From: Deltaproteobacteria bacterium RIFCSPHIGHO2_12_FULL_43_9 | Lineage (GTDB): Bacteria; Bdellovibrionota; O2-12-FULL-43-9 | Reading direction: 5' to 3' | Assembly (NCBI GenBank): GCA_001798265.1 | Contig: MGRR01000030.1 | Span: 1-32,030, forward strand | DNA: 32,030 bases | Part shown: one piece after another, positions 1-32,030 of the stretch | Layout: the number at the start of each line of letters is the position of its first letter | Position numbering within the stretch: the first letter of the stretch is position 1 | Made by a program: the position numbers and the translations under genes | Notes under the pieces: generated by a model | What the model saw: the letters and a program-made list of their open reading frames with translations, nothing else | What the model was told of the DNA's origin: nothing | Database searches by the model: none

Positions 1-99
1 GGGTAATAAAAAATTGCGATTAAAAGCACTATTGATAAAAAGGAAAATATCTGAAATTTTTTAATGTTTATGTGGGGGGTATTGCTTTCCATGATCTTA

Positions 100-2301
100 T
101 TATGATCCTTTTGAATTTATGGTATTTTTCAGATCCTCTATACTCTTGTTAATAAAGTAAGAAGAATAATGCTTTTTAGATATTTTGTTGTCAATTTTAA
201 ATAGATCCAAGGGCCCGGCATCAGAAGGGATTGCGTAAAAGAGGCCAAACGCTCTAATTAGTTGATATCCTTTGTAATTTTTATCATACATATATATTGG
301 TTCATGCCCATGCAGGGATAACTGGTCAAATTTTAAATGTGTATGATCATAAACCTTCTCATTAATTTCCGAAAGAGATGATGCTTTTAGAAGAGTCTGA
401 TAATCACTGCGATTATATGAATAAAATCCCTCGAGGTGGTGTAGGGCGTAATATTCATTGTTGTAACAATATGTATTAAATACTGGCCCAACCTTTATTA
501 ATTGTGGTCCTATGATATATCCGAGATTGTTGATCGTATATTGTTCTGTTTTATTAAATATAACATGCCCATCTTTAATCACAGCAATATAGTCCGGGTT
601 TTGGCTATTTTCATATCTTCTGAAGATTAATGTCGTGAATGGCACACCGTGAAAAGAGTAAACAGGATCTGAATTTTCCAGATCGAAATGAATTGAGGTG
701 GTTGGTGAGTGATCGTTAATAAAATCCCTGGTGCCGGCAACAATGGAGTATAGATTGCTTTGGGTGGTTCTTATACCACTGTTTAATTTAAAGAGCGTTA
801 TGGAATCATCAAAATTGATCATCCAGAGCATAATAATAAGAGATACAACCATCCACTGTTTTAATTTAGAGAAGCCAATCAATAAAAACGGCATAATTAG
901 TAAAAAGAATAATATAAAACCCATGTAAGCATAGTATGAACTGGATGTTAGGAGGGATGAATGAATATTGGAATTTAACCTGCCAAAGATGATGATACCA
1001 AGATACCCGCAATACGTTATCAATAATACAACGAGCAATGAAATTAAGCTTCTACTCGCGGACTTTAAAAGGGGTTTAGCCCTGGTAATTACAATAAAGA
1101 GCAGGTAGGCAACCATTATAATTGAGAGGATGGTATAAAAATTAAAACCCTCTCCCCGCAGATCTCCTATGACCAGCCTGCTTCCGAACGAGTATCTGGC
1201 CAGGCTTGGTATCAATGGATGGAGGGTTGTGTAGCCCAGTAAAACGATAGCATTTGAAATTGTCTTCATTATTGGGCCGGTTAAAAAAATCTCTTTCCAA
1301 TTATAATATTGCAGTGGCCCCTCAAGGTGCCTATTTAAATCGAACCAATTTATTATGTGATAGATAATCGGTATTGAAGAAAATAGTAAGAAAATCGATA
1401 TGCCAAGCTTTAAGTTTGTTTTCCTAAAACTGAAAAACAGATAGGATCCAAAAAGTAAAGTCATCAATAACCCAAGCTCATATGTAAATGAGGCAATAAA
1501 AAGTAAAGACCAGATAAAAAAGATATATTTCTTTGGGTTATCATCAATTTTTAATAAAAAGTAGAAAGATGAAAGCATTAAAATGACAAACAATAGATAT
1601 CCCTGGATATGTGTCCAGATTACCTGCTCGATTAACACGGGATTTAGCGCTACAAATGCCAGCAAGGAAAAAATAATTAATTTTAACCACGTCATCCCGA
1701 GTATTACGTCATTGCGAGGAGGACCAAAGGTCCGACGAAGCAATCCCGAGATTGCTTCCCCCCGACGGCTTCGCCTGGGGGCTGAAGGCTTTTTTCGCTC
1801 GCAATGACGAAGGTCGTCATTCCGAGGGAGCCCTTCGCGTTCGCTCAGGACAGGCTGCGCGACCGAAGGAATCTCTGTCAACGAGATTGCTTCGCTATGA
1901 GGTCGGATAATATTTAAAAGTCGAATAGAAATGATCCACAGCAGAAAAATGACCAGGATATGTAATAAAATACCGCATAGCTGCTGAATAAAAAAATTGG
2001 TTTCAAAAAAGTATTTGTGGAAGGCCAAAATTGAATGTAGAACAGGTCTGAATAACTTATAGTCGCCCCCGTCTATTTGTCTCGATCTTGTATATGAATA
2101 GGAGTTGGACAGAATCTCTTTAAAATTATGATTGTCTAAATTATTGATAAGATATGTGATCTGATCCCCTCTTGGCACATGATATAGAGATGGGTAATAG
2201 CTGAAAAAGACTAAAAATATTAGCACACACCAAAGTACCAAAAAGAGGATATTTTCACTTATTTTTTTGTGTAGAAATATTGAAATAATCTCTAGCTCCA
2301 T
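100..2301 (-). CDS. Large polytopic membrane protein, family A (paralogue of 4119..6212). Putative GT-C-type (PMT_2/TMTC-like) glycosyltransferase. Carries an in-frame repeat-element insertion.
   Basis: 733-codon ORF with many hydrophobic segments. First-loop motif PRGDQITY...N...YKLFRPV parallels PRGDHWN...VVLFRPA in 4119..6212. C-terminal similarity too (NPDYIAVIKDGHVIF vs NPDYIFIIKDRKVNF). About 70 Arg/Pro-rich residues (RPHSEAISL...PPRNDVILG) have no counterpart in the paralogue and are encoded by the GC-rich element at 1691..1906. Confidence 0.6.
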   Translation of the reverse strand: MELEIISIFLHKKISENILFLVLWCVLIFLVFFSYYPSLYHVPRGDQITYLINNLDNHNFKEILSNSYSYTRSRQIDGGDYKLFRPVLHSILAFHKYFFETNFFIQQLCGILLHILVIFLLWIISIRLLNIIRPHSEAISLTEIPSVAQPVLSEREGLPRNDDLRHCERKKPSAPRRSRRGEAISGLLRRTFGPPRNDVILGMTWLKLIIFSLLAFVALNPVLIEQVIWTHIQGYLLFVILMLSSFYFLLKIDDNPKKYIFFIWSLLFIASFTYELGLLMTLLFGSYLFFSFRKTNLKLGISIFLLFSSIPIIYHIINWFDLNRHLEGPLQYYNWKEIFLTGPIMKTISNAIVLLGYTTLHPLIPSLARYSFGSRLVIGDLRGEGFNFYTILSIIMVAYLLFIVITRAKPLLKSASRSLISLLVVLLITYCGYLGIIIFGRLNSNIHSSLLTSSSYYAYMGFILFFLLIMPFLLIGFSKLKQWMVVSLIIMLWMINFDDSITLFKLNSGIRTTQSNLYSIVAGTRDFINDHSPTTSIHFDLENSDPVYSFHGVPFTTLIFRRYENSQNPDYIAVIKDGHVIFNKTEQYTINNLGYIIGPQLIKVGPVFNTYCYNNEYYALHHLEGFYSYNRSDYQTLLKASSLSEINEKVYDHTHLKFDQLSLHGHEPIYMYDKNYKGYQLIRAFGLFYAIPSDAGPLDLFKIDNKISKKHYSSYFINKSIEDLKNTINSKGS
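1691..1906. repeat. GC-rich composite palindromic repeat element (REP/MITE-like), inserted in frame in CDS 100..2301
   Basis: G+C by hand: 39/60 in 1721..1780, against 23/60 in 1621..1680 and 21/60 in 1921..1980. Perfect 12-bp inverted repeat cgtcattgcgag (1707..1718) / ctcgcaatgacg (1798..1809). Hairpins: gaagcaatc-ccga-gattgcttc (1737..1758), ggacc-aaa-ggtcc (1721..1733), atgacga-agg-tcgtcat (1804..1820). Direct repeats: gtcatcccgag (1691..1701) / gtcattccgag (1816..1826), and cgagattgcttc (1747..1758 and 1882..1893). Boundaries are approximate. Confidence 0.7.
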
Positions 2302-2380
2302 CTATTTATGAAGACTATTCGACACTAGTATATGGATATGGCAAAAACAAGGCTTAAAAAATAAGCGGAGGGGCAGGATT
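2302..2380. promoter_or_regulatory. 79-bp divergent intergenic region, presumed to hold promoters for 100..2301 (-) and the 2381..8011 (+) operon, plus the RBS for 2381
   Basis: It is the only non-coding DNA between two divergent genes. GGAGGGG ends 8 nt upstream of the GTG at 2381. I cannot name confident -35/-10 boxes. Confidence 0.3.
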
Positions 2381-4141
2381 GTGATCGAGCGGTTCCGCGA
2401 AGCAAAACTAGGATATTTTATTATTCCAATCTACGTTATGGCTCTCTATATCGGTACAATCTCATCATATATAAAATTTAATAATAGAATCCTCCCTTCT
2501 GGTGACCCATTTTCCTATACCTTGGGATTCTTCAGGATTTTAGATGTCGCACGCAATAACTATCTTGATGGTCTGTTATTTGCGTTACAGAGCAATTTTT
2601 ATTGGTTAATAAATCTAATGGTCGCCATTTTTTCACCGATTCTTGTAAAAGAACCTGTATCGATATCGGTTATTAATTTTATCGCATGGGGTATCGCGTC
2701 AGCTTCATTTTACCGATTAGGCTTGCATCTGAAATTAGGTTTTAAATTTTCACTCTTTTTTTCACTTATTATCTGGATTTATCCTATTAATTTTGGATTT
2801 TTAGATCATAGCTCTATTCCTGTTCTTGCGCTCGATGCCATGTTTCTTGGGTTTTTGCACATTGCCCTGGCCAACACGATTATTTTTAGCATTGAGCCAA
2901 AAAGTTATAAAAATATGCTCATAGCGGCTATTTCAATCGGATTATCCATTTGGGGAAGGGGTAATTCTGCGCCAGTTGTTTTTTTGGTGGTTTTTATTCC
3001 TCTGCTTGTCTTAATTTATAAAATGTTCACCAAAGATAGTAATAGAAGGATAACAACCAATTTAATACTGTTTGCGACAATCATTTCAGCAATGGGGTTT
3101 ATTTATTACTATATGCAATATGCGCCCATTAAATTATATTATAGCGCCCAAAAGGACTTTGTTGAAAGGCATGCATGGAATTTAAGGGATGCCCTTCCTT
3201 TTCTTGTAAATGTTCCTGGATTCTTCTTTTGGCGGGTTGAGAATTCAATTGCTACAATTGGATTAAGTATTTTGATGCATTTGCTGGTTATAAGCAGCCT
3301 TTTAATCAATATCAGAAAAATTTCATTTCCTCCTAAAGATCATATTGCCTTTCTGTCCGTGATTGGTGGCTTCATTTATTTTGCAACCTATTTTATTAGC
3401 ATACTTCTTTTTACAGATCCACTTATAACATTGCACAATTGCCTGTTGATTTATGCTCCTATGCGCATAGGGCTCTCACTCTGTCTAATGACGATTATTA
3501 TCAGCACAGTCCAGAGGTTCAACATAGAGATTAAAAATGTAGTAGTATATGGCTGTGTGATTTTTATCATTTATTGCGGTGCTACATTATCTAGAAAATT
3601 AACACCTGAGGTTACGGCTGAGAGTCTTAAACCCTCTGAGGTCGAGGCATTCTCTATCAAACTGGGGGATATGGTCCATAGTGGTGGTGTCAGTATTTTA
3701 TGGTATAGCAATTACAATCCTAAAATTATAAATTATTTCAGAAGGAAAAATAATTTACCTGAGATCCAGATTTATTCAGGCAAATATTATAATGATCTCT
3801 GGGCTCCGCTAGGTTACACTGAAGAAAAAAGATTGCATGTAAGGGAAGAAATCGTAGCGCATTTTGAAAATGCTGATCTAATTATTATTCCGGAATATTT
3901 AGATTATTATGATAGAAATGCCCCCTATCCGTTGTATAGATTCAAGGATGAAATACTAAAATATCTGAATTCTACAGAAGCTCCGAGGTTTGCTGTACGT
4001 ATGATTATACAGGAGAATGTTGGTAGACGTCTCCTGGTCTTGCAGCGGGCAGGTGCATCCGATGGTGCTGGAGAATTGTTGAAGCTACCATATTTGAAAT
4101 CCAAGTTAGCGATAGATAATGAACGTGAAGCATCAAGATAA
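2381..4141 (+). CDS. Large polytopic membrane protein, family B (paralogue of 27175..28941), with a soluble C-terminal domain of about 170 aa. Possible GT-C-like glycosyltransferase or polymerase.
   Basis: 586-codon ORF with a GTG start preceded by a Shine-Dalgarno-like GGAGGGG. Blocks shared with 27175..28941: LPSGDPF[ST]YT[LV]GFF, YWLIN, FSPIL[VI]KEP, WGRGNS, FTDPL, NCLLIYAPMRIG, LKLPY. I do not recognise a named family motif. Confidence 0.6.
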   Translation: MIERFREAKLGYFIIPIYVMALYIGTISSYIKFNNRILPSGDPFSYTLGFFRILDVARNNYLDGLLFALQSNFYWLINLMVAIFSPILVKEPVSISVINFIAWGIASASFYRLGLHLKLGFKFSLFFSLIIWIYPINFGFLDHSSIPVLALDAMFLGFLHIALANTIIFSIEPKSYKNMLIAAISIGLSIWGRGNSAPVVFLVVFIPLLVLIYKMFTKDSNRRITTNLILFATIISAMGFIYYYMQYAPIKLYYSAQKDFVERHAWNLRDALPFLVNVPGFFFWRVENSIATIGLSILMHLLVISSLLINIRKISFPPKDHIAFLSVIGGFIYFATYFISILLFTDPLITLHNCLLIYAPMRIGLSLCLMTIIISTVQRFNIEIKNVVVYGCVIFIIYCGATLSRKLTPEVTAESLKPSEVEAFSIKLGDMVHSGGVSILWYSNYNPKIINYFRRKNNLPEIQIYSGKYYNDLWAPLGYTEEKRLHVREEIVAHFENADLIIIPEYLDYYDRNAPYPLYRFKDEILKYLNSTEAPRFAVRMIIQENVGRRLLVLQRAGASDGAGELLKLPYLKSKLAIDNEREASR

Positions 4142-6212
4142 AATAAACCTATATAATTTATATCCACTATTAACAGTAATTGTTCTGATTATTGTCTATA
4201 TTCCTTCACTGTTTCATCTTCCCCGAGGTGATCACTGGAATATTCTAATGCACACGCTGGGTACTAGTGATTTAGCCGAGATGATCAAGAAATCATATTC
4301 CTACGCAAGACAATCCCTGATAGCGCCTGGCGATGTAGTTCTATTCAGGCCTGCACAGAGTACCTGGCTTGCAATTGAAAAATATTTATTTGGTTCAAGT
4401 TCAATGTGGCCGCAGATCCTTAGCTTCTTTTTACATGTCTCAATATTTATATTGCTAAATTATTTACTCTTTTTGTGGTTTAACCTGATCGATAAGGGCA
4501 ACAAAGGTTTGCAAAATGCTAAGGGTGCTACAAGGTTTTTGCTGCCACTCATAACCGCCTTTTTCATTCTAAACTTTTCTATTGTGGAGCTTGCTATCTG
4601 GGCATCCCTTAAGGGATATTTGTTTTTCTTCGCGCTATTATTAATCGGTCTAATCTTCTGTACAAAATTAATTTCACAGCCGGTGAATTTTAAATTAAAA
4701 TATCTACTTTATGCATGGATTGCATTCCTCATTAATGCCTTTACGTATGAATTTGGTCAATTTGTCTGTTTGATAGTAGGATTTATTGTCGGAGCTTTTC
4801 TGTTCAGGTCCGGCAACAAGAAGGGTGGGCTTCTGCTTCTTGCTTCCTTTGCATCCATATTCTTCATATACCGGGCAATTAATTCTTTCGATTACAATCT
4901 GCACCTTAAGAACATTAGCTACATGAAGGAATTTGGAATTCCGACAGGCGAAACCACGTATAGCTATGGTAACATGATAAAATCCTTTTTTTCCATCCCT
5001 ACCGCAAAAAACCTCTGGCACATATTAAGCTATACGATTTTTACTCCTTTTTTCCCGTTGACTACGCATATACATGCTGCTGGTAAAGTATATATCGTCA
5101 AACCAGATTTATTGCACTTTAGTTATTTGGCTATTCCATCTTATCTGTTAATATTTTTGTGGTGCTATTTCCTTATTAGTGGGGTTATTAAGGCATTTAA
5201 AAATAATAATGTATACTTTAAGTATCTATTTATTTTAGTTTCTTTAATTTACGGTGCCTACCTTTCTATAGCCGTGCTAGGGAGAATGAACCTAAGACCT
5301 GATTACTCGGAGTTGGCACAATATTCATATTATAACTACATGGGGTTCGGCTTTTTTATGATTTTAAGCGCCCTGGCCATTTATTACAATTTTCAAAACG
5401 TATCAAAATTTAACACAATAAAAAAATCCATATTTTATTCTTTTATCGCCTTCGTCTTTGTAGTTACCATTATGAGTACATTGATCGTTTTTAAAATCAA
5501 TAAGAGTGTTCTTCAATATCAGTCTTATTTGAGGAATATAACGGGGCAAATTGAGGGTTTTATAGCCAATCATCAAACCGATAAGAAGCTTAGAATCTCA
5601 TTCGATATAAAAAACTCGGATTATACGCCAATGGTGGCTGGTGCCGGAATCCCAAGTGTTTACCTCTTCTTTTACAATATGATCGATTCAAGGAATCCAG
5701 ATTATATCTTCATTATCAAGGATAGAAAGGTGAATTTTTATACAAGGGCGGAATATTACAAGCAATATGGAAAAAACAGATATCTTGAATTAAAGATAGC
5801 AAAGGTGGTTAGTCCATATAAAATATATGAGTACGATAATATTTATTATGGAGTACCACACTGGTATCTGACTTATGATCCTTTAACGGATAAAGGGGGC
5901 TTCATTATAAAGGATAGAAATATTGCGAATATCATCAAGAATATTCCCGTAAAGATGAAGGAACTAAACAAGAAGATTGAAAGTGGTGCATTAATGCCAC
6001 CATTTGATTATGGTATGCATTTAATAGAGAAGGACTACAGGGGATTTAATATTACCAAGCATTTCTACTGGTATTTTGCGACCCCAAAGGAGTATGGTGA
6101 TTTATCTATTGAGAGCATCGACAGGAATCTATATAAGAAATGGTTTTCCTCCACCTCCCTTGATTCTTTATATAGAGATATTAATGTGTCCGTTAGTCGT
6201 ACGGGTTCATAA
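4119..6212 (+). CDS. Large polytopic membrane protein, family A (paralogue of 100..2301). Putative GT-C-type (PMT_2/TMTC-like) glycosyltransferase.
   Basis: 697-codon ORF overlapping the upstream gene by 23 nt. Has the PRGD...N...LFRP first-loop signature followed by many TM segments. The C-terminal soluble region carries two copies of the Y-x-x-x-[FY]-[FY]-[AG]-x-P type module (see findings). Confidence 0.6.
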   Translation: MNVKHQDKINLYNLYPLLTVIVLIIVYIPSLFHLPRGDHWNILMHTLGTSDLAEMIKKSYSYARQSLIAPGDVVLFRPAQSTWLAIEKYLFGSSSMWPQILSFFLHVSIFILLNYLLFLWFNLIDKGNKGLQNAKGATRFLLPLITAFFILNFSIVELAIWASLKGYLFFFALLLIGLIFCTKLISQPVNFKLKYLLYAWIAFLINAFTYEFGQFVCLIVGFIVGAFLFRSGNKKGGLLLLASFASIFFIYRAINSFDYNLHLKNISYMKEFGIPTGETTYSYGNMIKSFFSIPTAKNLWHILSYTIFTPFFPLTTHIHAAGKVYIVKPDLLHFSYLAIPSYLLIFLWCYFLISGVIKAFKNNNVYFKYLFILVSLIYGAYLSIAVLGRMNLRPDYSELAQYSYYNYMGFGFFMILSALAIYYNFQNVSKFNTIKKSIFYSFIAFVFVVTIMSTLIVFKINKSVLQYQSYLRNITGQIEGFIANHQTDKKLRISFDIKNSDYTPMVAGAGIPSVYLFFYNMIDSRNPDYIFIIKDRKVNFYTRAEYYKQYGKNRYLELKIAKVVSPYKIYEYDNIYYGVPHWYLTYDPLTDKGGFIIKDRNIANIIKNIPVKMKELNKKIESGALMPPFDYGMHLIEKDYRGFNITKHFYWYFATPKEYGDLSIESIDRNLYKKWFSSTSLDSLYRDINVSVSRTGS

Positions 6213-6214
6213 AT

Positions 6215-8011
6215 ATGCACAGAGGATTCCTGCGTTCCGTAGTGGTTTTTCTGGTAGTCGCAGCCGGTTTTTTAGCGCTAAGATCGACGGTGGGACTTGT
6301 CTGGAATGATAGCCCACAAACTGCTGAGAACCTCTATGATTTTAATCAGGTGGTTGGTGATGATGAATCCAAAACACCGCTTTGTCGCTCCTCCGGTGCC
6401 TCGGGATTGCGTTGGGGGTCCCCACATTTAATTAAAACAATATTTGCAAGGGCATTTTCATGTATTGAATTTGGTGGGTATAGACCGCTAAGCGCGGCTC
6501 TTTCGTTTGTCGCTGTATCGATTTTCAGTAATCCGGCATCAAAGGATAATCTGGGAAAAATATGGATGATATTGGTTGCGTTGTTATTCGGATTGCTTGC
6601 TCTACTCCTTTTCAATATTGCCCGCAGGTTTGTTCAGACAGACCTTACTGCGTATATAATCCTGCTTCTTTTCTTTTTTTCACCCCCAATGATTTCTGGC
6701 TCATGGATTATGTTTTCAGGTGGCATTCAGGTAACCGTTCCATTATTAATTTGCCTCGGAATTTGGTTATATTTTAAGACGGCTGAAGCAGGACGATTTA
6801 GGCTTCTTTGGCAAATAGGTTTATTTTGCTCGTTCATTGTATCCCCCTGGGTACGTGAATTTACCGGTATTGTGCCGATACTCATAATATTGCTTGAATT
6901 TCAGAAGCATCGGCGGCTAACGCATATTATAACCGTGGCAGTTTTTGGTTTTCTTCACGCACTATTTCCAACTGCCATAATGAGCATTTTTATACCGAAT
7001 CTCCCATTATCAATGGTATTCAAGCTTGGTTATCTTTCGGAGCAATTGCATGCAAGCCTAGAATCATCATCCATTATCTGGCAAATATTACATCTGAAAT
7101 GGTGGGTTGTTAAAGTATTAATGCTGACCGTACCTCCGCTCCTGCTGCTTATATCGGGTATTGCACTTGTTTCAACCCTTAGAAAAGAGATGGAGACAGT
7201 TACAAATAATATTTCCAATATATTATTTCTCTCGGTTTGGTTTTTGCTCTCTTTTCTACCTTTTCTAAAGGTGTTCACGGTCCACGTGCATCTCTTATAT
7301 TCCTTAATGCCGGCGCTTATATTAATCGGTTTATTAACTGAAACATTTTGGATTAAAATATTTAAAAAGGCATTCTCTGGGCGATTTTCATGGAAAAGCA
7401 CCATACTGATCCCACTTTTTTTTATAGCGTTGTTAGATCAAATGTTAAACGCATATGGGGCCTATATAACAGTGAGCGCCATGTATGGTGGGATTCAGCA
7501 TCTGGCGGATTGGTTTCAACATAACATACCCAGGGGATCAATAATAATCGCGAACGCGTTGCATGCCGAGGATATAAGATATTATTCAGAGAATCATATT
7601 ATGCCTTATTGGAGTGTTGGAATCGGCGTGCCAGCTGAACGAACGCTGCCTGATCCTAGAGCGTTGTCCAAGTTTTTAAGTAATAATTACGAGTCGAAGC
7701 AGATATATATGCTAAATATTGATCAGGATTTTGCTCCACATAAGTATCATTATCATGCTCACCAGTATGTAATTAACAAAAACGTAAAACTTGCTTCCTT
7801 GGGACAGATTCACTCTGTTTTAAGAAGATTTCCATATTTGGATCCATTAAAAATATTTTACCCAAAGCGAAACGTACTATTTTTGGGTCCGCCAGATCTT
7901 GAAAACGATGTTTATCTCGGGCATGAGAGATCGGGTAAACCATTTTTAAACGAGATTTCAGTAAATTATTATTTATATAGAGTTACAGACCCTAGGGTGA
8001 CTTTATATTAG
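6215..8011 (+). CDS. Large polytopic membrane protein, family C, short form (paralogue of 12158..14311). Putative GT-C-type (PMT_2/TMTC-like) glycosyltransferase.
   Basis: 598-codon ORF starting 2 nt after the stop of 4119..6212. Blocks shared with 12158..14311: LVWNDSPQTAEN, FSC[IL]EFGGYRPL, WFLLSFLPFLKVF, IIANALHAEDIRYYS, PYWSV, DLEND[VI]Y[LF]GH. The acidic/Asn loop followed by YRPL resembles the DD...N...YRPL signature I associate with TMTC/PMT_2-type GT-C enzymes. Confidence 0.6.
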   Translation: MHRGFLRSVVVFLVVAAGFLALRSTVGLVWNDSPQTAENLYDFNQVVGDDESKTPLCRSSGASGLRWGSPHLIKTIFARAFSCIEFGGYRPLSAALSFVAVSIFSNPASKDNLGKIWMILVALLFGLLALLLFNIARRFVQTDLTAYIILLLFFFSPPMISGSWIMFSGGIQVTVPLLICLGIWLYFKTAEAGRFRLLWQIGLFCSFIVSPWVREFTGIVPILIILLEFQKHRRLTHIITVAVFGFLHALFPTAIMSIFIPNLPLSMVFKLGYLSEQLHASLESSSIIWQILHLKWWVVKVLMLTVPPLLLLISGIALVSTLRKEMETVTNNISNILFLSVWFLLSFLPFLKVFTVHVHLLYSLMPALILIGLLTETFWIKIFKKAFSGRFSWKSTILIPLFFIALLDQMLNAYGAYITVSAMYGGIQHLADWFQHNIPRGSIIIANALHAEDIRYYSENHIMPYWSVGIGVPAERTLPDPRALSKFLSNNYESKQIYMLNIDQDFAPHKYHYHAHQYVINKNVKLASLGQIHSVLRRFPYLDPLKIFYPKRNVLFLGPPDLENDVYLGHERSGKPFLNEISVNYYLYRVTDPRVTLY

Positions 8012-8046
8012 TAATGGTCTCTGCTTCTATTGAATTTTTCAGGATA

Positions 8047-9522
8047 CTATCCTTCTTGGTTAAATTCTGTTTTTAAGCCCTGGAACCAATACCGGAAATA
8101 GATCATAAGTACTTTTATCCATGTTATTGGATTTTTGGTATTTGCAGTCGGAACAATTTTACGGGACATTACATATGAACTTACAACTGAATATGCTATG
8201 GCATATATTCTTGTCAGACTAAATCTTGCCAGAACTCTCAATAACCGTTCTGGAAAAAATGGAATTATGCAATATAAGGGGCCCAAATAAATCAGTCTCT
8301 GATGAACCTTTTTTTCGTACTCTGGAAAGCAGTTAAACACAGATTTTTCTGAACAGCTCGGAAACCTGTCAAAATCTTTATCAAGATAACCATTTTCTAC
8401 AGCATACTTGGTTATGTCTGTTCCCGCGTATGGTGCACAGATATTAAATACTGGTACAGTCAATTTAACCTTCTTTGCAAAAAGAACGCTTTGAAAATCA
8501 TCCTCAAGTTTCGATCCCGGAACACCTATGATTATTCCACCATATGTGGTTATGTTGTATTTGGCTGCAAGTTCAAAAGATTTCATAATTACCTCATTTG
8601 ATAAATTTCTCTTTAGAACAATGTTCCTGATATCTGGATTCCCAGCTTCGAGGGCCATGCCAATAGATTTACATCCCGCATACGATAAAAGTTGTGCAAC
8701 GTCTTCAGTAAGAACATTAGATCGCATGAGGCAATAAAATGGTAAGCTTATTTCTCTTCTGTACTTTTCAGCAAACTCCTCGAGCCACGGACTTTTATTG
8801 AAAATAAATACATCATCTGCAAACTTTACGAATCTCAATGGTGGGAAATACTTTTTTACATATTTAATTTCTTCTATAAGATTGTCAACTGATCTCCTGC
8901 GATGGATCTTACCTGCTTTCTTAAACATAGTATTGTATGCATGGTTGAAACAATAAGAACATTGGAAAGGACATCCCCGGCCAGCTAAGAATGACCGCAT
9001 TGCAATTTGGCTAAGGGTTGGACGTGCACGATAGAAGAGAGCCCTATCAACAAAAGGTAATGAATCAAGATCATCTACAACTTGCTTCTCAACAGTGGTC
9101 TCTCCTCTGCACATAACATTTGGAATTCCAGAAATGCCATCATTATTTTCAACCCTCTCTAGAATAGTCGTGAAAGCAAGCTCACCCTCTCCGACACAAA
9201 TTGCATCGAGGTCCATTGTATTCAGGACATTCTGGAAATATGTAGGATGAGGCCCCCCCATTATTCTTAAAATATTTTTTCCGGATGATTGAAGATATTC
9301 TTTGACTTCGTTATCATGCTTTATGAACATACGTTCATCAGCACTCATTGTGCTGTATGCGATTAAATCTGGTTGCATTGCTTTCACTGCATCAACAACT
9401 GAATGCAAACCGATTACTGCCATATCGGTTTTATGGCCTCTTTTCCTAGCTATAGCTGAGAGTTGCAAGGTACCCATGGGTTCTTGAAAATAAACGCCAG
9501 ATATAACAAAGAGAATCTTCAT
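8047..9522 (-). CDS. Cobalamin-binding-domain radical SAM enzyme (class B radical SAM)
   Basis: CxxxCxxC cluster motif GCPFQCSYCFN. The N-terminal flavodoxin-like B12-binding region begins MKILFVISG and continues to MGGPHPT...ICVGEGE. The ORF track extends to 9654, but the extra 44 codons precede the conserved beta1 strand, so I prefer Met at 9522. No clear SD sequence. Confidence 0.75.
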   Translation of the reverse strand: MKILFVISGVYFQEPMGTLQLSAIARKRGHKTDMAVIGLHSVVDAVKAMQPDLIAYSTMSADERMFIKHDNEVKEYLQSSGKNILRIMGGPHPTYFQNVLNTMDLDAICVGEGELAFTTILERVENNDGISGIPNVMCRGETTVEKQVVDDLDSLPFVDRALFYRARPTLSQIAMRSFLAGRGCPFQCSYCFNHAYNTMFKKAGKIHRRRSVDNLIEEIKYVKKYFPPLRFVKFADDVFIFNKSPWLEEFAEKYRREISLPFYCLMRSNVLTEDVAQLLSYAGCKSIGMALEAGNPDIRNIVLKRNLSNEVIMKSFELAAKYNITTYGGIIIGVPGSKLEDDFQSVLFAKKVKLTVPVFNICAPYAGTDITKYAVENGYLDKDFDRFPSCSEKSVFNCFPEYEKKVHQRLIYLGPLYCIIPFFPERLLRVLARFSLTRIYAIAYSVVSSYVMSRKIVPTANTKNPITWIKVLMIYFRYWFQGLKTEFNQEG

Positions 9523-9729
9523 AGGTTGTAATCTTTTTTTATGGGCACTATTTATCTTGGTATCTTCTCTGGCTATAAGTGTCAAGAAATAATATATAAA
9601 AGTAAGGTTTAATCGATTTTTTAAAGGAGATTCGGAGGTATATCTTGAATACAAAACTAAATCGATGATATTGGGGGCTCTGTAGCCGAAACTCGTTACA
9701 TATTAACTATTAAATAATGGCATGAAATA
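9523..9729. promoter_or_regulatory. 207-bp divergent intergenic region, the largest non-coding gap in the window. Presumed promoters for 8047..9522 (-) and 9730..10128 (+).
   Basis: Non-coding in all frames and AT-rich. Candidate TTGAAT-N17-ATATTG on the plus strand near 9640..9670 is weak. No tRNA-like or riboswitch-like structure recognised. Confidence 0.25.
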
Positions 9730-10128
9730 ATGAAATTTAAGTCATTGGATGCTCTTGAGGCCTTGTTAAGCAATGTCGACCTGCTAAAGAAAACAGAAAA
9801 AAAGAATCCAGATGGTATCATACATGCCAATTCTTTGATCGAAGCCGGTAAAGTAAAAAGAACCTCTTTTTGGGAGCCTCCGACCGCCGATAAAGAAAAC
9901 GCCTACATCGAAGCAAACGGCATAAAAGAGTATGGCAAATGGTTTTTGGGAACCGACTCTACAATTAATGCTAACAACAAAAGCTATTATACTTATGCTT
10001 ACACTTCTGATTTTGAAAAAGTAGACAGCGCAGGTTTAATTGCTGTCAAACAAATAGCTGAACAACAAAGAATGCGTTCTATCTTTGCTGCAGCAAGCAA
10101 AATGCTTGACAAGATAGAGGACAAATAA
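9730..10128 (+). CDS. Hypothetical small soluble protein (132 aa)
   Basis: Isolated ATG ORF with no TM segments, Lys/Glu/Ala-rich ends, and no motif I can name. It is the only plausible ORF in this interval. Sits between a divergent radical SAM gene and a gene relic. Confidence 0.45.
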   Translation: MKFKSLDALEALLSNVDLLKKTEKKNPDGIIHANSLIEAGKVKRTSFWEPPTADKENAYIEANGIKEYGKWFLGTDSTINANNKSYYTYAYTSDFEKVDSAGLIAVKQIAEQQRMRSIFAAASKMLDKIEDK

Positions 10129-10133
10129 TTTTC

Positions 10134-10180
10134 TAAATTATTATTTATGTAGAGTTACAGATTTCAGTGTATCTTTCTAG
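10134..10180 (+). pseudogene. Relic copy of the last ~16 codons of gene 6215..8011 (family C 3-prime end)
   Basis: 10134..10161 (taaattattatttatgtagagttacaga) matches 7962..7989 (taaattattatttatatagagttacaga) at 27 of 28 positions. In the same frame it reads NYYLCRVTDFSVSF-stop, against NYYLYRVTDPRVTLY-stop. Similarity decays towards each stop codon. Confidence 0.6.
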
Positions 10181-12144
10181 GGAATAGTGTTGGCGCAATC
10201 ACTGTCCTCTGACAGAGAGATCTCATATATTCTGAAAATGTCACCATCATTATTTACAGATAGAAATTCAATTTTATAATTTTTAAATTTGTCGCTCTTG
10301 GATATCTGGTAAATGCGACGTTCATAATCATTGGGGAGCCAATGTTCATTATCCCTGCTGTCCAGTAGAGTCCAACTACTGCTATTCTTGGAGCCAAGCA
10401 ATCTCCACGATTGTGGCATTCGATAATTAGCCTTATCTTCGCCAGATTCAATCGCGTAGCATTTAATGTGCCTACTTTCATTAAAACTAAAATTCAGTAT
10501 GAGTGGGAATTTTGTGACAAGCTCCCAGAATGTATAGAAGATGTGGTCTAGTGCCCTTTGAAGCCTGAAGGCAGGGTCTGAAGATCCAGAATGTGTTGCT
10601 ATGCCAACCAATTTAACGGTTGGTGCGTCTCGCATCGACATTGGGGGCTTTAGTATGTTCGATTTTTCGTGCAATTCCGGCTCTAAAAAGAATAGATTCT
10701 CCTTCTGTTCCGCAACAAGACTCTCGACGCGTGGATGAGCAATGATTCCAAAATACTTTTTAAGGATGTAGCCAACATGCCCACCGGATAGAATATATAG
10801 TGATTTAAGCTCTCCCCATCTTTGGCGTCCTAAGAGCAATGCCTTCGGGCGCACCTCAACTATAATATAAAACTCCTTGTCGGGTGCGAACTGTGTACGA
10901 ACCTGTTCAACAGCATATTCAAACTGCCTTGAGAGGGTTGTTGCCATGTACATGCTGGTGTTGAATGAAAAGATGCACCCAACAACCAGTAATCCTGCGA
11001 TAAGAAACCTTCTTATTGGAACTATAGAAATAAAATCTATAGATCTAAAGAGTACAAGGAGTATTGCTGCTGCACCAGGATGCCATACTCTATAAATAGA
11101 TGGTGGTTGACCGACAGCGACGAGCGCTGGAACATTCATTGAAAAAAAAATAAGAAACCAGAAGAACAAAAAGAGTACGGAGTCAGCTAATATTAACCTT
11201 AATGTAGACGCTTGATACTTTTTATAGAGACCGAACACAACCGTAATAACCATCAATATTAAAATGATTACTGCAACAACAGACGAAGGAACAGTATTGA
11301 ATAAATTCAACATCATTGGAAGAATGTTGCGAACGAATATCTTTAAATTGATCAGCATCGCTGTTGAAATATCAAACCGATACAATGAGCCATATGGTGG
11401 GTTTACAATATTGAAAAGATTCATTGCAACAAAACGGTGGAGCAGAAAATAAGAAAAGCAGACAATTCCAAAGAAAACAAAAGAGTAAAGTACCTGAGCC
11501 CTTACTTCACGCTTCTTAACACCGCTGTACATTATAGTGACAAGGGCTGGAAGCAGAAAAAAACCTACGGTTGGAGGGTAAATGAAAAGTACAGATAATA
11601 AAATGAGGAAGGATGCCATCAACTTAATTTGTGTTTTGTGTTCCCGGTTACGAAGGGATTTCCAGTCTGGAAAAATTGATATGGCGCAGAGTGTAGGAAT
11701 TATGGCGAATAGACCCGGTATGAAGTTGGCTGTACGGCCGATGTTGATTTGAGCTGTTGGTAGCAAGAATATTGCGGTGCCGAAGGCTGCGCTTGATAGC
11801 TTGCCCATCCCATTTTTTCTTGAAATGATGGAAATATAAATCGCACTTGCTGCGGCAAATGCCATACTGAATGCCCTTCCAAAGGTCAGGCTTCTGAGGT
11901 CGGTAAAGAACCACATGTAGATATTCTGCAAGAACCCCTGGAGAAAACGTCCGAATTGAATCAACACCGCCGTTTCTGTGTGCCCGGAACAGCACGATTT
12001 ATTGTTGTACGCCCAAACCTCAAAATCGTTGTGAAAACCAAAATCAAAGAATAAATAGGGAGAAAAACTTATAAACAACAGCGCCACTATCATGGCGTCG
12101 TAGGGTAAGCTTTCTTTAATAGAATCAAAACGTGAGCGGCGCAT
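10177..12144 (-). CDS. Large polytopic membrane protein, family D (singleton), with a soluble C-terminal region ending in a discoidin (F5/8 type C)-like carbohydrate-binding domain. Possible GT-C-like enzyme.
   Basis: 655-codon ORF with AAGGA 9 nt upstream of the ATG and 13 nt after the upstream stop. N-terminal loop reads FHNDFEVW...GRFLQG, followed by about 10 hydrophobic segments. C-terminus reads YRMPQSWRLLGSKNSSSWTLLD...YKIEF...FRIYEISL, which resembles the R-x-P-x-x-W-x-L-x-G-S-x-D-G-x-x-W pattern of discoidin domains. Confidence 0.55.
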   Translation of the reverse strand: MRRSRFDSIKESLPYDAMIVALLFISFSPYLFFDFGFHNDFEVWAYNNKSCCSGHTETAVLIQFGRFLQGFLQNIYMWFFTDLRSLTFGRAFSMAFAAASAIYISIISRKNGMGKLSSAAFGTAIFLLPTAQINIGRTANFIPGLFAIIPTLCAISIFPDWKSLRNREHKTQIKLMASFLILLSVLFIYPPTVGFFLLPALVTIMYSGVKKREVRAQVLYSFVFFGIVCFSYFLLHRFVAMNLFNIVNPPYGSLYRFDISTAMLINLKIFVRNILPMMLNLFNTVPSSVVAVIILILMVITVVFGLYKKYQASTLRLILADSVLFLFFWFLIFFSMNVPALVAVGQPPSIYRVWHPGAAAILLVLFRSIDFISIVPIRRFLIAGLLVVGCIFSFNTSMYMATTLSRQFEYAVEQVRTQFAPDKEFYIIVEVRPKALLLGRQRWGELKSLYILSGGHVGYILKKYFGIIAHPRVESLVAEQKENLFFLEPELHEKSNILKPPMSMRDAPTVKLVGIATHSGSSDPAFRLQRALDHIFYTFWELVTKFPLILNFSFNESRHIKCYAIESGEDKANYRMPQSWRLLGSKNSSSWTLLDSRDNEHWLPNDYERRIYQISKSDKFKNYKIEFLSVNNDGDIFRIYEISLSEDSDCANTIP

Positions 12145-12157
12145 CTTCTGATCCTTA

Positions 12158-14311
12158 CTATTGCGTTACCGGTCGGTCAACTCTCTTTTCAAGATCATCA
12201 ATGGAATGACCGACTAAGACTCTTTTATCACTGCCCGCTTTAAGGACTGTTTCGTTCAATGGTAGGTTGTCAGGGATTGCAAAGAATTTATCCTGATATC
12301 CGTACAATTGAAAACCTTGATAGGACTTCAGATACCAGGGTTTCCAAAATGTACTGTCTGGCAGGTAATCAGCAGCTGGAGAGACTTTAGGGTCAAGTAC
12401 GGTGTAGGCATAGTAGTCAACGGCAATCTCATTAAGAAAAGGTCTCTTAAATCGATCGTGACCAAAGTAGATGTCATTCTCAAGATCAGAGGTCCCCAAA
12501 AACAACATCTTCTCACGTGGTATAAAATTTCTAATCGGATCAATGAATGGAAATCTGGCAATAACGGAATGTATATGCCCAAGTGGGGCTACACTCACAC
12601 TTTTGCGGGTAATATATTTGTGTGCATGATAATTACCTTTATATGGTATAAATTCCTGCTCCATATTAAGCATGACAATCCGATGGGTTTTCATCTCCCT
12701 GCGGAGGAAATTTTCCAGCTCCATTGGTTTCTCTAATGTTCTCTCCGGTGGGACACCAGCACGAACGCTCCAATATGGTAAGATATGATCATTCGAATAG
12801 TAACGGATATCTTCAGCATGTAATGCGTTTGCAATAACAATTGTACCAGGAGGTGTATTGGTTCGAAACCAGTCAGCCATGTAGTGAATTCCCGAATAAA
12901 GCGATGTAATAGTCACATAGCTTCCGTACACGTTGAGGATTTGATCGAGAAGGCAAAGGATAATAATAGGAAAAAGAACCGCTCTTTTCCATGTTGTACG
13001 GCTTAAAGTGCCAATCCAGAAGTTTTCAGTTGCTGCTACGATGATGATCAGTGCTGGTACAAGTGGATAGACCAGATGAACATGCGCAGAAAATACCTTT
13101 AGGAATGGAAGAAAAGATAATAGAAACCATACAGCCAGAAAACCCAATTGGCGAATCTGAATCTTTTGGTCTTTGAAGTATTTACGAACAATTAAAAATA
13201 AAAGTATTCCACTGCAAACAACAGCAAGGGATATCATCGGTTGCTTCAATCTTAAAAATGCTAGAAGTCCGATTAACACGGGGAGCGCCCTGGCATCCCT
13301 TCTTAGAGAGAAGATAAGGGCTACACCCGACAGAACCCAGAATGTTGGGGGGAGGAGCAGAAGAAATACCCTACCTACGTCCCATTTCGCCTGTGAATAC
13401 AAATTCCAAAGAAATGATTTTATGTCGATAAAAGCCCCCATCTGTGAGCCAAGAGAGCCCAGCTCAAAGACTGGGCTTAGTGGTAACTTAGGCACAATAA
13501 GGTGGGGCAATGCTGTTGGGAAAATGGCATGCAATAAACCGAGCAGAGCCAAGACCAAAACAGGTGTCACACGACGATACCTATACAGTTCCATAAGTAT
13601 TATGAGCATCGTCACGATACCGATAAACTCACGTATCCATGGCCCAAGTAGGAGCACCGATGTTAGACAAATTCCCCAAAGCCAGCGATGTCGCTTAGAT
13701 TCTTCCATCTTCCGGTAAAACCAGAGTCCCATGCAGATAAAAAGTGGGACTAGAACCTGGATGCCTGAAAATATGACCCAGGCGCCTGTTATTACAGCCG
13801 GGGAACAAAAGAATAGTAGTAGGATTACGTATGCCGCCAGGTTTGTCTGGAGATATTCGCGTGCAATAAGGAAGAGAAAGAGTGCCAGCAATCCAAATAA
13901 AGAGGCAATAAAAAGCATCCATATTGTTTTGAGGTACTGCTTCGATTTTCCTGAGATGTGTGCTTCGGTAAACATTGAGACCCCTGTCAGCGCAAGGGCA
14001 GCGCCAAGCGGCCTATAGCCACCAAACTCCAGGCAGGAGAAAGATCTTGTAAGTATTGTTTCTGACAGTTTTGGAGCCCCCCAACGAAGACCATAAGCCC
14101 CCTCATCTCGACAAACCGGTGCGACACCAGGCTTTATCGTATCATCCTTAAAGCCATACGTATTTTCTGCTGTCTGAGGGCTGTCATTCCAGACAAGATC
14201 TTCAGTAGATCTGATTATAAAAAATGTGGTCGTGACCAGACAAAATATCAGTGCGAGGTGTAGATATCTTTTAAATCCATCCGTTGTTACGGATTTTTTA
14301 TATAGAGACAT
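12158..14311 (-). CDS. Large polytopic membrane protein, family C, long form (paralogue of 6215..8011). Putative GT-C-type glycosyltransferase with an extra C-terminal module.
   Basis: 717-codon ORF sharing the blocks listed for 6215..8011. Extra internal TM insert (ALPVLIGLLAFLRL...). Has a ~53-aa C-terminal extension, YQGFQLYGYQDKFFAIPD...SIDDLEKRV, related to the C-termini of family A proteins. Confidence 0.6.
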   Translation of the reverse strand: MSLYKKSVTTDGFKRYLHLALIFCLVTTTFFIIRSTEDLVWNDSPQTAENTYGFKDDTIKPGVAPVCRDEGAYGLRWGAPKLSETILTRSFSCLEFGGYRPLGAALALTGVSMFTEAHISGKSKQYLKTIWMLFIASLFGLLALFLFLIAREYLQTNLAAYVILLLFFCSPAVITGAWVIFSGIQVLVPLFICMGLWFYRKMEESKRHRWLWGICLTSVLLLGPWIREFIGIVTMLIILMELYRYRRVTPVLVLALLGLLHAIFPTALPHLIVPKLPLSPVFELGSLGSQMGAFIDIKSFLWNLYSQAKWDVGRVFLLLLPPTFWVLSGVALIFSLRRDARALPVLIGLLAFLRLKQPMISLAVVCSGILLFLIVRKYFKDQKIQIRQLGFLAVWFLLSFLPFLKVFSAHVHLVYPLVPALIIIVAATENFWIGTLSRTTWKRAVLFPIIILCLLDQILNVYGSYVTITSLYSGIHYMADWFRTNTPPGTIVIANALHAEDIRYYSNDHILPYWSVRAGVPPERTLEKPMELENFLRREMKTHRIVMLNMEQEFIPYKGNYHAHKYITRKSVSVAPLGHIHSVIARFPFIDPIRNFIPREKMLFLGTSDLENDIYFGHDRFKRPFLNEIAVDYYAYTVLDPKVSPAADYLPDSTFWKPWYLKSYQGFQLYGYQDKFFAIPDNLPLNETVLKAGSDKRVLVGHSIDDLEKRVDRPVTQ

Positions 14312-15260
14312 GGTAGTGCTTCCTATACCATTCTATTGTTTTGTCGATTCCATCATCCAATGCAATTTTTGGTTGCCAATCAAAAATAGTGTTTGCTTTT
14401 TCTAAATTAAGACACAATTTTGTTTTTATCGTGGGTTTCGATAAGTCATGATCTATCAGAAGTTGTTTACCGGAATGGAGGATATTTTTTGTTACCAATT
14501 CATTTATGGAGATTGATTTACCATAACCAACATTGCAGATTTCAAACCTGCTCTCCTGTCTGACAATTGCCAGCTCAACAAAGTCAATTAAATCATCGAC
14601 ATATATTAGATCCCGCTCCTCTTCTCCGCTTCCCCATATTATGATTTTATCACCATCATTAGCCTGCATAACCTTGGTAATGGTTGCACCAAAGACATGT
14701 GACTTTTCAAGGTCAAATTTATCGTGTGGGCCGTAAACATTTGAGTGTCTCATTACCGTATATTTCGTATTGCTTATACGGGAATAAAACTCACACATCT
14801 TTTCAATGTAAATCTTGGTCCACCCAACGCCAAAGTAGCTGGGAAATATCTCCAGGCTGGGATCAAAATCTGACTCCTTAATCGGAATATTGCTCGTTGG
14901 GTAAAAGACGGTACAGCTGAAGAAAAGAACGTGCCCAACATTATGTTCAAATGCCGATCTAAAAATTAGCGAGTTCATCACTGCATTGTCAGTGACATGA
15001 ATATAAGGTCGGGTTACAATATCTTTTGAGCCTGTTGTCGTTGCAGCTGCCTGAATAATAATATCCTTATCCTGGACCGCGGCATCGACCTCCTTTTTTG
15101 AGGTTAAATCTGCCTTGATCATTTTTATATTAGGTATTTTTAATGGTTCAGATTTAAAATATGTGCCATAGATTTCAAAATGCACATTCCGAGACAAGGA
15201 TTCAGCTATATTTCGCCCAATAAAACCGGTGCTCCCACAAATCAGTATCTTTTTCTTCAT
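14298..15260 (-). CDS. NAD(P)-dependent extended SDR, GDP-L-fucose-synthase-like sugar-nucleotide epimerase/reductase
   Basis: N-terminal Rossmann motif ILICGSTGFIGRNI. NVYGPHDKFDLEKSHVFGATITKV resembles the Fcl block NLYGPHDNF...SHVIPALL. ATGA overlap with the upstream gene. Confidence 0.7.
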   Translation of the reverse strand: MKKKILICGSTGFIGRNIAESLSRNVHFEIYGTYFKSEPLKIPNIKMIKADLTSKKEVDAAVQDKDIIIQAAATTTGSKDIVTRPYIHVTDNAVMNSLIFRSAFEHNVGHVLFFSCTVFYPTSNIPIKESDFDPSLEIFPSYFGVGWTKIYIEKMCEFYSRISNTKYTVMRHSNVYGPHDKFDLEKSHVFGATITKVMQANDGDKIIIWGSGEEERDLIYVDDLIDFVELAIVRQESRFEICNVGYGKSISINELVTKNILHSGKQLLIDHDLSKPTIKTKLCLNLEKANTIFDWQPKIALDDGIDKTIEWYRKHYHVSI

Positions 15261-16036
15261 CTTAATTCTTTCAAATAGAGATCTATATTTTCTTTTGATG
15301 TTCGCCTGAAGTGCGGCACTAATTCTGCAATCTTTGTGTTGTCTATTAATCCAACACTATAAGTGTGTGTTCCAAAGTTGGGTTTAGCCTGCAAAATTTC
15401 AGCTAAATCGGACAGTCGTATATTCTTGGAGCATGCAGCGTTATAAATCCCATTTAAATCATATTTAATCGAATATTTTATAAATTCCAGTATGTCTGCG
15501 TAGAGTACATAGTTAAATGTTGAATTTTGTGAAAGTGTAAGTGAGCAATTTTTATTTTCTAAAATCTGCATAAAGCTATTTTTTCTCATTTCCCTCCCCA
15601 GCAACGTTGCGGCCCTAATAATAAGATGATTCTTGCAAAATTGAAGTATAATTGATTCTGACATTAACTTGGTAATCCCATAAATCGTACTCAGTGCATC
15701 TACGTCTATAACTTCTGTTTCAAAATGTTTCTCGCTGTTTTTGGGGTATGTTTCTATAGATGATAAATAAATAAACTTTTTATGTGGAATATTGATCAGC
15801 TGTTTGGTTAAAAACACATTATCATTAATATAGTTGTATAAAATTTCAGAATTAACGACCCTGTTTCTGTTGCGTGCACAATGAATTATAATATCGACAC
15901 CACGTGCCTGCAGCTCTTCAATTTCTTCGGGGAGCGTTGCTCTGGTTAAGGAATGCCCGCCTAGTTCTTTATAAATATATTCTCCTATACCGCTAGTTGT
16001 GCCAACGGTAAGGATACTGAGATTTTTCATCATCAT
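15257..16036 (-). CDS. NAD(P)-binding SDR-family protein (short epimerase/reductase-like)
   Basis: GTTSGIGEYIY glycine-rich motif near the N-terminus, and a YGITK (YxxxK) motif. The ORF track starts at 16069. I prefer the ATG at 16036, which forms an ATGA overlap with the stop of 16033..16716. Confidence 0.6.
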   Translation of the reverse strand: MMMKNLSILTVGTTSGIGEYIYKELGGHSLTRATLPEEIEELQARGVDIIIHCARNRNRVVNSEILYNYINDNVFLTKQLINIPHKKFIYLSSIETYPKNSEKHFETEVIDVDALSTIYGITKLMSESIILQFCKNHLIIRAATLLGREMRKNSFMQILENKNCSLTLSQNSTFNYVLYADILEFIKYSIKYDLNGIYNAACSKNIRLSDLAEILQAKPNFGTHTYSVGLIDNTKIAELVPHFRRTSKENIDLYLKELR

Positions 16037-16716
16037 GCCTTGATAAATAGCTCTTTGAAGAGAACCCACAGAAGAGTAGAACCGTTATAGAGCGGTTTCA
16101 TTTTCCGAACACTCCCAACCCTTTTTGGTTCATCACCAGGTATTTCAGTAACCCTTTTTTTATGTCTTGCACATCTTATGCACAATAAGTATTCAAATAT
16201 CGGAATCTTTTTAGAGTCGTTTCTAATTAATTCAATTAGATCTCTCCTGAATGCTCTAAACATAACGAGAGAATCGGTGTATTGCCCACCAAATAATATA
16301 TTTACTGCTTTAGTAAAAATCCAGTTTCCGAAGGCTGTTACAACGTCGTCGTCTTCGCTCCTGGCGCCTGGGAGGTAACGCGAGGCAATAACCATATCGT
16401 TACCCTTTTCCATTTCAGTGATTAAAAGTGGAATGAGCTCCGGTACGGAATTATTATCTGGACTAAACGGGATAATGACATCACCACTGGCTTTCTCAAA
16501 ACATTCCCAATATGCCCCGCAAACACCCTTTGATTTTTGGTGGACTACATTGAAACCCCTTTCTTCAAAGTATTCTATTGTTCCATCTGTTGAGCCGCCG
16601 TCAACAACGATGATTTCATCAACCCATTCCCTATTTATTCTGGGCATTATTAATTTTGCTCCCTCGAGCTCATTATAGGTTGGAATAAAGAGTGTTGTTT
16701 TCATCTGATTACTCAT
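16033..16716 (-). CDS. Family 2 glycosyltransferase, soluble Dpm1-like (possible polyprenyl-phosphate sugar synthase)
   Basis: LFIPTYNE...IIVVDGGSTDGT...VIIPFSPDNN...VIASRY is the classic GT2 (GT-A) N-terminal signature. 227 aa with no TM helix. 8-nt overlap with the upstream radical SAM gene. Confidence 0.75.
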   Translation of the reverse strand: MSNQMKTTLFIPTYNELEGAKLIMPRINREWVDEIIVVDGGSTDGTIEYFEERGFNVVHQKSKGVCGAYWECFEKASGDVIIPFSPDNNSVPELIPLLITEMEKGNDMVIASRYLPGARSEDDDVVTAFGNWIFTKAVNILFGGQYTDSLVMFRAFRRDLIELIRNDSKKIPIFEYLLCIRCARHKKRVTEIPGDEPKRVGSVRKMKPLYNGSTLLWVLFKELFIKA

Positions 16717-18175
16717 CGAGAATGCTGCGACTTAACTTTGTTTTTGCCATTCTTTCGATGTGCTCTCTGGTTTGCAATCCAAATTTCACTTCCATGTCCT
16801 TTAGAAATGCAGGTCTGAGATAATACTTACTAAAAACATCGTCCCTGTACCGCAATACCTCAGCTGATGTCAGATATTTGGTTGGTAGTGCTGTTCCATT
16901 GTAGCCATACAGGGAATAGCCCTCCCAGCTCTTTGGTTCTTCTATTCTCTTTTCATTGATATATTCGTCATATAGAGGTGTGCCTGGATAAGCATAGCCG
17001 GGGTAAACATTTATCCATTCGAAGTTTTCCTGATAGAGGAAATTGCGTGTGGCATTCAGGGTTTCGTAATTGTCATCCCAGAGCCCAAAAATAACATCGG
17101 CACAAATGTAGATTCCGGCGTCGCGTGTCCATTCAAGAACCTTAACCAATGTTTCATAAGTAAATCTTTTAGTAGTGGAATGAAGTACCTTGGGATCAAC
17201 GGTTTCTATTCCGTACGCTATCCAGTTTAGACCGACCTTTTTTAATCTTTCAAGAATTCTTGGTGATACAGTATCGATTCTGGCAAATGCCCACATATTA
17301 AGGGCATAATTTCTTTTTCCCAGTTTATCACAAAATTCATCTAACCGTGGGTGTTTCAAGATAAAGAGCTCATCAAGAATCTTTATGTTTTTTACTCCAT
17401 GTTCATTAACTAGTTTATCAATCTCGGCGATGACATTATCAATTGATCTGAATCTCATTGTTCTTTTTAAAAATACATTATTAATGCTGCAAAAGTTACA
17501 AGGATATGGACAACCAAAGCTTGTCCAAAGAATTGCGTATGGTGATCTATTTTCTATGTCACCGAAGCAATGCCAATTATGCGCACGGTATTTTGACGGT
17601 AAAACGCTATCCCAATTGACGGTCGGAAAATCCTTTAGATCAACAAGCTTAGCCGCCTCATGTTCTGTATATTTACCATCTTTGAAGTAGCAAAGACCCT
17701 TAATGTCAGAGAGGGACTTTACACCTCGATAATGTTCATAAAGTCCGGTAAGTGTTTCATATCCCTCACCCTTGATTACAAAATCAGCCTTGGTCTCGCG
17801 TAGGGTTCTCTCTGGAAGCACCGATGGATGTCCACCCCAAATGACTGTTGTAATCTCCCGTGCTTCAGGATGTTCATAGAACCTATTACAAAAATCGATA
17901 ATGCCAACCATTGTCATAGTAGAGGCGGATGGATTTGCACCAGAGGCAATAAGGCAAACATAAATAGGTTTTTCTTTTAAAATATATTCGATAAGGCTTG
18001 TATTATCGTAGCCATCGGCATCGGCATCAATCATATGTACCGGGATATCATTTTTTTCAAGGTGTGAAGCCAAAACGGCCATTGGAATATTTGGAGCAAT
18101 TGCAGCAAACTCATTGGACGTTACTCCATACAGCTTCTCTTTACAGCTTACGGTTGATATTATGACACTATTCAT
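16709..18175 (-). CDS. Cobalamin-binding-domain radical SAM enzyme (class B radical SAM)
   Basis: GCPYPCNFCS cluster motif preceded by YRAHNWHCF...SPYAILWTS. N-terminal B12-binding-like region (PVHMIDAD...WGGHPS...VIKGEGY). Start moved from 18208 to the ATG at 18175, which has GAGGAA about 8 nt upstream. Confidence 0.75.
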   Translation of the reverse strand: MNSVIISTVSCKEKLYGVTSNEFAAIAPNIPMAVLASHLEKNDIPVHMIDADADGYDNTSLIEYILKEKPIYVCLIASGANPSASTMTMVGIIDFCNRFYEHPEAREITTVIWGGHPSVLPERTLRETKADFVIKGEGYETLTGLYEHYRGVKSLSDIKGLCYFKDGKYTEHEAAKLVDLKDFPTVNWDSVLPSKYRAHNWHCFGDIENRSPYAILWTSFGCPYPCNFCSINNVFLKRTMRFRSIDNVIAEIDKLVNEHGVKNIKILDELFILKHPRLDEFCDKLGKRNYALNMWAFARIDTVSPRILERLKKVGLNWIAYGIETVDPKVLHSTTKRFTYETLVKVLEWTRDAGIYICADVIFGLWDDNYETLNATRNFLYQENFEWINVYPGYAYPGTPLYDEYINEKRIEEPKSWEGYSLYGYNGTALPTKYLTSAEVLRYRDDVFSKYYLRPAFLKDMEVKFGLQTREHIERMAKTKLSRSILDE

Positions 18176-18229
18176 GTTCGGGTTCCTCTTCCCGGCACTC
18201 TTGTGCATTTAACAAAGGGTCGATGCTAT

Positions 18230-18877
18230 TTAATTTAATAAAGATTGTCCATTTTCAATAATATAATTAGCGTATTTTATTGTGTTTTTTATAAAGGGGA
18301 CCTCTTCCTTTTCCCTTTCCGATATAACCCTTTGAATTTTATCTGTATTGAGCCCCTTCTCCTTATAGAAGAGTTCAAGACGCTTTTGTCTTAAATCATC
18401 ATCAATTTTCACATAAATTTTTATTGCTGCTAAATCAAATAGATCTTTGAGTGCCAGCGCTACCACCCCCTCTGCTATTACAACACCAGATTTGATTTCA
18501 AGAGGAGTATTACCCCTCTCAGCTATCCTTTGTCGCGAATGTACGTCATATATCGGTGGATATATTGTGTCTCCTTTGAGCATGCTTCTCAAAGCATCAA
18601 CGATGGAATTACAATTGTAGCGGTCAATAACTCTGGAATCGATCTTTCTTTTTTCAACACTTACAAGCCAGTTATCAAGGCTGATTACCAGATTATTAAT
18701 ACCGTTAACTGAAAATAGATATGATAGCCCACCGGCTATTGAGCTTTTGCCGCTGCGGGAACACCCACCAATAAGTAACAGTGAAGTTTCAGTATCATCA
18801 ATTAATTCGGCTCTTGAAATATGCTTATAAAGTGCTTGAACACCGGAAAAAGTAATCGGTTTATTGTAATACGACAT
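18230..18877 (-). CDS. P-loop kinase of the uridine kinase / phosphoribulokinase family, substrate unknown
   Basis: Walker A motif GGCSRSGKSS, followed by ISLDNW, which resembles the Udk block ISQDSFY. 215 aa. 17-nt overlap with the upstream gene. Confidence 0.55.
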   Translation of the reverse strand: MSYYNKPITFSGVQALYKHISRAELIDDTETSLLLIGGCSRSGKSSIAGGLSYLFSVNGINNLVISLDNWLVSVEKRKIDSRVIDRYNCNSIVDALRSMLKGDTIYPPIYDVHSRQRIAERGNTPLEIKSGVVIAEGVVALALKDLFDLAAIKIYVKIDDDLRQKRLELFYKEKGLNTDKIQRVISEREKEEVPFIKNTIKYANYIIENGQSLLN

Positions 18878-20051
18878 CTTTTACAGCTTTAAGTAGGTTT
18901 AAATCCTTATTCAGAATGATAGTTTTGCAGCCGGCCAGTTCTCCAGCCTCTTGATCTCTTTCATCGTCACCAATTAAATATGTTTTTGATAAATCAAGGC
19001 AAAAATCTTTCTGGGCGTAGAAAAACATCCCTGGTTTTGGTTTTCTGCAGAAGCATCCATCGTCCCAGTTATGTGTGCAGCAATAAATAGCGCCAATTCT
19101 TACGCCAATGTTCAAAAGTTCTTTTGTCATATAGTCGTGAATACTGTCCAAATCTGCATGGGTCATCTTCCCCCTGGCTACGCCTGCCTGGTTAGTAACT
19201 ATAATAATGTTAAAATTGTTTTCTTTTAATAAAAGCAATGCCTCTTTTGCCTCCGGGAGCCAGACAAAATCTTTAACAGATGTGATGTACTCCGCTTTTG
19301 GTGCCTTTTTGTTTAATACACCGTCCCTGTCCAGGAAGATGTTTCTGGTGTTTTTCAAGAAACGCTCTGTTTCTTTAAGTCGTTCGTGTGAACCAACACT
19401 ATAATATCTATGATGTGTCAGATATGAAGTAAGTTTTTTTTCTCCCACGAGTCGTGTATAAACCACCTTTTCGAAATTAATGTTTTCAGCCGGTATCAGT
19501 GAAATAACCTCCTTGTTTAGTATTGCAAAACCGATATCTACACCACTAAGGTTTTCAGAGGTTCTATTTTTATCATATTTTATAACATAATTATTTTGAT
19601 CAAGGATTACATTGCTCTTTGTGTAGTGATCATCATTACTGTAAACTGTAATTTGTGCCAGTGGAGACTGGTTTTGGAATTGTTGCCACATCTTATCAAA
19701 TTGCATGGGCCAGTAGTTGTCGCAGTACATTAATAGAAAACAAGGATCTAACTTCTCTGCTGCAAGTTTCAGTCTCTTTCCGGTTTCGTCTTCAGTCTCT
19801 GAGGTTACATAGTCTATTTTTATTCCAAATGAATCTCCATTTCCAAAATACTCTTTGATTTGCTCTGGTAGGTAACCCAACAATAGTAAAACCTTCTTAA
19901 AACCCTGCTCTTTAAGATGTTCAATCAAGTATTGGAGAAAAGGTTTGCCATGAAAGTGGATCATTGGCTTGGGGATATCATCGGTAATAGGTTTAAGCCT
20001 TTCCCCTCTACCACCAGCCAAAATTACCGCTTGTGTTGGTCTTGCACCCAT
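18861..20051 (-). CDS. hddC-gmhB: Bifunctional D-glycero-alpha-D-manno-heptose-1-phosphate guanylyltransferase (HddC-like) / heptose-1,7-bisphosphate 7-phosphatase (GmhB-like) fusion
   Basis: N-terminal nucleotidyltransferase motif AVILAGGRGERLKPITDDIPKPM. C-terminal HAD phosphatase with FLDRDGVLN, VTNQAG, the GmhB Zn-loop and signature CCTHNWDDGCFCRKPKPGM, and GDDERD. Confidence 0.8.
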   Translation of the reverse strand: MGARPTQAVILAGGRGERLKPITDDIPKPMIHFHGKPFLQYLIEHLKEQGFKKVLLLLGYLPEQIKEYFGNGDSFGIKIDYVTSETEDETGKRLKLAAEKLDPCFLLMYCDNYWPMQFDKMWQQFQNQSPLAQITVYSNDDHYTKSNVILDQNNYVIKYDKNRTSENLSGVDIGFAILNKEVISLIPAENINFEKVVYTRLVGEKKLTSYLTHHRYYSVGSHERLKETERFLKNTRNIFLDRDGVLNKKAPKAEYITSVKDFVWLPEAKEALLLLKENNFNIIIVTNQAGVARGKMTHADLDSIHDYMTKELLNIGVRIGAIYCCTHNWDDGCFCRKPKPGMFFYAQKDFCLDLSKTYLIGDDERDQEAGELAGCKTIILNKDLNLLKAVKDVVLQ

Positions 20052-20130
20052 AAGTGATTAAATATAGGACAACCTAAAACTTTACAATATAGGCTTTGCA
20101 TATTATCAAATCACAAAGGCTGGAAGCGCA
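20052..20130. promoter_or_regulatory. 79-bp bidirectional control region between the two long divergent operons
   Basis: The only non-coding DNA between 18861..20051 (-) and 20131..20682 (+). Contains an 8-nt direct repeat aatatagg (20061..20068 and 20086..20093) and a 6-bp inverted pair gtgatt (20054..20059) / aatcac (20108..20113). No confident sigma-70 boxes. Confidence 0.35.
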
Positions 20131-20682
20131 ATGACATCATTTTATCAAGAGTATTTTCAGGAGTTGGACTCAAAAGTGAACAGTGCTAATATCCACGAAT
20201 TGGATAGATGCTGCAACCTTGTGAGTGGCATAGGAAAGAATAATAAGAAAATAATAATCGTTGGTAATGGTGGTAGCGCCACAATTGCCAGTCATGTCTC
20301 TGTCGATTTGACGAAATTGGCTAATATTAGAGCAATTAATTTCAATGAAGCCGATTTAATTACCTGTTTTGCAAACGATTATGGGTATGAGAATTGGGTT
20401 GCCCGTGGATTGGAGGCTTATGCCGACAAGGATGATCTTGTAGTCCTAATTAGTAGTAGTGGAAGGTCTCCAAATATTATCAATGGTGCTTTTAGAGCAA
20501 AGGAATTAGAGCTTAATACAATTACACTTTCAGGTTTTGATATTGATAATCCTTTAAAGAAATTGGGTGATATCAATTTATGGGTTGATAGTAAAATTTA
20601 TAATATCGTTGAATTAACCCATACCGTCTGGTTACTGACTATCATAGATAAGGTGATTCACGATAAAAAAGGTTCGAAATGA
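20131..20682 (+). CDS. gmhA: Sedoheptulose-7-phosphate isomerase (SIS domain phosphoheptose isomerase)
   Basis: IIIVGNGGSATIASHVSVDL matches the GmhA signature GNGGSA..A.H...(D/E)L. VLISSSGRSPN is the SIS motif. 183 aa, typical length. Confidence 0.8.
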   Translation: MTSFYQEYFQELDSKVNSANIHELDRCCNLVSGIGKNNKKIIIVGNGGSATIASHVSVDLTKLANIRAINFNEADLITCFANDYGYENWVARGLEAYADKDDLVVLISSSGRSPNIINGAFRAKELELNTITLSGFDIDNPLKKLGDINLWVDSKIYNIVELTHTVWLLTIIDKVIHDKKGSK

Positions 20683-21668
20683 AAAAGGTATTGATTACAG
20701 GTATAAACGGCTTCGCCGGTTCCCATCTTGCTGATCTATGTTTGGCTAAAGATGATGTACGTCTCTATGGTGTGAAGCGCTCCCACCTTTCTAATACAAA
20801 AAATGTCTTGCACATCGAGGATAAAATAGAATGGTTTACAACCGATCTTTTGGATGCCAAAGCGGTTTTGAAAACGATACGAGCAATTAAACCAGATATT
20901 ATTTTTCATCTCGCTGCCCAGAGTTTTGTGAGTCAATCATGGAATCACCCGACCCTCTTTATGGCAGGAAACTACAACATGACTGTAAATATTCTGGAAG
21001 CATGCCTGGAGTGTGGGATCAATCCCAGGATTCATCTACCGGGATCCGTTTCTGATTATGGTGATGTAACAGAGGAGGAACTTCCTTTAAATCCTGATTC
21101 AAGGCTAAAACCGGTTAATCCCTATTGTGTTTCAAAGATTGCTCAAGATTTTATTGGATATGTCTATTTTAGATCGTATGGGTCAAATGTAATTAGAACC
21201 AGGGCTTTTAATCATGAGGGTCCAAGAAGGGATAAGGTGTTTGGTATTCCATCCTATGCATATCAGATTGCCAAAATTGAGAACGGCTTACAGGAACCTG
21301 TAATAAAAGTCGGTCATATTGATGATCTGCGGGCTTTTACGCATGTTAAGGATATGGTTAATGCCTATTGGCTTGCAGTTGAGCATTGTAGTGTTGGAGA
21401 GCTCTATCTCATTGGTTCTGAGGATGAGAAATATGTTCATACATTCAGGGAAGCCCTTGAAATGCTAATTGGTTTTTCGAACGTTGAGGGAATTACCTAC
21501 AAAACTCATCCAGATTTTGTCAGACCGACTAATGTACCAAAGCTAACATGCGATGCATCAAAATTTACGAAAGCAACTAATTGGTCACCAAAATTAGATT
21601 TTGAAACCCTTCTTTCAGACACACTGAATTATTGGAGGGCGGAGTTTAAGAGGGGGGCAGTCAGGTAA
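20679..21668 (+). CDS. GDP-sugar 4,6-dehydratase (Gmd / DmhA-like extended SDR)
   Basis: VLITGINGFAGSHL Rossmann motif, NPYCVSK (YxxxK), and RAFNHEGPRR resembling the Gmd block NHESPRR. ATGA overlap with gmhA. Confidence 0.7.
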   Translation: MKKVLITGINGFAGSHLADLCLAKDDVRLYGVKRSHLSNTKNVLHIEDKIEWFTTDLLDAKAVLKTIRAIKPDIIFHLAAQSFVSQSWNHPTLFMAGNYNMTVNILEACLECGINPRIHLPGSVSDYGDVTEEELPLNPDSRLKPVNPYCVSKIAQDFIGYVYFRSYGSNVIRTRAFNHEGPRRDKVFGIPSYAYQIAKIENGLQEPVIKVGHIDDLRAFTHVKDMVNAYWLAVEHCSVGELYLIGSEDEKYVHTFREALEMLIGFSNVEGITYKTHPDFVRPTNVPKLTCDASKFTKATNWSPKLDFETLLSDTLNYWRAEFKRGAVR

Positions 21669-21671
21669 CCA

Positions 21672-22916
21672 ATGAACGGCCCCGGAAAAATCTATAATAC
21701 TATAAATAAGTGCAGAATATGTGGGGCGGATTCCATCGTTGATCTCATAAATTATGGAGAACAGCCTCTTGCAAATTCGCTCAAGAAACATAGAGATGAT
21801 GTAGAACAAAAAATTCCACTTACACTCTCATTTTGTAAGCAATCAAATCATGTCCAGCTTAAAGAGACGGTAAACAAGGAGCTTCTTTTCTCTGACTATA
21901 TCTGGGTAACAGGGACCGCGGCTTCTACGAAAAGATTCGCGAAGGAGTTTGCGCAGAGGGTTATTCAGATTACAAATCTCCAATCCCACGAGCTTGTCAT
22001 TGAAGTGGCCTCGAACGACGGGACATTTCTGGTGCCGTTTAAGGAGCTTGGTTTTTCAAATGTATTAGGTGTTGATCCAGCTGAAAACCTGAAAACTGCT
22101 GCCCTGCAGAACGGTATTGAAACAATCACGGCTTTTTGGAACAAAAATGTCTCTGAAGAGATTATAAAAAAACGTGGCAGAGCAAAAGTAGTAATGGCAC
22201 GAAATGTTTTGCCGCATGTAAGCCAGATTTTTGACGTAGTGGAGGGTATCAGGTGTGCCCTGCAGGATGATGGGGTTGCTATAATCGAATTTCACAATGC
22301 CGGTACTATACTTAATGAGTTGCATTACGATTCAGTTTACCACGAACATCTTTATTATTTTTCAATCAATTCAATTTGTTACCTGTTTGAGAAATATTCT
22401 TTATATCCGTTCCACGCTGATCCAAGTCCCATAAGTGGGGGAGGATACGTTTTATATCTGTCGGCGACAAGGAAGAATAAATCAAAGAGCCTGTTGCAAT
22501 TTATGGAGCAAGAAGAGTCAAACAAAGTAAATTCCCATGAGAGCTGGAATAGGTTTGCCGAAAGATGCGTGGAGCACAAGAGATTATCACGTGAAATAAT
22601 CGATAAATATTATGGGAGAAGGGTTATTGGATTCGGGGCTTCGGCAAGGAGCTCAACATATTTAAATTATTGTGAATTTAATAGTGGGAATATTGAGGCT
22701 GTGATAGATAATAATCCCATGAAGCAGGGGCAATTTACCCCCGGCTCATCAATTCCGATTATTTCTATGGAGGGAGGTTTGCGGAGAAAGCCCGATATTA
22801 TTTTTATTCTCGCATGGAATTTTCGACATGAAATTATAAATCTTTGTCGTTCAAAGGGTTACCGTGGTGACTTCATTGTATCATTTCCATTCGAACCGAA
22901 AGTAATTCAGTCATGA
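21672..22916 (+). CDS. NDP-hexose C-methyltransferase (TylC3/NovU-type; Zn-ribbon + class I SAM MTase + C-methyltransferase C-terminal domain)
   Basis: N-terminal CRICG...L(I)NYGEQPLANS zinc-ribbon/substrate motif. VIEVASNDG in the SAM motif I position. YHEHLYYFS block. About 414 aa, typical of this family. Confidence 0.7.
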   Translation: MNGPGKIYNTINKCRICGADSIVDLINYGEQPLANSLKKHRDDVEQKIPLTLSFCKQSNHVQLKETVNKELLFSDYIWVTGTAASTKRFAKEFAQRVIQITNLQSHELVIEVASNDGTFLVPFKELGFSNVLGVDPAENLKTAALQNGIETITAFWNKNVSEEIIKKRGRAKVVMARNVLPHVSQIFDVVEGIRCALQDDGVAIIEFHNAGTILNELHYDSVYHEHLYYFSINSICYLFEKYSLYPFHADPSPISGGGYVLYLSATRKNKSKSLLQFMEQEESNKVNSHESWNRFAERCVEHKRLSREIIDKYYGRRVIGFGASARSSTYLNYCEFNSGNIEAVIDNNPMKQGQFTPGSSIPIISMEGGLRRKPDIIFILAWNFRHEIINLCRSKGYRGDFIVSFPFEPKVIQS

Positions 22917-23458
22917 AGTTTATCAAGCAAGCCTTGCCCGATGTCTACTTAATTGAACCTGAGCCGGCAAAGGATCACCGCGGGTTACTGAGGCGGCACT
23001 TTTGCAAAAGGGAATTTGATCCATTCTATCCAATTCCAGATATTAATCAGAGCAATATTTCAGAGAACCTGAAAAAAAAGACATTAAGAGGGTTTCATTA
23101 TCAAAAGTCCCCACACGGGGAGTCTAGATTGATTTCATGTGTAAAGGGTGGTGTTTACGATATTGTGGTGGATCTAAGGCCTACTTCTAGAACATTTTGT
23201 AAATGGATCTCAACAGAGCTTACAGAAGATAATCGCCTGAGTCTTTTCGTACCTGATGGCTGTGCGAATGCCTTTCTTACGCTTGAAAATAATAGCTGGA
23301 TGCTCTATCTGCACACAGGATTTTATGTCCCCGGTTTTGAGGGGGGAGTAAGATACAACGATCCATATTTTAATTTTAAATGGCCGACTAAACCAGAGGT
23401 GATATCTGAAAGGGACGGCAACATTCCACTGTTTAATCCGGGCGATTTTTCCTTATGA
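22913..23458 (+). CDS. RmlC-like cupin, NDP-4-keto-6-deoxy-sugar 3,5- (or 3- / 5-) epimerase
   Basis: DHRG...F and LRGFHYQ motifs as in dTDP-4-dehydrorhamnose 3,5-epimerase. 181 aa. ATGA overlaps at both ends. Confidence 0.75.
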   Translation: MKFIKQALPDVYLIEPEPAKDHRGLLRRHFCKREFDPFYPIPDINQSNISENLKKKTLRGFHYQKSPHGESRLISCVKGGVYDIVVDLRPTSRTFCKWISTELTEDNRLSLFVPDGCANAFLTLENNSWMLYLHTGFYVPGFEGGVRYNDPYFNFKWPTKPEVISERDGNIPLFNPGDFSL

Positions 23459-24363
23459 ATATATTAATTTCAGGTGCAAATGGTTTTATAGGCCGACATG
23501 TTGTCGACTCAATCGCAGGGAATCATAATCTGGCTCTGATTCTTCGCAACCTGGGTAGCCAGGGATTCAAGCCTGATAATGTAACCAATATTATCGGTTC
23601 ATTGGAGAATATAGCGGAAGTTCAGAAAGAAATAATTAATTTTTCGCCAGATGCCTGCATTCATCTTGCGTGGGATGGTATTCCCGATTTTTCCGCAAAA
23701 AGGTCACTTTCCAATTTAAATCTCTCGGTCAGTTTGCTGGATATGCTTATTGAAAACACGAATTGTAAGAAATATATTATTACAGGTTCCTGCTATGAAT
23801 ATGGCAATGCTTCTGGTGAATGCAGGGAATCAGACCCCGCAAAATTCGATTCCTTTATCGGATGGGCCAAACATTCCATTAATCAATATGCTACCTTACG
23901 GTGTCTGGAAAAGGGATTAAAGTTATATTGGCTGAGATGTTTTTATGTTTTTGGGTCTGGGCAGAGGAATGCTTCAATTATACCGTCAATTATCAGTGCC
24001 TTTCTAAAGAATGAAACACCGATAATAAAGAACCCGTTCAACGCGAACGATTTTGTTCATGTTAAAGATATATCACGGGCAATCCGGCTTATTTTGGAGC
24101 GCGATCCCGAGGGTGGTATTTACAATCTCGGTTCCGGACAAGCCACCCAAATAGTGAAAATATGTGAGATTATAGAGAGAAAGATTTGCAACTCGACGAC
24201 ATTTTCAGATAGCCTGTTGAATCTAAATAAAGATATGCATAGCAGGGGCTTTTGGGCCGATATTACGAAAGCAAAAAAATATTTTGGGTGGGAGCCGTAT
24301 TTAACGATCGAAGAAGGGATCGAAGAACTTCTTGGGTCAATTAAACGTGAAATGAGATGGTAA
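23455..24363 (+). CDS. NAD(P)-dependent extended SDR, probable NDP-4-keto-sugar reductase
   Basis: ILISGANGFIGRHV Rossmann motif. 302 aa. Located immediately after the dehydratase/C-MT/epimerase genes. The expected YxxxK position reads IGWAK (see findings). Confidence 0.6.
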   Translation: MNILISGANGFIGRHVVDSIAGNHNLALILRNLGSQGFKPDNVTNIIGSLENIAEVQKEIINFSPDACIHLAWDGIPDFSAKRSLSNLNLSVSLLDMLIENTNCKKYIITGSCYEYGNASGECRESDPAKFDSFIGWAKHSINQYATLRCLEKGLKLYWLRCFYVFGSGQRNASIIPSIISAFLKNETPIIKNPFNANDFVHVKDISRAIRLILERDPEGGIYNLGSGQATQIVKICEIIERKICNSTTFSDSLLNLNKDMHSRGFWADITKAKKYFGWEPYLTIEEGIEELLGSIKREMRW

Positions 24364-25364
24364 CAAATAAACAAAAGCTAATTTCCATTGTGTGTCCAAT
24401 CTATAATGAAGAGCATACTATTCCTATTTTCTATAAGAGATTAACTAAGGTAATTGCTTCATTGTCTCATGTGTACAAATTCGAATTAATATTCACCAAT
24501 AATAGATCGACGGACAAAAGCCTCGAACGAATTCTTGAGCTGCGGAATCGGGACACATCAATGCAGGTCATAACGATGTCAAGAAACTTTGGATATCAGG
24601 CATCTGTACAGGCAGGCATAACCCATGCCACTGGTGAAGCAATTGTGATTATAGATGTCGATTGTGAAGATCCACCAGAGATGATCCCTGGATTCCTTGA
24701 GAAGTGGGCCGAGGGTTACGACATAGTATGTGGAATAAGAAAAGACAGACCAGAGGCCTGGATTATGAAGAAATTAAGGGATTGCTTCTATTATCTTCTG
24801 AAGATGACCGCGGATATGGATATTGTTCTTAGAATGGCGGAGTTTGGTTTAATCTCATCAACGGTACGCGATTGCATTGTAAATAATCATAATACATTCC
24901 CATTCTTAAGAGCCGAAATTGGGTACGTAGGATTTTCAAGGTATGAAATTCCATATACAAGGGAGCCAAGAAGTTATGGCAAGTCTGGGTACAATCTATT
25001 GGGGATGGTTATATTTGCAACTGCCGGGCTTTTAACTTCCTCTACGTTTCTATTTAGGTTAGCTGCGTATTTGCTTCCATTTATTGTCTTTACTAATCTT
25101 GTCCTTGTTTTATTGGGACTAATAACGCACTCATTGTCATATTTCCTTGTATTATTTTCCCTAGATCTTCTCTATATTATTTTTTATATGACCGTGCATG
25201 GGGTTTACATTGCCAGAATTTATAAAAATGACATAAGGCGTCCGATTTATATTATTGATCCCAAATTAACATTTCTTAATCAGGAGAATGTCAGACAAAG
25301 TTTTGTCGCCAAGCCTGTACCTAGGCATTTTCAAGAGGCGGGTGAGGTTCATGGAATTCAATGA
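24357..25364 (+). CDS. GtrB/ArnC-like family 2 glycosyltransferase (polyprenyl-phosphate sugar synthase) with two C-terminal TM helices
   Basis: SIVCPIYNEE...SRNFGYQASVQAG...AIVIIDVDCEDPPEMIP...WAEGYDIVCGIR.DR matches the GtrB/ArnC/CsbB pattern. Two hydrophobic helices follow, then the RRPIYII tail. Confidence 0.8.
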   Translation: MVTNKQKLISIVCPIYNEEHTIPIFYKRLTKVIASLSHVYKFELIFTNNRSTDKSLERILELRNRDTSMQVITMSRNFGYQASVQAGITHATGEAIVIIDVDCEDPPEMIPGFLEKWAEGYDIVCGIRKDRPEAWIMKKLRDCFYYLLKMTADMDIVLRMAEFGLISSTVRDCIVNNHNTFPFLRAEIGYVGFSRYEIPYTREPRSYGKSGYNLLGMVIFATAGLLTSSTFLFRLAAYLLPFIVFTNLVLVLLGLITHSLSYFLVLFSLDLLYIIFYMTVHGVYIARIYKNDIRRPIYIIDPKLTFLNQENVRQSFVAKPVPRHFQEAGEVHGIQ

Positions 25365-26244
25365 AGTAAATTGCCCCGTCTGTGAAAAAAATGATTATAA
25401 GGTTGTATATCCCGGTACCCTTGGAAAGAATGCCCCGGTATTCGGGTATAAATGGACACCAGAAATACGGAAAATATATCGCCTGGTCCAGTGTAAAAAC
25501 TGCTCGCATGCTTATGCATCACCACGATTGAGTGATATTTATAAATATTATGAAGATGTTAAAGATGAAACCTATTTGAATAATGCAGGTTTAAGAAAAA
25601 AAACGGCAAGAAAGGTTTTGACCACGATCAAAAAGTTCAAGCCTGACGGCAAATTACTTGATGTAGGCTGTTCAACTGGAGATTTTTTGGAGGTTGCGAA
25701 GGAAGATTATGAATCAGAAGGCATGGAGCTTTCAGAATGGGCGTTAAAAATTGCCCGCGAGAAACAACTTTTGGTGTATAAGGAGACTCTGCGGGATAGG
25801 GCTGCGGCATGTAGGGCCTCGTATGATGTGGTGACGATGTGGGGTGTTATTGAGCATCTGGAATATCCCAAATTAGAGATCCAGCGCATTAATAGCCTGT
25901 TAAAGGAGGGTGGTATTGTCGCTCTCTGGACCGGAGATTTTAACTCAATCTTTTCTAAAATTTTCAGACAGAAGTGGTGGTATATTCTAGGACAGCATAT
26001 CCAGTTTTTTAGTTGGAAATCGATGGATTATTTAATGGAAGAGGCTGGATTCCAGAGGGTTCATAAAGGTATTTATCCATACGTAATATCATTTGAGTAC
26101 CTCGGTGTTTCTCTTTCTAGATATTCAATTGTCGGCCCTCTTGTCAGGAATTTTTTTAAATTATATGGTCTTGCGGCGCAAGAATTTACATTAAAAAAAT
26201 CTGACGAGATGTTTGCAATTTATAAAAAGGTTAGGAACAACTAG
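25351..26244 (+). CDS. Class I SAM-dependent methyltransferase with an N-terminal Cys4 zinc-ribbon
   Basis: CPVCEK...CKNCSHAY ribbon and LLDVGCSTGDFLE (SAM motif I). Start moved from 25288 to the ATG at 25351, which has GGTGAGG 5 nt upstream and reduces the overlap with the GT2 gene to 14 nt. Confidence 0.7.
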   Translation: MEFNEVNCPVCEKNDYKVVYPGTLGKNAPVFGYKWTPEIRKIYRLVQCKNCSHAYASPRLSDIYKYYEDVKDETYLNNAGLRKKTARKVLTTIKKFKPDGKLLDVGCSTGDFLEVAKEDYESEGMELSEWALKIAREKQLLVYKETLRDRAAACRASYDVVTMWGVIEHLEYPKLEIQRINSLLKEGGIVALWTGDFNSIFSKIFRQKWWYILGQHIQFFSWKSMDYLMEEAGFQRVHKGIYPYVISFEYLGVSLSRYSIVGPLVRNFFKLYGLAAQEFTLKKSDEMFAIYKKVRNN

Positions 26245-26257
26245 CAGATTGGTAATC

Positions 26258-27178
26258 ATGAAATCTTGTCCAATATGTAATTCTTCAGAGACTAATGCAA
26301 TATTAAAATCAGAAAAAGAATTCCTTTCTAATACTATATTTGATATTCGCGAATGCTTTGAATGTGGTGTCTCATATACAGATCCACGACCTGATAATCT
26401 CGACCCATATTATCCCACAAATTATCGGGGTTATAATTTTGTAATCAACAAGTTGTTAAAAATGTTTTACCAGGGAAGAATTAATGGATGGACAAGGAGG
26501 TTTAAAAAGCCCGGGAAGGTACTGGAAATCGGTTGCGGACCCGGGTATATGCTTGATGTTTTTCGTAAAAAAGGATGGCGGGTGCTGGGTCTTGAAAGGT
26601 CGGCTGATACAGCCAGATATGCACAAGAGGTTCTTGGGCTCGATGTTTTTGTCGGGGACATCGATTTGATCCCTGAGAAAAGGGAATATGATTTAATTAT
26701 CATTTTTAACGTTCTCGAGCATGTTACTGACCCAACTACTATTTTACGGGGATGCGCAAAACGTTTAAAACCCGAAGGAACTTTAATAATAAATATCCCT
26801 AATATTAACAGCTTACAGGCAAGATATGCAGGCTCCCACTGGTCGCATCTTGATCCACCGAGGCACCTTTTCTATTTTACGCCGAAATCATCGGAGAATA
26901 TACTGTCAAAATGTGGACTTACAATAAATGATATCAAATACAATTCATTTGAATTTGATTCATTTGGTTGGTTACAAAGTTTAATAAATAAGATAACGGG
27001 ACATTATAATGTATTCGCATTGTATCTAATGGGAATTGAACCATTTAGTCGAAAGGTAGTGTTAGCAATGGCTTTGTCTTTTTTTCTTATAATTCCATCA
27101 TGTGTTTTATCAATTGTGGGGAGGCTCACTAAAAGTGGTGCGCTCATGCAGGTGAGTGCCCGGCCGAACTTATTATGA
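26258..27178 (+). CDS. Class I SAM-dependent methyltransferase with an N-terminal Cys4 zinc-ribbon and a C-terminal TM anchor
   Basis: CPICNS...CFECGVSY ribbon and VLEIGCGPGYMLDVF (SAM motif I). C-terminal hydrophobic stretch VVLAMALSFFLIIPSCVLSIVG. Start chosen at the ATG at 26258 (MKSCPICN), not 26213. Confidence 0.7.
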   Translation: MKSCPICNSSETNAILKSEKEFLSNTIFDIRECFECGVSYTDPRPDNLDPYYPTNYRGYNFVINKLLKMFYQGRINGWTRRFKKPGKVLEIGCGPGYMLDVFRKKGWRVLGLERSADTARYAQEVLGLDVFVGDIDLIPEKREYDLIIIFNVLEHVTDPTTILRGCAKRLKPEGTLIINIPNINSLQARYAGSHWSHLDPPRHLFYFTPKSSENILSKCGLTINDIKYNSFEFDSFGWLQSLINKITGHYNVFALYLMGIEPFSRKVVLAMALSFFLIIPSCVLSIVGRLTKSGALMQVSARPNLL

Positions 27179-28941
27179 TCCAGCAGAAGCACCGAAATAG
27201 TTATGGATATATTCTTATACTTTTGTATGTAGCATTACATTACATCTCTATAAGCGGAATATATCTTCAATTTACAAGGGATGTACTCCCATCGGGTGAT
27301 CCATTTACTTATACCGTCGGTTTTTTTAATCTCCTTGATCTTGCACGGAAAGATTTCTGGGAAGCACTTCATCGTGCTTTTACCTCAAACTGGTACTGGC
27401 TTATCAACATCCAGACTGTACTCTTTTCACCAATTTTAATTAAGGAGCCATTCTCGATAGCTATTGTAAATTACATAATGTGGGCCTTGGCCAGCATATC
27501 AATGTTCAGGCTTTGTCGCTTAATAGAGCTTGATTTTGTATTCTCGTTTTTGGCTACATTTTTAATCTGGTTTTTCCCGATTAATTTTGGCTTTTTGGAC
27601 TATACATCGATGCCGGTTCTTGGCCTCGATTCTATATTCTTTGCTGCCCTGCAGATGGCGCTCTTCAATACTTTTATTTATGCACTTGATCCGCAGAAAT
27701 TAAAGAATGCAATTATTGCAGGGCTTTCTTTTGGTATTGCAGTGTGGGGTAGAGGGAATTCTCTCATTGTTGTCGGTATGACAATTTTTTTACCCATACT
27801 CGTTGTTTTTATACAGCTTTTAAAGACCAGGAGAAAGCAGCTGATTATTCCATTCTTTATGTTTGCAATTATAAGCATTGCAATGACATCTATTTATTTC
27901 ATTCTTCAAGGCGGGGGGATTGTTGGTTATTATGGTCATCACGCAAATTTTGTGACGAGACACGCTTGGAATGTGCATGACGCGATGCCATATTTTAATA
28001 ATTTACCAGGATTTTTCATCTGGAGAGATGAGAATTCAGTCCCAACAATCTTAATTACTATATTACTCCATATTATGACTGTTGTGAGTCTGGTAATGTC
28101 ATTTAAGAACAGGAAAAAAAGCAAATTATATAGCACACTCTATTTTATATGCGTCACAGGTGTATTTATATATGTCACAACATACCTTATTAATATCATT
28201 TTCTTCACCGATCCCCTTATGACCATCTATAACTGCCTGTTAATTTATGCACCAATGCGTATAGGAATTACGCTTTCACTCTTCACCTTGTTGGCAACCC
28301 TAGTTTTAAATAGAAAAATATTACTGAAGCCGTGGTTGTTAATTTTAGGTTTCATCATTTTTATTTCATATGGAATTATTTTTACAAAGCATAACACACC
28401 TAAATCAATTTTCCCGCCGTTTGCATCGAAGGTGGAGGCTGTTGCCAAAAATATAGATGAGATTTTAGAGGGGAAATCGCTCAGTATGTTTTGGTATCAA
28501 TCATACAGCCCTAGGATATTAAACTATTACAGAGTAAAAAATAGTCAGCCTGAAATCAATTTCTATATGAACAGATATTATAATGATATCTGGCAGCAAT
28601 ACGACTACTCAGAGTCAAAGCGTTTAAAGGTTCGTGAGGAGCTGAAAAATCATTTTGAAGAGGCCTCAATAATTCTTATCCCTGAGTATGTTGATTATTT
28701 CAATAGCCATTTCGCGACTGCATTTGCTGTAATGAAGGATGAGTTTCCAAAATACTTGAATTCCTCTGCCAGTAAACAATTTGTTGTGCGTGGAGTCCTT
28801 CAGGACCGAGATGGTATGAGGCTTTTATTGCTGCAGCGAAAAACCGAGGCAAAGGGTCGTGGAGAGCCGCTTAAATTGCCATATGGACTTTCAACTGATG
28901 CCATTAAGGTAGATTATGGTGAAAAGGTTATTAGGTTTTAA
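27175..28941 (+). CDS. Large polytopic membrane protein, family B (paralogue of 2381..4141)
   Basis: 588-codon ORF with an ATGA overlap with the preceding methyltransferase gene. Shared blocks are listed under 2381..4141. Confidence 0.6.
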   Translation: MIQQKHRNSYGYILILLYVALHYISISGIYLQFTRDVLPSGDPFTYTVGFFNLLDLARKDFWEALHRAFTSNWYWLINIQTVLFSPILIKEPFSIAIVNYIMWALASISMFRLCRLIELDFVFSFLATFLIWFFPINFGFLDYTSMPVLGLDSIFFAALQMALFNTFIYALDPQKLKNAIIAGLSFGIAVWGRGNSLIVVGMTIFLPILVVFIQLLKTRRKQLIIPFFMFAIISIAMTSIYFILQGGGIVGYYGHHANFVTRHAWNVHDAMPYFNNLPGFFIWRDENSVPTILITILLHIMTVVSLVMSFKNRKKSKLYSTLYFICVTGVFIYVTTYLINIIFFTDPLMTIYNCLLIYAPMRIGITLSLFTLLATLVLNRKILLKPWLLILGFIIFISYGIIFTKHNTPKSIFPPFASKVEAVAKNIDEILEGKSLSMFWYQSYSPRILNYYRVKNSQPEINFYMNRYYNDIWQQYDYSESKRLKVREELKNHFEEASIILIPEYVDYFNSHFATAFAVMKDEFPKYLNSSASKQFVVRGVLQDRDGMRLLLLQRKTEAKGRGEPLKLPYGLSTDAIKVDYGEKVIRF

Positions 28942-29032
28942 CTTGTAGAGCAGGTAGGAATTGACTAAATGCCGGTATTTTTCTTATCCTACTTTTTTAT
29001 AGTGGTTTTGCAAAGTACCAATAGGATTAACA

Positions 29033-30049
29033 ATGCATCCTAGGACCCTCCTTACACTGGATCTTGTCCGCTCCTTTCCAAGGGCGGACCACAAGCTTTC
29101 AAAACTTTTAGCCTATACATTATATATGCTTGATCCTATTTTGGGCGACAGATTGTCAGTAGCCTCCAGGTGGAGGGGGGCGCATCCACTACACGCCTTT
29201 ATACTGTTAACCACTCGATGTAATATGAGTTGTGAGGATTGTTTCTTTGTTGACGTTATCAACGATAAGAGTGTTGGCCATCTTGACTATAATTTAGATG
29301 AAATTAAAAAAGTTTATAAATCTGGCCTCTTCAATACCGTGAGCCGTGTAATTTTGTATGGTGGTGAGCCTACCCTGTGTAAGGATCTCTACCCAATTAT
29401 CAGATTTTTCCGTCAGCGTGGGATTGTAGTAAGCATGACGTCCAATGTGATACGCATTGATCGTAAGATCCTTGAAGAGCTTAAGAGTGCCGATCTTAAC
29501 ATGCTTAATCTCAGCATATACAAAGAGACCAGCCGTGGTGTTAGGAGGAATCTGGAATATATAGAAAAAGTACTCGAAGATGCCCGCAGTGGCGCCTTTG
29601 ATCCGGAACGGATTGAAATCAGCTATCACGGCGTTGATGTTGAGAGTTACCGCTGGGCGTATGATTTCGCCAAGCAGGTCGGGGCACGCCATCTGCTTTT
29701 TAACAGGACATTTTATACCGATTATAATCCCAAGGATGGTGGCTTTGCAGAGAACGAAGAATTTGCCGATGAGTATGTCTCCCTTTGCCGGCGTATAGAA
29801 AAAGAGAAACAGCTTAATTTCTACCACGCTACATACCGGGGCACACCTAATACATGTTCATTTACAACAAATGCATTTGCTGTTGGTCCCGTAGAGACCC
29901 TGAGCCCATGTTGCATGGTAACCCCAGACAAAAAATTTGGTTCAATATCGGAACCGGGGCCACTAATAGATTTTAAAAATGGTTTTTTATCAAAACAGGT
30001 CCCGAACCTTTGTAAAGAGTGTCATTTGCTTGGCACAAAACATTTTTAA
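29033..30049 (+). CDS. Radical SAM enzyme with a Cys-rich C-terminal auxiliary-cluster (SPASM/twitch-like) region
   Basis: LTTRCNMSCEDCFF (CxxxCxxC), ILYGGEPTL (GGE motif), and C-terminal Cys pattern CSF...SPCCMV...LCKECH. Start is uncertain: an alternative ATG lies at 29126. Follows a 91-nt gap, the largest inside the plus operon. Confidence 0.7.
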   Translation: MHPRTLLTLDLVRSFPRADHKLSKLLAYTLYMLDPILGDRLSVASRWRGAHPLHAFILLTTRCNMSCEDCFFVDVINDKSVGHLDYNLDEIKKVYKSGLFNTVSRVILYGGEPTLCKDLYPIIRFFRQRGIVVSMTSNVIRIDRKILEELKSADLNMLNLSIYKETSRGVRRNLEYIEKVLEDARSGAFDPERIEISYHGVDVESYRWAYDFAKQVGARHLLFNRTFYTDYNPKDGGFAENEEFADEYVSLCRRIEKEKQLNFYHATYRGTPNTCSFTTNAFAVGPVETLSPCCMVTPDKKFGSISEPGPLIDFKNGFLSKQVPNLCKECHLLGTKHF

Positions 30050-30068
30050 TACATGGAGTTAAACTGAA

Positions 30069-31520
30069 ATGTCACCAGTCGAAGAACAGACAGGAAAAAG
30101 AGTACTCCTTATTAGACCGCGGGATAATATGCCGGCTTTCTGGTTTCCACTTGGACTTGCTTTTATTAAAAGTAATATACCGAGCAGGCACACAGTTGAG
30201 ATATTAGATTGTGCGCTAAGAAGTATCCCTGCCAACTCCCCGCAGTTCAGGGAGGAGATTGAAAGGTTCAACCCCGATGTTGTAGGGGTTTCAACGCTTA
30301 CCTTGACCTATAAGGAAGCGCTAAATGTTTTAAGGGAGATAAAGGCATTCAATGAAAATATTGTTACCGTCATTGGTGGACCTCATCCTACCCTTTATCC
30401 AGAGAAGGTTTTTGGAGAAAAGCCGGTTGATTACATTATCAGGGGAGAAGGTGACGTAGCATTCTCCAACCTTTTAGATTATCTCGAAGGAAAAATTGAC
30501 ATAAAGTCAGTGCCTGGAATTGTATATGAAGAGAATGGAAATATTGTAAATAATGATGTCTGGCTTGAATGGGACATGGATAGAATCAAATATCCAGACT
30601 ATACCGCTGCCGGTTTAGATGCATATTACAAAAAAGGGTATAGGTATGGGGGATTTTATGGAAAATGTGCCCCTATATGGGTTACCAGGGGCTGCCCATA
30701 CGCCTGTAAGTTTTGCTCTTCACCACTTATTAATGGGAAAAAGATCCGTGGACATTCTCCAGAGTGGATTAACGGTCTTATAAAACATCTATACGATCAG
30801 TACGGAGTGAGACAGTTCACGATTGTAGACGATAATTTCACATTTGAAATTGATTATGCCAAAACATTTTGCAGAGAGATTATTAAATTAAAAGAAAATA
30901 ACCAATTCCCGGAAGGGATAATGTTTACCACGCCTAATGGTATTAGAATGCAACGAATTGATGATGAGCTGCTACAACTTATGAAGCAGGCTGGTTGGGA
31001 GGGGGTTACTGTTGCACCTGAGAGTGGATCGAAAAGGATACTAAAAATAATGCAAAAGGGCCTAGATCCTTCGATCGTACCTGGATGCGTTGATAGAATA
31101 AAGGCAGTAGGATTAAAGGTCAGAGCCTTTTTTATTGTCGGTTATCCGGGGGAAACGAAGGAAGATACTCGTGATACGATAAAACTTTTAAGAAAGTGCA
31201 AAATAGACGCCTTTATGGTTAGTTTGTTTCATCCAATTCCTGGAACACCTGTATATGATGATTTGGTAGCGCAGGGAAAAATTTCAGATGATTTTGTACC
31301 AGATTCGTTTTCTAACGCGATAGTACCAAAAATTTTAAGAAGAACTAATACTGAAAAATATATTACCGAGGGTTTCGAAGACTTTAGTCTGTTTTGGTTT
31401 GCGTTACGTGAAAACCTGTTATTATGGTTTAGAAATCCGAGGAGCTTTATCTATTTTATTAAACTTAACGGGTTTTTTAATGTAATTAAAAAACTCTATC
31501 AGCTTGCAACTTATAAATAG
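30069..31520 (+). CDS. Cobalamin-binding-domain radical SAM enzyme (class B radical SAM)
   Basis: N-terminal B12-binding-like region (VLLIRP...VGVSTLT...IGGPHPT...IIRGEGD) and cluster motif GCPYACKFCSS. GGAG 13 nt upstream of the ATG. Confidence 0.75.
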   Translation: MSPVEEQTGKRVLLIRPRDNMPAFWFPLGLAFIKSNIPSRHTVEILDCALRSIPANSPQFREEIERFNPDVVGVSTLTLTYKEALNVLREIKAFNENIVTVIGGPHPTLYPEKVFGEKPVDYIIRGEGDVAFSNLLDYLEGKIDIKSVPGIVYEENGNIVNNDVWLEWDMDRIKYPDYTAAGLDAYYKKGYRYGGFYGKCAPIWVTRGCPYACKFCSSPLINGKKIRGHSPEWINGLIKHLYDQYGVRQFTIVDDNFTFEIDYAKTFCREIIKLKENNQFPEGIMFTTPNGIRMQRIDDELLQLMKQAGWEGVTVAPESGSKRILKIMQKGLDPSIVPGCVDRIKAVGLKVRAFFIVGYPGETKEDTRDTIKLLRKCKIDAFMVSLFHPIPGTPVYDDLVAQGKISDDFVPDSFSNAIVPKILRRTNTEKYITEGFEDFSLFWFALRENLLLWFRNPRSFIYFIKLNGFFNVIKKLYQLATYK

Positions 31521-31535
31521 ACTGGTTTTGCAGAT

Positions 31536-32030
31536 ATGATTATTTCAAAAACCCCATTAAGAATAAGCTTTGCCGGAGGTGGCACTGATTTCCCATCGTT
31601 TTATAAAAACAATGATTTTGGAGCCGTAATCAGTACTTGCGTAGATTCTTTCCTCTACGTCTCAGTAAAAAGGCATTCTCCATTATTTGATGAAAGAATA
31701 AGGCTGAATTATTCAGAAACGGAACTGGTACATGATATAGATAAAATAGAAAATTCGATTATCAGGGAGTCCCTGAAGTTTTTGGGCATTGACGATAGAA
31801 TATATATATCTACAGTCTCCGATGCTCCGGCAAAGTCGGGACTTGGTTCCTCCAGCACATTCTGCGTCGGTCTTTTAAATGCTTTGTACAAATTTAAGGG
31901 GATGAATGTATCAGCGGGCAGACTGGCGGAAGAGGCTGCACATATAGAAATAGGCATTCTTGGAAGACCCATGGGAAAGCAGGACCAATATGCTGCAGCA
32001 TTTGGTGGTTTAAACTACTTTGAATTCTAT
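31536..32030 (+). CDS. hddA: GHMP-family sugar kinase, D-glycero-alpha-D-manno-heptose 7-phosphate kinase-like (HddA). 3-prime end lies outside the window.
   Basis: Absent from the ORF track because no stop is reached. ATG at 31536 opens a frame of 165 codons running to the window edge: MIISKTPLRISFAGGGTDFPSFY...SDAPAKSGLGSSSTFCVGLLNAL...GKQDQYAAAFGG. It has the GHMP motif II (P-x-x-SGLGSSS) and the N-terminal RISF.GGGTD block typical of the HddA/fucokinase clade. Confidence 0.75.
   Translation, partial: MIISKTPLRISFAGGGTDFPSFYKNNDFGAVISTCVDSFLYVSVKRHSPLFDERIRLNYSETELVHDIDKIENSIIRESLKFLGIDDRIYISTVSDAPAKSGLGSSSTFCVGLLNALYKFKGMNVSAGRLAEEAAHIEIGILGRPMGKQDQYAAAFGGLNYFEFY

What the first reader, a model, noticed from the sequence alone, without database searches (positions are those of the whole stretch)
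10177..28941. Two divergent operons that read like parallel modules (tailored NDP-sugar to polyprenyl-P-sugar to extracytoplasmic GT-C transfer), with no classical polysaccharide assembly or export genes
Each operon combines four elements:
- SDR-type sugar-nucleotide tailoring enzymes.
- One GT2 enzyme: 16033..16716 is soluble and Dpm1-like; 24357..25364 is GtrB/ArnC-like with two TM helices.
- At least one cobalamin-type radical SAM enzyme.
- One or two very large polytopic membrane proteins: 12158..14311 and 10177..12144 in one operon, 27175..28941 in the other.

In 32 kb the only Leloir-type glycosyltransferases I recognise are those two GT2s. I see no GT1/GT4 enzyme, no WecA/WbaP-type initiating transferase, and no Wzx, Wzy, Wzz, Wzm/Wzt or WaaL signature.

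Established systems pair a GT2 lipid-phosphate-sugar synthase with a GT-C enzyme to decorate an acceptor outside the membrane: GtrA/B/C, ArnC/ArnT, CsbB/YfhO and Ppm1/Pmt. Here there are seven candidate membrane transferases in the window for two donor synthases. That ratio is far above those precedents. It suggests either stepwise extracytoplasmic glycan assembly or multi-site decoration of a protein (S-layer type) or envelope polymer with unusual methylated sugars.

The acceptor and the lipid carrier are unknown.
Basis: partly seen in the sequence, partly recalled or inferred. Interest (0 to 1): 0.75.

Follow-up and report, generated by a model that had tools for sequence, protein, structure and literature searches.

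The report
Heptose lipid-sugar pathway with many GT-C transferases
This groundwater bacterium has a large gene cluster that appears to make unusual methylated seven-carbon sugars, load them onto membrane lipid carriers and attach them outside the cell using at least eleven large membrane enzymes from four unannotated families.

Summary
Window 10177-28941 contains two divergent operons, and each has the four listed elements.

What I could test of the interpretation mostly held:
- **GT2 enzymes.** Their only close solved relatives are polyprenyl-phosphate glycosyltransferases (GtrB, ArnC, DPMS).
- **Membrane families B (M2, M7) and C (M4, M6).** AlphaFold models match only GT-C enzymes (PglB, STT3, AftA, ArnT, Pmt, ALG). 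Wzy, WaaL and transporter folds do not appear.
- **Family D (M5).** It carries a C-terminal discoidin-type sugar-binding domain and has weak GtrII similarity.
- **Family A (M1, M3).** It shares its C-terminal domain with family C.
- **All four families.** Each keeps a conserved Asp just after TM1, where GT-C enzymes have their catalytic Asp.

- The operons are not independent. One GDP-heptose pathway (GmhA, HddA, GmhB-HddC) is split between them.
- The + operon runs on to at least 32030.
- The full locus holds 11 such membrane proteins and 3 GT2s.
- A high ratio of GT-C enzymes to donors has precedents in mycobacterial arabinan assembly and the ER.

The + operon cassette is syntenic in an Omnitrophica MAG and one other genome. 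The acceptor, flippase and chemistry remain inferred.

Verdict: a new variant of a known kind, with four unannotated GT-C families. Interest is moderate to high.

The parts
100..2301 (-). M1, family A large polytopic membrane protein (733 aa), a putative GT-C. It carries an in-frame insertion of about 70 aa that looks like a repeat element.
   Evidence: Paralog of M3 and of M0. Conserved H-x-P-R-x-D motif after TM1 and an F-R-P motif. C-terminal domain homologous to that of family C (hhalign 97.4%). No Pfam or NCBIfam hit.
2381..4141 (+). M2, family B GT-C-fold membrane protein (586 aa).
   Evidence: 45% identical to M7 over its full length. It is a row of alignment A1, which gave the GT-C model.
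4119..6212 (+). M3, family A membrane protein (697 aa), a putative GT-C.
   Evidence: One family member hits PMT_4TMC at E 3e-4.
6215..8011 (+). M4, family C GT-C-fold membrane protein (598 aa). It is identical to hypothetical protein A3F16_00670 of Deltaproteobacteria bacterium RIFCSPHIGHO2_12_FULL_43_9.
   Evidence: 49% identical to M6. 100% identical to P0069.
8047..9522 (-). B12-binding radical SAM enzyme. The called gene is 491 aa; the TTG-started ORF that runs to 9654 is probably too long.
   Evidence: Pfam B12-binding plus Radical_SAM. Gene call in L009.
10177..12144 (-). M5, family D. The N-terminal polytopic domain is a putative GT-C with weak GtrII similarity. The C-terminal domain is a discoidin / F5-8 type C (CBM32-like) sugar-binding module at about residues 510-650.
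   Evidence: Pfam GtrII at E 0.075, aligned over 270 residues. Among 42 homologs, 2 hit GtrII (5.9e-5), 1 hits DUF6056 and 17 hit F5_F8_type_C. The family profile hits the CBM of GH92 mannosidase 7nsn at E 3.6e-37.
12158..14311 (-). M6, family C GT-C-fold membrane protein (717 aa).
   Evidence: AF2 model with pLDDT 79 and pTM 0.82. The top 17 Foldseek PDB hits are all GT-C: AftA, STT3, PglB, AglB, Pmt1. Invariant D43 after TM1 and invariant G-Y-R-P at 98-101.
14298..15260 (-). SDR enzyme resembling GDP-L-fucose synthase (3,5-epimerase/4-reductase type).
   Evidence: Pfam Epimerase. Best NCBIfam hit GDPFucSynFcl at E 1e-40, below the curated cut-off.
15257..16069 (-). Short SDR-family protein.
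   Evidence: Pfam Epimerase at E 1e-11. No NCBIfam hit.
16033..16716 (-). Soluble GT2 of the Dpm1/AglJ type, a putative polyprenyl-phosphate sugar synthase.
   Evidence: Best NCBIfam hits are AglJ and dolichyl-phosphate hexose transferase. The only PDB relatives are DPMS 5mlz (8e-15) and ArnC. No TM segment.
16709..18208 (-). B12-binding radical SAM enzyme.
   Evidence: Homologs at 36-39% identity recur beside HddA-like and HddC-like genes in L011, L012, L014, L020 and L034.
18230..18877 (-). Kinase of the PRK / uridine-kinase family; substrate unknown.
   Evidence: A PRK-family gene also precedes the cassette in L014.
18861..20051 (-). Fusion of a sugar-1-phosphate nucleotidyltransferase (HddC-like) with a HAD phosphatase (GmhB-like).
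   Evidence: NCBIfam GmhB E 2e-43 (residues 235-381) and HddC E 1e-23 (residues 7-186).
20131..20682 (+). SIS-domain sedoheptulose-7-phosphate isomerase (GmhA-like).
   Evidence: NCBIfam gmhA at E 4e-23, below the curated cut-off.
20679..21668 (+). GDP-sugar 4,6-dehydratase/reductase-type SDR, probably a GDP-heptose 4,6-dehydratase.
   Evidence: The PDB hits Rmd 2pk3 (1.6e-55) and C. jejuni GDP-D-glycero-D-manno-heptose 4,6-dehydratase 7us5 (4e-49) rank well above ordinary GMDs at about 1e-29.
21672..22916 (+). NDP-4-keto-sugar 3-C-methyltransferase.
   Evidence: Pfam Methyltransf_13 and Methyltransf_14. PDB hits MtmC 4rv9 (6e-52), TcaB9 and a further sugar 3-C-methyltransferase, 5t64.
22913..23458 (+). 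RmlC-type 3,5-epimerase.
23455..24363 (+). SDR, a putative 4-ketoreductase.
24357..25364 (+). Membrane-anchored GT2 of the GtrB/ArnC/PgfS type, a putative polyprenyl-phosphate sugar synthase.
   Evidence: NCBIfam PgfS 1.7e-44 and ArnC 3e-31. PDB GtrB 5ekp at 1.5e-40 over residues 8-301, and ArnC. TM segments at residues 214-280.
25351..26244 (+). Class I SAM methyltransferase.
   Evidence: Start taken from the gene call.
26258..27178 (+). Class I SAM methyltransferase with one C-terminal TM helix.
   Evidence: A homolog lies directly upstream of the family B gene in L005.
27175..28941 (+). M7, family B GT-C-fold membrane protein (588 aa).
   Evidence: AF2 model with pLDDT 90.7 and pTM 0.87. 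The top 15 Foldseek PDB hits are all GT-C: PglB at E 5e-6, STT3, AftA, DPY19, ArnT, ALG12, Pmt4, ALG3, EmbB. Invariant P39-x-G41-D42 lies at the start of the first helix after TM1.
29033..30049 (+). Radical SAM enzyme without a B12 domain.
30069..31520 (+). B12-binding radical SAM enzyme.
   Evidence: Conserved inside the cassette in L004 at 57% identity. L014 has a 483-aa B12-radical SAM gene at the same position.
31536..32030 (+). 5' part of a GHMP kinase (HddA-like heptose-7-phosphate kinase). It is cut by the window end at a scaffold gap.
   Evidence: The intact copy, L003:12125-13117, hits NCBIfam HddA at E 2e-53.

Best explanation
The locus is a lipid-carrier-dependent glycosylation system that acts outside the cytoplasmic membrane.

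**Step 1 (inferred from best family hits).** GmhA, HddA and the GmhB-HddC fusion convert sedoheptulose-7-phosphate into GDP-D-glycero-alpha-D-manno-heptose. These genes are split between the two divergent operons.

**Step 2 (inferred).** The + operon tailors this sugar with a 4,6-dehydratase, a 3-C-methyltransferase, a 3,5-epimerase and a 4-reductase. The product would be a branched 6-deoxy-heptose. The - operon has an Fcl-like SDR and a second SDR that would make a different variant.

**Step 3 (homology shown, substrate inferred).** Three GT2 enzymes load the sugars onto polyprenyl phosphate at the cytoplasmic face. One is GtrB-like and two are Dpm1/AglJ-like; the third lies just outside the window.

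**Step 4 (speculative in timing and site).** Two SAM methyltransferases, one of them membrane-anchored, and the radical SAM enzymes add further methyl or other modifications.

**Step 5 (unknown).** The lipid-linked sugars are flipped across the membrane by a flippase not encoded in the locus.

**Step 6 (fold shown for families B and C, inferred for A and D).** At least 11 GT-C-type transferases from four families transfer the sugars to an acceptor outside the membrane, using the conserved Asp after TM1. The discoidin-type sugar-binding domains suggest the acceptor is itself a glycan. The many paralogous transferases suggest several different linkages, so I favour stepwise building or multi-site decoration of a heptose-rich methylated surface glycan.
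For: **GT2 enzymes.**
- 24357-25364 matches GtrB 5ekp at 1.5e-40 over its full length including the TM region, and matches ArnC. Its best NCBIfam hits are PgfS and ArnC.
- 16033-16716 matches only DPMS and ArnC in the PDB. Its best NCBIfam hits are AglJ and Dol-P-hexose transferase.

**GT-C fold.**
- The M7 model (pLDDT 90.7) has GT-C enzymes as its top 15 PDB matches, all at probability 0.98-1.00. MFS transporters and GPCRs begin at rank 16 at probability 0.3 or below; a few weaker GT-C hits (Pmt, GPI mannosyltransferase, AftB) are scattered among them.
- The M6 model has GT-C enzymes as its top 17 matches.

**Catalytic motif.** Every family has an invariant or nearly invariant Asp just after TM1, at alignment residues 38-43:
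- Family B: D42.
- Family C: D43.
- Family D: D40.
- Family A: D38.

In the M7 model D42 starts the first helix after TM1. This is where GT-C(A) enzymes carry their essential Asp (PMC12041299, PMC7801869). Family C also has the paired [ND]D and G-Y-R-P motifs that correspond to the DD and SHKSYRP motifs of TMTC loop EL1 (PMC7801869).

**Sugar-binding modules.** M5 and its homologs carry a discoidin/CBM32-like domain. Longer family B homologs carry one too. GT-C enzymes with a CBM have precedents in GT136, Emb and AftD (PMC11127046).

**Heptose route.** GmhA, GmhB, HddC and HddA are the best family hits for their genes. The dehydratase ranks next to the C. jejuni GDP-heptose 4,6-dehydratase. 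The C-methyltransferase matches sugar 3-C-methyltransferases.

**Conserved neighbourhoods.**
- The whole + cassette (GmhA, dehydratase, C-MT, RmlC, SDR, GtrB-like GT2, MT, B12-rSAM, MT, HddA, family B) is syntenic in an Omnitrophica MAG at 42-67% identity (L004).
- It is also syntenic in GCA_040961635.1, where a recognised PMT_2 plus F5/8 GT-C gene follows it (L014).
- In 10 of 16 related loci of at least 7 kb (14 found with family C, 2 with family B), a Dpm1-like or GtrB-like GT2 lies in the fetched locus, within 10 kb of the family B or C gene.

**Absence of classical genes.** There is no Leloir GT1/GT4, initiating transferase, Wzx, Wzy, WaaL or ABC exporter in the window or in 14.7 kb of flanks. 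The left flank ends in housekeeping genes.
Against: - Nothing here is biochemical. The donor, carrier, acceptor and linkages are all inferred.
- Every heptose-pathway hit scores below its NCBIfam curated cut-off, so the nucleotide and the sugar could differ. RmlC and C-methyltransferase relatives usually act on dTDP-sugars.
- No GtrA, SMR, MATE or DedA flippase is present in the locus.
Their TM domains show no profile similarity to families B or C.
- None of the four families reaches any Pfam or NCBIfam GT-C model, and no family profile finds a GT-C chain in the PDB by sequence; the only significant profile hits are sugar-binding modules, for family D.
- Foldseek TM-scores are modest, at 0.32-0.52.
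- The last 4 kb of the source contig was not retrieved.
- A relative's locus has an ABC-2 transporter nearby (L013). A conventional polymer made elsewhere could therefore be the acceptor.
Confidence: 0.68

Rival explanations
1. The system only decorates a polymer made elsewhere. On this reading the GT-C enzymes do not build a glycan. Each adds single side-chain sugars to a conventional polysaccharide, LPS or teichoic-type polymer assembled by genes at another locus, as in Gtr, Arn, CsbB/YfhO and GT136 three-component systems.
For: - The pairing of a GtrB-like GT2 with a GT-C is exactly the known decoration scheme (PMC11127046).
- CBM-bearing GT-C enzymes bind pre-formed polymers (PMC11127046).
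- A family C relative lies near an ABC-2 transporter pair (L013).
- The locus has no primer or initiating enzyme.
Against: - Eleven transferases in four families for three donor synthases is far more than in any of the decoration systems compared here (Gtr, Arn, CsbB/YfhO, Pgf, GT136), which I recall as having one or two GT-C enzymes per donor.
- No flippase gene accompanies them.
- The nearest precedents for such a ratio are assembly systems: mycobacterial arabinan (PMC12041299) and, from my own knowledge, the ER ALG pathway.
Confidence: 0.22
2. The system is protein O-glycosylation. On this reading the GT-C enzymes act like Pmt, TMTC or PgfM and transfer the modified sugars to Ser/Thr of S-layer or other envelope proteins.
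For: - The GT2 24357-25364 scores best against PgfS, part of a streptococcal protein-glycosylation machinery (PMC11092751).
- Family C has DD-like and YRP motifs like TMTC O-mannosyltransferases (PMC7801869).
- One family A member hits PMT_4TMC.
- PglB/STT3 are among the best structural matches in both searches: they top the family B list and rank second and third for family C, after AftA.
Against: - No candidate acceptor protein is encoded in the locus.
- Discoidin/CBM32-type modules point to sugar rather than peptide recognition.
- The PglB/STT3 matches have modest TM-scores. Neither the WWD motif nor the MIR and TPR domains of known protein glycosyltransferases were detected.
Confidence: 0.07
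3. The large membrane proteins are not glycosyltransferases. They would instead be polymerases or ligases (Wzy/WaaL-like), transporters or flippases that merely share a many-helix architecture.
For: - No sequence model of any GT-C family is reached.
- Families A and D were not modelled.
- A flippase function is otherwise missing from the locus.
Against: - Fold searches for families B and C return GT-C enzymes only at high probability. Transporters score at probability 0.3 or below, and no Wzy, WaaL or SEDS hit appears.
- The Asp after TM1 is conserved in all four families.
- Family D homologs hit GtrII and DUF6056.
Confidence: 0.03

Closest known systems
Mycobacterial arabinan and mannan assembly (DPA or PPM donors with EmbA/B/C, AftA-D, PimE, Mpt enzymes)
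   Same: - Many GT-C enzymes of several families share one or a few polyprenyl-phosphate monosaccharide donors and build a glycan outside the membrane.
- Some of them carry CBMs.
- AftA is the top structural match for family C and among the top matches for family B (PMC12041299, PMC11127046).
   Different: - The donor here would come from GT2 enzymes acting on a nucleotide sugar, not from PRPP via a UbiA-type enzyme.
- The sugars are heptose-derived and methylated.
- The families have no detectable sequence similarity to Emb, Aft or GT87 models.
- The organisms are uncultured Gram-negative lineages.
- The primer and acceptor are unknown.
Three-component periplasmic glycosylation systems (GtrA/B/C, ArnC/ArnT, CsbB/YfhO, PgfS/PgfM, and the GT136 system of Citrobacter)
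   Same: - A GtrB/ArnC/PgfS-like GT2 with C-terminal TM helices sits in an operon with a GT-C-fold enzyme.
- GT136 also carries a C-terminal CBM (PMC11127046).
   Different: - No flippase gene is present.
- There are 11 GT-C-type genes for 3 GT2s, instead of the one or two per donor that I recall for those systems.
- The locus includes dedicated biosynthesis of an exotic donor sugar and several radical SAM enzymes.
- There is no adjacent polymer-synthesis locus.
GDP-heptose tailoring pathways of Campylobacter jejuni capsules and the Aneurinibacillus thermoaerophilus S-layer glycan
   Same: - The GmhA/HddA/GmhB/HddC set is followed by a GDP-heptose 4,6-dehydratase, an epimerase and a reductase.
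- The dehydratase here ranks next to C. jejuni 7us5 and A. thermoaerophilus Rmd 2pk3 (PMC10680097).
   Different: - From my own knowledge, those sugars are used directly by cytoplasmic Leloir transferases.
- Here the only transferases are polyprenyl-phosphate GT2s and GT-C enzymes.
- A 3-C-methyltransferase and B12-radical SAM enzymes are added.
ER-lumenal ALG3/9/12/6/8/10 enzymes and archaeal AglJ/AglS steps
   Same: Dpm1/AglJ-like synthases feed several GT-C enzymes. ALG3 and ALG12 are among the structural matches for family B.
   Different: - Those enzymes extend a lipid-pyrophosphate-linked oligosaccharide that was started in the cytoplasm.
- No such initiating machinery or oligosaccharyltransferase signature is seen in this locus.

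Membership tests
GT-C fold glycosyltransferases (GT-C(A) class) | A polytopic N-terminal domain of 7-13 TM helices, a cytoplasmic N-terminus and an extracytoplasmic soluble domain. | tested here: met
   All seven window proteins and the four extra ones show 8-14 hydrophobic peaks followed by a soluble C-terminus of about 170-250 aa. Their N-termini are rich in Lys/Arg. The models show TM1, two short helices, then further TM helices.
GT-C fold glycosyltransferases (GT-C(A) class) | Three-dimensional similarity to solved GT-C enzymes. | tested here: met
   Family B (M7): the top 15 PDB hits are all GT-C, with E down to 5e-6 and TM-scores of 0.26-0.52. Family C (M6): the top 17 are all GT-C, with E down to 5e-4.
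GT-C fold glycosyltransferases (GT-C(A) class) | A conserved, catalytically essential Asp at the tip of the first juxtamembrane helix after TM1. | tested here: met
   Invariant D42 in family B, D43 in family C and D38 in family A; D40 is at least 90% conserved in family D. In the M7 model D42 starts helix 42-59, directly after TM1. The position matches the description in PMC12041299 and PMC7801869. Catalytic essentiality cannot be tested here.
GT-C fold glycosyltransferases (GT-C(A) class) | Sequence membership of an existing GT-C family model (PMT, PMT_2, DUF1736/TMTC, STT3, ArnT, YfhO, GT87, Arabinose_trans, GtrII). | tested here: not met
   No window protein reaches any such model. Weak traces only: M5 against GtrII at E 0.075; 2 of 42 family D homologs against GtrII at 5.9e-5 and 1 against DUF6056; 1 of 6 family A members against PMT_4TMC at 3e-4; 12 of 22 family C members against DUF6798 at E 0.036 or weaker. 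Profile searches of PDB sequences found no GT-C chain.
GT-C fold glycosyltransferases (GT-C(A) class) | Transfer from a polyprenyl-phosphate-linked sugar to an acceptor outside the membrane. | not testable with these tools
   This requires enzyme assays or lipid analysis.
Three-component Gtr/Arn-type periplasmic glycosylation systems | A GT2 polyprenyl-phosphate sugar synthase. | tested here: met
   GtrB 5ekp at 1.5e-40 over the full length, plus ArnC and PgfS, for 24357-25364. DPMS, ArnC and AglJ for 16033-16716. This is homology only.
Three-component Gtr/Arn-type periplasmic glycosylation systems | A dedicated flippase gene (GtrA, SMR, MATE or similar) in the locus. | tested here: not met
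   No such Pfam or NCBIfam hit among the window proteins scanned. The precomputed Pfam columns for the flank genes list none either. No small hydrophobic ORF was seen among the ORFs of at least 100 aa, or in the 9600-10200 gap at 40 aa or more. A DedA/VTT gene does lie next to the GT2 in a relative's locus (L012).
Three-component Gtr/Arn-type periplasmic glycosylation systems | One or two GT-C enzymes per donor, acting on a polymer made by an adjacent or known pathway. | tested here: not met
   The locus has 11 GT-C-type genes for 3 GT2s and no polymer pathway.
Wzy / WaaL / Wzx / ABC-exporter polysaccharide assembly | Sequence or fold match of the membrane proteins to polymerase, ligase, flippase or exporter families. 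| tested here: not met
   No Pfam or NCBIfam hit. Neither fold search places Wzy, WaaL or SEDS in its top 50. The flippase WzxE appears only at probability 0.02.
GDP-D-glycero-alpha-D-manno-heptose pathway (GmhA, HddA, GmhB, HddC) | All four activities are encoded and assignable to the equivalog families. | tested here: inconclusive
   All four are the best or near-best NCBIfam hits: gmhA 4e-23, HddA 2e-53, GmhB 2e-43, HddC 1e-23. Every score is below the curated cut-off. The HddA gene is cut by a scaffold gap in the window and is intact in L003.
TMTC/PMT-clan O-mannosyltransferases | A DD motif and an SHKSYRP motif in loop EL1, plus the DUF1736 loop and TPR domain. | tested here: inconclusive
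   Family C has V-W-[ND]-D and then G-Y-R-P some 43-56 residues later. Family A has R-x-D and then F-R-P. These match the motif pattern in PMC7801869. No DUF1736, PMT or TPR hit was found.

The most novel reading that the evidence does not exclude
This would be a previously unrecognised glycan assembly line outside the membrane, spread across several bacterial phyla (Omnitrophota, Desulfobacterota-like lineages, Alphaproteobacteria, Nitrospinota).

In it, heptose-derived, C- and O-methylated sugars would travel on polyprenyl phosphate. To my knowledge no such polyprenyl-phosphate heptose donor class has been described. Four new GT-C families would link them into a surface polymer without any cytoplasmic Leloir transferase, initiating transferase, Wzx/Wzy or ABC exporter. 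That would make it a Gram-negative counterpart of mycobacterial arabinan synthesis.

B12-radical SAM enzymes might act on the lipid-linked sugars.
Probability: 0.3. Interest if true: 0.8.

Novelty: new variant of a known kind. Interest (0 to 1): 0.58.

Why it matters
- **New enzyme families.** Four membrane-protein families with no Pfam or NCBIfam annotation would be added to the GT-C glycosyltransferases. Two are supported by structure prediction.
- **A new use for heptoses.** GDP-heptose tailoring would be linked to lipid-phosphate carriers. So far, to my knowledge, such sugars are known only as direct donors for cytoplasmic transferases.
- **A wider principle.** It would show that building or heavily decorating a glycan outside the membrane with many GT-C enzymes is not restricted to mycobacteria and eukaryotes.
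- **Testability.** The conserved cassette gives a compact, transferable set of genes for experiments. Nitrospina gracilis 3/211, a named strain with a 3.07-Mb genome record, carries a family B relative.
- **Practical value.** New GT-C enzymes and methylated heptose donors would interest glycoengineers and anyone interpreting the cell envelopes of uncultured groundwater bacteria.

Tried and rejected
- **Profile searches against PDB sequences.** Family profiles A1, A2 and A4 found no GT-C chain. A3 found only sugar-binding modules.
- **Profile-profile comparison of TM domains.** hhalign between the families was not significant: B vs C at 1.2%, A vs B at 18%, and for D vs B or C only the C-terminal modules aligned. 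The four families therefore cannot be merged by sequence.
- **Comparison with a recognised GT-C.** hhalign of families D and A against the TM part of the PMT_2 protein in L014 gave nothing. A single-sequence template is too weak for this.
- **Lenient Pfam scans of all family members.** These gave only weak traces.
- **Promoter and terminator scan of the divergent intergenic region.** It gave no more than chance.
- **Fetching the last 4 kb of the source contig.** An exact-match scan of the JGI metagenome collection found nothing.
- **Genome collection.** The source MAG was not among the loci returned by the genome scan.
- **Taxonomy look-up.** The MAG name was rejected for its characters.
- **Literature searches.** I found no description of these families or of polyprenyl-phosphate heptose donors.
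- **Readings rejected.** Wzy/WaaL/transporter identity is rejected by the fold searches. Two self-contained parallel modules are rejected because the heptose pathway is split between the operons.

Full report
**1. What is in the sequence**

It comes from a 43,031-bp scaffold of a Rifle groundwater metagenome (ENA ANAN16-1 scaffold_1777). The protein at 6215-8011 is 100% identical to hypothetical protein A3F16_00670 of 'Deltaproteobacteria bacterium RIFCSPHIGHO2_12_FULL_43_9'.

Pfam confirms the soluble enzymes.

The - operon (20051 to 10177) contains, in order:
- a nucleotidyltransferase-HAD fusion,
- a PRK-family kinase,
- a B12-radical SAM enzyme,
- a GT2,
- two SDRs,
- the membrane proteins M6 and M5.

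The + operon (from 20131) contains, in order:
- a SIS isomerase,
- a GMD-like SDR,
- a C-methyltransferase,
- an RmlC-like epimerase,
- an SDR,
- a GT2 with TM helices,
- two methyltransferases,
- the membrane protein M7.

The window ends inside that kinase gene at a scaffold gap.

**2. The membrane proteins**

The seven large proteins are polytopic and have soluble C-terminal domains. They fall into four families:

| Family | Window members | Identity within pair |
|---|---|---|
| A | M1, M3 | 27% |
| B | M2, M7 | 45% |
| C | M4, M6 | 49% |
| D | M5 | singleton |

None reaches any Pfam or NCBIfam model. The only trace is a sub-threshold GtrII match for M5.

They are conserved genes. Family B has 48 relatives, including one in Nitrospina gracilis 3/211. 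Family C has 30, family A has only 4, and family D has 1145 representative clusters.

*Family B.* An AlphaFold model of M7 built on a 32-sequence alignment is confident (pLDDT 90.7, pTM 0.87). Its 15 best PDB matches are all GT-C enzymes: PglB, STT3, AftA, DPY19, ArnT, ALG12, Pmt4, ALG3 and EmbB. From rank 16 the list is dominated by transporters and receptors at probability 0.3 or below, with a few weaker GT-C hits among them.

*Family C.* The M6 model (pLDDT 79) likewise has 17 GT-C enzymes at the top. No Wzy, WaaL or SEDS protein appears in either list.

*Conserved Asp.* All four families keep an Asp just after TM1, at alignment residues 38-43: B D42, C D43, A D38 and D D40. In the M7 model D42 begins the first helix after TM1. 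GT-C(A) enzymes carry their essential Asp at this position (PMC12041299, PMC7801869). Family C also has V-W-[ND]-D followed by G-Y-R-P, which resembles the DD and SHKSYRP motifs of TMTC loop EL1 (PMC7801869).

*Family D.* The family profile matches discoidin/CBM32-type sugar-binding modules over its C-terminal region, about residues 510-650 of M5: E 3.6e-37 to the CBM of GH92 mannosidase 7nsn, and 17 of 42 homologs hit F5_F8_type_C. Longer family B homologs carry the same module.

*Family A.* Its C-terminal domain is homologous to that of family C (hhalign 97.4%, E 1e-11).

In summary, the GT-C fold is shown by prediction for families B and C. For families A and D it is inferred from architecture, motif, shared domains and weak hits to GtrII, DUF6056 and PMT_4TMC.

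**3. The GT2 enzymes**

- 24357-25364 aligns over its full length, including the TM region, with GtrB (5ekp, 1.5e-40) and with ArnC. Its best family hit is PgfS.
- 16033-16716 has no TM segment. In the PDB it matches only DPMS and ArnC, and among families it matches AglJ and Dol-P-hexose transferase.

**4. The sugar**

The best family hits identify four enzymes:
- GmhA at 20131-20682.
- A GmhB-HddC fusion at 18861-20051.
- HddA, whose 5' part lies at 31536-32030 and which is intact in L003.

This is the GDP-D-glycero-alpha-D-manno-heptose route. All scores are below the curated cut-offs, so the assignment is probable rather than secure.

The tailoring enzymes fit this route:
- The SDR at 20679-21668 ranks beside Rmd (2pk3) and the C. 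jejuni GDP-heptose 4,6-dehydratase (7us5), about 20 orders of magnitude better than ordinary GMDs.
- 21672-22916 matches sugar 3-C-methyltransferases.
- An RmlC-type epimerase and an SDR follow.
- The - operon has an Fcl-like SDR.

Because the activation genes are split between the operons, the two operons depend on each other. They are not parallel self-sufficient modules.

**5. The full locus**

To the right of the window the contig carries:
- a third Dpm1/AglJ-like GT2,
- two more family C proteins (M8, M10),
- a second family D protein (M9).

To the left lie a third family A protein (M0) and a DAO oxidoreductase, followed by housekeeping genes: a sigma-54 activator, a MurA-family enzyme and PrmC. 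These mark the border of the locus.

The locus therefore holds at least 11 GT-C-type genes (A x3, B x2, C x4, D x2) and 3 GT2s. It has no GT1/GT4, no initiating transferase, no Wzx/Wzy/WaaL, no ABC exporter and no recognisable flippase. About 4 kb at the far right end could not be retrieved.

**6. Relatives elsewhere**

- The whole + cassette is syntenic in Omnitrophica bacterium RIFCSPLOWO2_12_FULL_44_17, at 42-67% identity (L004).
- It is also syntenic in GCA_040961635.1, where a recognised PMT_2 plus F5/8 GT-C gene follows it (L014).
- An alphaproteobacterial MAG has three family B genes with the GtrB-like GT2, the C-methyltransferase, RmlC and methyltransferases (L006).
- Among the 16 related loci of at least 7 kb (14 found with family C, 2 with family B), 10 contain a Dpm1-like or GtrB-like GT2.
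- HddA-like, HddC-like and B12-radical SAM genes recur in these loci.
- The Dpm1-like GT2 is 70-75% identical across these metagenomes, while the adjacent GT-C is only 29-38% identical. That fits a conserved donor with diverging acceptor specificity.

**7. Mechanism**

The best-supported model has six steps:
1. GDP-heptose is synthesised.
2. It is tailored in the cytoplasm by dehydration, C-methylation, epimerisation and reduction.
3. GT2 enzymes transfer it to polyprenyl phosphate.
4. Methyltransferases and radical SAM enzymes modify it further. The stage at which this happens is unknown.
5. An unidentified flippase moves it across the membrane.
6. The GT-C enzymes transfer it to an acceptor outside the membrane.

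The sugar-binding modules suggest the acceptor is a glycan. Whether the system builds a polymer or decorates one cannot be decided from sequence. The number and diversity of the transferases and the lack of any other assembly gene lean towards stepwise assembly. A relative with an ABC-2 transporter nearby keeps the decoration rival alive.

**8. Comparison and novelty**

The logic is that of known lipid-phosphate-sugar and GT-C systems (PMC11127046). The high transferase-to-donor ratio has precedents. One donor, DPA, serves AftA, EmbA/B/C, AftB and AftC in mycobacteria (PMC12041299), and AftD is a further arabinofuranosyltransferase (10.1101/2019.12.22.885152). From my own knowledge, the ER is another such case.

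Four things are new:
- four GT-C-type families without any family model;
- the likely heptose-derived, C-methylated donors on a lipid carrier;
- the association with several B12-radical SAM enzymes;
- a conserved, apparently mobile cassette found in several phyla.

I found no description of these in the paper library. I rate it a new variant of a known kind, with interest 0.58.

Noticed in passing
window 1686-1905 (- strand, inside M1): M1 carries an in-frame insertion of about 70 aa that is absent from all five other family A members. It is made of short inverted and direct repeats (CGTCATTGCGAG / CTCGCAATGACG, CGAGATTGCTTC) and looks like a small repeat element inserted into a loop. Peptides of similar flavour end the third GT2 and occur near L001:19802-20143.
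   Followed up: partly
window 31536-32030; L001:14362-15343; L003:12125-13117: The window ends at a run of N (a scaffold gap) inside the HddA-like GHMP kinase gene. The gene is intact (330 aa) on another assembly of the same region.
   Followed up: yes
L001:15411-16187 and loci L012, L020, L031, L034, L036: The third Dpm1/AglJ-like GT2 lies just outside the window. It is 70-75% identical to GT2s next to family C genes in unrelated metagenomes, while those family C proteins are only 29-38% identical. The donor synthase is unusually conserved and the transferases diverge fast.
   Followed up: partly
C-termini of M1 (window 100-300), M3 (6020-6212) and M6 (12158-12360); also M0 in L009: A terminal module of about 60 aa (Y-x-G-F-x-L ... 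[FY]-A-[IV]-P ... S-[LI]-E-E-L) is shared by family A, by M6 but not M4, and by some family D homologs (hhalign 96.8%). It has no family assignment and its function is unknown.
   Followed up: partly
window 9730-10128 (+): A 132-aa soluble ORF lies between the B12-radical SAM gene and M5. It is also called as a gene on other assemblies. It has no Pfam or NCBIfam match.
   Followed up: no
window 8047-9654, 25288-26244, 26213-27178: The mechanical ORF starts are probably too far upstream. Gene calls on the same DNA give 491 aa (8047-9522), 297 aa (25351-26244) and 306 aa (26258-27178).
   Followed up: yes
L011 (Nitrospina gracilis 3/211, HG422173.1 566160-588334); L012; L014:17134-22283; L020; L034: A second gene set recurs next to family B or C genes in other organisms: a B12-radical SAM enzyme, a GHMP kinase and an SDR in most of these loci, with an NTP-transferase in L011, L020 and L034. 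In the three loci with Pfam annotation (L011, L012, L014) a TPP-dependent E1/transketolase-like pair also occurs, and L011 and L012 add a DegT aminotransferase. It may make a different branched or amino sugar.
   Followed up: no
L012:7358-8041: A DedA/VTT-domain gene sits directly beside the Dpm1-like GT2 in a relative's locus. From my own knowledge, DedA-family proteins have been linked to polyprenyl-phosphate translocation. A homolog elsewhere in the source genome could be the missing flippase or recycler.
   Followed up: no

Follow-up and report, generated by a model that had tools for sequence, protein, structure and literature searches.

A B12-domain radical SAM enzyme of a previously unstudied family in a recurrent module proposed to build a modified, lipid-linked heptose donor

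Methyltransferases dominate the characterized radical SAM enzymes that carry a B12-binding domain (PMC12931638). According to a 2026 review of the class, the residue on the lower axial side of the cobalamin is hydrophobic in radical methylases, as with Trp76 of TokK and Leu322 of Mmp10, and hydrophilic in TsrM and OxsB, while AprD4 has a similar fold and binds no cobalamin (PMC12931638). None of the enzymes listed there acts on a cell-surface glycan or a heptose (PMC12931638). AprD4, the 1,2-diol dehydratase of apramycin biosynthesis, takes a sugar substrate and works with the NAD(P)H reductase AprD3, which reduces the keto product (PMC5461906). HpnJ, which acts with the glycosyltransferase HpnI, is a B12-domain-type enzyme thought not to methylate; deletion of hpnJ abolishes the ring-contracted cyclitol ether, and the enzyme is hypothesized to contract the ring of a lipid-linked glucosamine installed by the glycosyltransferase (PMC13459092). 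OxsB (PDB 5ul2-4), a cobalamin-dependent enzyme, is a third relative that performs a ring contraction, and GenK, GenD1, and Fom3 act on sugars or small polar molecules. On the glycan side, in the ArnC/ArnD/ArnT and DprE1/DprE2/AftA systems, a family 2 glycosyltransferase or an equivalent enzyme makes a polyprenyl-phosphate sugar, which in some cases is altered while on its lipid before a GT-C glycosyltransferase uses it. Our literature searches for radical SAM enzymes with polyprenyl/GT-C systems, for heptose with cobalamin, and for GDP-heptose with transketolase found nothing relevant.

We analyzed a 32,030-nucleotide stretch of a Deltaproteobacteria genome (contig MGRR01000030.1), here called the window. 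On its minus strand, at 16709..18175, lies a genuine gene for a B12-domain radical SAM enzyme of 488 amino acids, which we call rSAM1. Its B12-binding domain (PF02310, 41.6 bits; cutoff, 32.1) and Radical_SAM domain (PF04055, 65.8 bits; cutoff, 29.5) both score above the Pfam cutoffs, which bears out its assignment to the class B type in a preliminary description of this DNA. The longest open reading frame is 16709..18208 (499 codons), with an alternative upstream ATG at 18208. The start given in that description, at 18175 (Met12), is probably right, because a Shine-Dalgarno-like stretch, GGGAAGAGGAA, precedes it and the homologs are likewise 488 amino acids long. With more than 3,000 homologs found in a homolog search and an AF2 model of pLDDT 93.9, the gene is far beyond chance. 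The reported 8-nucleotide overlap with the next gene, a family 2 glycosyltransferase (GT2), is also present: the rSAM1 stop codon TAA occupies 16709..16711 and the GT2 ATG is at 16716 (ATGAGTAA). A second ATG at 16704, 4 nucleotides past the rSAM1 stop, may be the true GT2 start, since the homolog in locus L006 starts with MKTTL; with either start, the coupling of the two genes is tight. A promoter and terminator scan of the minus-strand operon gave results no better than shuffled sequence. An Rfam scan of the window returned zero families, cobalamin riboswitches included, and there are no cobalamin genes in the window.

The N-terminal Rossmann domain of rSAM1, of the cobalamin-binding type, is encoded at 17744..18112 (minus strand). 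Searched against the PDB, a profile of this domain matches only the cobalamin domain of OxsB (E value of 1.7e-5) and MgmA, and the N-terminal domain of AprD4 is not detected; we therefore gave less weight to an AprD4-like, cobalamin-free rSAM1. Within the SGANPSAST loop (17918..17944, minus strand), G79, P82, S85, and T86 are invariant, as is N81 within the close subfamily; the distant subfamily has Gln in its place. Asn81 aligns with the lower-axial Asn186 of OxsB in one HMM alignment, made with OxsB only. The conserved Rossmann loops and this alignment are indirect signs that rSAM1 may bind cobalamin, in the base-off form. Two motifs named in the preliminary description, a GCPYPCNFCS cluster motif and a YRAHNWHCF block upstream of it, were both recovered by translation. 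The former (17486..17515, minus strand) is the CX3CX2C motif of the radical SAM [4Fe-4S] cluster, with C222, C226, and C229 invariant. The latter (17564..17590, minus strand; H199, W201, and H202 invariant) lies in the linker, immediately before strand 1 of the radical SAM barrel, and this HxWH block is missing from the two other B12-domain enzymes of the window. We retrieved 80 genome loci by peptide patterns that included HNWHCFGD; since this selects for the motif, its conservation across these loci was dropped as evidence.

When all window genes were scanned with Pfam and NCBIfam, rSAM1 reached no curated family cutoff, nor did any other radical SAM enzyme of the window. Its best curated profiles are HpnJ (TIGR03471), at 127.3 bits against a cutoff of 577.6 and spanning residues 117 to 475, nearly the full length; BchE (TIGR02026), at 109.1 against 481; and TIGR04295, at 108 against 400, a hypothetical equivalog for B12-domain radical SAM enzymes that is itself uncharacterized. 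Membership was likewise rejected for the P-methyltransferase family Sden_1168 (about 102 bits; cutoff, 575), MgmA (89; cutoff, 360), PhpK (80; cutoff, 600), HpnR (64; cutoff, 650), and KedN5 (43; cutoff, 700). ApyD and a ladderane-lipid enzyme gave weak matches, as did MgmA, and no curated model of the GenK, GenD1, or Fom3 type was matched, these enzymes sharing the two-domain architecture of rSAM1. As all similarities are far beneath the family cutoffs, their ranking is little informative. Neither the window nor the related loci contain hpn genes, and no bch genes lie nearby.

By both sequence and fold, the closest solved structure is AprD4 (PDB 6fd2; 82 bits with the family profile, TM-score of 0.72 to 0.78), although the AprD4 family model NF033070 gives only 55.7 bits against a cutoff of 500. 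AprD4 aligns only to the radical SAM core of rSAM1 (residues 209 to 414) and belongs to an antibiotic pathway, whereas rSAM1 lies in a heptose/glycan locus. Both domains of OxsB align (residues 29 to 383), but the identity is about 17%, and OxsB is a 744-amino-acid protein with an extra N-terminal domain and a nucleotide substrate that requires OxsA. HpnJ belongs to a hopanoid context, in contrast to the heptose-derived sugar and polyprenyl-phosphate/GT-C context of rSAM1. The preliminary description had considered that homology might place the protein in a clade with an established non-glycan role and without glycan genes nearby. We found it in no such clade, with HpnJ, BchE, HpnR, PhpK, and AprD4 all far under their cutoffs, and its homologs co-occur with sugar-nucleotide and glycan genes. 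As judged from sequence, rSAM1 is a member of a large family without prior study, a new variant within the known B12-domain class.

The genes around rSAM1 encode a complete GDP-heptose pathway. The minus-strand operon begins with a fusion of GmhB and HddC (heptose-1,7-bisphosphate phosphatase and heptose-1-phosphate nucleotidyltransferase; 18861..20051); a GmhA-like SIS isomerase is transcribed divergently from it (20131..20682, plus strand); and the 5' part of a GHMP kinase, an HddA-type heptose-7-phosphate kinase, is cut by the window end (31527..32030, plus strand), the full gene, of 330 amino acids, being present in L089. Between the fusion gene and rSAM1, domain scans identified a P-loop kinase resembling PRK/uridine kinase (18230..18877, minus strand), which has no counterpart in 85 related loci and is specific to the present locus.

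Downstream of rSAM1 on the same strand, the small soluble GT2 (16033..16716; Pfam Glycos_transf_2) resembles Dpm1, AglJ, and ArnC. It scores 93 bits with the NCBIfam AglJ model and 66 bits with the dolichyl-phosphate-hexose transferase model, both below the equivalog cutoffs, and its best PDB matches are the Dol-P-Man synthase 5mlz (57.8 bits) and ArnC (34 bits). It is thus predicted to be of the polyprenyl-phosphate sugar synthase type, the acceptor being assigned by homology. The two short-chain dehydrogenases/reductases (SDRs) noticed earlier do follow it. One, at 15257..16069, is a short extended SDR of about 255 to 270 amino acids with GxxxGxG and YxxxK motifs, weakly RmlD-like, and is kept beside close rSAM1 homologs. 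The other, at 14298..15260, is an extended SDR with similarity to both GDP-fucose synthase and GDP-mannose 3,5-epimerase (GME); it scores 140 bits with the NCBIfam Fcl model, below the cutoff, and matches Pal, GDP-fucose synthases, and GME in the PDB. An Fcl-like SDR normally needs a keto-sugar supplied by a 4,6-dehydratase, and Pfam and NCBIfam scans found no 4,6-dehydratase in the minus-strand operon.

Next comes a polytopic membrane protein of 717 amino acids (12158..14311, minus strand; AF2 pLDDT of 81) that has no Pfam match. In a Foldseek search of the PDB with its model, all matches with E values below 0.02 are GT-C enzymes (STT3/PglB, DPY19, AftA, and PMT), with TM-scores of only 0.35 to 0.39. 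GT-C enzymes have an acidic residue in their first external loop, and in this protein an Asp residue (Asp43) after TM1 is nearly invariant. The model suggests that the protein is probably a GT-C-type glycosyltransferase using a lipid-linked sugar. A 655-amino-acid membrane protein whose C-terminal domain is discoidin-like follows (10177..12144, minus strand), and its homologs stand beside the module in loci L003, L004, and L006. The contig holds at least 11 paralogs of such GT-C-like membrane proteins. These numerous proteins, the link to heptose, and the polyprenyl-phosphate-type nature of the GT2 are points absent from the preliminary description.

We compared the loci of 57 family members with full flanks, including 13 close loci with at least 45% identity to rSAM1. 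Heptose genes lie within 10 kb of the rSAM1 homolog in 43 of the 57 and a pair of E1/transketolase-like genes alongside it in 49, which agrees with the glycan-locus role proposed earlier. In the present locus the E1/transketolase and DegT partners are absent from both the window and the next 10 kb of the contig downstream. Among the 13 close loci, 12 have an Fcl-like SDR and 9 a small GT2 within 3 kb of the radical SAM gene, 11 have a large polytopic membrane protein within 5 kb, and 12 carry two or more B12-domain radical SAM genes. Because BLAST and HMM searches detected the membrane-protein families poorly across loci, these proteins were counted by a crude measure of hydrophobicity. The module of the close homologs comprises the radical SAM gene, the Fcl-like SDR, the short SDR, a small Dpm1/ArnC-like GT2, and the large membrane protein, with gene order permuted among loci and contiguity kept. 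Distant homologs end operons of nucleotide-sugar enzymes (DegT, E1, and SDR), with a GT2 nearby in 27 of 44 loci. In one locus (L087), a heptose/E1/DegT/radical SAM cluster is joined to a small GT2 and a homolog of the 717-amino-acid protein. The distant subfamily is large, with at least 8,000 scored candidates and an identity of at least 70% among the best 120. The HxWH family as a whole occurs in many phyla. Carriers include Floridaenema fluviatile BLCC-F154 for the distant subfamily, a cultured organism, and Magnetofaba australis for a close homolog.

These observations give good support to a compact, recurrent module, with rSAM1 as its radical enzyme, that would produce a modified heptose and supply it in lipid-linked form as a donor. 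GmhA, HddA, and the GmhB-HddC fusion would produce GDP-D-glycero-alpha-D-manno-heptose, rSAM1 and the two SDRs would tailor the heptose, the Dpm1/ArnC-like GT2 would transfer the tailored sugar to polyprenyl phosphate, and the GT-C-like proteins (those of 717 and 655 amino acids and their paralogs) would pass it to an acceptor beyond the cytoplasmic membrane. The scheme resembles the Arn and DprE1/DprE2/AftA systems but differs in that the locus has no ArnD or DprE1 homolog the radical SAM enzyme and SDRs would do the tailoring, and the sugar would be heptose-derived. Weighing against our reading are the low TM-scores (0.35 to 0.39) behind the GT-C assignment, the retrieval of the 80 loci by a pattern containing the motif, and the lack of cobalamin genes and of a cobalamin riboswitch in the window. 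Loci of this type point to unannotated GT-C-like proteins and a polyprenyl-phosphate-heptose route, and they bear on the envelopes of poorly known phyla.

For the chemistry of rSAM1, we slightly favor a reaction other than methylation, and we give the whole reading, donor module plus non-methylating chemistry on the heptose, a probability of about 0.42. SAM would be cleaved at the CX3CX2C cluster and a C-H bond of the sugar attacked by hydrogen abstraction, with no methyl transfer. Elimination, oxidation, or rearrangement would then yield a carbonyl with help from the cobalamin-type domain, which might serve as an electron sink in the way proposed for OxsB. Reduction or epimerization of this carbonyl by the partner SDRs would give a deoxy, epimerized, or ring-rearranged heptose. 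We lean this way because of the polar Asn at the lower-axial position of OxsB, the non-methylase nature of the nearest relatives, the SDR partners, and the lack of a 4,6-dehydratase in the minus-strand operon. There are counterweights: the lower-axial argument comes from one HMM alignment and a handful of structures, the P-methylase and MgmA profiles score slightly lower than HpnJ and BchE, and SDR proximity is weak evidence because SDRs turn up in sugar loci of every kind. Action at the level of the GDP-sugar is somewhat preferred over action at the level of the polyprenyl-phosphate sugar. The candidate substrate, GDP-D-glycero-alpha-D-manno-heptose, is simple and testable, and the pathway to it is encoded alongside.

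The strongest competitor, somewhat less probable in our estimate, is that rSAM1 is a methylcobalamin-dependent C-methyltransferase that works mechanistically like GenK, GenD1, or Fom3. It would methylate an unactivated heptose carbon while the sugar is linked to GDP or to a lipid, and the epimerization or reduction steps of the SDRs would be unrelated. This was the main idea of the preliminary description, which also named non-methylating radical chemistry on a sugar linked to a nucleotide or a lipid, the alternative that we slightly favor. Several B12-domain radical SAM genes per cluster are typical of methylation-rich pathways, and the 12 of 13 close loci with two or more such genes fit this pattern. 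The B12-binding domain scores above its Pfam cutoff with strongly conserved Rossmann loops, and the N-terminal domain is homologous to those of the true cobalamin binders OxsB and MgmA rather than to the degenerate domain of AprD4. Most characterized enzymes of the class are methyltransferases, a point that also counts against non-methylating chemistry, and profiles of Sden_1168, MgmA, and PhpK do match (about 102, 89, and 80 bits); in distant homologs, the E1/TPP pair could add a two-carbon branch for extension. On the other hand, no methylase family cutoff is approached, the profiles and structures closest to rSAM1 belong to non-methylases, and methyl decoration is already provided for in this locus by a classical C-methyltransferase and two further methyltransferases. 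The aligned lower-axial residue, moreover, is polar (Asn or Gln) and not hydrophobic as in radical methylases (PMC12931638). Knowledge of the rSAM1 reaction would broaden radical C-methylation to include bacterial glycans if the enzyme methylates, and otherwise would bring to light a new non-methylating cobalamin/radical SAM reaction of sugars.

A subcase of the non-methylating reading, which we consider unlikely, places rSAM1 after the GT2 step, where it would contract or rearrange the ring of a polyprenyl-phosphate-linked heptose. The donor so formed would be carbocyclic or of furanose type, with an aldehyde or ketone for the SDRs to reduce, and the enzyme would take the place of DprE1/DprE2, by radical chemistry, in supplying a GT-C enzyme. 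Such a reaction would have precedents in the action of HpnJ on hopanoid-linked glucosamine, of calditol synthase on a lipid-linked hexose, and of OxsB on deoxyadenosine phosphate. In its favor, HpnJ ranks first among the curated profiles, rSAM1 has the OxsB-like Asn, the rSAM1 stop overlaps the GT2 start, the radical SAM, GT2, SDR, and GT-C-like genes are contiguous in close homologs, and the fold matches of the 717-amino-acid protein include AftA, which is the GT-C partner of DprE1/DprE2. Against this stand the HpnJ score (127 against 577), the Fcl/GME-like SDR, since such SDRs ordinarily bind GDP-sugars, and the distant homologs, which end nucleotide-sugar operons and have a GT2 near in only 27 of 44 loci. 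It is similarly improbable, in our estimate, that the HxWH family as a whole carries out a cobalamin-aided, non-methylating rearrangement of polyprenyl-phosphate-heptose to make a new lipid-linked donor for an unannotated GT-C group. If true, such lipid-linked rearrangement would be a radical, oxygen-independent analog of the DprE1/DprE2/arabinosyltransferase system, building a periplasmic or surface glycan and occurring widely in Omnitrophota, Planctomycetes, Deltaproteobacteria, and other groups.

Peptides or lipids are the substrates of many B12-domain radical SAM enzymes, and the weak matches to ApyD, MgmA, and the ladderane-lipid enzyme would suit an rSAM1 that modifies the polyprenyl carrier, a lipid, or a protein or peptide acceptor and is merely co-located with sugar genes. 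This is very improbable, given that the family is consistently linked to genes for heptose nucleotides and sugar tailoring in many phyla and in several cluster architectures, and that the closest solved structure, AprD4, binds a sugar. Nor was a gene resembling a peptide precursor noticed beside rSAM1.

The window holds two further B12-domain radical SAM genes, as the preliminary description stated and domain scans confirm. The one at 8047..9522 (minus strand), assigned to a different family by Pfam/NCBIfam and pairwise comparison, probably closes the minus-strand operon; the other is at 30069..31520 (plus strand). The three enzymes share only 22 to 25% identity and so represent three different families; recent paralogy was rejected on this identity and on the restriction of the HxWH block to rSAM1. 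The comparison does not support the heavy methylation capacity that had been read from the trio: the families are unrelated, and none of the enzymes falls in a proven methylase family. The three methyltransferases listed alongside them are present, namely, a C-methyltransferase with Methyltransf_13/14 domains at 21672..22916 and two Zn-ribbon methyltransferases at 25288..26244 and 26213..27178. A fourth radical SAM gene, which has no B12 domain and was not in the earlier list, adjoins the third B12-domain gene at 29033..30049 (plus strand). A pair with the same domain makeup as 29033..31520 and 24 to 33% identity to it, its orthology being unproven, opens extended clusters in Omnitrophota and Planctomycetes.

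The rSAM1 gene occupies an open reading frame of 499 codons on the minus strand (16709..18208 in the ORF listing of the window), and the start chosen in the preliminary description, 18175 (Met12), is probably right, since a Shine-Dalgarno-like stretch, GGGAAGAGGAA, precedes it and the resulting 488 aa is the length of nearly all homologues. In Pfam analysis of this predicted radical SAM enzyme, the B12-binding domain scored 41.6 bits against a cut-off of 32.1, and the Radical_SAM domain scored 65.8 bits. Translation of the minus strand confirmed the cluster motif GCPYPCNFCS (17486..17515) and the YRAHNWHCF block (17564..17590), as first described, and placed an SGANPSAST loop at 17918..17944. 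The other genes listed at the outset were likewise recovered, namely, two further B12-domain radical SAM genes, a TylC3-type C-methyltransferase gene, and two Zn-ribbon methyltransferase genes. A fourth radical SAM gene (29033..30049) is present as well and has neither a B12 nor a SPASM domain; its best weak matches are viperin and MoaA, and the third B12-domain gene lies directly 3' of it. Paralogous expansion of the three B12-domain enzymes was rejected: all three are present, as had been claimed, but with pairwise identities of 22 to 25% they represent three distinct families, and the HxWH block (H199, W201, and H202 within YRAHNWHCF) is found only in rSAM1.

In the NCBIfam scan, rSAM1 reached no curated family threshold. 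The scores were 127 bits for HpnJ (cut-off 578), 109 for BchE (481), 108 for TIGR04295 (400), 102 for the Sden_1168 P-methylase (575), 89 for MgmA (360), 80 for PhpK (600), 64 for HpnR (650), and 56 for AprD4 (500), and on these scores rSAM1 would be claimed by no known family. Public annotations of its homologues are generic or wrong, such as "BchE cyclase" and "YgiQ." The best sequence match among solved structures was AprD4, with the alignment confined to the radical SAM core, followed by MgmA (PDB 9ccb; PMC11796369) and OxsB. An AlphaFold model built from an alignment of 79 homologues (pLDDT 93.9) was ranked by Foldseek closest to AprD4 (TM 0.72 to 0.78), ahead of TsrM, OxsB, MgmA, CysS, and TokK, so rSAM1 is predicted to fold like the other members of the B12-domain radical SAM group.

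The 79 close homologues (at least 47% identity to rSAM1) show no variation at H199, W201, H202, or the three cluster cysteines, nor at G79, N81, P82, S85, T86, and G114/H116/P117 of the Rossmann domain. A second subfamily, far larger, shares about 36 to 39% identity with rSAM1. It accounts for at least 8000 scored candidates, the best 120 of which are at least 70% identical to the subfamily query. H199, W201, and H202 are kept, together with most other invariant residues, and N200 is kept in at least 90% of sequences; GHQPSAST (His-Gln) replaces the GANPSAST (Ala-Asn) of rSAM1, and an 11-residue insert follows the cysteine motif. Against the PDB, a profile of the N-terminal domain matched only the OxsB cobalamin domain (E = 1.7e-5) and MgmA and did not find the N-terminal domain of AprD4, a protein that does not bind cobalamin (PMC12931638). 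The N-terminal domain of rSAM1 probably binds cobalamin. According to a 2026 review, radical methylases have a hydrophobic residue beneath the cobalamin (TokK Trp76, Mmp10 Leu322), while the surroundings are hydrophilic in TsrM (Arg69) and OxsB (water/Asn186) (PMC12931638). Asn81 aligns on OxsB Asn186 in both OxsB alignments, a hint, from a single remote alignment, that the lower-face environment may be OxsB-like.

The minus-strand operon starts with an HddC-GmhB fusion (18861..20051), followed by a PRK/uridine-kinase-like P-loop kinase (18230..18877), rSAM1 (16709..18175), a small GT2 (16033..16716), the short SDR SDR270 (15257..16069), the Fcl/GME-like SDR320 (14298..15260), and membrane proteins of 717 aa (12158..14311) and 655 aa (10177..12144); the second B12-domain radical SAM gene (8047..9522) is probably the last. 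GmhA starts divergently at 20131, and the gene for an HddA-type GHMP kinase starts at 31527, so that, with the fusion, the window has the complete GDP-D-glycero-alpha-D-manno-heptose pathway. The reported overlap between rSAM1 and the GT2 holds: the rSAM1 stop (TAA, 16709..16711) overlaps the GT2 ATG at 16716, with the junction sequence ATGAGTAA. The GT2 may instead begin at a second ATG at 16704, 4 nt past the stop, and the two genes are tightly coupled whichever ATG is used. Such coupling extends across the operon, the listed ORFs overlapping by 17 nt (HddC-GmhB to kinase), 4 nt (SDR270 to SDR320), and 14 nt (SDR320 to the 717-aa gene) and also from the GT2 to SDR270. No counterpart of the kinase was found in 85 related loci. 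The gap that separates the 655-aa gene from the second B12-domain gene contains an antisense ORF of 132 aa (9730-10128, plus strand), which gave no Pfam match and may be spurious.

The GT2 has 227 aa and no membrane segment. Its best matches were Pyrococcus Dol-P-Man synthase (57.8 bits), ArnC, AglJ, and a dolichyl-P-hexose transferase, which places it, by homology, in the polyprenyl-phosphate sugar synthase type. The window encodes seven polytopic membrane proteins of 586 to 733 aa (100-8011, 10177-14311, and 27175-28941), forming three paralogous pairs (586/588, 697/733, and 598/717) and one singleton; four more lie later on the contig (L088, 13330-21452). None of the seven, the 717-aa protein included, gave a Pfam match, and all seven have an Asp shortly past the first transmembrane helix. 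The 717-aa family comprises only 30 clusters among 5.8 billion proteins. The model of the 717-aa protein itself (pLDDT 81) matched, at E < 0.02, exclusively GT-C enzymes (STT3/PglB, DPY19, AftA, and PMT), with low TM scores of 0.35 to 0.39. Within the 733-aa gene, short direct and inverted repeats cluster at 1690-1894 (e.g., CGTCATTGCGAG and CTCGCAATGACG), where GC content rises locally and the protein has an Arg/Pro-rich insert (GLPRND ... GPPRND); a small palindromic repeat element may have inserted there in frame.

Related loci (80) were retrieved with peptide patterns including HNWHCFGD, which defines the family by that motif, and its conservation within them is therefore not independent evidence. 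Close homologues (at least 45% identity) occur in Deltaproteobacteria, Omnitrophota, Planctomycetes, and Magnetofaba, in loci that group rSAM1, an Fcl-like SDR, a short SDR, a small GT2, and a large polytopic membrane protein in varying order. In the 13 close loci flanked on each side by at least 6 kb, the Fcl-like SDR lies within 3 kb in 12, the small GT2 within 3 kb in 9, and a large membrane protein within 5 kb in 11; 12 of the 13 have at least one additional B12-domain radical SAM gene. In Omnitrophota and Planctomycetes there is an extra split transketolase/E1 pair, upstream of which the clusters (L005, L008-L014) open with a radical SAM and B12-domain radical SAM pair. This pair has the same domain make-up as that at 29033..31520 (plus strand), with an identity of only 24 to 33% that leaves orthology unproven. 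Distant homologues typically end an operon of the order SDR, HddC, GmhB, GmhA, (NUDIX), HddA, SDR, E1-alpha, E1-beta, DegT, rSAM (L027, 9953-11455, and relatives P0151-P0270); one carrier is a cultured cyanobacterium, Floridaenema fluviatile. The locus L087 bridges the close and distant architectures: its heptose/E1/DegT/rSAM cluster lies beside genes for a small GT2 and a methyltransferase and one encoding a homologue of the 717-aa protein. A 48%-identical homologue (P0119, JGI 3300075153) lies on a phage-like 110-kb contig with ribonucleotide reductase, dCMP deaminase, and a LAGLIDADG-containing radical SAM gene; its neighbors are an SDR, a DegT aminotransferase, a split E1/transketolase, and a GT2, and the group may be a viral copy of the sugar-tailoring module.

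A heptose gene within 10 kb in 43 of the 57 well-flanked loci (an E1-like gene in 49) and the sugar-tailoring module of the close loci support the glycan interpretation proposed initially. It is well supported that rSAM1 belongs to a heptose-tailoring route ending in a polyprenyl-phosphate-linked donor and GT-C-like transferases, sharing the logic of the ArnC/ArnT and DprE1/DprE2/AftA systems. We favor action on a GDP-sugar, with odds somewhat better than even, since the partner SDR, like the enzymes accompanying the distant homologues, is of a nucleotide-sugar type. A non-sugar target is highly improbable, and part of the probability is assigned to none of the readings considered here. Literature searches found no B12-domain radical SAM enzyme acting on a cell-surface glycan or heptose, and the enzymes of the class listed in the 2026 review include none (PMC12931638); the family is new and widespread inside a known enzyme class, with a new biological setting and an obvious candidate substrate.

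For the chemistry, we put a non-methylating reaction at roughly 45%: rSAM1 would leave a carbonyl, which the partner SDRs would reduce. The nearest profiles and structures (HpnJ, BchE, AprD4, and OxsB) are all non-methylases, and AprD4 likewise has a reductase partner, AprD3 (PMC5461906). The minus-strand operon encodes the Fcl-like SDR but no 4,6-dehydratase that would supply its keto substrate. For HpnJ, the top profile, the presumed reaction is ring contraction of a lipid-linked glucosamine that a GT has installed (PMC13459092); such a ring rearrangement on a lipid-linked sugar, counted within our estimate, is itself rather unlikely for rSAM1. C-methylation is a serious if doubtful contender, since methyltransferases dominate the characterized class, methylase profiles score only slightly below HpnJ and BchE, several B12-domain radical SAM genes per cluster are typical of methylation-rich pathways, and a two-carbon branch, if installed by E1 in distant loci, would be a natural target for chain-extending methylation. 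Against it stand the same non-methylase relatives and, weakly, the polar lower-axial residue in the alignment, which also argues for the non-methylating reaction. The original emphasis on heavy methylation capacity is unproven and, on this weak evidence, slightly disfavored.

On the plus strand, an operon at 20131-25364 encodes GmhA, a GDP-mannose-4,6-dehydratase-like protein, the TylC3-type C-methyltransferase (Methyltransf_13/14), an RmlC-like epimerase, an SDR, and then a GT2 of 335 aa whose C-terminal third (about residues 215 to 290) is strongly hydrophobic. This operon resembles a second route to a lipid-linked donor, whose sugar would be a 6-deoxy-3-C-methyl (virenose-like) heptose.

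What the first reader, a model, noticed from the sequence alone, without database searches (positions are those of the whole stretch)
18861..24363. Predicted pathway to a C-methylated 6-deoxy-heptose: GDP-heptose genes wired to a Gmd / C-methyltransferase / epimerase / reductase cassette
All four activities for GDP-D-glycero-alpha-D-manno-heptose are present:
- GmhA at 20131..20682.
- HddA-like GHMP kinase at 31536 to the window end.
- GmhB and HddC fused in 18861..20051.

Directly coupled to gmhA through ATGA or short overlaps are four tailoring genes:
- Gmd/DmhA-like 4,6-dehydratase (20679..21668).
- TylC3/NovU-type NDP-hexose C-methyltransferase (21672..22916).
- RmlC-like epimerase (22913..23458).
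- SDR reductase (23455..24363).

Two parts of this logic are established separately. Dehydratase + epimerase + reductase on GDP-heptose gives 6-deoxyheptoses (Yersinia pseudotuberculosis DmhA/DmhB, Campylobacter capsule heptoses). Gmd + C-3 methyltransferase + epimerase + reductase is the proposed route to the branched sugar virenose in Coxiella.

I am not aware of a described combination of the two, which would give a C-methyl-branched 6-deoxyheptose. The next gene, a GtrB-like GT2, would load the product onto a polyprenyl phosphate.

Alternative: the cassette acts on GDP-mannose made elsewhere, and the heptose genes feed a separate branch.
Basis: partly seen in the sequence, partly recalled or inferred. 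Interest (0 to 1): 0.7.

Follow-up and report, generated by a model that had tools for sequence, protein, structure and literature searches.

The report
Conserved C-methyl-heptose sugar pathway module
This groundwater bacterium carries a gene module, also found compactly in at least 60 other bacterial and archaeal genomes, that is predicted to make a methyl-branched seven-carbon sugar nobody appears to have described, although here the enzyme assumed to remove the sugar's 6-hydroxyl lacks the residue needed for that step.

Summary
All the genes named in the finding are present, with the stated domains and ATGA or short overlaps. The NT–GmhB fusion is on the minus strand, divergent from gmhA.

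The link between heptose activation and the C-methyltransferase (C-MT) cassette is a conserved operon, not a one-off. Of 80 species-level genomes that carry this C-MT clade, 62 have at least 2 heptose-activation genes and 53 have at least 3. True GMD appears in only 5.

The C-MT keeps the catalytic residues of TcaB9/TylC3. The slot before it holds one of two SDR types, never both:
- a DdahA/Rmd-like putative 4,6-dehydratase with motif S-G-E (12 loci);
- a Cj1427-like C4-dehydrogenase with motif S-Q-S (51 loci).

The window's enzyme belongs to the dehydratase clade but reads S-V-S. Its catalytic Glu is Ser, a change confirmed in an independent assembly and seen in only 2 of 119 relatives that cover the motif. 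It therefore fails the 4,6-dehydratase signature, and "6-deoxy" is not supported for this organism.

Downstream, a GtrB/ArnC-like GT2 and a newly recognised GT-C enzyme fit delivery through a polyprenyl phosphate carrier.

No paper describing a C-methyl heptose was found. Verdict: interpretation partly supported; new variant of a known kind; interest about 0.6.

The parts
18861..20051 (-). Fused sugar-1-phosphate nucleotidyltransferase (HddC-like, res 7-230) and HAD-IIIA heptose-1,7-bisphosphate phosphatase (GmhB-like, res 235-383)
   Evidence: Pfam and NCBIfam. Best solved relatives are Y. pseudotuberculosis HddC 6jq8/5xhw (76 bits) and GmhB 3l8h/4pnh/2gmw (84-100 bits). The two domains are contiguous in 46 of the 47 related loci that have both. 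All equivalog cutoffs are missed.
18230..18877 (-). PRK/uridine-kinase-like P-loop kinase, overlapping the NT-GmhB gene by 17 nt; role unknown
   Evidence: Pfam PRK. NCBIfam udk 58 bits against a cutoff of 220. It recurs beside NT-GmhB or GmhA in L003, L005-L007, L010, L048 and L085.
20131..20682 (+). SIS-domain GmhA-like sedoheptulose-7-P isomerase, divergent subgroup
   Evidence: All 13 top PDB hits are phosphoheptose isomerases. TIGR00441 scores 82 bits against a cutoff of 209. H55 (E. coli H61) is kept, E65 becomes Asp, and the H180 equivalent is Leu.
20679..21668 (+). SDR1: GDP-sugar SDR of the Rmd/DdahA-like 'type A' clade with motif S123-V-S125-D...Y149xxxK153. Predicted to generate the 4-keto sugar; dehydration is doubtful.
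   Evidence: PDB 2pk3 192 bits and 7us5 170 bits, true GMDs about 100 bits. Motif analysis. The same motif is present in the independent assembly L091. Nested inside the type A clade.
21672..22916 (+). TylC3/TcaB9-type NDP-sugar C-methyltransferase
   Evidence: Pfam Methyltransf_13 (52 bits against 31) and Methyltransf_14 (117 bits against 23.5). PDB TylC3 180 bits, TcaB9 160, KijD1 155. Y76, H182, Y223, E225 and H226 align with the TcaB9 catalytic residues.
22913..23458 (+). RmlC-fold 3,5- (or mono-) epimerase
   Evidence: Pfam 173 bits. TIGR01221 scores 134 bits against a cutoff of 156. H62, Y132 and D168 are kept; K72 is Arg. It is closer to true RmlC (130 bits) than to the C. jejuni GDP-heptose epimerases (43-55 bits).
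23455..24363 (+). SDR2: atypical extended SDR, presumed C4 reductase
   Evidence: Pfam Epimerase. The family has an invariant [ST]-C-x-E-Y-G and K139, but Phe (Ile in the window) replaces the catalytic Tyr. Present in 56 of 80 related loci.
24357..25364 (+). GT2 polyprenyl-phosphate glycosyltransferase (GtrB/ArnC/PgfS-like)
   Evidence: NCBIfam PgfS 152 bits and ArnC 108 bits, both below cutoff. Three C-terminal hydrophobic segments. Conserved in type A loci.
25288..26244 (+). Class I SAM methyltransferase MTa (gene call 25351-26244, 297 aa)
   Evidence: Pfam Methyltransf_23. Gene call. 54-68% identical orthologues in L002, L005-L007, L010 and L018.
26213..27178 (+). Class I SAM methyltransferase MTb (gene call 26258-27178, 306 aa)
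   Evidence: Pfam Methyltransf_23/_11. Orthologues in the same type A loci.
27175..28941 (+). U588: GT-C-fold membrane glycosyltransferase from a family with no Pfam model
   Evidence: No Pfam hit. About 10 TM segments. AF2 pLDDT 90.8. The top 24 Foldseek hits are all GT-C enzymes. Invariant G41-D42. Shares contigs with type A SDR1 and C-MT.
29033..30049 (+). Radical SAM protein; role unknown
   Evidence: Pfam Radical_SAM. Orthologues in L002 (75%) and L010 (58%).
30069..31520 (+). B12-binding radical SAM protein, candidate additional methylase
   Evidence: Pfam B12-binding and Radical_SAM. NCBIfam hits to several B12-rSAM methyltransferase families, all below cutoff. 57% identical orthologue inside the L007 module.
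31536..32030 (+). N-terminal 165 aa of the HddA-like GHMP kinase (full length 330 aa)
   Evidence: Pfam GHMP_kinases_N. The full-length protein from L091 scores 182 bits on NCBIfam HddA; the next family scores 65. The scaffold gap explains the apparent truncation.

Best explanation
The locus is one copy of a conserved, widely distributed and apparently uncharacterised operon for a nucleotide-activated (most likely GDP-) C-methyl-branched heptose.

Inferred pathway:
1. The SIS isomerase converts sedoheptulose-7-P to heptose-7-P.
2. The HddA-like GHMP kinase makes the 1,7-bisphosphate.
3. The fused protein removes the 7-phosphate (GmhB domain) and nucleotidylates the sugar (HddC-like domain).
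4. SDR1 oxidises C4.
5. The TylC3-type C-methyltransferase uses the 4-keto group to methylate an adjacent carbon. C3 is the likeliest position by analogy with all solved relatives.
6. The RmlC-like enzyme epimerises.
7. SDR2 is presumed to reduce C4.
8. The GtrB/ArnC-like GT2 moves the sugar onto a polyprenyl phosphate.
9. The GT-C enzyme U588 transfers it to an acceptor outside the cytoplasm.
10. The two class I methyltransferases and the radical SAM enzymes may add further modifications.

In this organism SDR1 descends from the dehydratase-type clade but has Ser in place of the catalytic Glu. This is the same state as in Cj1427-type C4-dehydrogenases. I therefore think it most likely makes the 4-keto sugar without 6-deoxygenation, giving a C-methyl-heptose rather than a C-methyl-6-deoxyheptose.

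Shown here: gene content, domain families, catalytic-residue states, conserved synteny and the GT-C fold. Inferred: every substrate and product, the nucleotide, the methylation position, and the role of SDR2.
For: Module conservation:
- SIS-SDR1-C-MT-RmlC order with the GHMP kinase and NT-GmhB fusion in every close relative examined.
- Among 80 species-level genomes found with the C-MT alignment: GHMP 62, NT 61, GmhB 49, GmhA 41, RmlC 68, SDR2 56. At least 2 heptose genes in 62 and at least 3 in 53. Nearly all lie within 6 kb of the C-MT.
- Compact operons in Prochlorococcus, Pelagibacter, Methylophilaceae, Legionellales, CPR bacteria and DPANN archaea.

Heptose identity:
- HddA is by far the best model for the kinase (182 bits against 65).
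- Best solved relatives are HddC and GmhB and phosphoheptose isomerases.

GDP and 4-keto logic:
- SDR1's nearest solved relatives are all GDP-sugar enzymes.
- The alternative occupant of its slot is closest to Cj1427, the GDP-heptose C4-dehydrogenase (110 bits).
- The two SDR types are mutually exclusive: 12 against 51, none with both.

C-MT: catalytic residues are conserved.

Loss of dehydration:
- S-V-S against the family's S-G-E in 117 of 119.
- The signature table in PMC8987622.
- The variant is present in a second assembly and is nested within the Glu-bearing clade.

Delivery: GT2 and the GT-C fold of U588.
Against: - Nothing here is biochemical.
- All four heptose-activation proteins score well below NCBIfam equivalog cutoffs.
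- The window's GmhA subgroup lacks the equivalent of catalytic His180.
- The NT domain scores slightly higher on MurU than on HddC in NCBIfam, so GDP is not proven.
- SDR1 shows no overall similarity to Cj1427 (26% over 159 aa). A dehydratase-clade enzyme that stops after C4 oxidation would need a way to reoxidise its NADH.
- Asp126, next to Ser125, or a water molecule might still support dehydration.
- The closest relative P0002 also lacks the catalytic Ser/Thr (G-A-V-S-D), which could mean relaxed constraint rather than a new function.
- SDR2 lacks the canonical Tyr.
- The RmlC-like protein resembles dTDP-sugar RmlC more than the GDP-heptose epimerases.
- All solved C-MT relatives act on dTDP-sugars.
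Confidence: 0.55

Rival explanations
1. SDR1 is still a working GDP-heptose 4,6-dehydratase, with Asp126, a water molecule or another residue replacing Glu125, and the product is a C-methyl-6-deoxyheptose.
For: - SDR1 is 61-77% identical to 118 relatives that carry the full S-G-E...YxxxK signature and sit in the same operon slot.
- Its best solved relatives include the C. jejuni heptose 4,6-dehydratase.
- An acidic residue (D126) is adjacent to the lost Glu.
- Different dehydratase classes do use different acid/base pairs (PMC8987622).
Against: - Every NS-SDR 4,6-dehydratase class in the review's table has Glu or Lys at the position that is Ser here.
- The Ser state matches Cj1427 and the type B enzymes.
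- The change comes with about 20 other departures from family-invariant positions, shared with P0002. That suggests a functional shift.
Confidence: 0.2
2. The tailoring cassette acts on GDP-mannose or another hexose nucleotide made elsewhere (virenose-like logic), and the heptose genes feed a separate branch.
For: - The virenose proposal uses GMD, a 3-C-methyltransferase and an epimerase/reductase on a GDP-hexose (PMC3539893).
- The window holds further SDRs (14298-15260, GDP-fucose-synthase-like) and a second GT2 that could form another branch.
- All characterised C-MT relatives act on hexoses.
Against: - No mannose-1-P guanylyltransferase, phosphomannomutase or true GMD is on the 43-kb contig.
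- Across 80 genomes this C-MT clade travels with heptose-activation genes (62 of 80) and with GMD in only 5.
- gmhA is translationally coupled to SDR1.
- In minimal operons such as L027, L030 and L051, heptose genes are the only sugar-activation genes present.
Confidence: 0.08
3. SDR1 in this lineage is catalytically impaired or has become a reductase. The 4-keto intermediate is then made by another enzyme (SDR2, SDR3 or SDR4), or the pathway is decaying.
For: - Glu125 is lost, and in P0002 the catalytic Ser as well.
- The variant is rare, 2 of 119, and no further copies were found in the metagenome scan.
- A. thermoaerophilus Rmd, a reductase, is the top solved hit.
- SDR4 (15257-16069) carries S-I-E...Y130xxxK.
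Against: - The Rossmann motif, Y149xxxK153 and the NHEGPRRD substrate loop are intact.
- The protein is full length, translationally coupled and identical in two assemblies.
- 77% identity to P0002 with shared substitutions argues for selection.
- Rmd enzymes keep an acidic residue at the position lost here.
- SDR3 and SDR4 are not conserved with the module.
Confidence: 0.09
4. The SIS / GHMP / HAD / NT set activates a sugar other than D-glycero-D-manno-heptose, so the branched product is not a heptose.
For: - All four proteins fall far below equivalog cutoffs.
- The window's SIS subgroup lacks the H180 equivalent and has Asp for E65.
- MurU outscores HddC for the NT domain.
- A conserved PRK-like kinase of unknown role accompanies the set.
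Against: - The four-activity combination (SIS isomerase, GHMP kinase, HAD-IIIA phosphatase, NT) is the defining logic of the GDP-heptose pathway.
- Each protein's best characterised relative is the heptose enzyme.
- In other loci a canonical His-bearing GmhA fills the same slot.
- Both the type B SDR and SDR1 are nearest to GDP-heptose enzymes.
Confidence: 0.08

Closest known systems
Campylobacter jejuni capsule GDP-heptose modification system (GmhA/HddA/GmhB/HddC, then 4,6-dehydratase DdahA/WcbK or C4-dehydrogenase Cj1427, then C3/C5 epimerases and C4 reductases; PMC10680097)
   Same: [quoted passage not shown] Both then epimerise with a cupin (RmlC-fold) enzyme and reduce. SDR1 is 34% identical to DdahA (7us5). 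The type B alternative is 31% identical to Cj1427 (6vo6).
   Different: - C. jejuni has no C-methyltransferase.
- The epimerase here is much closer to true RmlC than to the Campylobacter epimerases (130 bits against 43-55).
- SDR2 is not a GDP-fucose-synthase-like reductase.
- NT and GmhB are fused.
- Delivery goes through polyprenyl-P and a GT-C enzyme rather than capsule assembly.
Proposed GDP-virenose pathway of Coxiella burnetii (GMD CBU_0689, TylCIII-like CBU_0691, GMER-like CBU_0688; PMC3539893, in silico only)
   Same: A GDP-sugar 4-keto intermediate is C-methylated by a TylC3-type enzyme, then epimerised and reduced.
   Different: The proposed substrate is a GDP-hexose made by a true GMD, and the product is a 6-deoxyhexose. 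The pathway has not been shown biochemically. The Coxiella region also contains heptose-activation genes whose role is called unclear (PMC5843353, PMC13252051). I could not compare sequences.
dTDP-sugar C-3-methyltransferases TylC3, TcaB9 and KijD1 (PDB 4rv9, 3ndi, 5t64)
   Same: Same three-part architecture and the same catalytic residues (Tyr76, His181, Tyr222, Glu224, His225 in TcaB9 numbering). The mechanism depends on a 4-keto sugar.
   Different: Roughly 30-35% identity (my reading of the alignments). These enzymes act on dTDP-2,6-dideoxy or amino hexoses in actinomycete antibiotic pathways. The clade here has Ser in place of the fourth zinc-site Cys and sits with heptose genes.
Yersinia pseudotuberculosis DmhA/DmhB and A. 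thermoaerophilus GMD/Rmd
   Same: GDP-sugar SDRs of the same broad group. Rmd (2pk3) is the single best solved hit for SDR1 (192 bits). Y. pseudotuberculosis HddC is the best hit for the NT domain.
   Different: Those pathways have no methylation step. Their dehydratases and reductases keep an acidic residue at the position that is Ser here.
GtrB/ArnC plus GT-C (GtrC, ArnT, PMT-type) periplasmic glycosylation systems
   Same: A GT2 with C-terminal TM helices sits next to a multi-TM GT-C-fold transferase. This is the hallmark of polyprenyl-P-monosaccharide delivery.
   Different: U588 has no Pfam family and only 10-13% identity to any solved GT-C. The donor sugar is new. The contig carries at least ten further large multi-TM proteins of unknown family.

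Membership tests
GMD-type NDP-sugar 4,6-dehydratase (includes heptose dehydratase DdahA/DmhA) | Active-site signature [ST]-x-E ... Y-x3-K, with the Glu acting as acid/base for C5/C6 elimination | tested here: not met
   SDR1 reads S123-V-S125 ... Y149-x3-K153. 117 of 119 relatives read S-G-E. Signature from PMC8987622, Table 1.
GMD-type NDP-sugar 4,6-dehydratase (includes heptose dehydratase DdahA/DmhA) | Sequence membership (TIGR01472 gmd equivalog, or clade with characterised enzymes) | tested here: inconclusive
   TIGR01472 scores 126 bits against a cutoff of 415, so it is not a GMD orthologue. SDR1 lies in a distinct clade about 34% identical to both Rmd and DdahA.
Cj1427-type GDP-heptose C4-dehydrogenase | Sequence relatedness to Cj1427 | tested here: not met
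   SDR1 against Cj1427: 26% over 159 aa, 32 bits. Only the T/S-x-S motif state is shared. The type B SDR of related loci does match (110 bits).
Sugar C-methyltransferase (TylC3/TcaB9/KijD1) | Methyltransf_13 zinc domain plus class I MT plus Methyltransf_14 C-terminal domain, above Pfam gathering scores | tested here: met
   51.9 bits against 31.3, and 117.5 bits against 23.5.
Sugar C-methyltransferase (TylC3/TcaB9/KijD1) | Catalytic residues Tyr76, His181, Tyr222, Glu224, His225 (TcaB9 numbering; identity of these residues from memory, consistent with the PDB mutant series 4e2w-4e33) | tested here: met
   Y76, H182, Y223, E225 and H226 are invariant in the 35-sequence alignment and align to TylC3 and TcaB9.
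Sugar C-methyltransferase (TylC3/TcaB9/KijD1) | Four-Cys zinc site | tested here: inconclusive
   C14, C17 and C55 are present. The fourth position is a near-invariant Ser58 in this clade.
[quoted passage not shown] | GmhA: SIS fold with catalytic Glu65 and His180 (E. coli numbering, from memory) | tested here: inconclusive
   All top PDB hits are GmhA. TIGR00441 scores 82 bits against 209. H61 is kept, E65 is Asp, and the H180 equivalent is Leu in the window's subgroup but His in the subgroup filling the same slot elsewhere.
[quoted passage not shown] | HddA: GHMP kinase of the heptose-7-P kinase family | tested here: inconclusive
   NF049969 HddA is the best hit at 182 bits, with the next family at 65, but the equivalog cutoff is 600.
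[quoted passage not shown] | GmhB: HAD-IIIA phosphatase | tested here: met
   The subfamily-domain models are passed: TIGR01656 scores 128 bits against 84, and TIGR01662 scores 98 against 45. The equivalog NF006506 (148 against 178) is narrowly missed. PDB GmhB hits score 84-100 bits.
[quoted passage not shown] | HddC: heptose-1-P guanylyltransferase (GTP specificity) | tested here: inconclusive
   HddC is the best PDB hit (76 bits). The NCBIfam HddC model scores 84 bits against 300 and is outscored by MurU at 105. Nucleotide specificity cannot be tested with these tools.
RmlC-type 3,5-epimerase | Cupin fold with His63, Lys73, Tyr133 and Asp170 (S. enterica RmlC numbering, from memory) | tested here: inconclusive
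   Pfam scores 173 bits against 27. TIGR01221 scores 134 against 156. H62, Y132 and D168 are kept; K72 is Arg, seen only in the window and L010 out of 74 sequences.
GT-C glycosyltransferase (U588) | GT-C membrane fold with a conserved acidic residue in the first extracytoplasmic loop | tested here: met
   AF2 pLDDT 90.8. The top 24 Foldseek PDB hits are all GT-C enzymes, with TM about 0.5. G41-D42 is invariant.
Polyprenyl-phosphate GT2 (GtrB/ArnC/DPMS type) | GT2 catalytic domain followed by C-terminal TM helices | tested here: met
   Pfam GT2 scores 90 bits. Hydrophobic segments start at residues 214, 233 and 258. PgfS and ArnC are the best NCBIfam models but fall below cutoff.

The most novel reading that the evidence does not exclude
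A previously undescribed class of eight-carbon branched sugar (GDP-C-methyl-heptose) is made by a compact operon spread across bacteria and archaea, including SAR11, Prochlorococcus, CPR and DPANN lineages. The operon comes in two versions set by which SDR makes the 4-keto intermediate: 6-deoxy or 6-hydroxy. This MAG would then capture a natural conversion of a 4,6-dehydratase into a C4-oxidase by loss of the catalytic Glu. The sugar would be further methylated (class I MTs, B12-radical-SAM enzymes) and installed through polyprenyl-P carriers by a new GT-C family.
Probability: 0.35. Interest if true: 0.8.

Novelty: new variant of a known kind. Interest (0 to 1): 0.6.

Why it matters
If confirmed, this adds a new monosaccharide class to prokaryotic glycobiology and assigns a function to a module present in many abundant but poorly understood lineages. 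These include marine SAR11 and Prochlorococcus, groundwater CPR and DPANN, Nitrospirae, Omnitrophota and Acidobacteria.

In mass spectrometry such a sugar has the same mass as an O-methyl-heptose or an octose, so it could already be mis-assigned in glycoproteomic and nucleotide-sugar surveys.

The paired dehydratase-type and dehydrogenase-type SDRs, plus the Glu-to-Ser variant here, form a natural experiment on what separates C4 oxidation from 4,6-dehydration in sugar SDRs.

The U588 family adds an unannotated GT-C clade with a predictable donor.

The same logic may bear on the unexplained requirement for heptose-activation genes in the Coxiella virenose region.

Tried and rejected
- **Metagenome scan for the variant.** I scanned the JGI metagenome collection with a degenerate DNA pattern for H-x-P-G-x-[VI]-S-[DE]-Y-G-[DE] to find more Glu-to-Ser variants. 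The 3 hits were all chance matches with no SDR1 similarity. Even P0002 was not recovered, so the collection is incomplete. This used the only metagenome scan.
- **Promoter and terminator scan** of the 79-bp divergent spacer region. Nothing above the shuffle expectation.
- **Primary papers.** The C. jejuni heptose 4,6-dehydratase paper (PMC9623766) and the Cj1427 structure paper (PMC7509852) are not held. I used the NS-dehydratase review instead.
- **Literature searches** for C-methyl or 3-C-methyl heptose, and for heptose genes together with a C-methyltransferase. No relevant paper. The anammox S-layer and SugarBase papers mention GDP-heptose but no C-methyl heptose.
- **Truncated kinase.** I considered that the GHMP kinase was a pseudogene (173 aa). 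Rejected: it is a scaffold-gap artefact.
- **RmlC and SDR1 co-variation.** I considered that RmlC K72R co-varies with the SDR1 change. Rejected: L010 has Arg with a normal S-G-E SDR1.
- **C-MT placement.** Placing the C-MT in GDP- versus dTDP-sugar clades was not possible, because no characterised GDP-sugar C-MT sequence was available. Genomic context was used instead.
- **SDR1 structure.** I did not model SDR1, because the tools return no coordinates to judge whether Asp126 can reach the substrate.

Full report
**Observation.** The window comes from a 43-kb scaffold of the Rifle groundwater MAG 'Deltaproteobacteria bacterium RIFCSPHIGHO2_12_FULL_43_9'. Every ORF named in the finding exists at the given coordinates and has the stated domain content.

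The plus-strand genes are tightly coupled:
- gmhA/SDR1: ATGA overlap.
- SDR1/C-MT: 3-nt gap.
- C-MT/RmlC: ATGA overlap.
- RmlC/SDR2: ATGA overlap.
- SDR2/GT2: 7-nt overlap.

Two corrections apply. First, the nucleotidyltransferase-GmhB fusion (18861-20051) is on the minus strand, divergent from gmhA across 79 bp. Second, the GHMP kinase that runs off the window looks split on the source scaffold, but only because of a 10-N scaffold gap. An independent assembly that is 99.8% identical (L091) encodes an intact 330-aa protein.

**Are the heptose genes really heptose genes?** Each is the best match to the corresponding heptose enzyme, but none reaches an NCBIfam equivalog cutoff.
- Kinase: HddA 182 bits against a cutoff of 600, with the next family at 65.
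- GmhB domain: passes the HAD-IIIA and histidinol-phosphatase-type domain models and narrowly misses the GmhB equivalog. It matches GmhB structures.
- NT domain: its best solved relative is Y. pseudotuberculosis HddC, although the NCBIfam MurU model slightly outscores HddC.
- SIS protein: hits only phosphoheptose isomerases in the PDB. Its subgroup has Asp for E. coli Glu65 and Leu at the His180 equivalent. The E. coli sequence is from my memory.

In other loci the same operon slot holds a more canonical, His-bearing GmhA at about 30% identity. I therefore read this as two SIS subfamilies doing the same job, but that is an inference.

**Is the heptose-to-C-methyltransferase wiring real?** This is the strongest result.
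- The closest C-MT relatives (77-51% identity) all sit in the order SIS-SDR-C-MT-RmlC, with a GHMP kinase and a fused NT-GmhB in the same operon.
- A scan of one genome per species with a C-MT alignment returned 80 loci. They come from Omnitrophota, Elusimicrobia, Acidobacteria, Planctomycetes, Nitrospirae, Proteobacteria, Cyanobacteria, Bacillota, Actinobacteria, Chloroflexota, many CPR groups, and Nano- and Woesearchaeota.
- tblastn with the window's proteins found GHMP kinase in 62, NT in 61, GmhB in 49, GmhA in 41, RmlC in 68 and SDR2 in 56. NT and GmhB are contiguous in 46 of the 47 loci that have both.
- 62 loci have at least two heptose-activation genes and 53 have at least three, nearly always within 6 kb of the C-MT. 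A true GMD is present in only 5.
- Gene orders are compact and repetitive. For example, SDR-C-MT-RmlC-SDR2-NT/GmhB-GHMP occurs in Prochlorococcus (L027), Pelagibacter (L042), a complete Methylophilaceae chromosome (L051) and Legionellales (L030).
- No mannose-activation gene lies anywhere on the 43-kb contig.

The combination is not unique to this window. It is a conserved module.

**The C-methyltransferase.** It has the Methyltransf_13 / class I / Methyltransf_14 architecture above Pfam thresholds. Its best solved relatives are TylC3, TcaB9 and KijD1. It keeps the residues corresponding to TcaB9 Tyr76, His181, Tyr222, Glu224 and His225. All solved relatives methylate C3 of 4-keto sugars. C3 is thus the default guess here, but it was not tested.

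**The 'dehydratase'.** SDR1 is not a GMD orthologue (TIGR01472: 126 bits against 415).
- Its best solved relatives are A. thermoaerophilus Rmd (192 bits) and the C. jejuni GDP-heptose 4,6-dehydratase (170 bits). True GMDs score about 100 bits.
- Pairwise identity is about 34-35% to both Rmd and the heptose dehydratase, and 28% to GMD.
- It belongs to a large, widespread 'type A' family at 61-77% identity, which forms its own clade.
- In that family the active-site motif is G-S-G-E-E-[YFH]-G in 117 of the 119 members that cover it.
- The window protein reads G-S-V-S-D-Y-G, and its closest relative reads G-A-V-S-D-Y-G.

According to the nucleotide-sugar dehydratase review, GMD-type enzymes are defined by [ST]-S-E...Yx3K, with the single Glu carrying the dehydration chemistry. 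Every 4,6-dehydratase class has Glu or Lys at that position, whereas GalE-type oxidoreductases have neither (PMC8987622). The window enzyme keeps Ser123 and Tyr149/Lys153 but fails this signature.

The substitution is real, because it is identical in the independent assembly. It is also derived, because the two variants nest inside the Glu-bearing clade.

**The alternative occupant of the slot.** In 51 of the 80 genomes the gene before the C-MT is a different SDR ('type B'). Type A occurs in 12, and the two never occur together.
- Type B's best solved relative is 6vo6 (110 bits, 31% identity). From the Raushel/Holden papers cited in PMC10680097, this is Cj1427, the GDP-heptose C4-dehydrogenase. 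Cj1427 makes the 4-keto-heptose without removing O-6 (PMC10680097).
- Its motif is T-N-S-G-Y-G, and type B reads S-Q-S-M-Y-G. Both have Ser where dehydratases have Glu, as the window's SDR1 does.

This gives three conclusions.
1. The slot's job is to make the 4-keto intermediate that the C-MT and the epimerase need. This argues that type A is a dehydratase rather than an Rmd-like reductase.
2. The module exists in a predicted 6-deoxy version (type A) and a predicted 6-hydroxy version (type B). Type B is the commoner.
3. The window's enzyme has the clade membership of the first and the active-site state of the second.

My best reading is that it oxidises C4 without dehydrating. I hold this at roughly even odds, for four reasons. 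Asp126 or water might substitute for the Glu. NADH recycling would need explaining. P0002 has also lost the catalytic Ser. And no further variants could be found.

**Other steps.**
- The RmlC-fold protein keeps His62, Tyr132 and Asp168 but has Arg for the family-invariant Lys72. It resembles true RmlC more than the Campylobacter heptose epimerases.
- SDR2 is present in 56 of 80 loci but is atypical. It has an invariant [ST]-C-x-E-Y-G and Lys139, with Phe (Ile here) in place of the catalytic Tyr. Its assignment as the C4 reductase rests only on pathway logic.

**Delivery.**
- The GT2 is GtrB/ArnC/PgfS-like with C-terminal hydrophobic segments.
- The following 588-aa protein has no Pfam family. 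A high-confidence model (pLDDT 90.8) matches only GT-C glycosyltransferases at the top of the PDB search, and it has an invariant Gly41-Asp42 in the first loop.
- Its 48 homologues are all 'hypothetical', and several share contigs with type A SDR1 and C-MT hits.
- GT2, the two class I methyltransferases and U588 (and in some loci the radical SAM, B12-radical-SAM and PRK-like genes) are shared specifically with type A loci L002, L007, L010 and L018.

**Comparison with known systems and novelty.** The closest characterised system is the C. jejuni capsule heptose pathway, which lacks C-methylation. The closest logic for C-methylation of a GDP-sugar is the in-silico virenose proposal for Coxiella (PMC3539893). 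Four full-text searches found no description of a C-methyl heptose or of heptose genes linked to a sugar C-methyltransferase. That library is incomplete, so this is absence of evidence only.

All enzyme families are known, while the combination and the predicted product are not. I rate it a new variant of a known kind. Interest is 0.6: a specialist would find a widespread, unrecognised nucleotide-sugar pathway worthwhile and directly testable, but everything about its chemistry is still inferred.

Noticed in passing
window 100-2301(-), 2381-4141(+), 4119-6212(+), 6215-8011(+), 10177-12144(-), 12158-14311(-), 27175-28941(+); also L090 13330-21452: Seven large ORFs (586-733 aa) have no Pfam hit. 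Each has 8-11 predicted TM segments plus a soluble C-terminal part. Paralogue pairs are 586~588 (44%), 598~717 (49%) and 697~733 (27%). Four more (608-852 aa) lie just beyond the window on the same contig. Only the 588-aa one was modelled, and it has a GT-C fold. The locus may encode a battery of polyprenyl-P-sugar-dependent transferases.
   Followed up: partly
window 8047-9654(-), 16709-18208(-), 30069-31520(+), 29033-30049(+): Three B12-binding radical SAM proteins and one further radical SAM protein lie in a glycan locus. Their best NCBIfam models are assorted B12-rSAM C/P-methyltransferases, HpnJ and AprD4-type diol dehydratase, all far below cutoff. B12-rSAM genes also sit in or beside the module in L005 and L007. 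They could methylate or deoxygenate unactivated carbons of the heptose side chain.
   Followed up: partly
window 18230-18877(-): A PRK/uridine-kinase-like P-loop kinase overlaps the NT-GmhB gene by 17 nt. It recurs directly beside NT-GmhB or GmhA in L003, L007, L010 and L085, also occurs in L005, L006 and L048, and is 38-48% identical. Its role in a heptose pathway is unknown.
   Followed up: partly
window 23455-24363(+): The SDR2 family (59 sequences) lacks the canonical catalytic Tyr of Yx3K: it has Phe, and Ile in the window. It has an invariant [ST]-C-x-E-Y-G. It is an atypical extended SDR with an unassigned mechanism.
   Followed up: partly
window 20131-20682(+) and GmhA-like genes of L002-L085: Two SIS/GmhA subfamilies fill the same operon slot. 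The window's subgroup (52-69% identical) has Leu or Val at the E. coli His180 equivalent and Asp for Glu65. The roughly 30%-identical subgroup keeps the His.
   Followed up: partly
window 14298-16716(-): The minus-strand operon also carries a GDP-fucose-synthase/GME-like SDR (14298-15260), a short SDR with S-I-E...Y130xxxK (15257-16069) and a soluble GT2 (16033-16716). They may form a second sugar branch fed from the same NDP-heptose. They are not conserved with the module in other loci.
   Followed up: partly
L090 about 11965-11975 (just beyond window end 32030): A run of 10 N in the deposited scaffold replaces 21 bases. It makes the HddA-like kinase appear as two ORFs (173 and 79 aa). The independent assembly L091 has the intact gene.
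   Followed up: yes
window 21672-22916(+): This heptose-associated C-MT clade has Cys14, Cys17 and Cys55 but a near-invariant Ser58 where TylC3 and TcaB9 have the fourth zinc-site Cys.
   Followed up: no
window 25351-27178(+): Both class I methyltransferases begin with CxxC...CxxC motifs (MTa: CPVC...CKNC; MTb: CPIC...CFEC). These resemble the zinc-ribbon N-terminus of the sugar C-methyltransferase.
   Followed up: no
literature (Coxiella burnetii cbu0674-cbu0691): The Coxiella 'virenose region' contains a phosphoheptose isomerase (CBU0674), SDRs (CBU0676/0677) and a reversed-domain HldE-like gene (CBU0678). CBU0678 is essential for phase I LPS, and its role is called unclear. These genes lie beside a TylCIII-like C-MT (CBU_0691). 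This may be a variant of the same heptose-plus-C-methylation logic.
   Followed up: no
window 22913-23458(+): The RmlC-like protein has Arg at the position of the family-invariant Lys72 (RmlC Lys73). Only the window and L010 show this among 74 sequences.
   Followed up: partly
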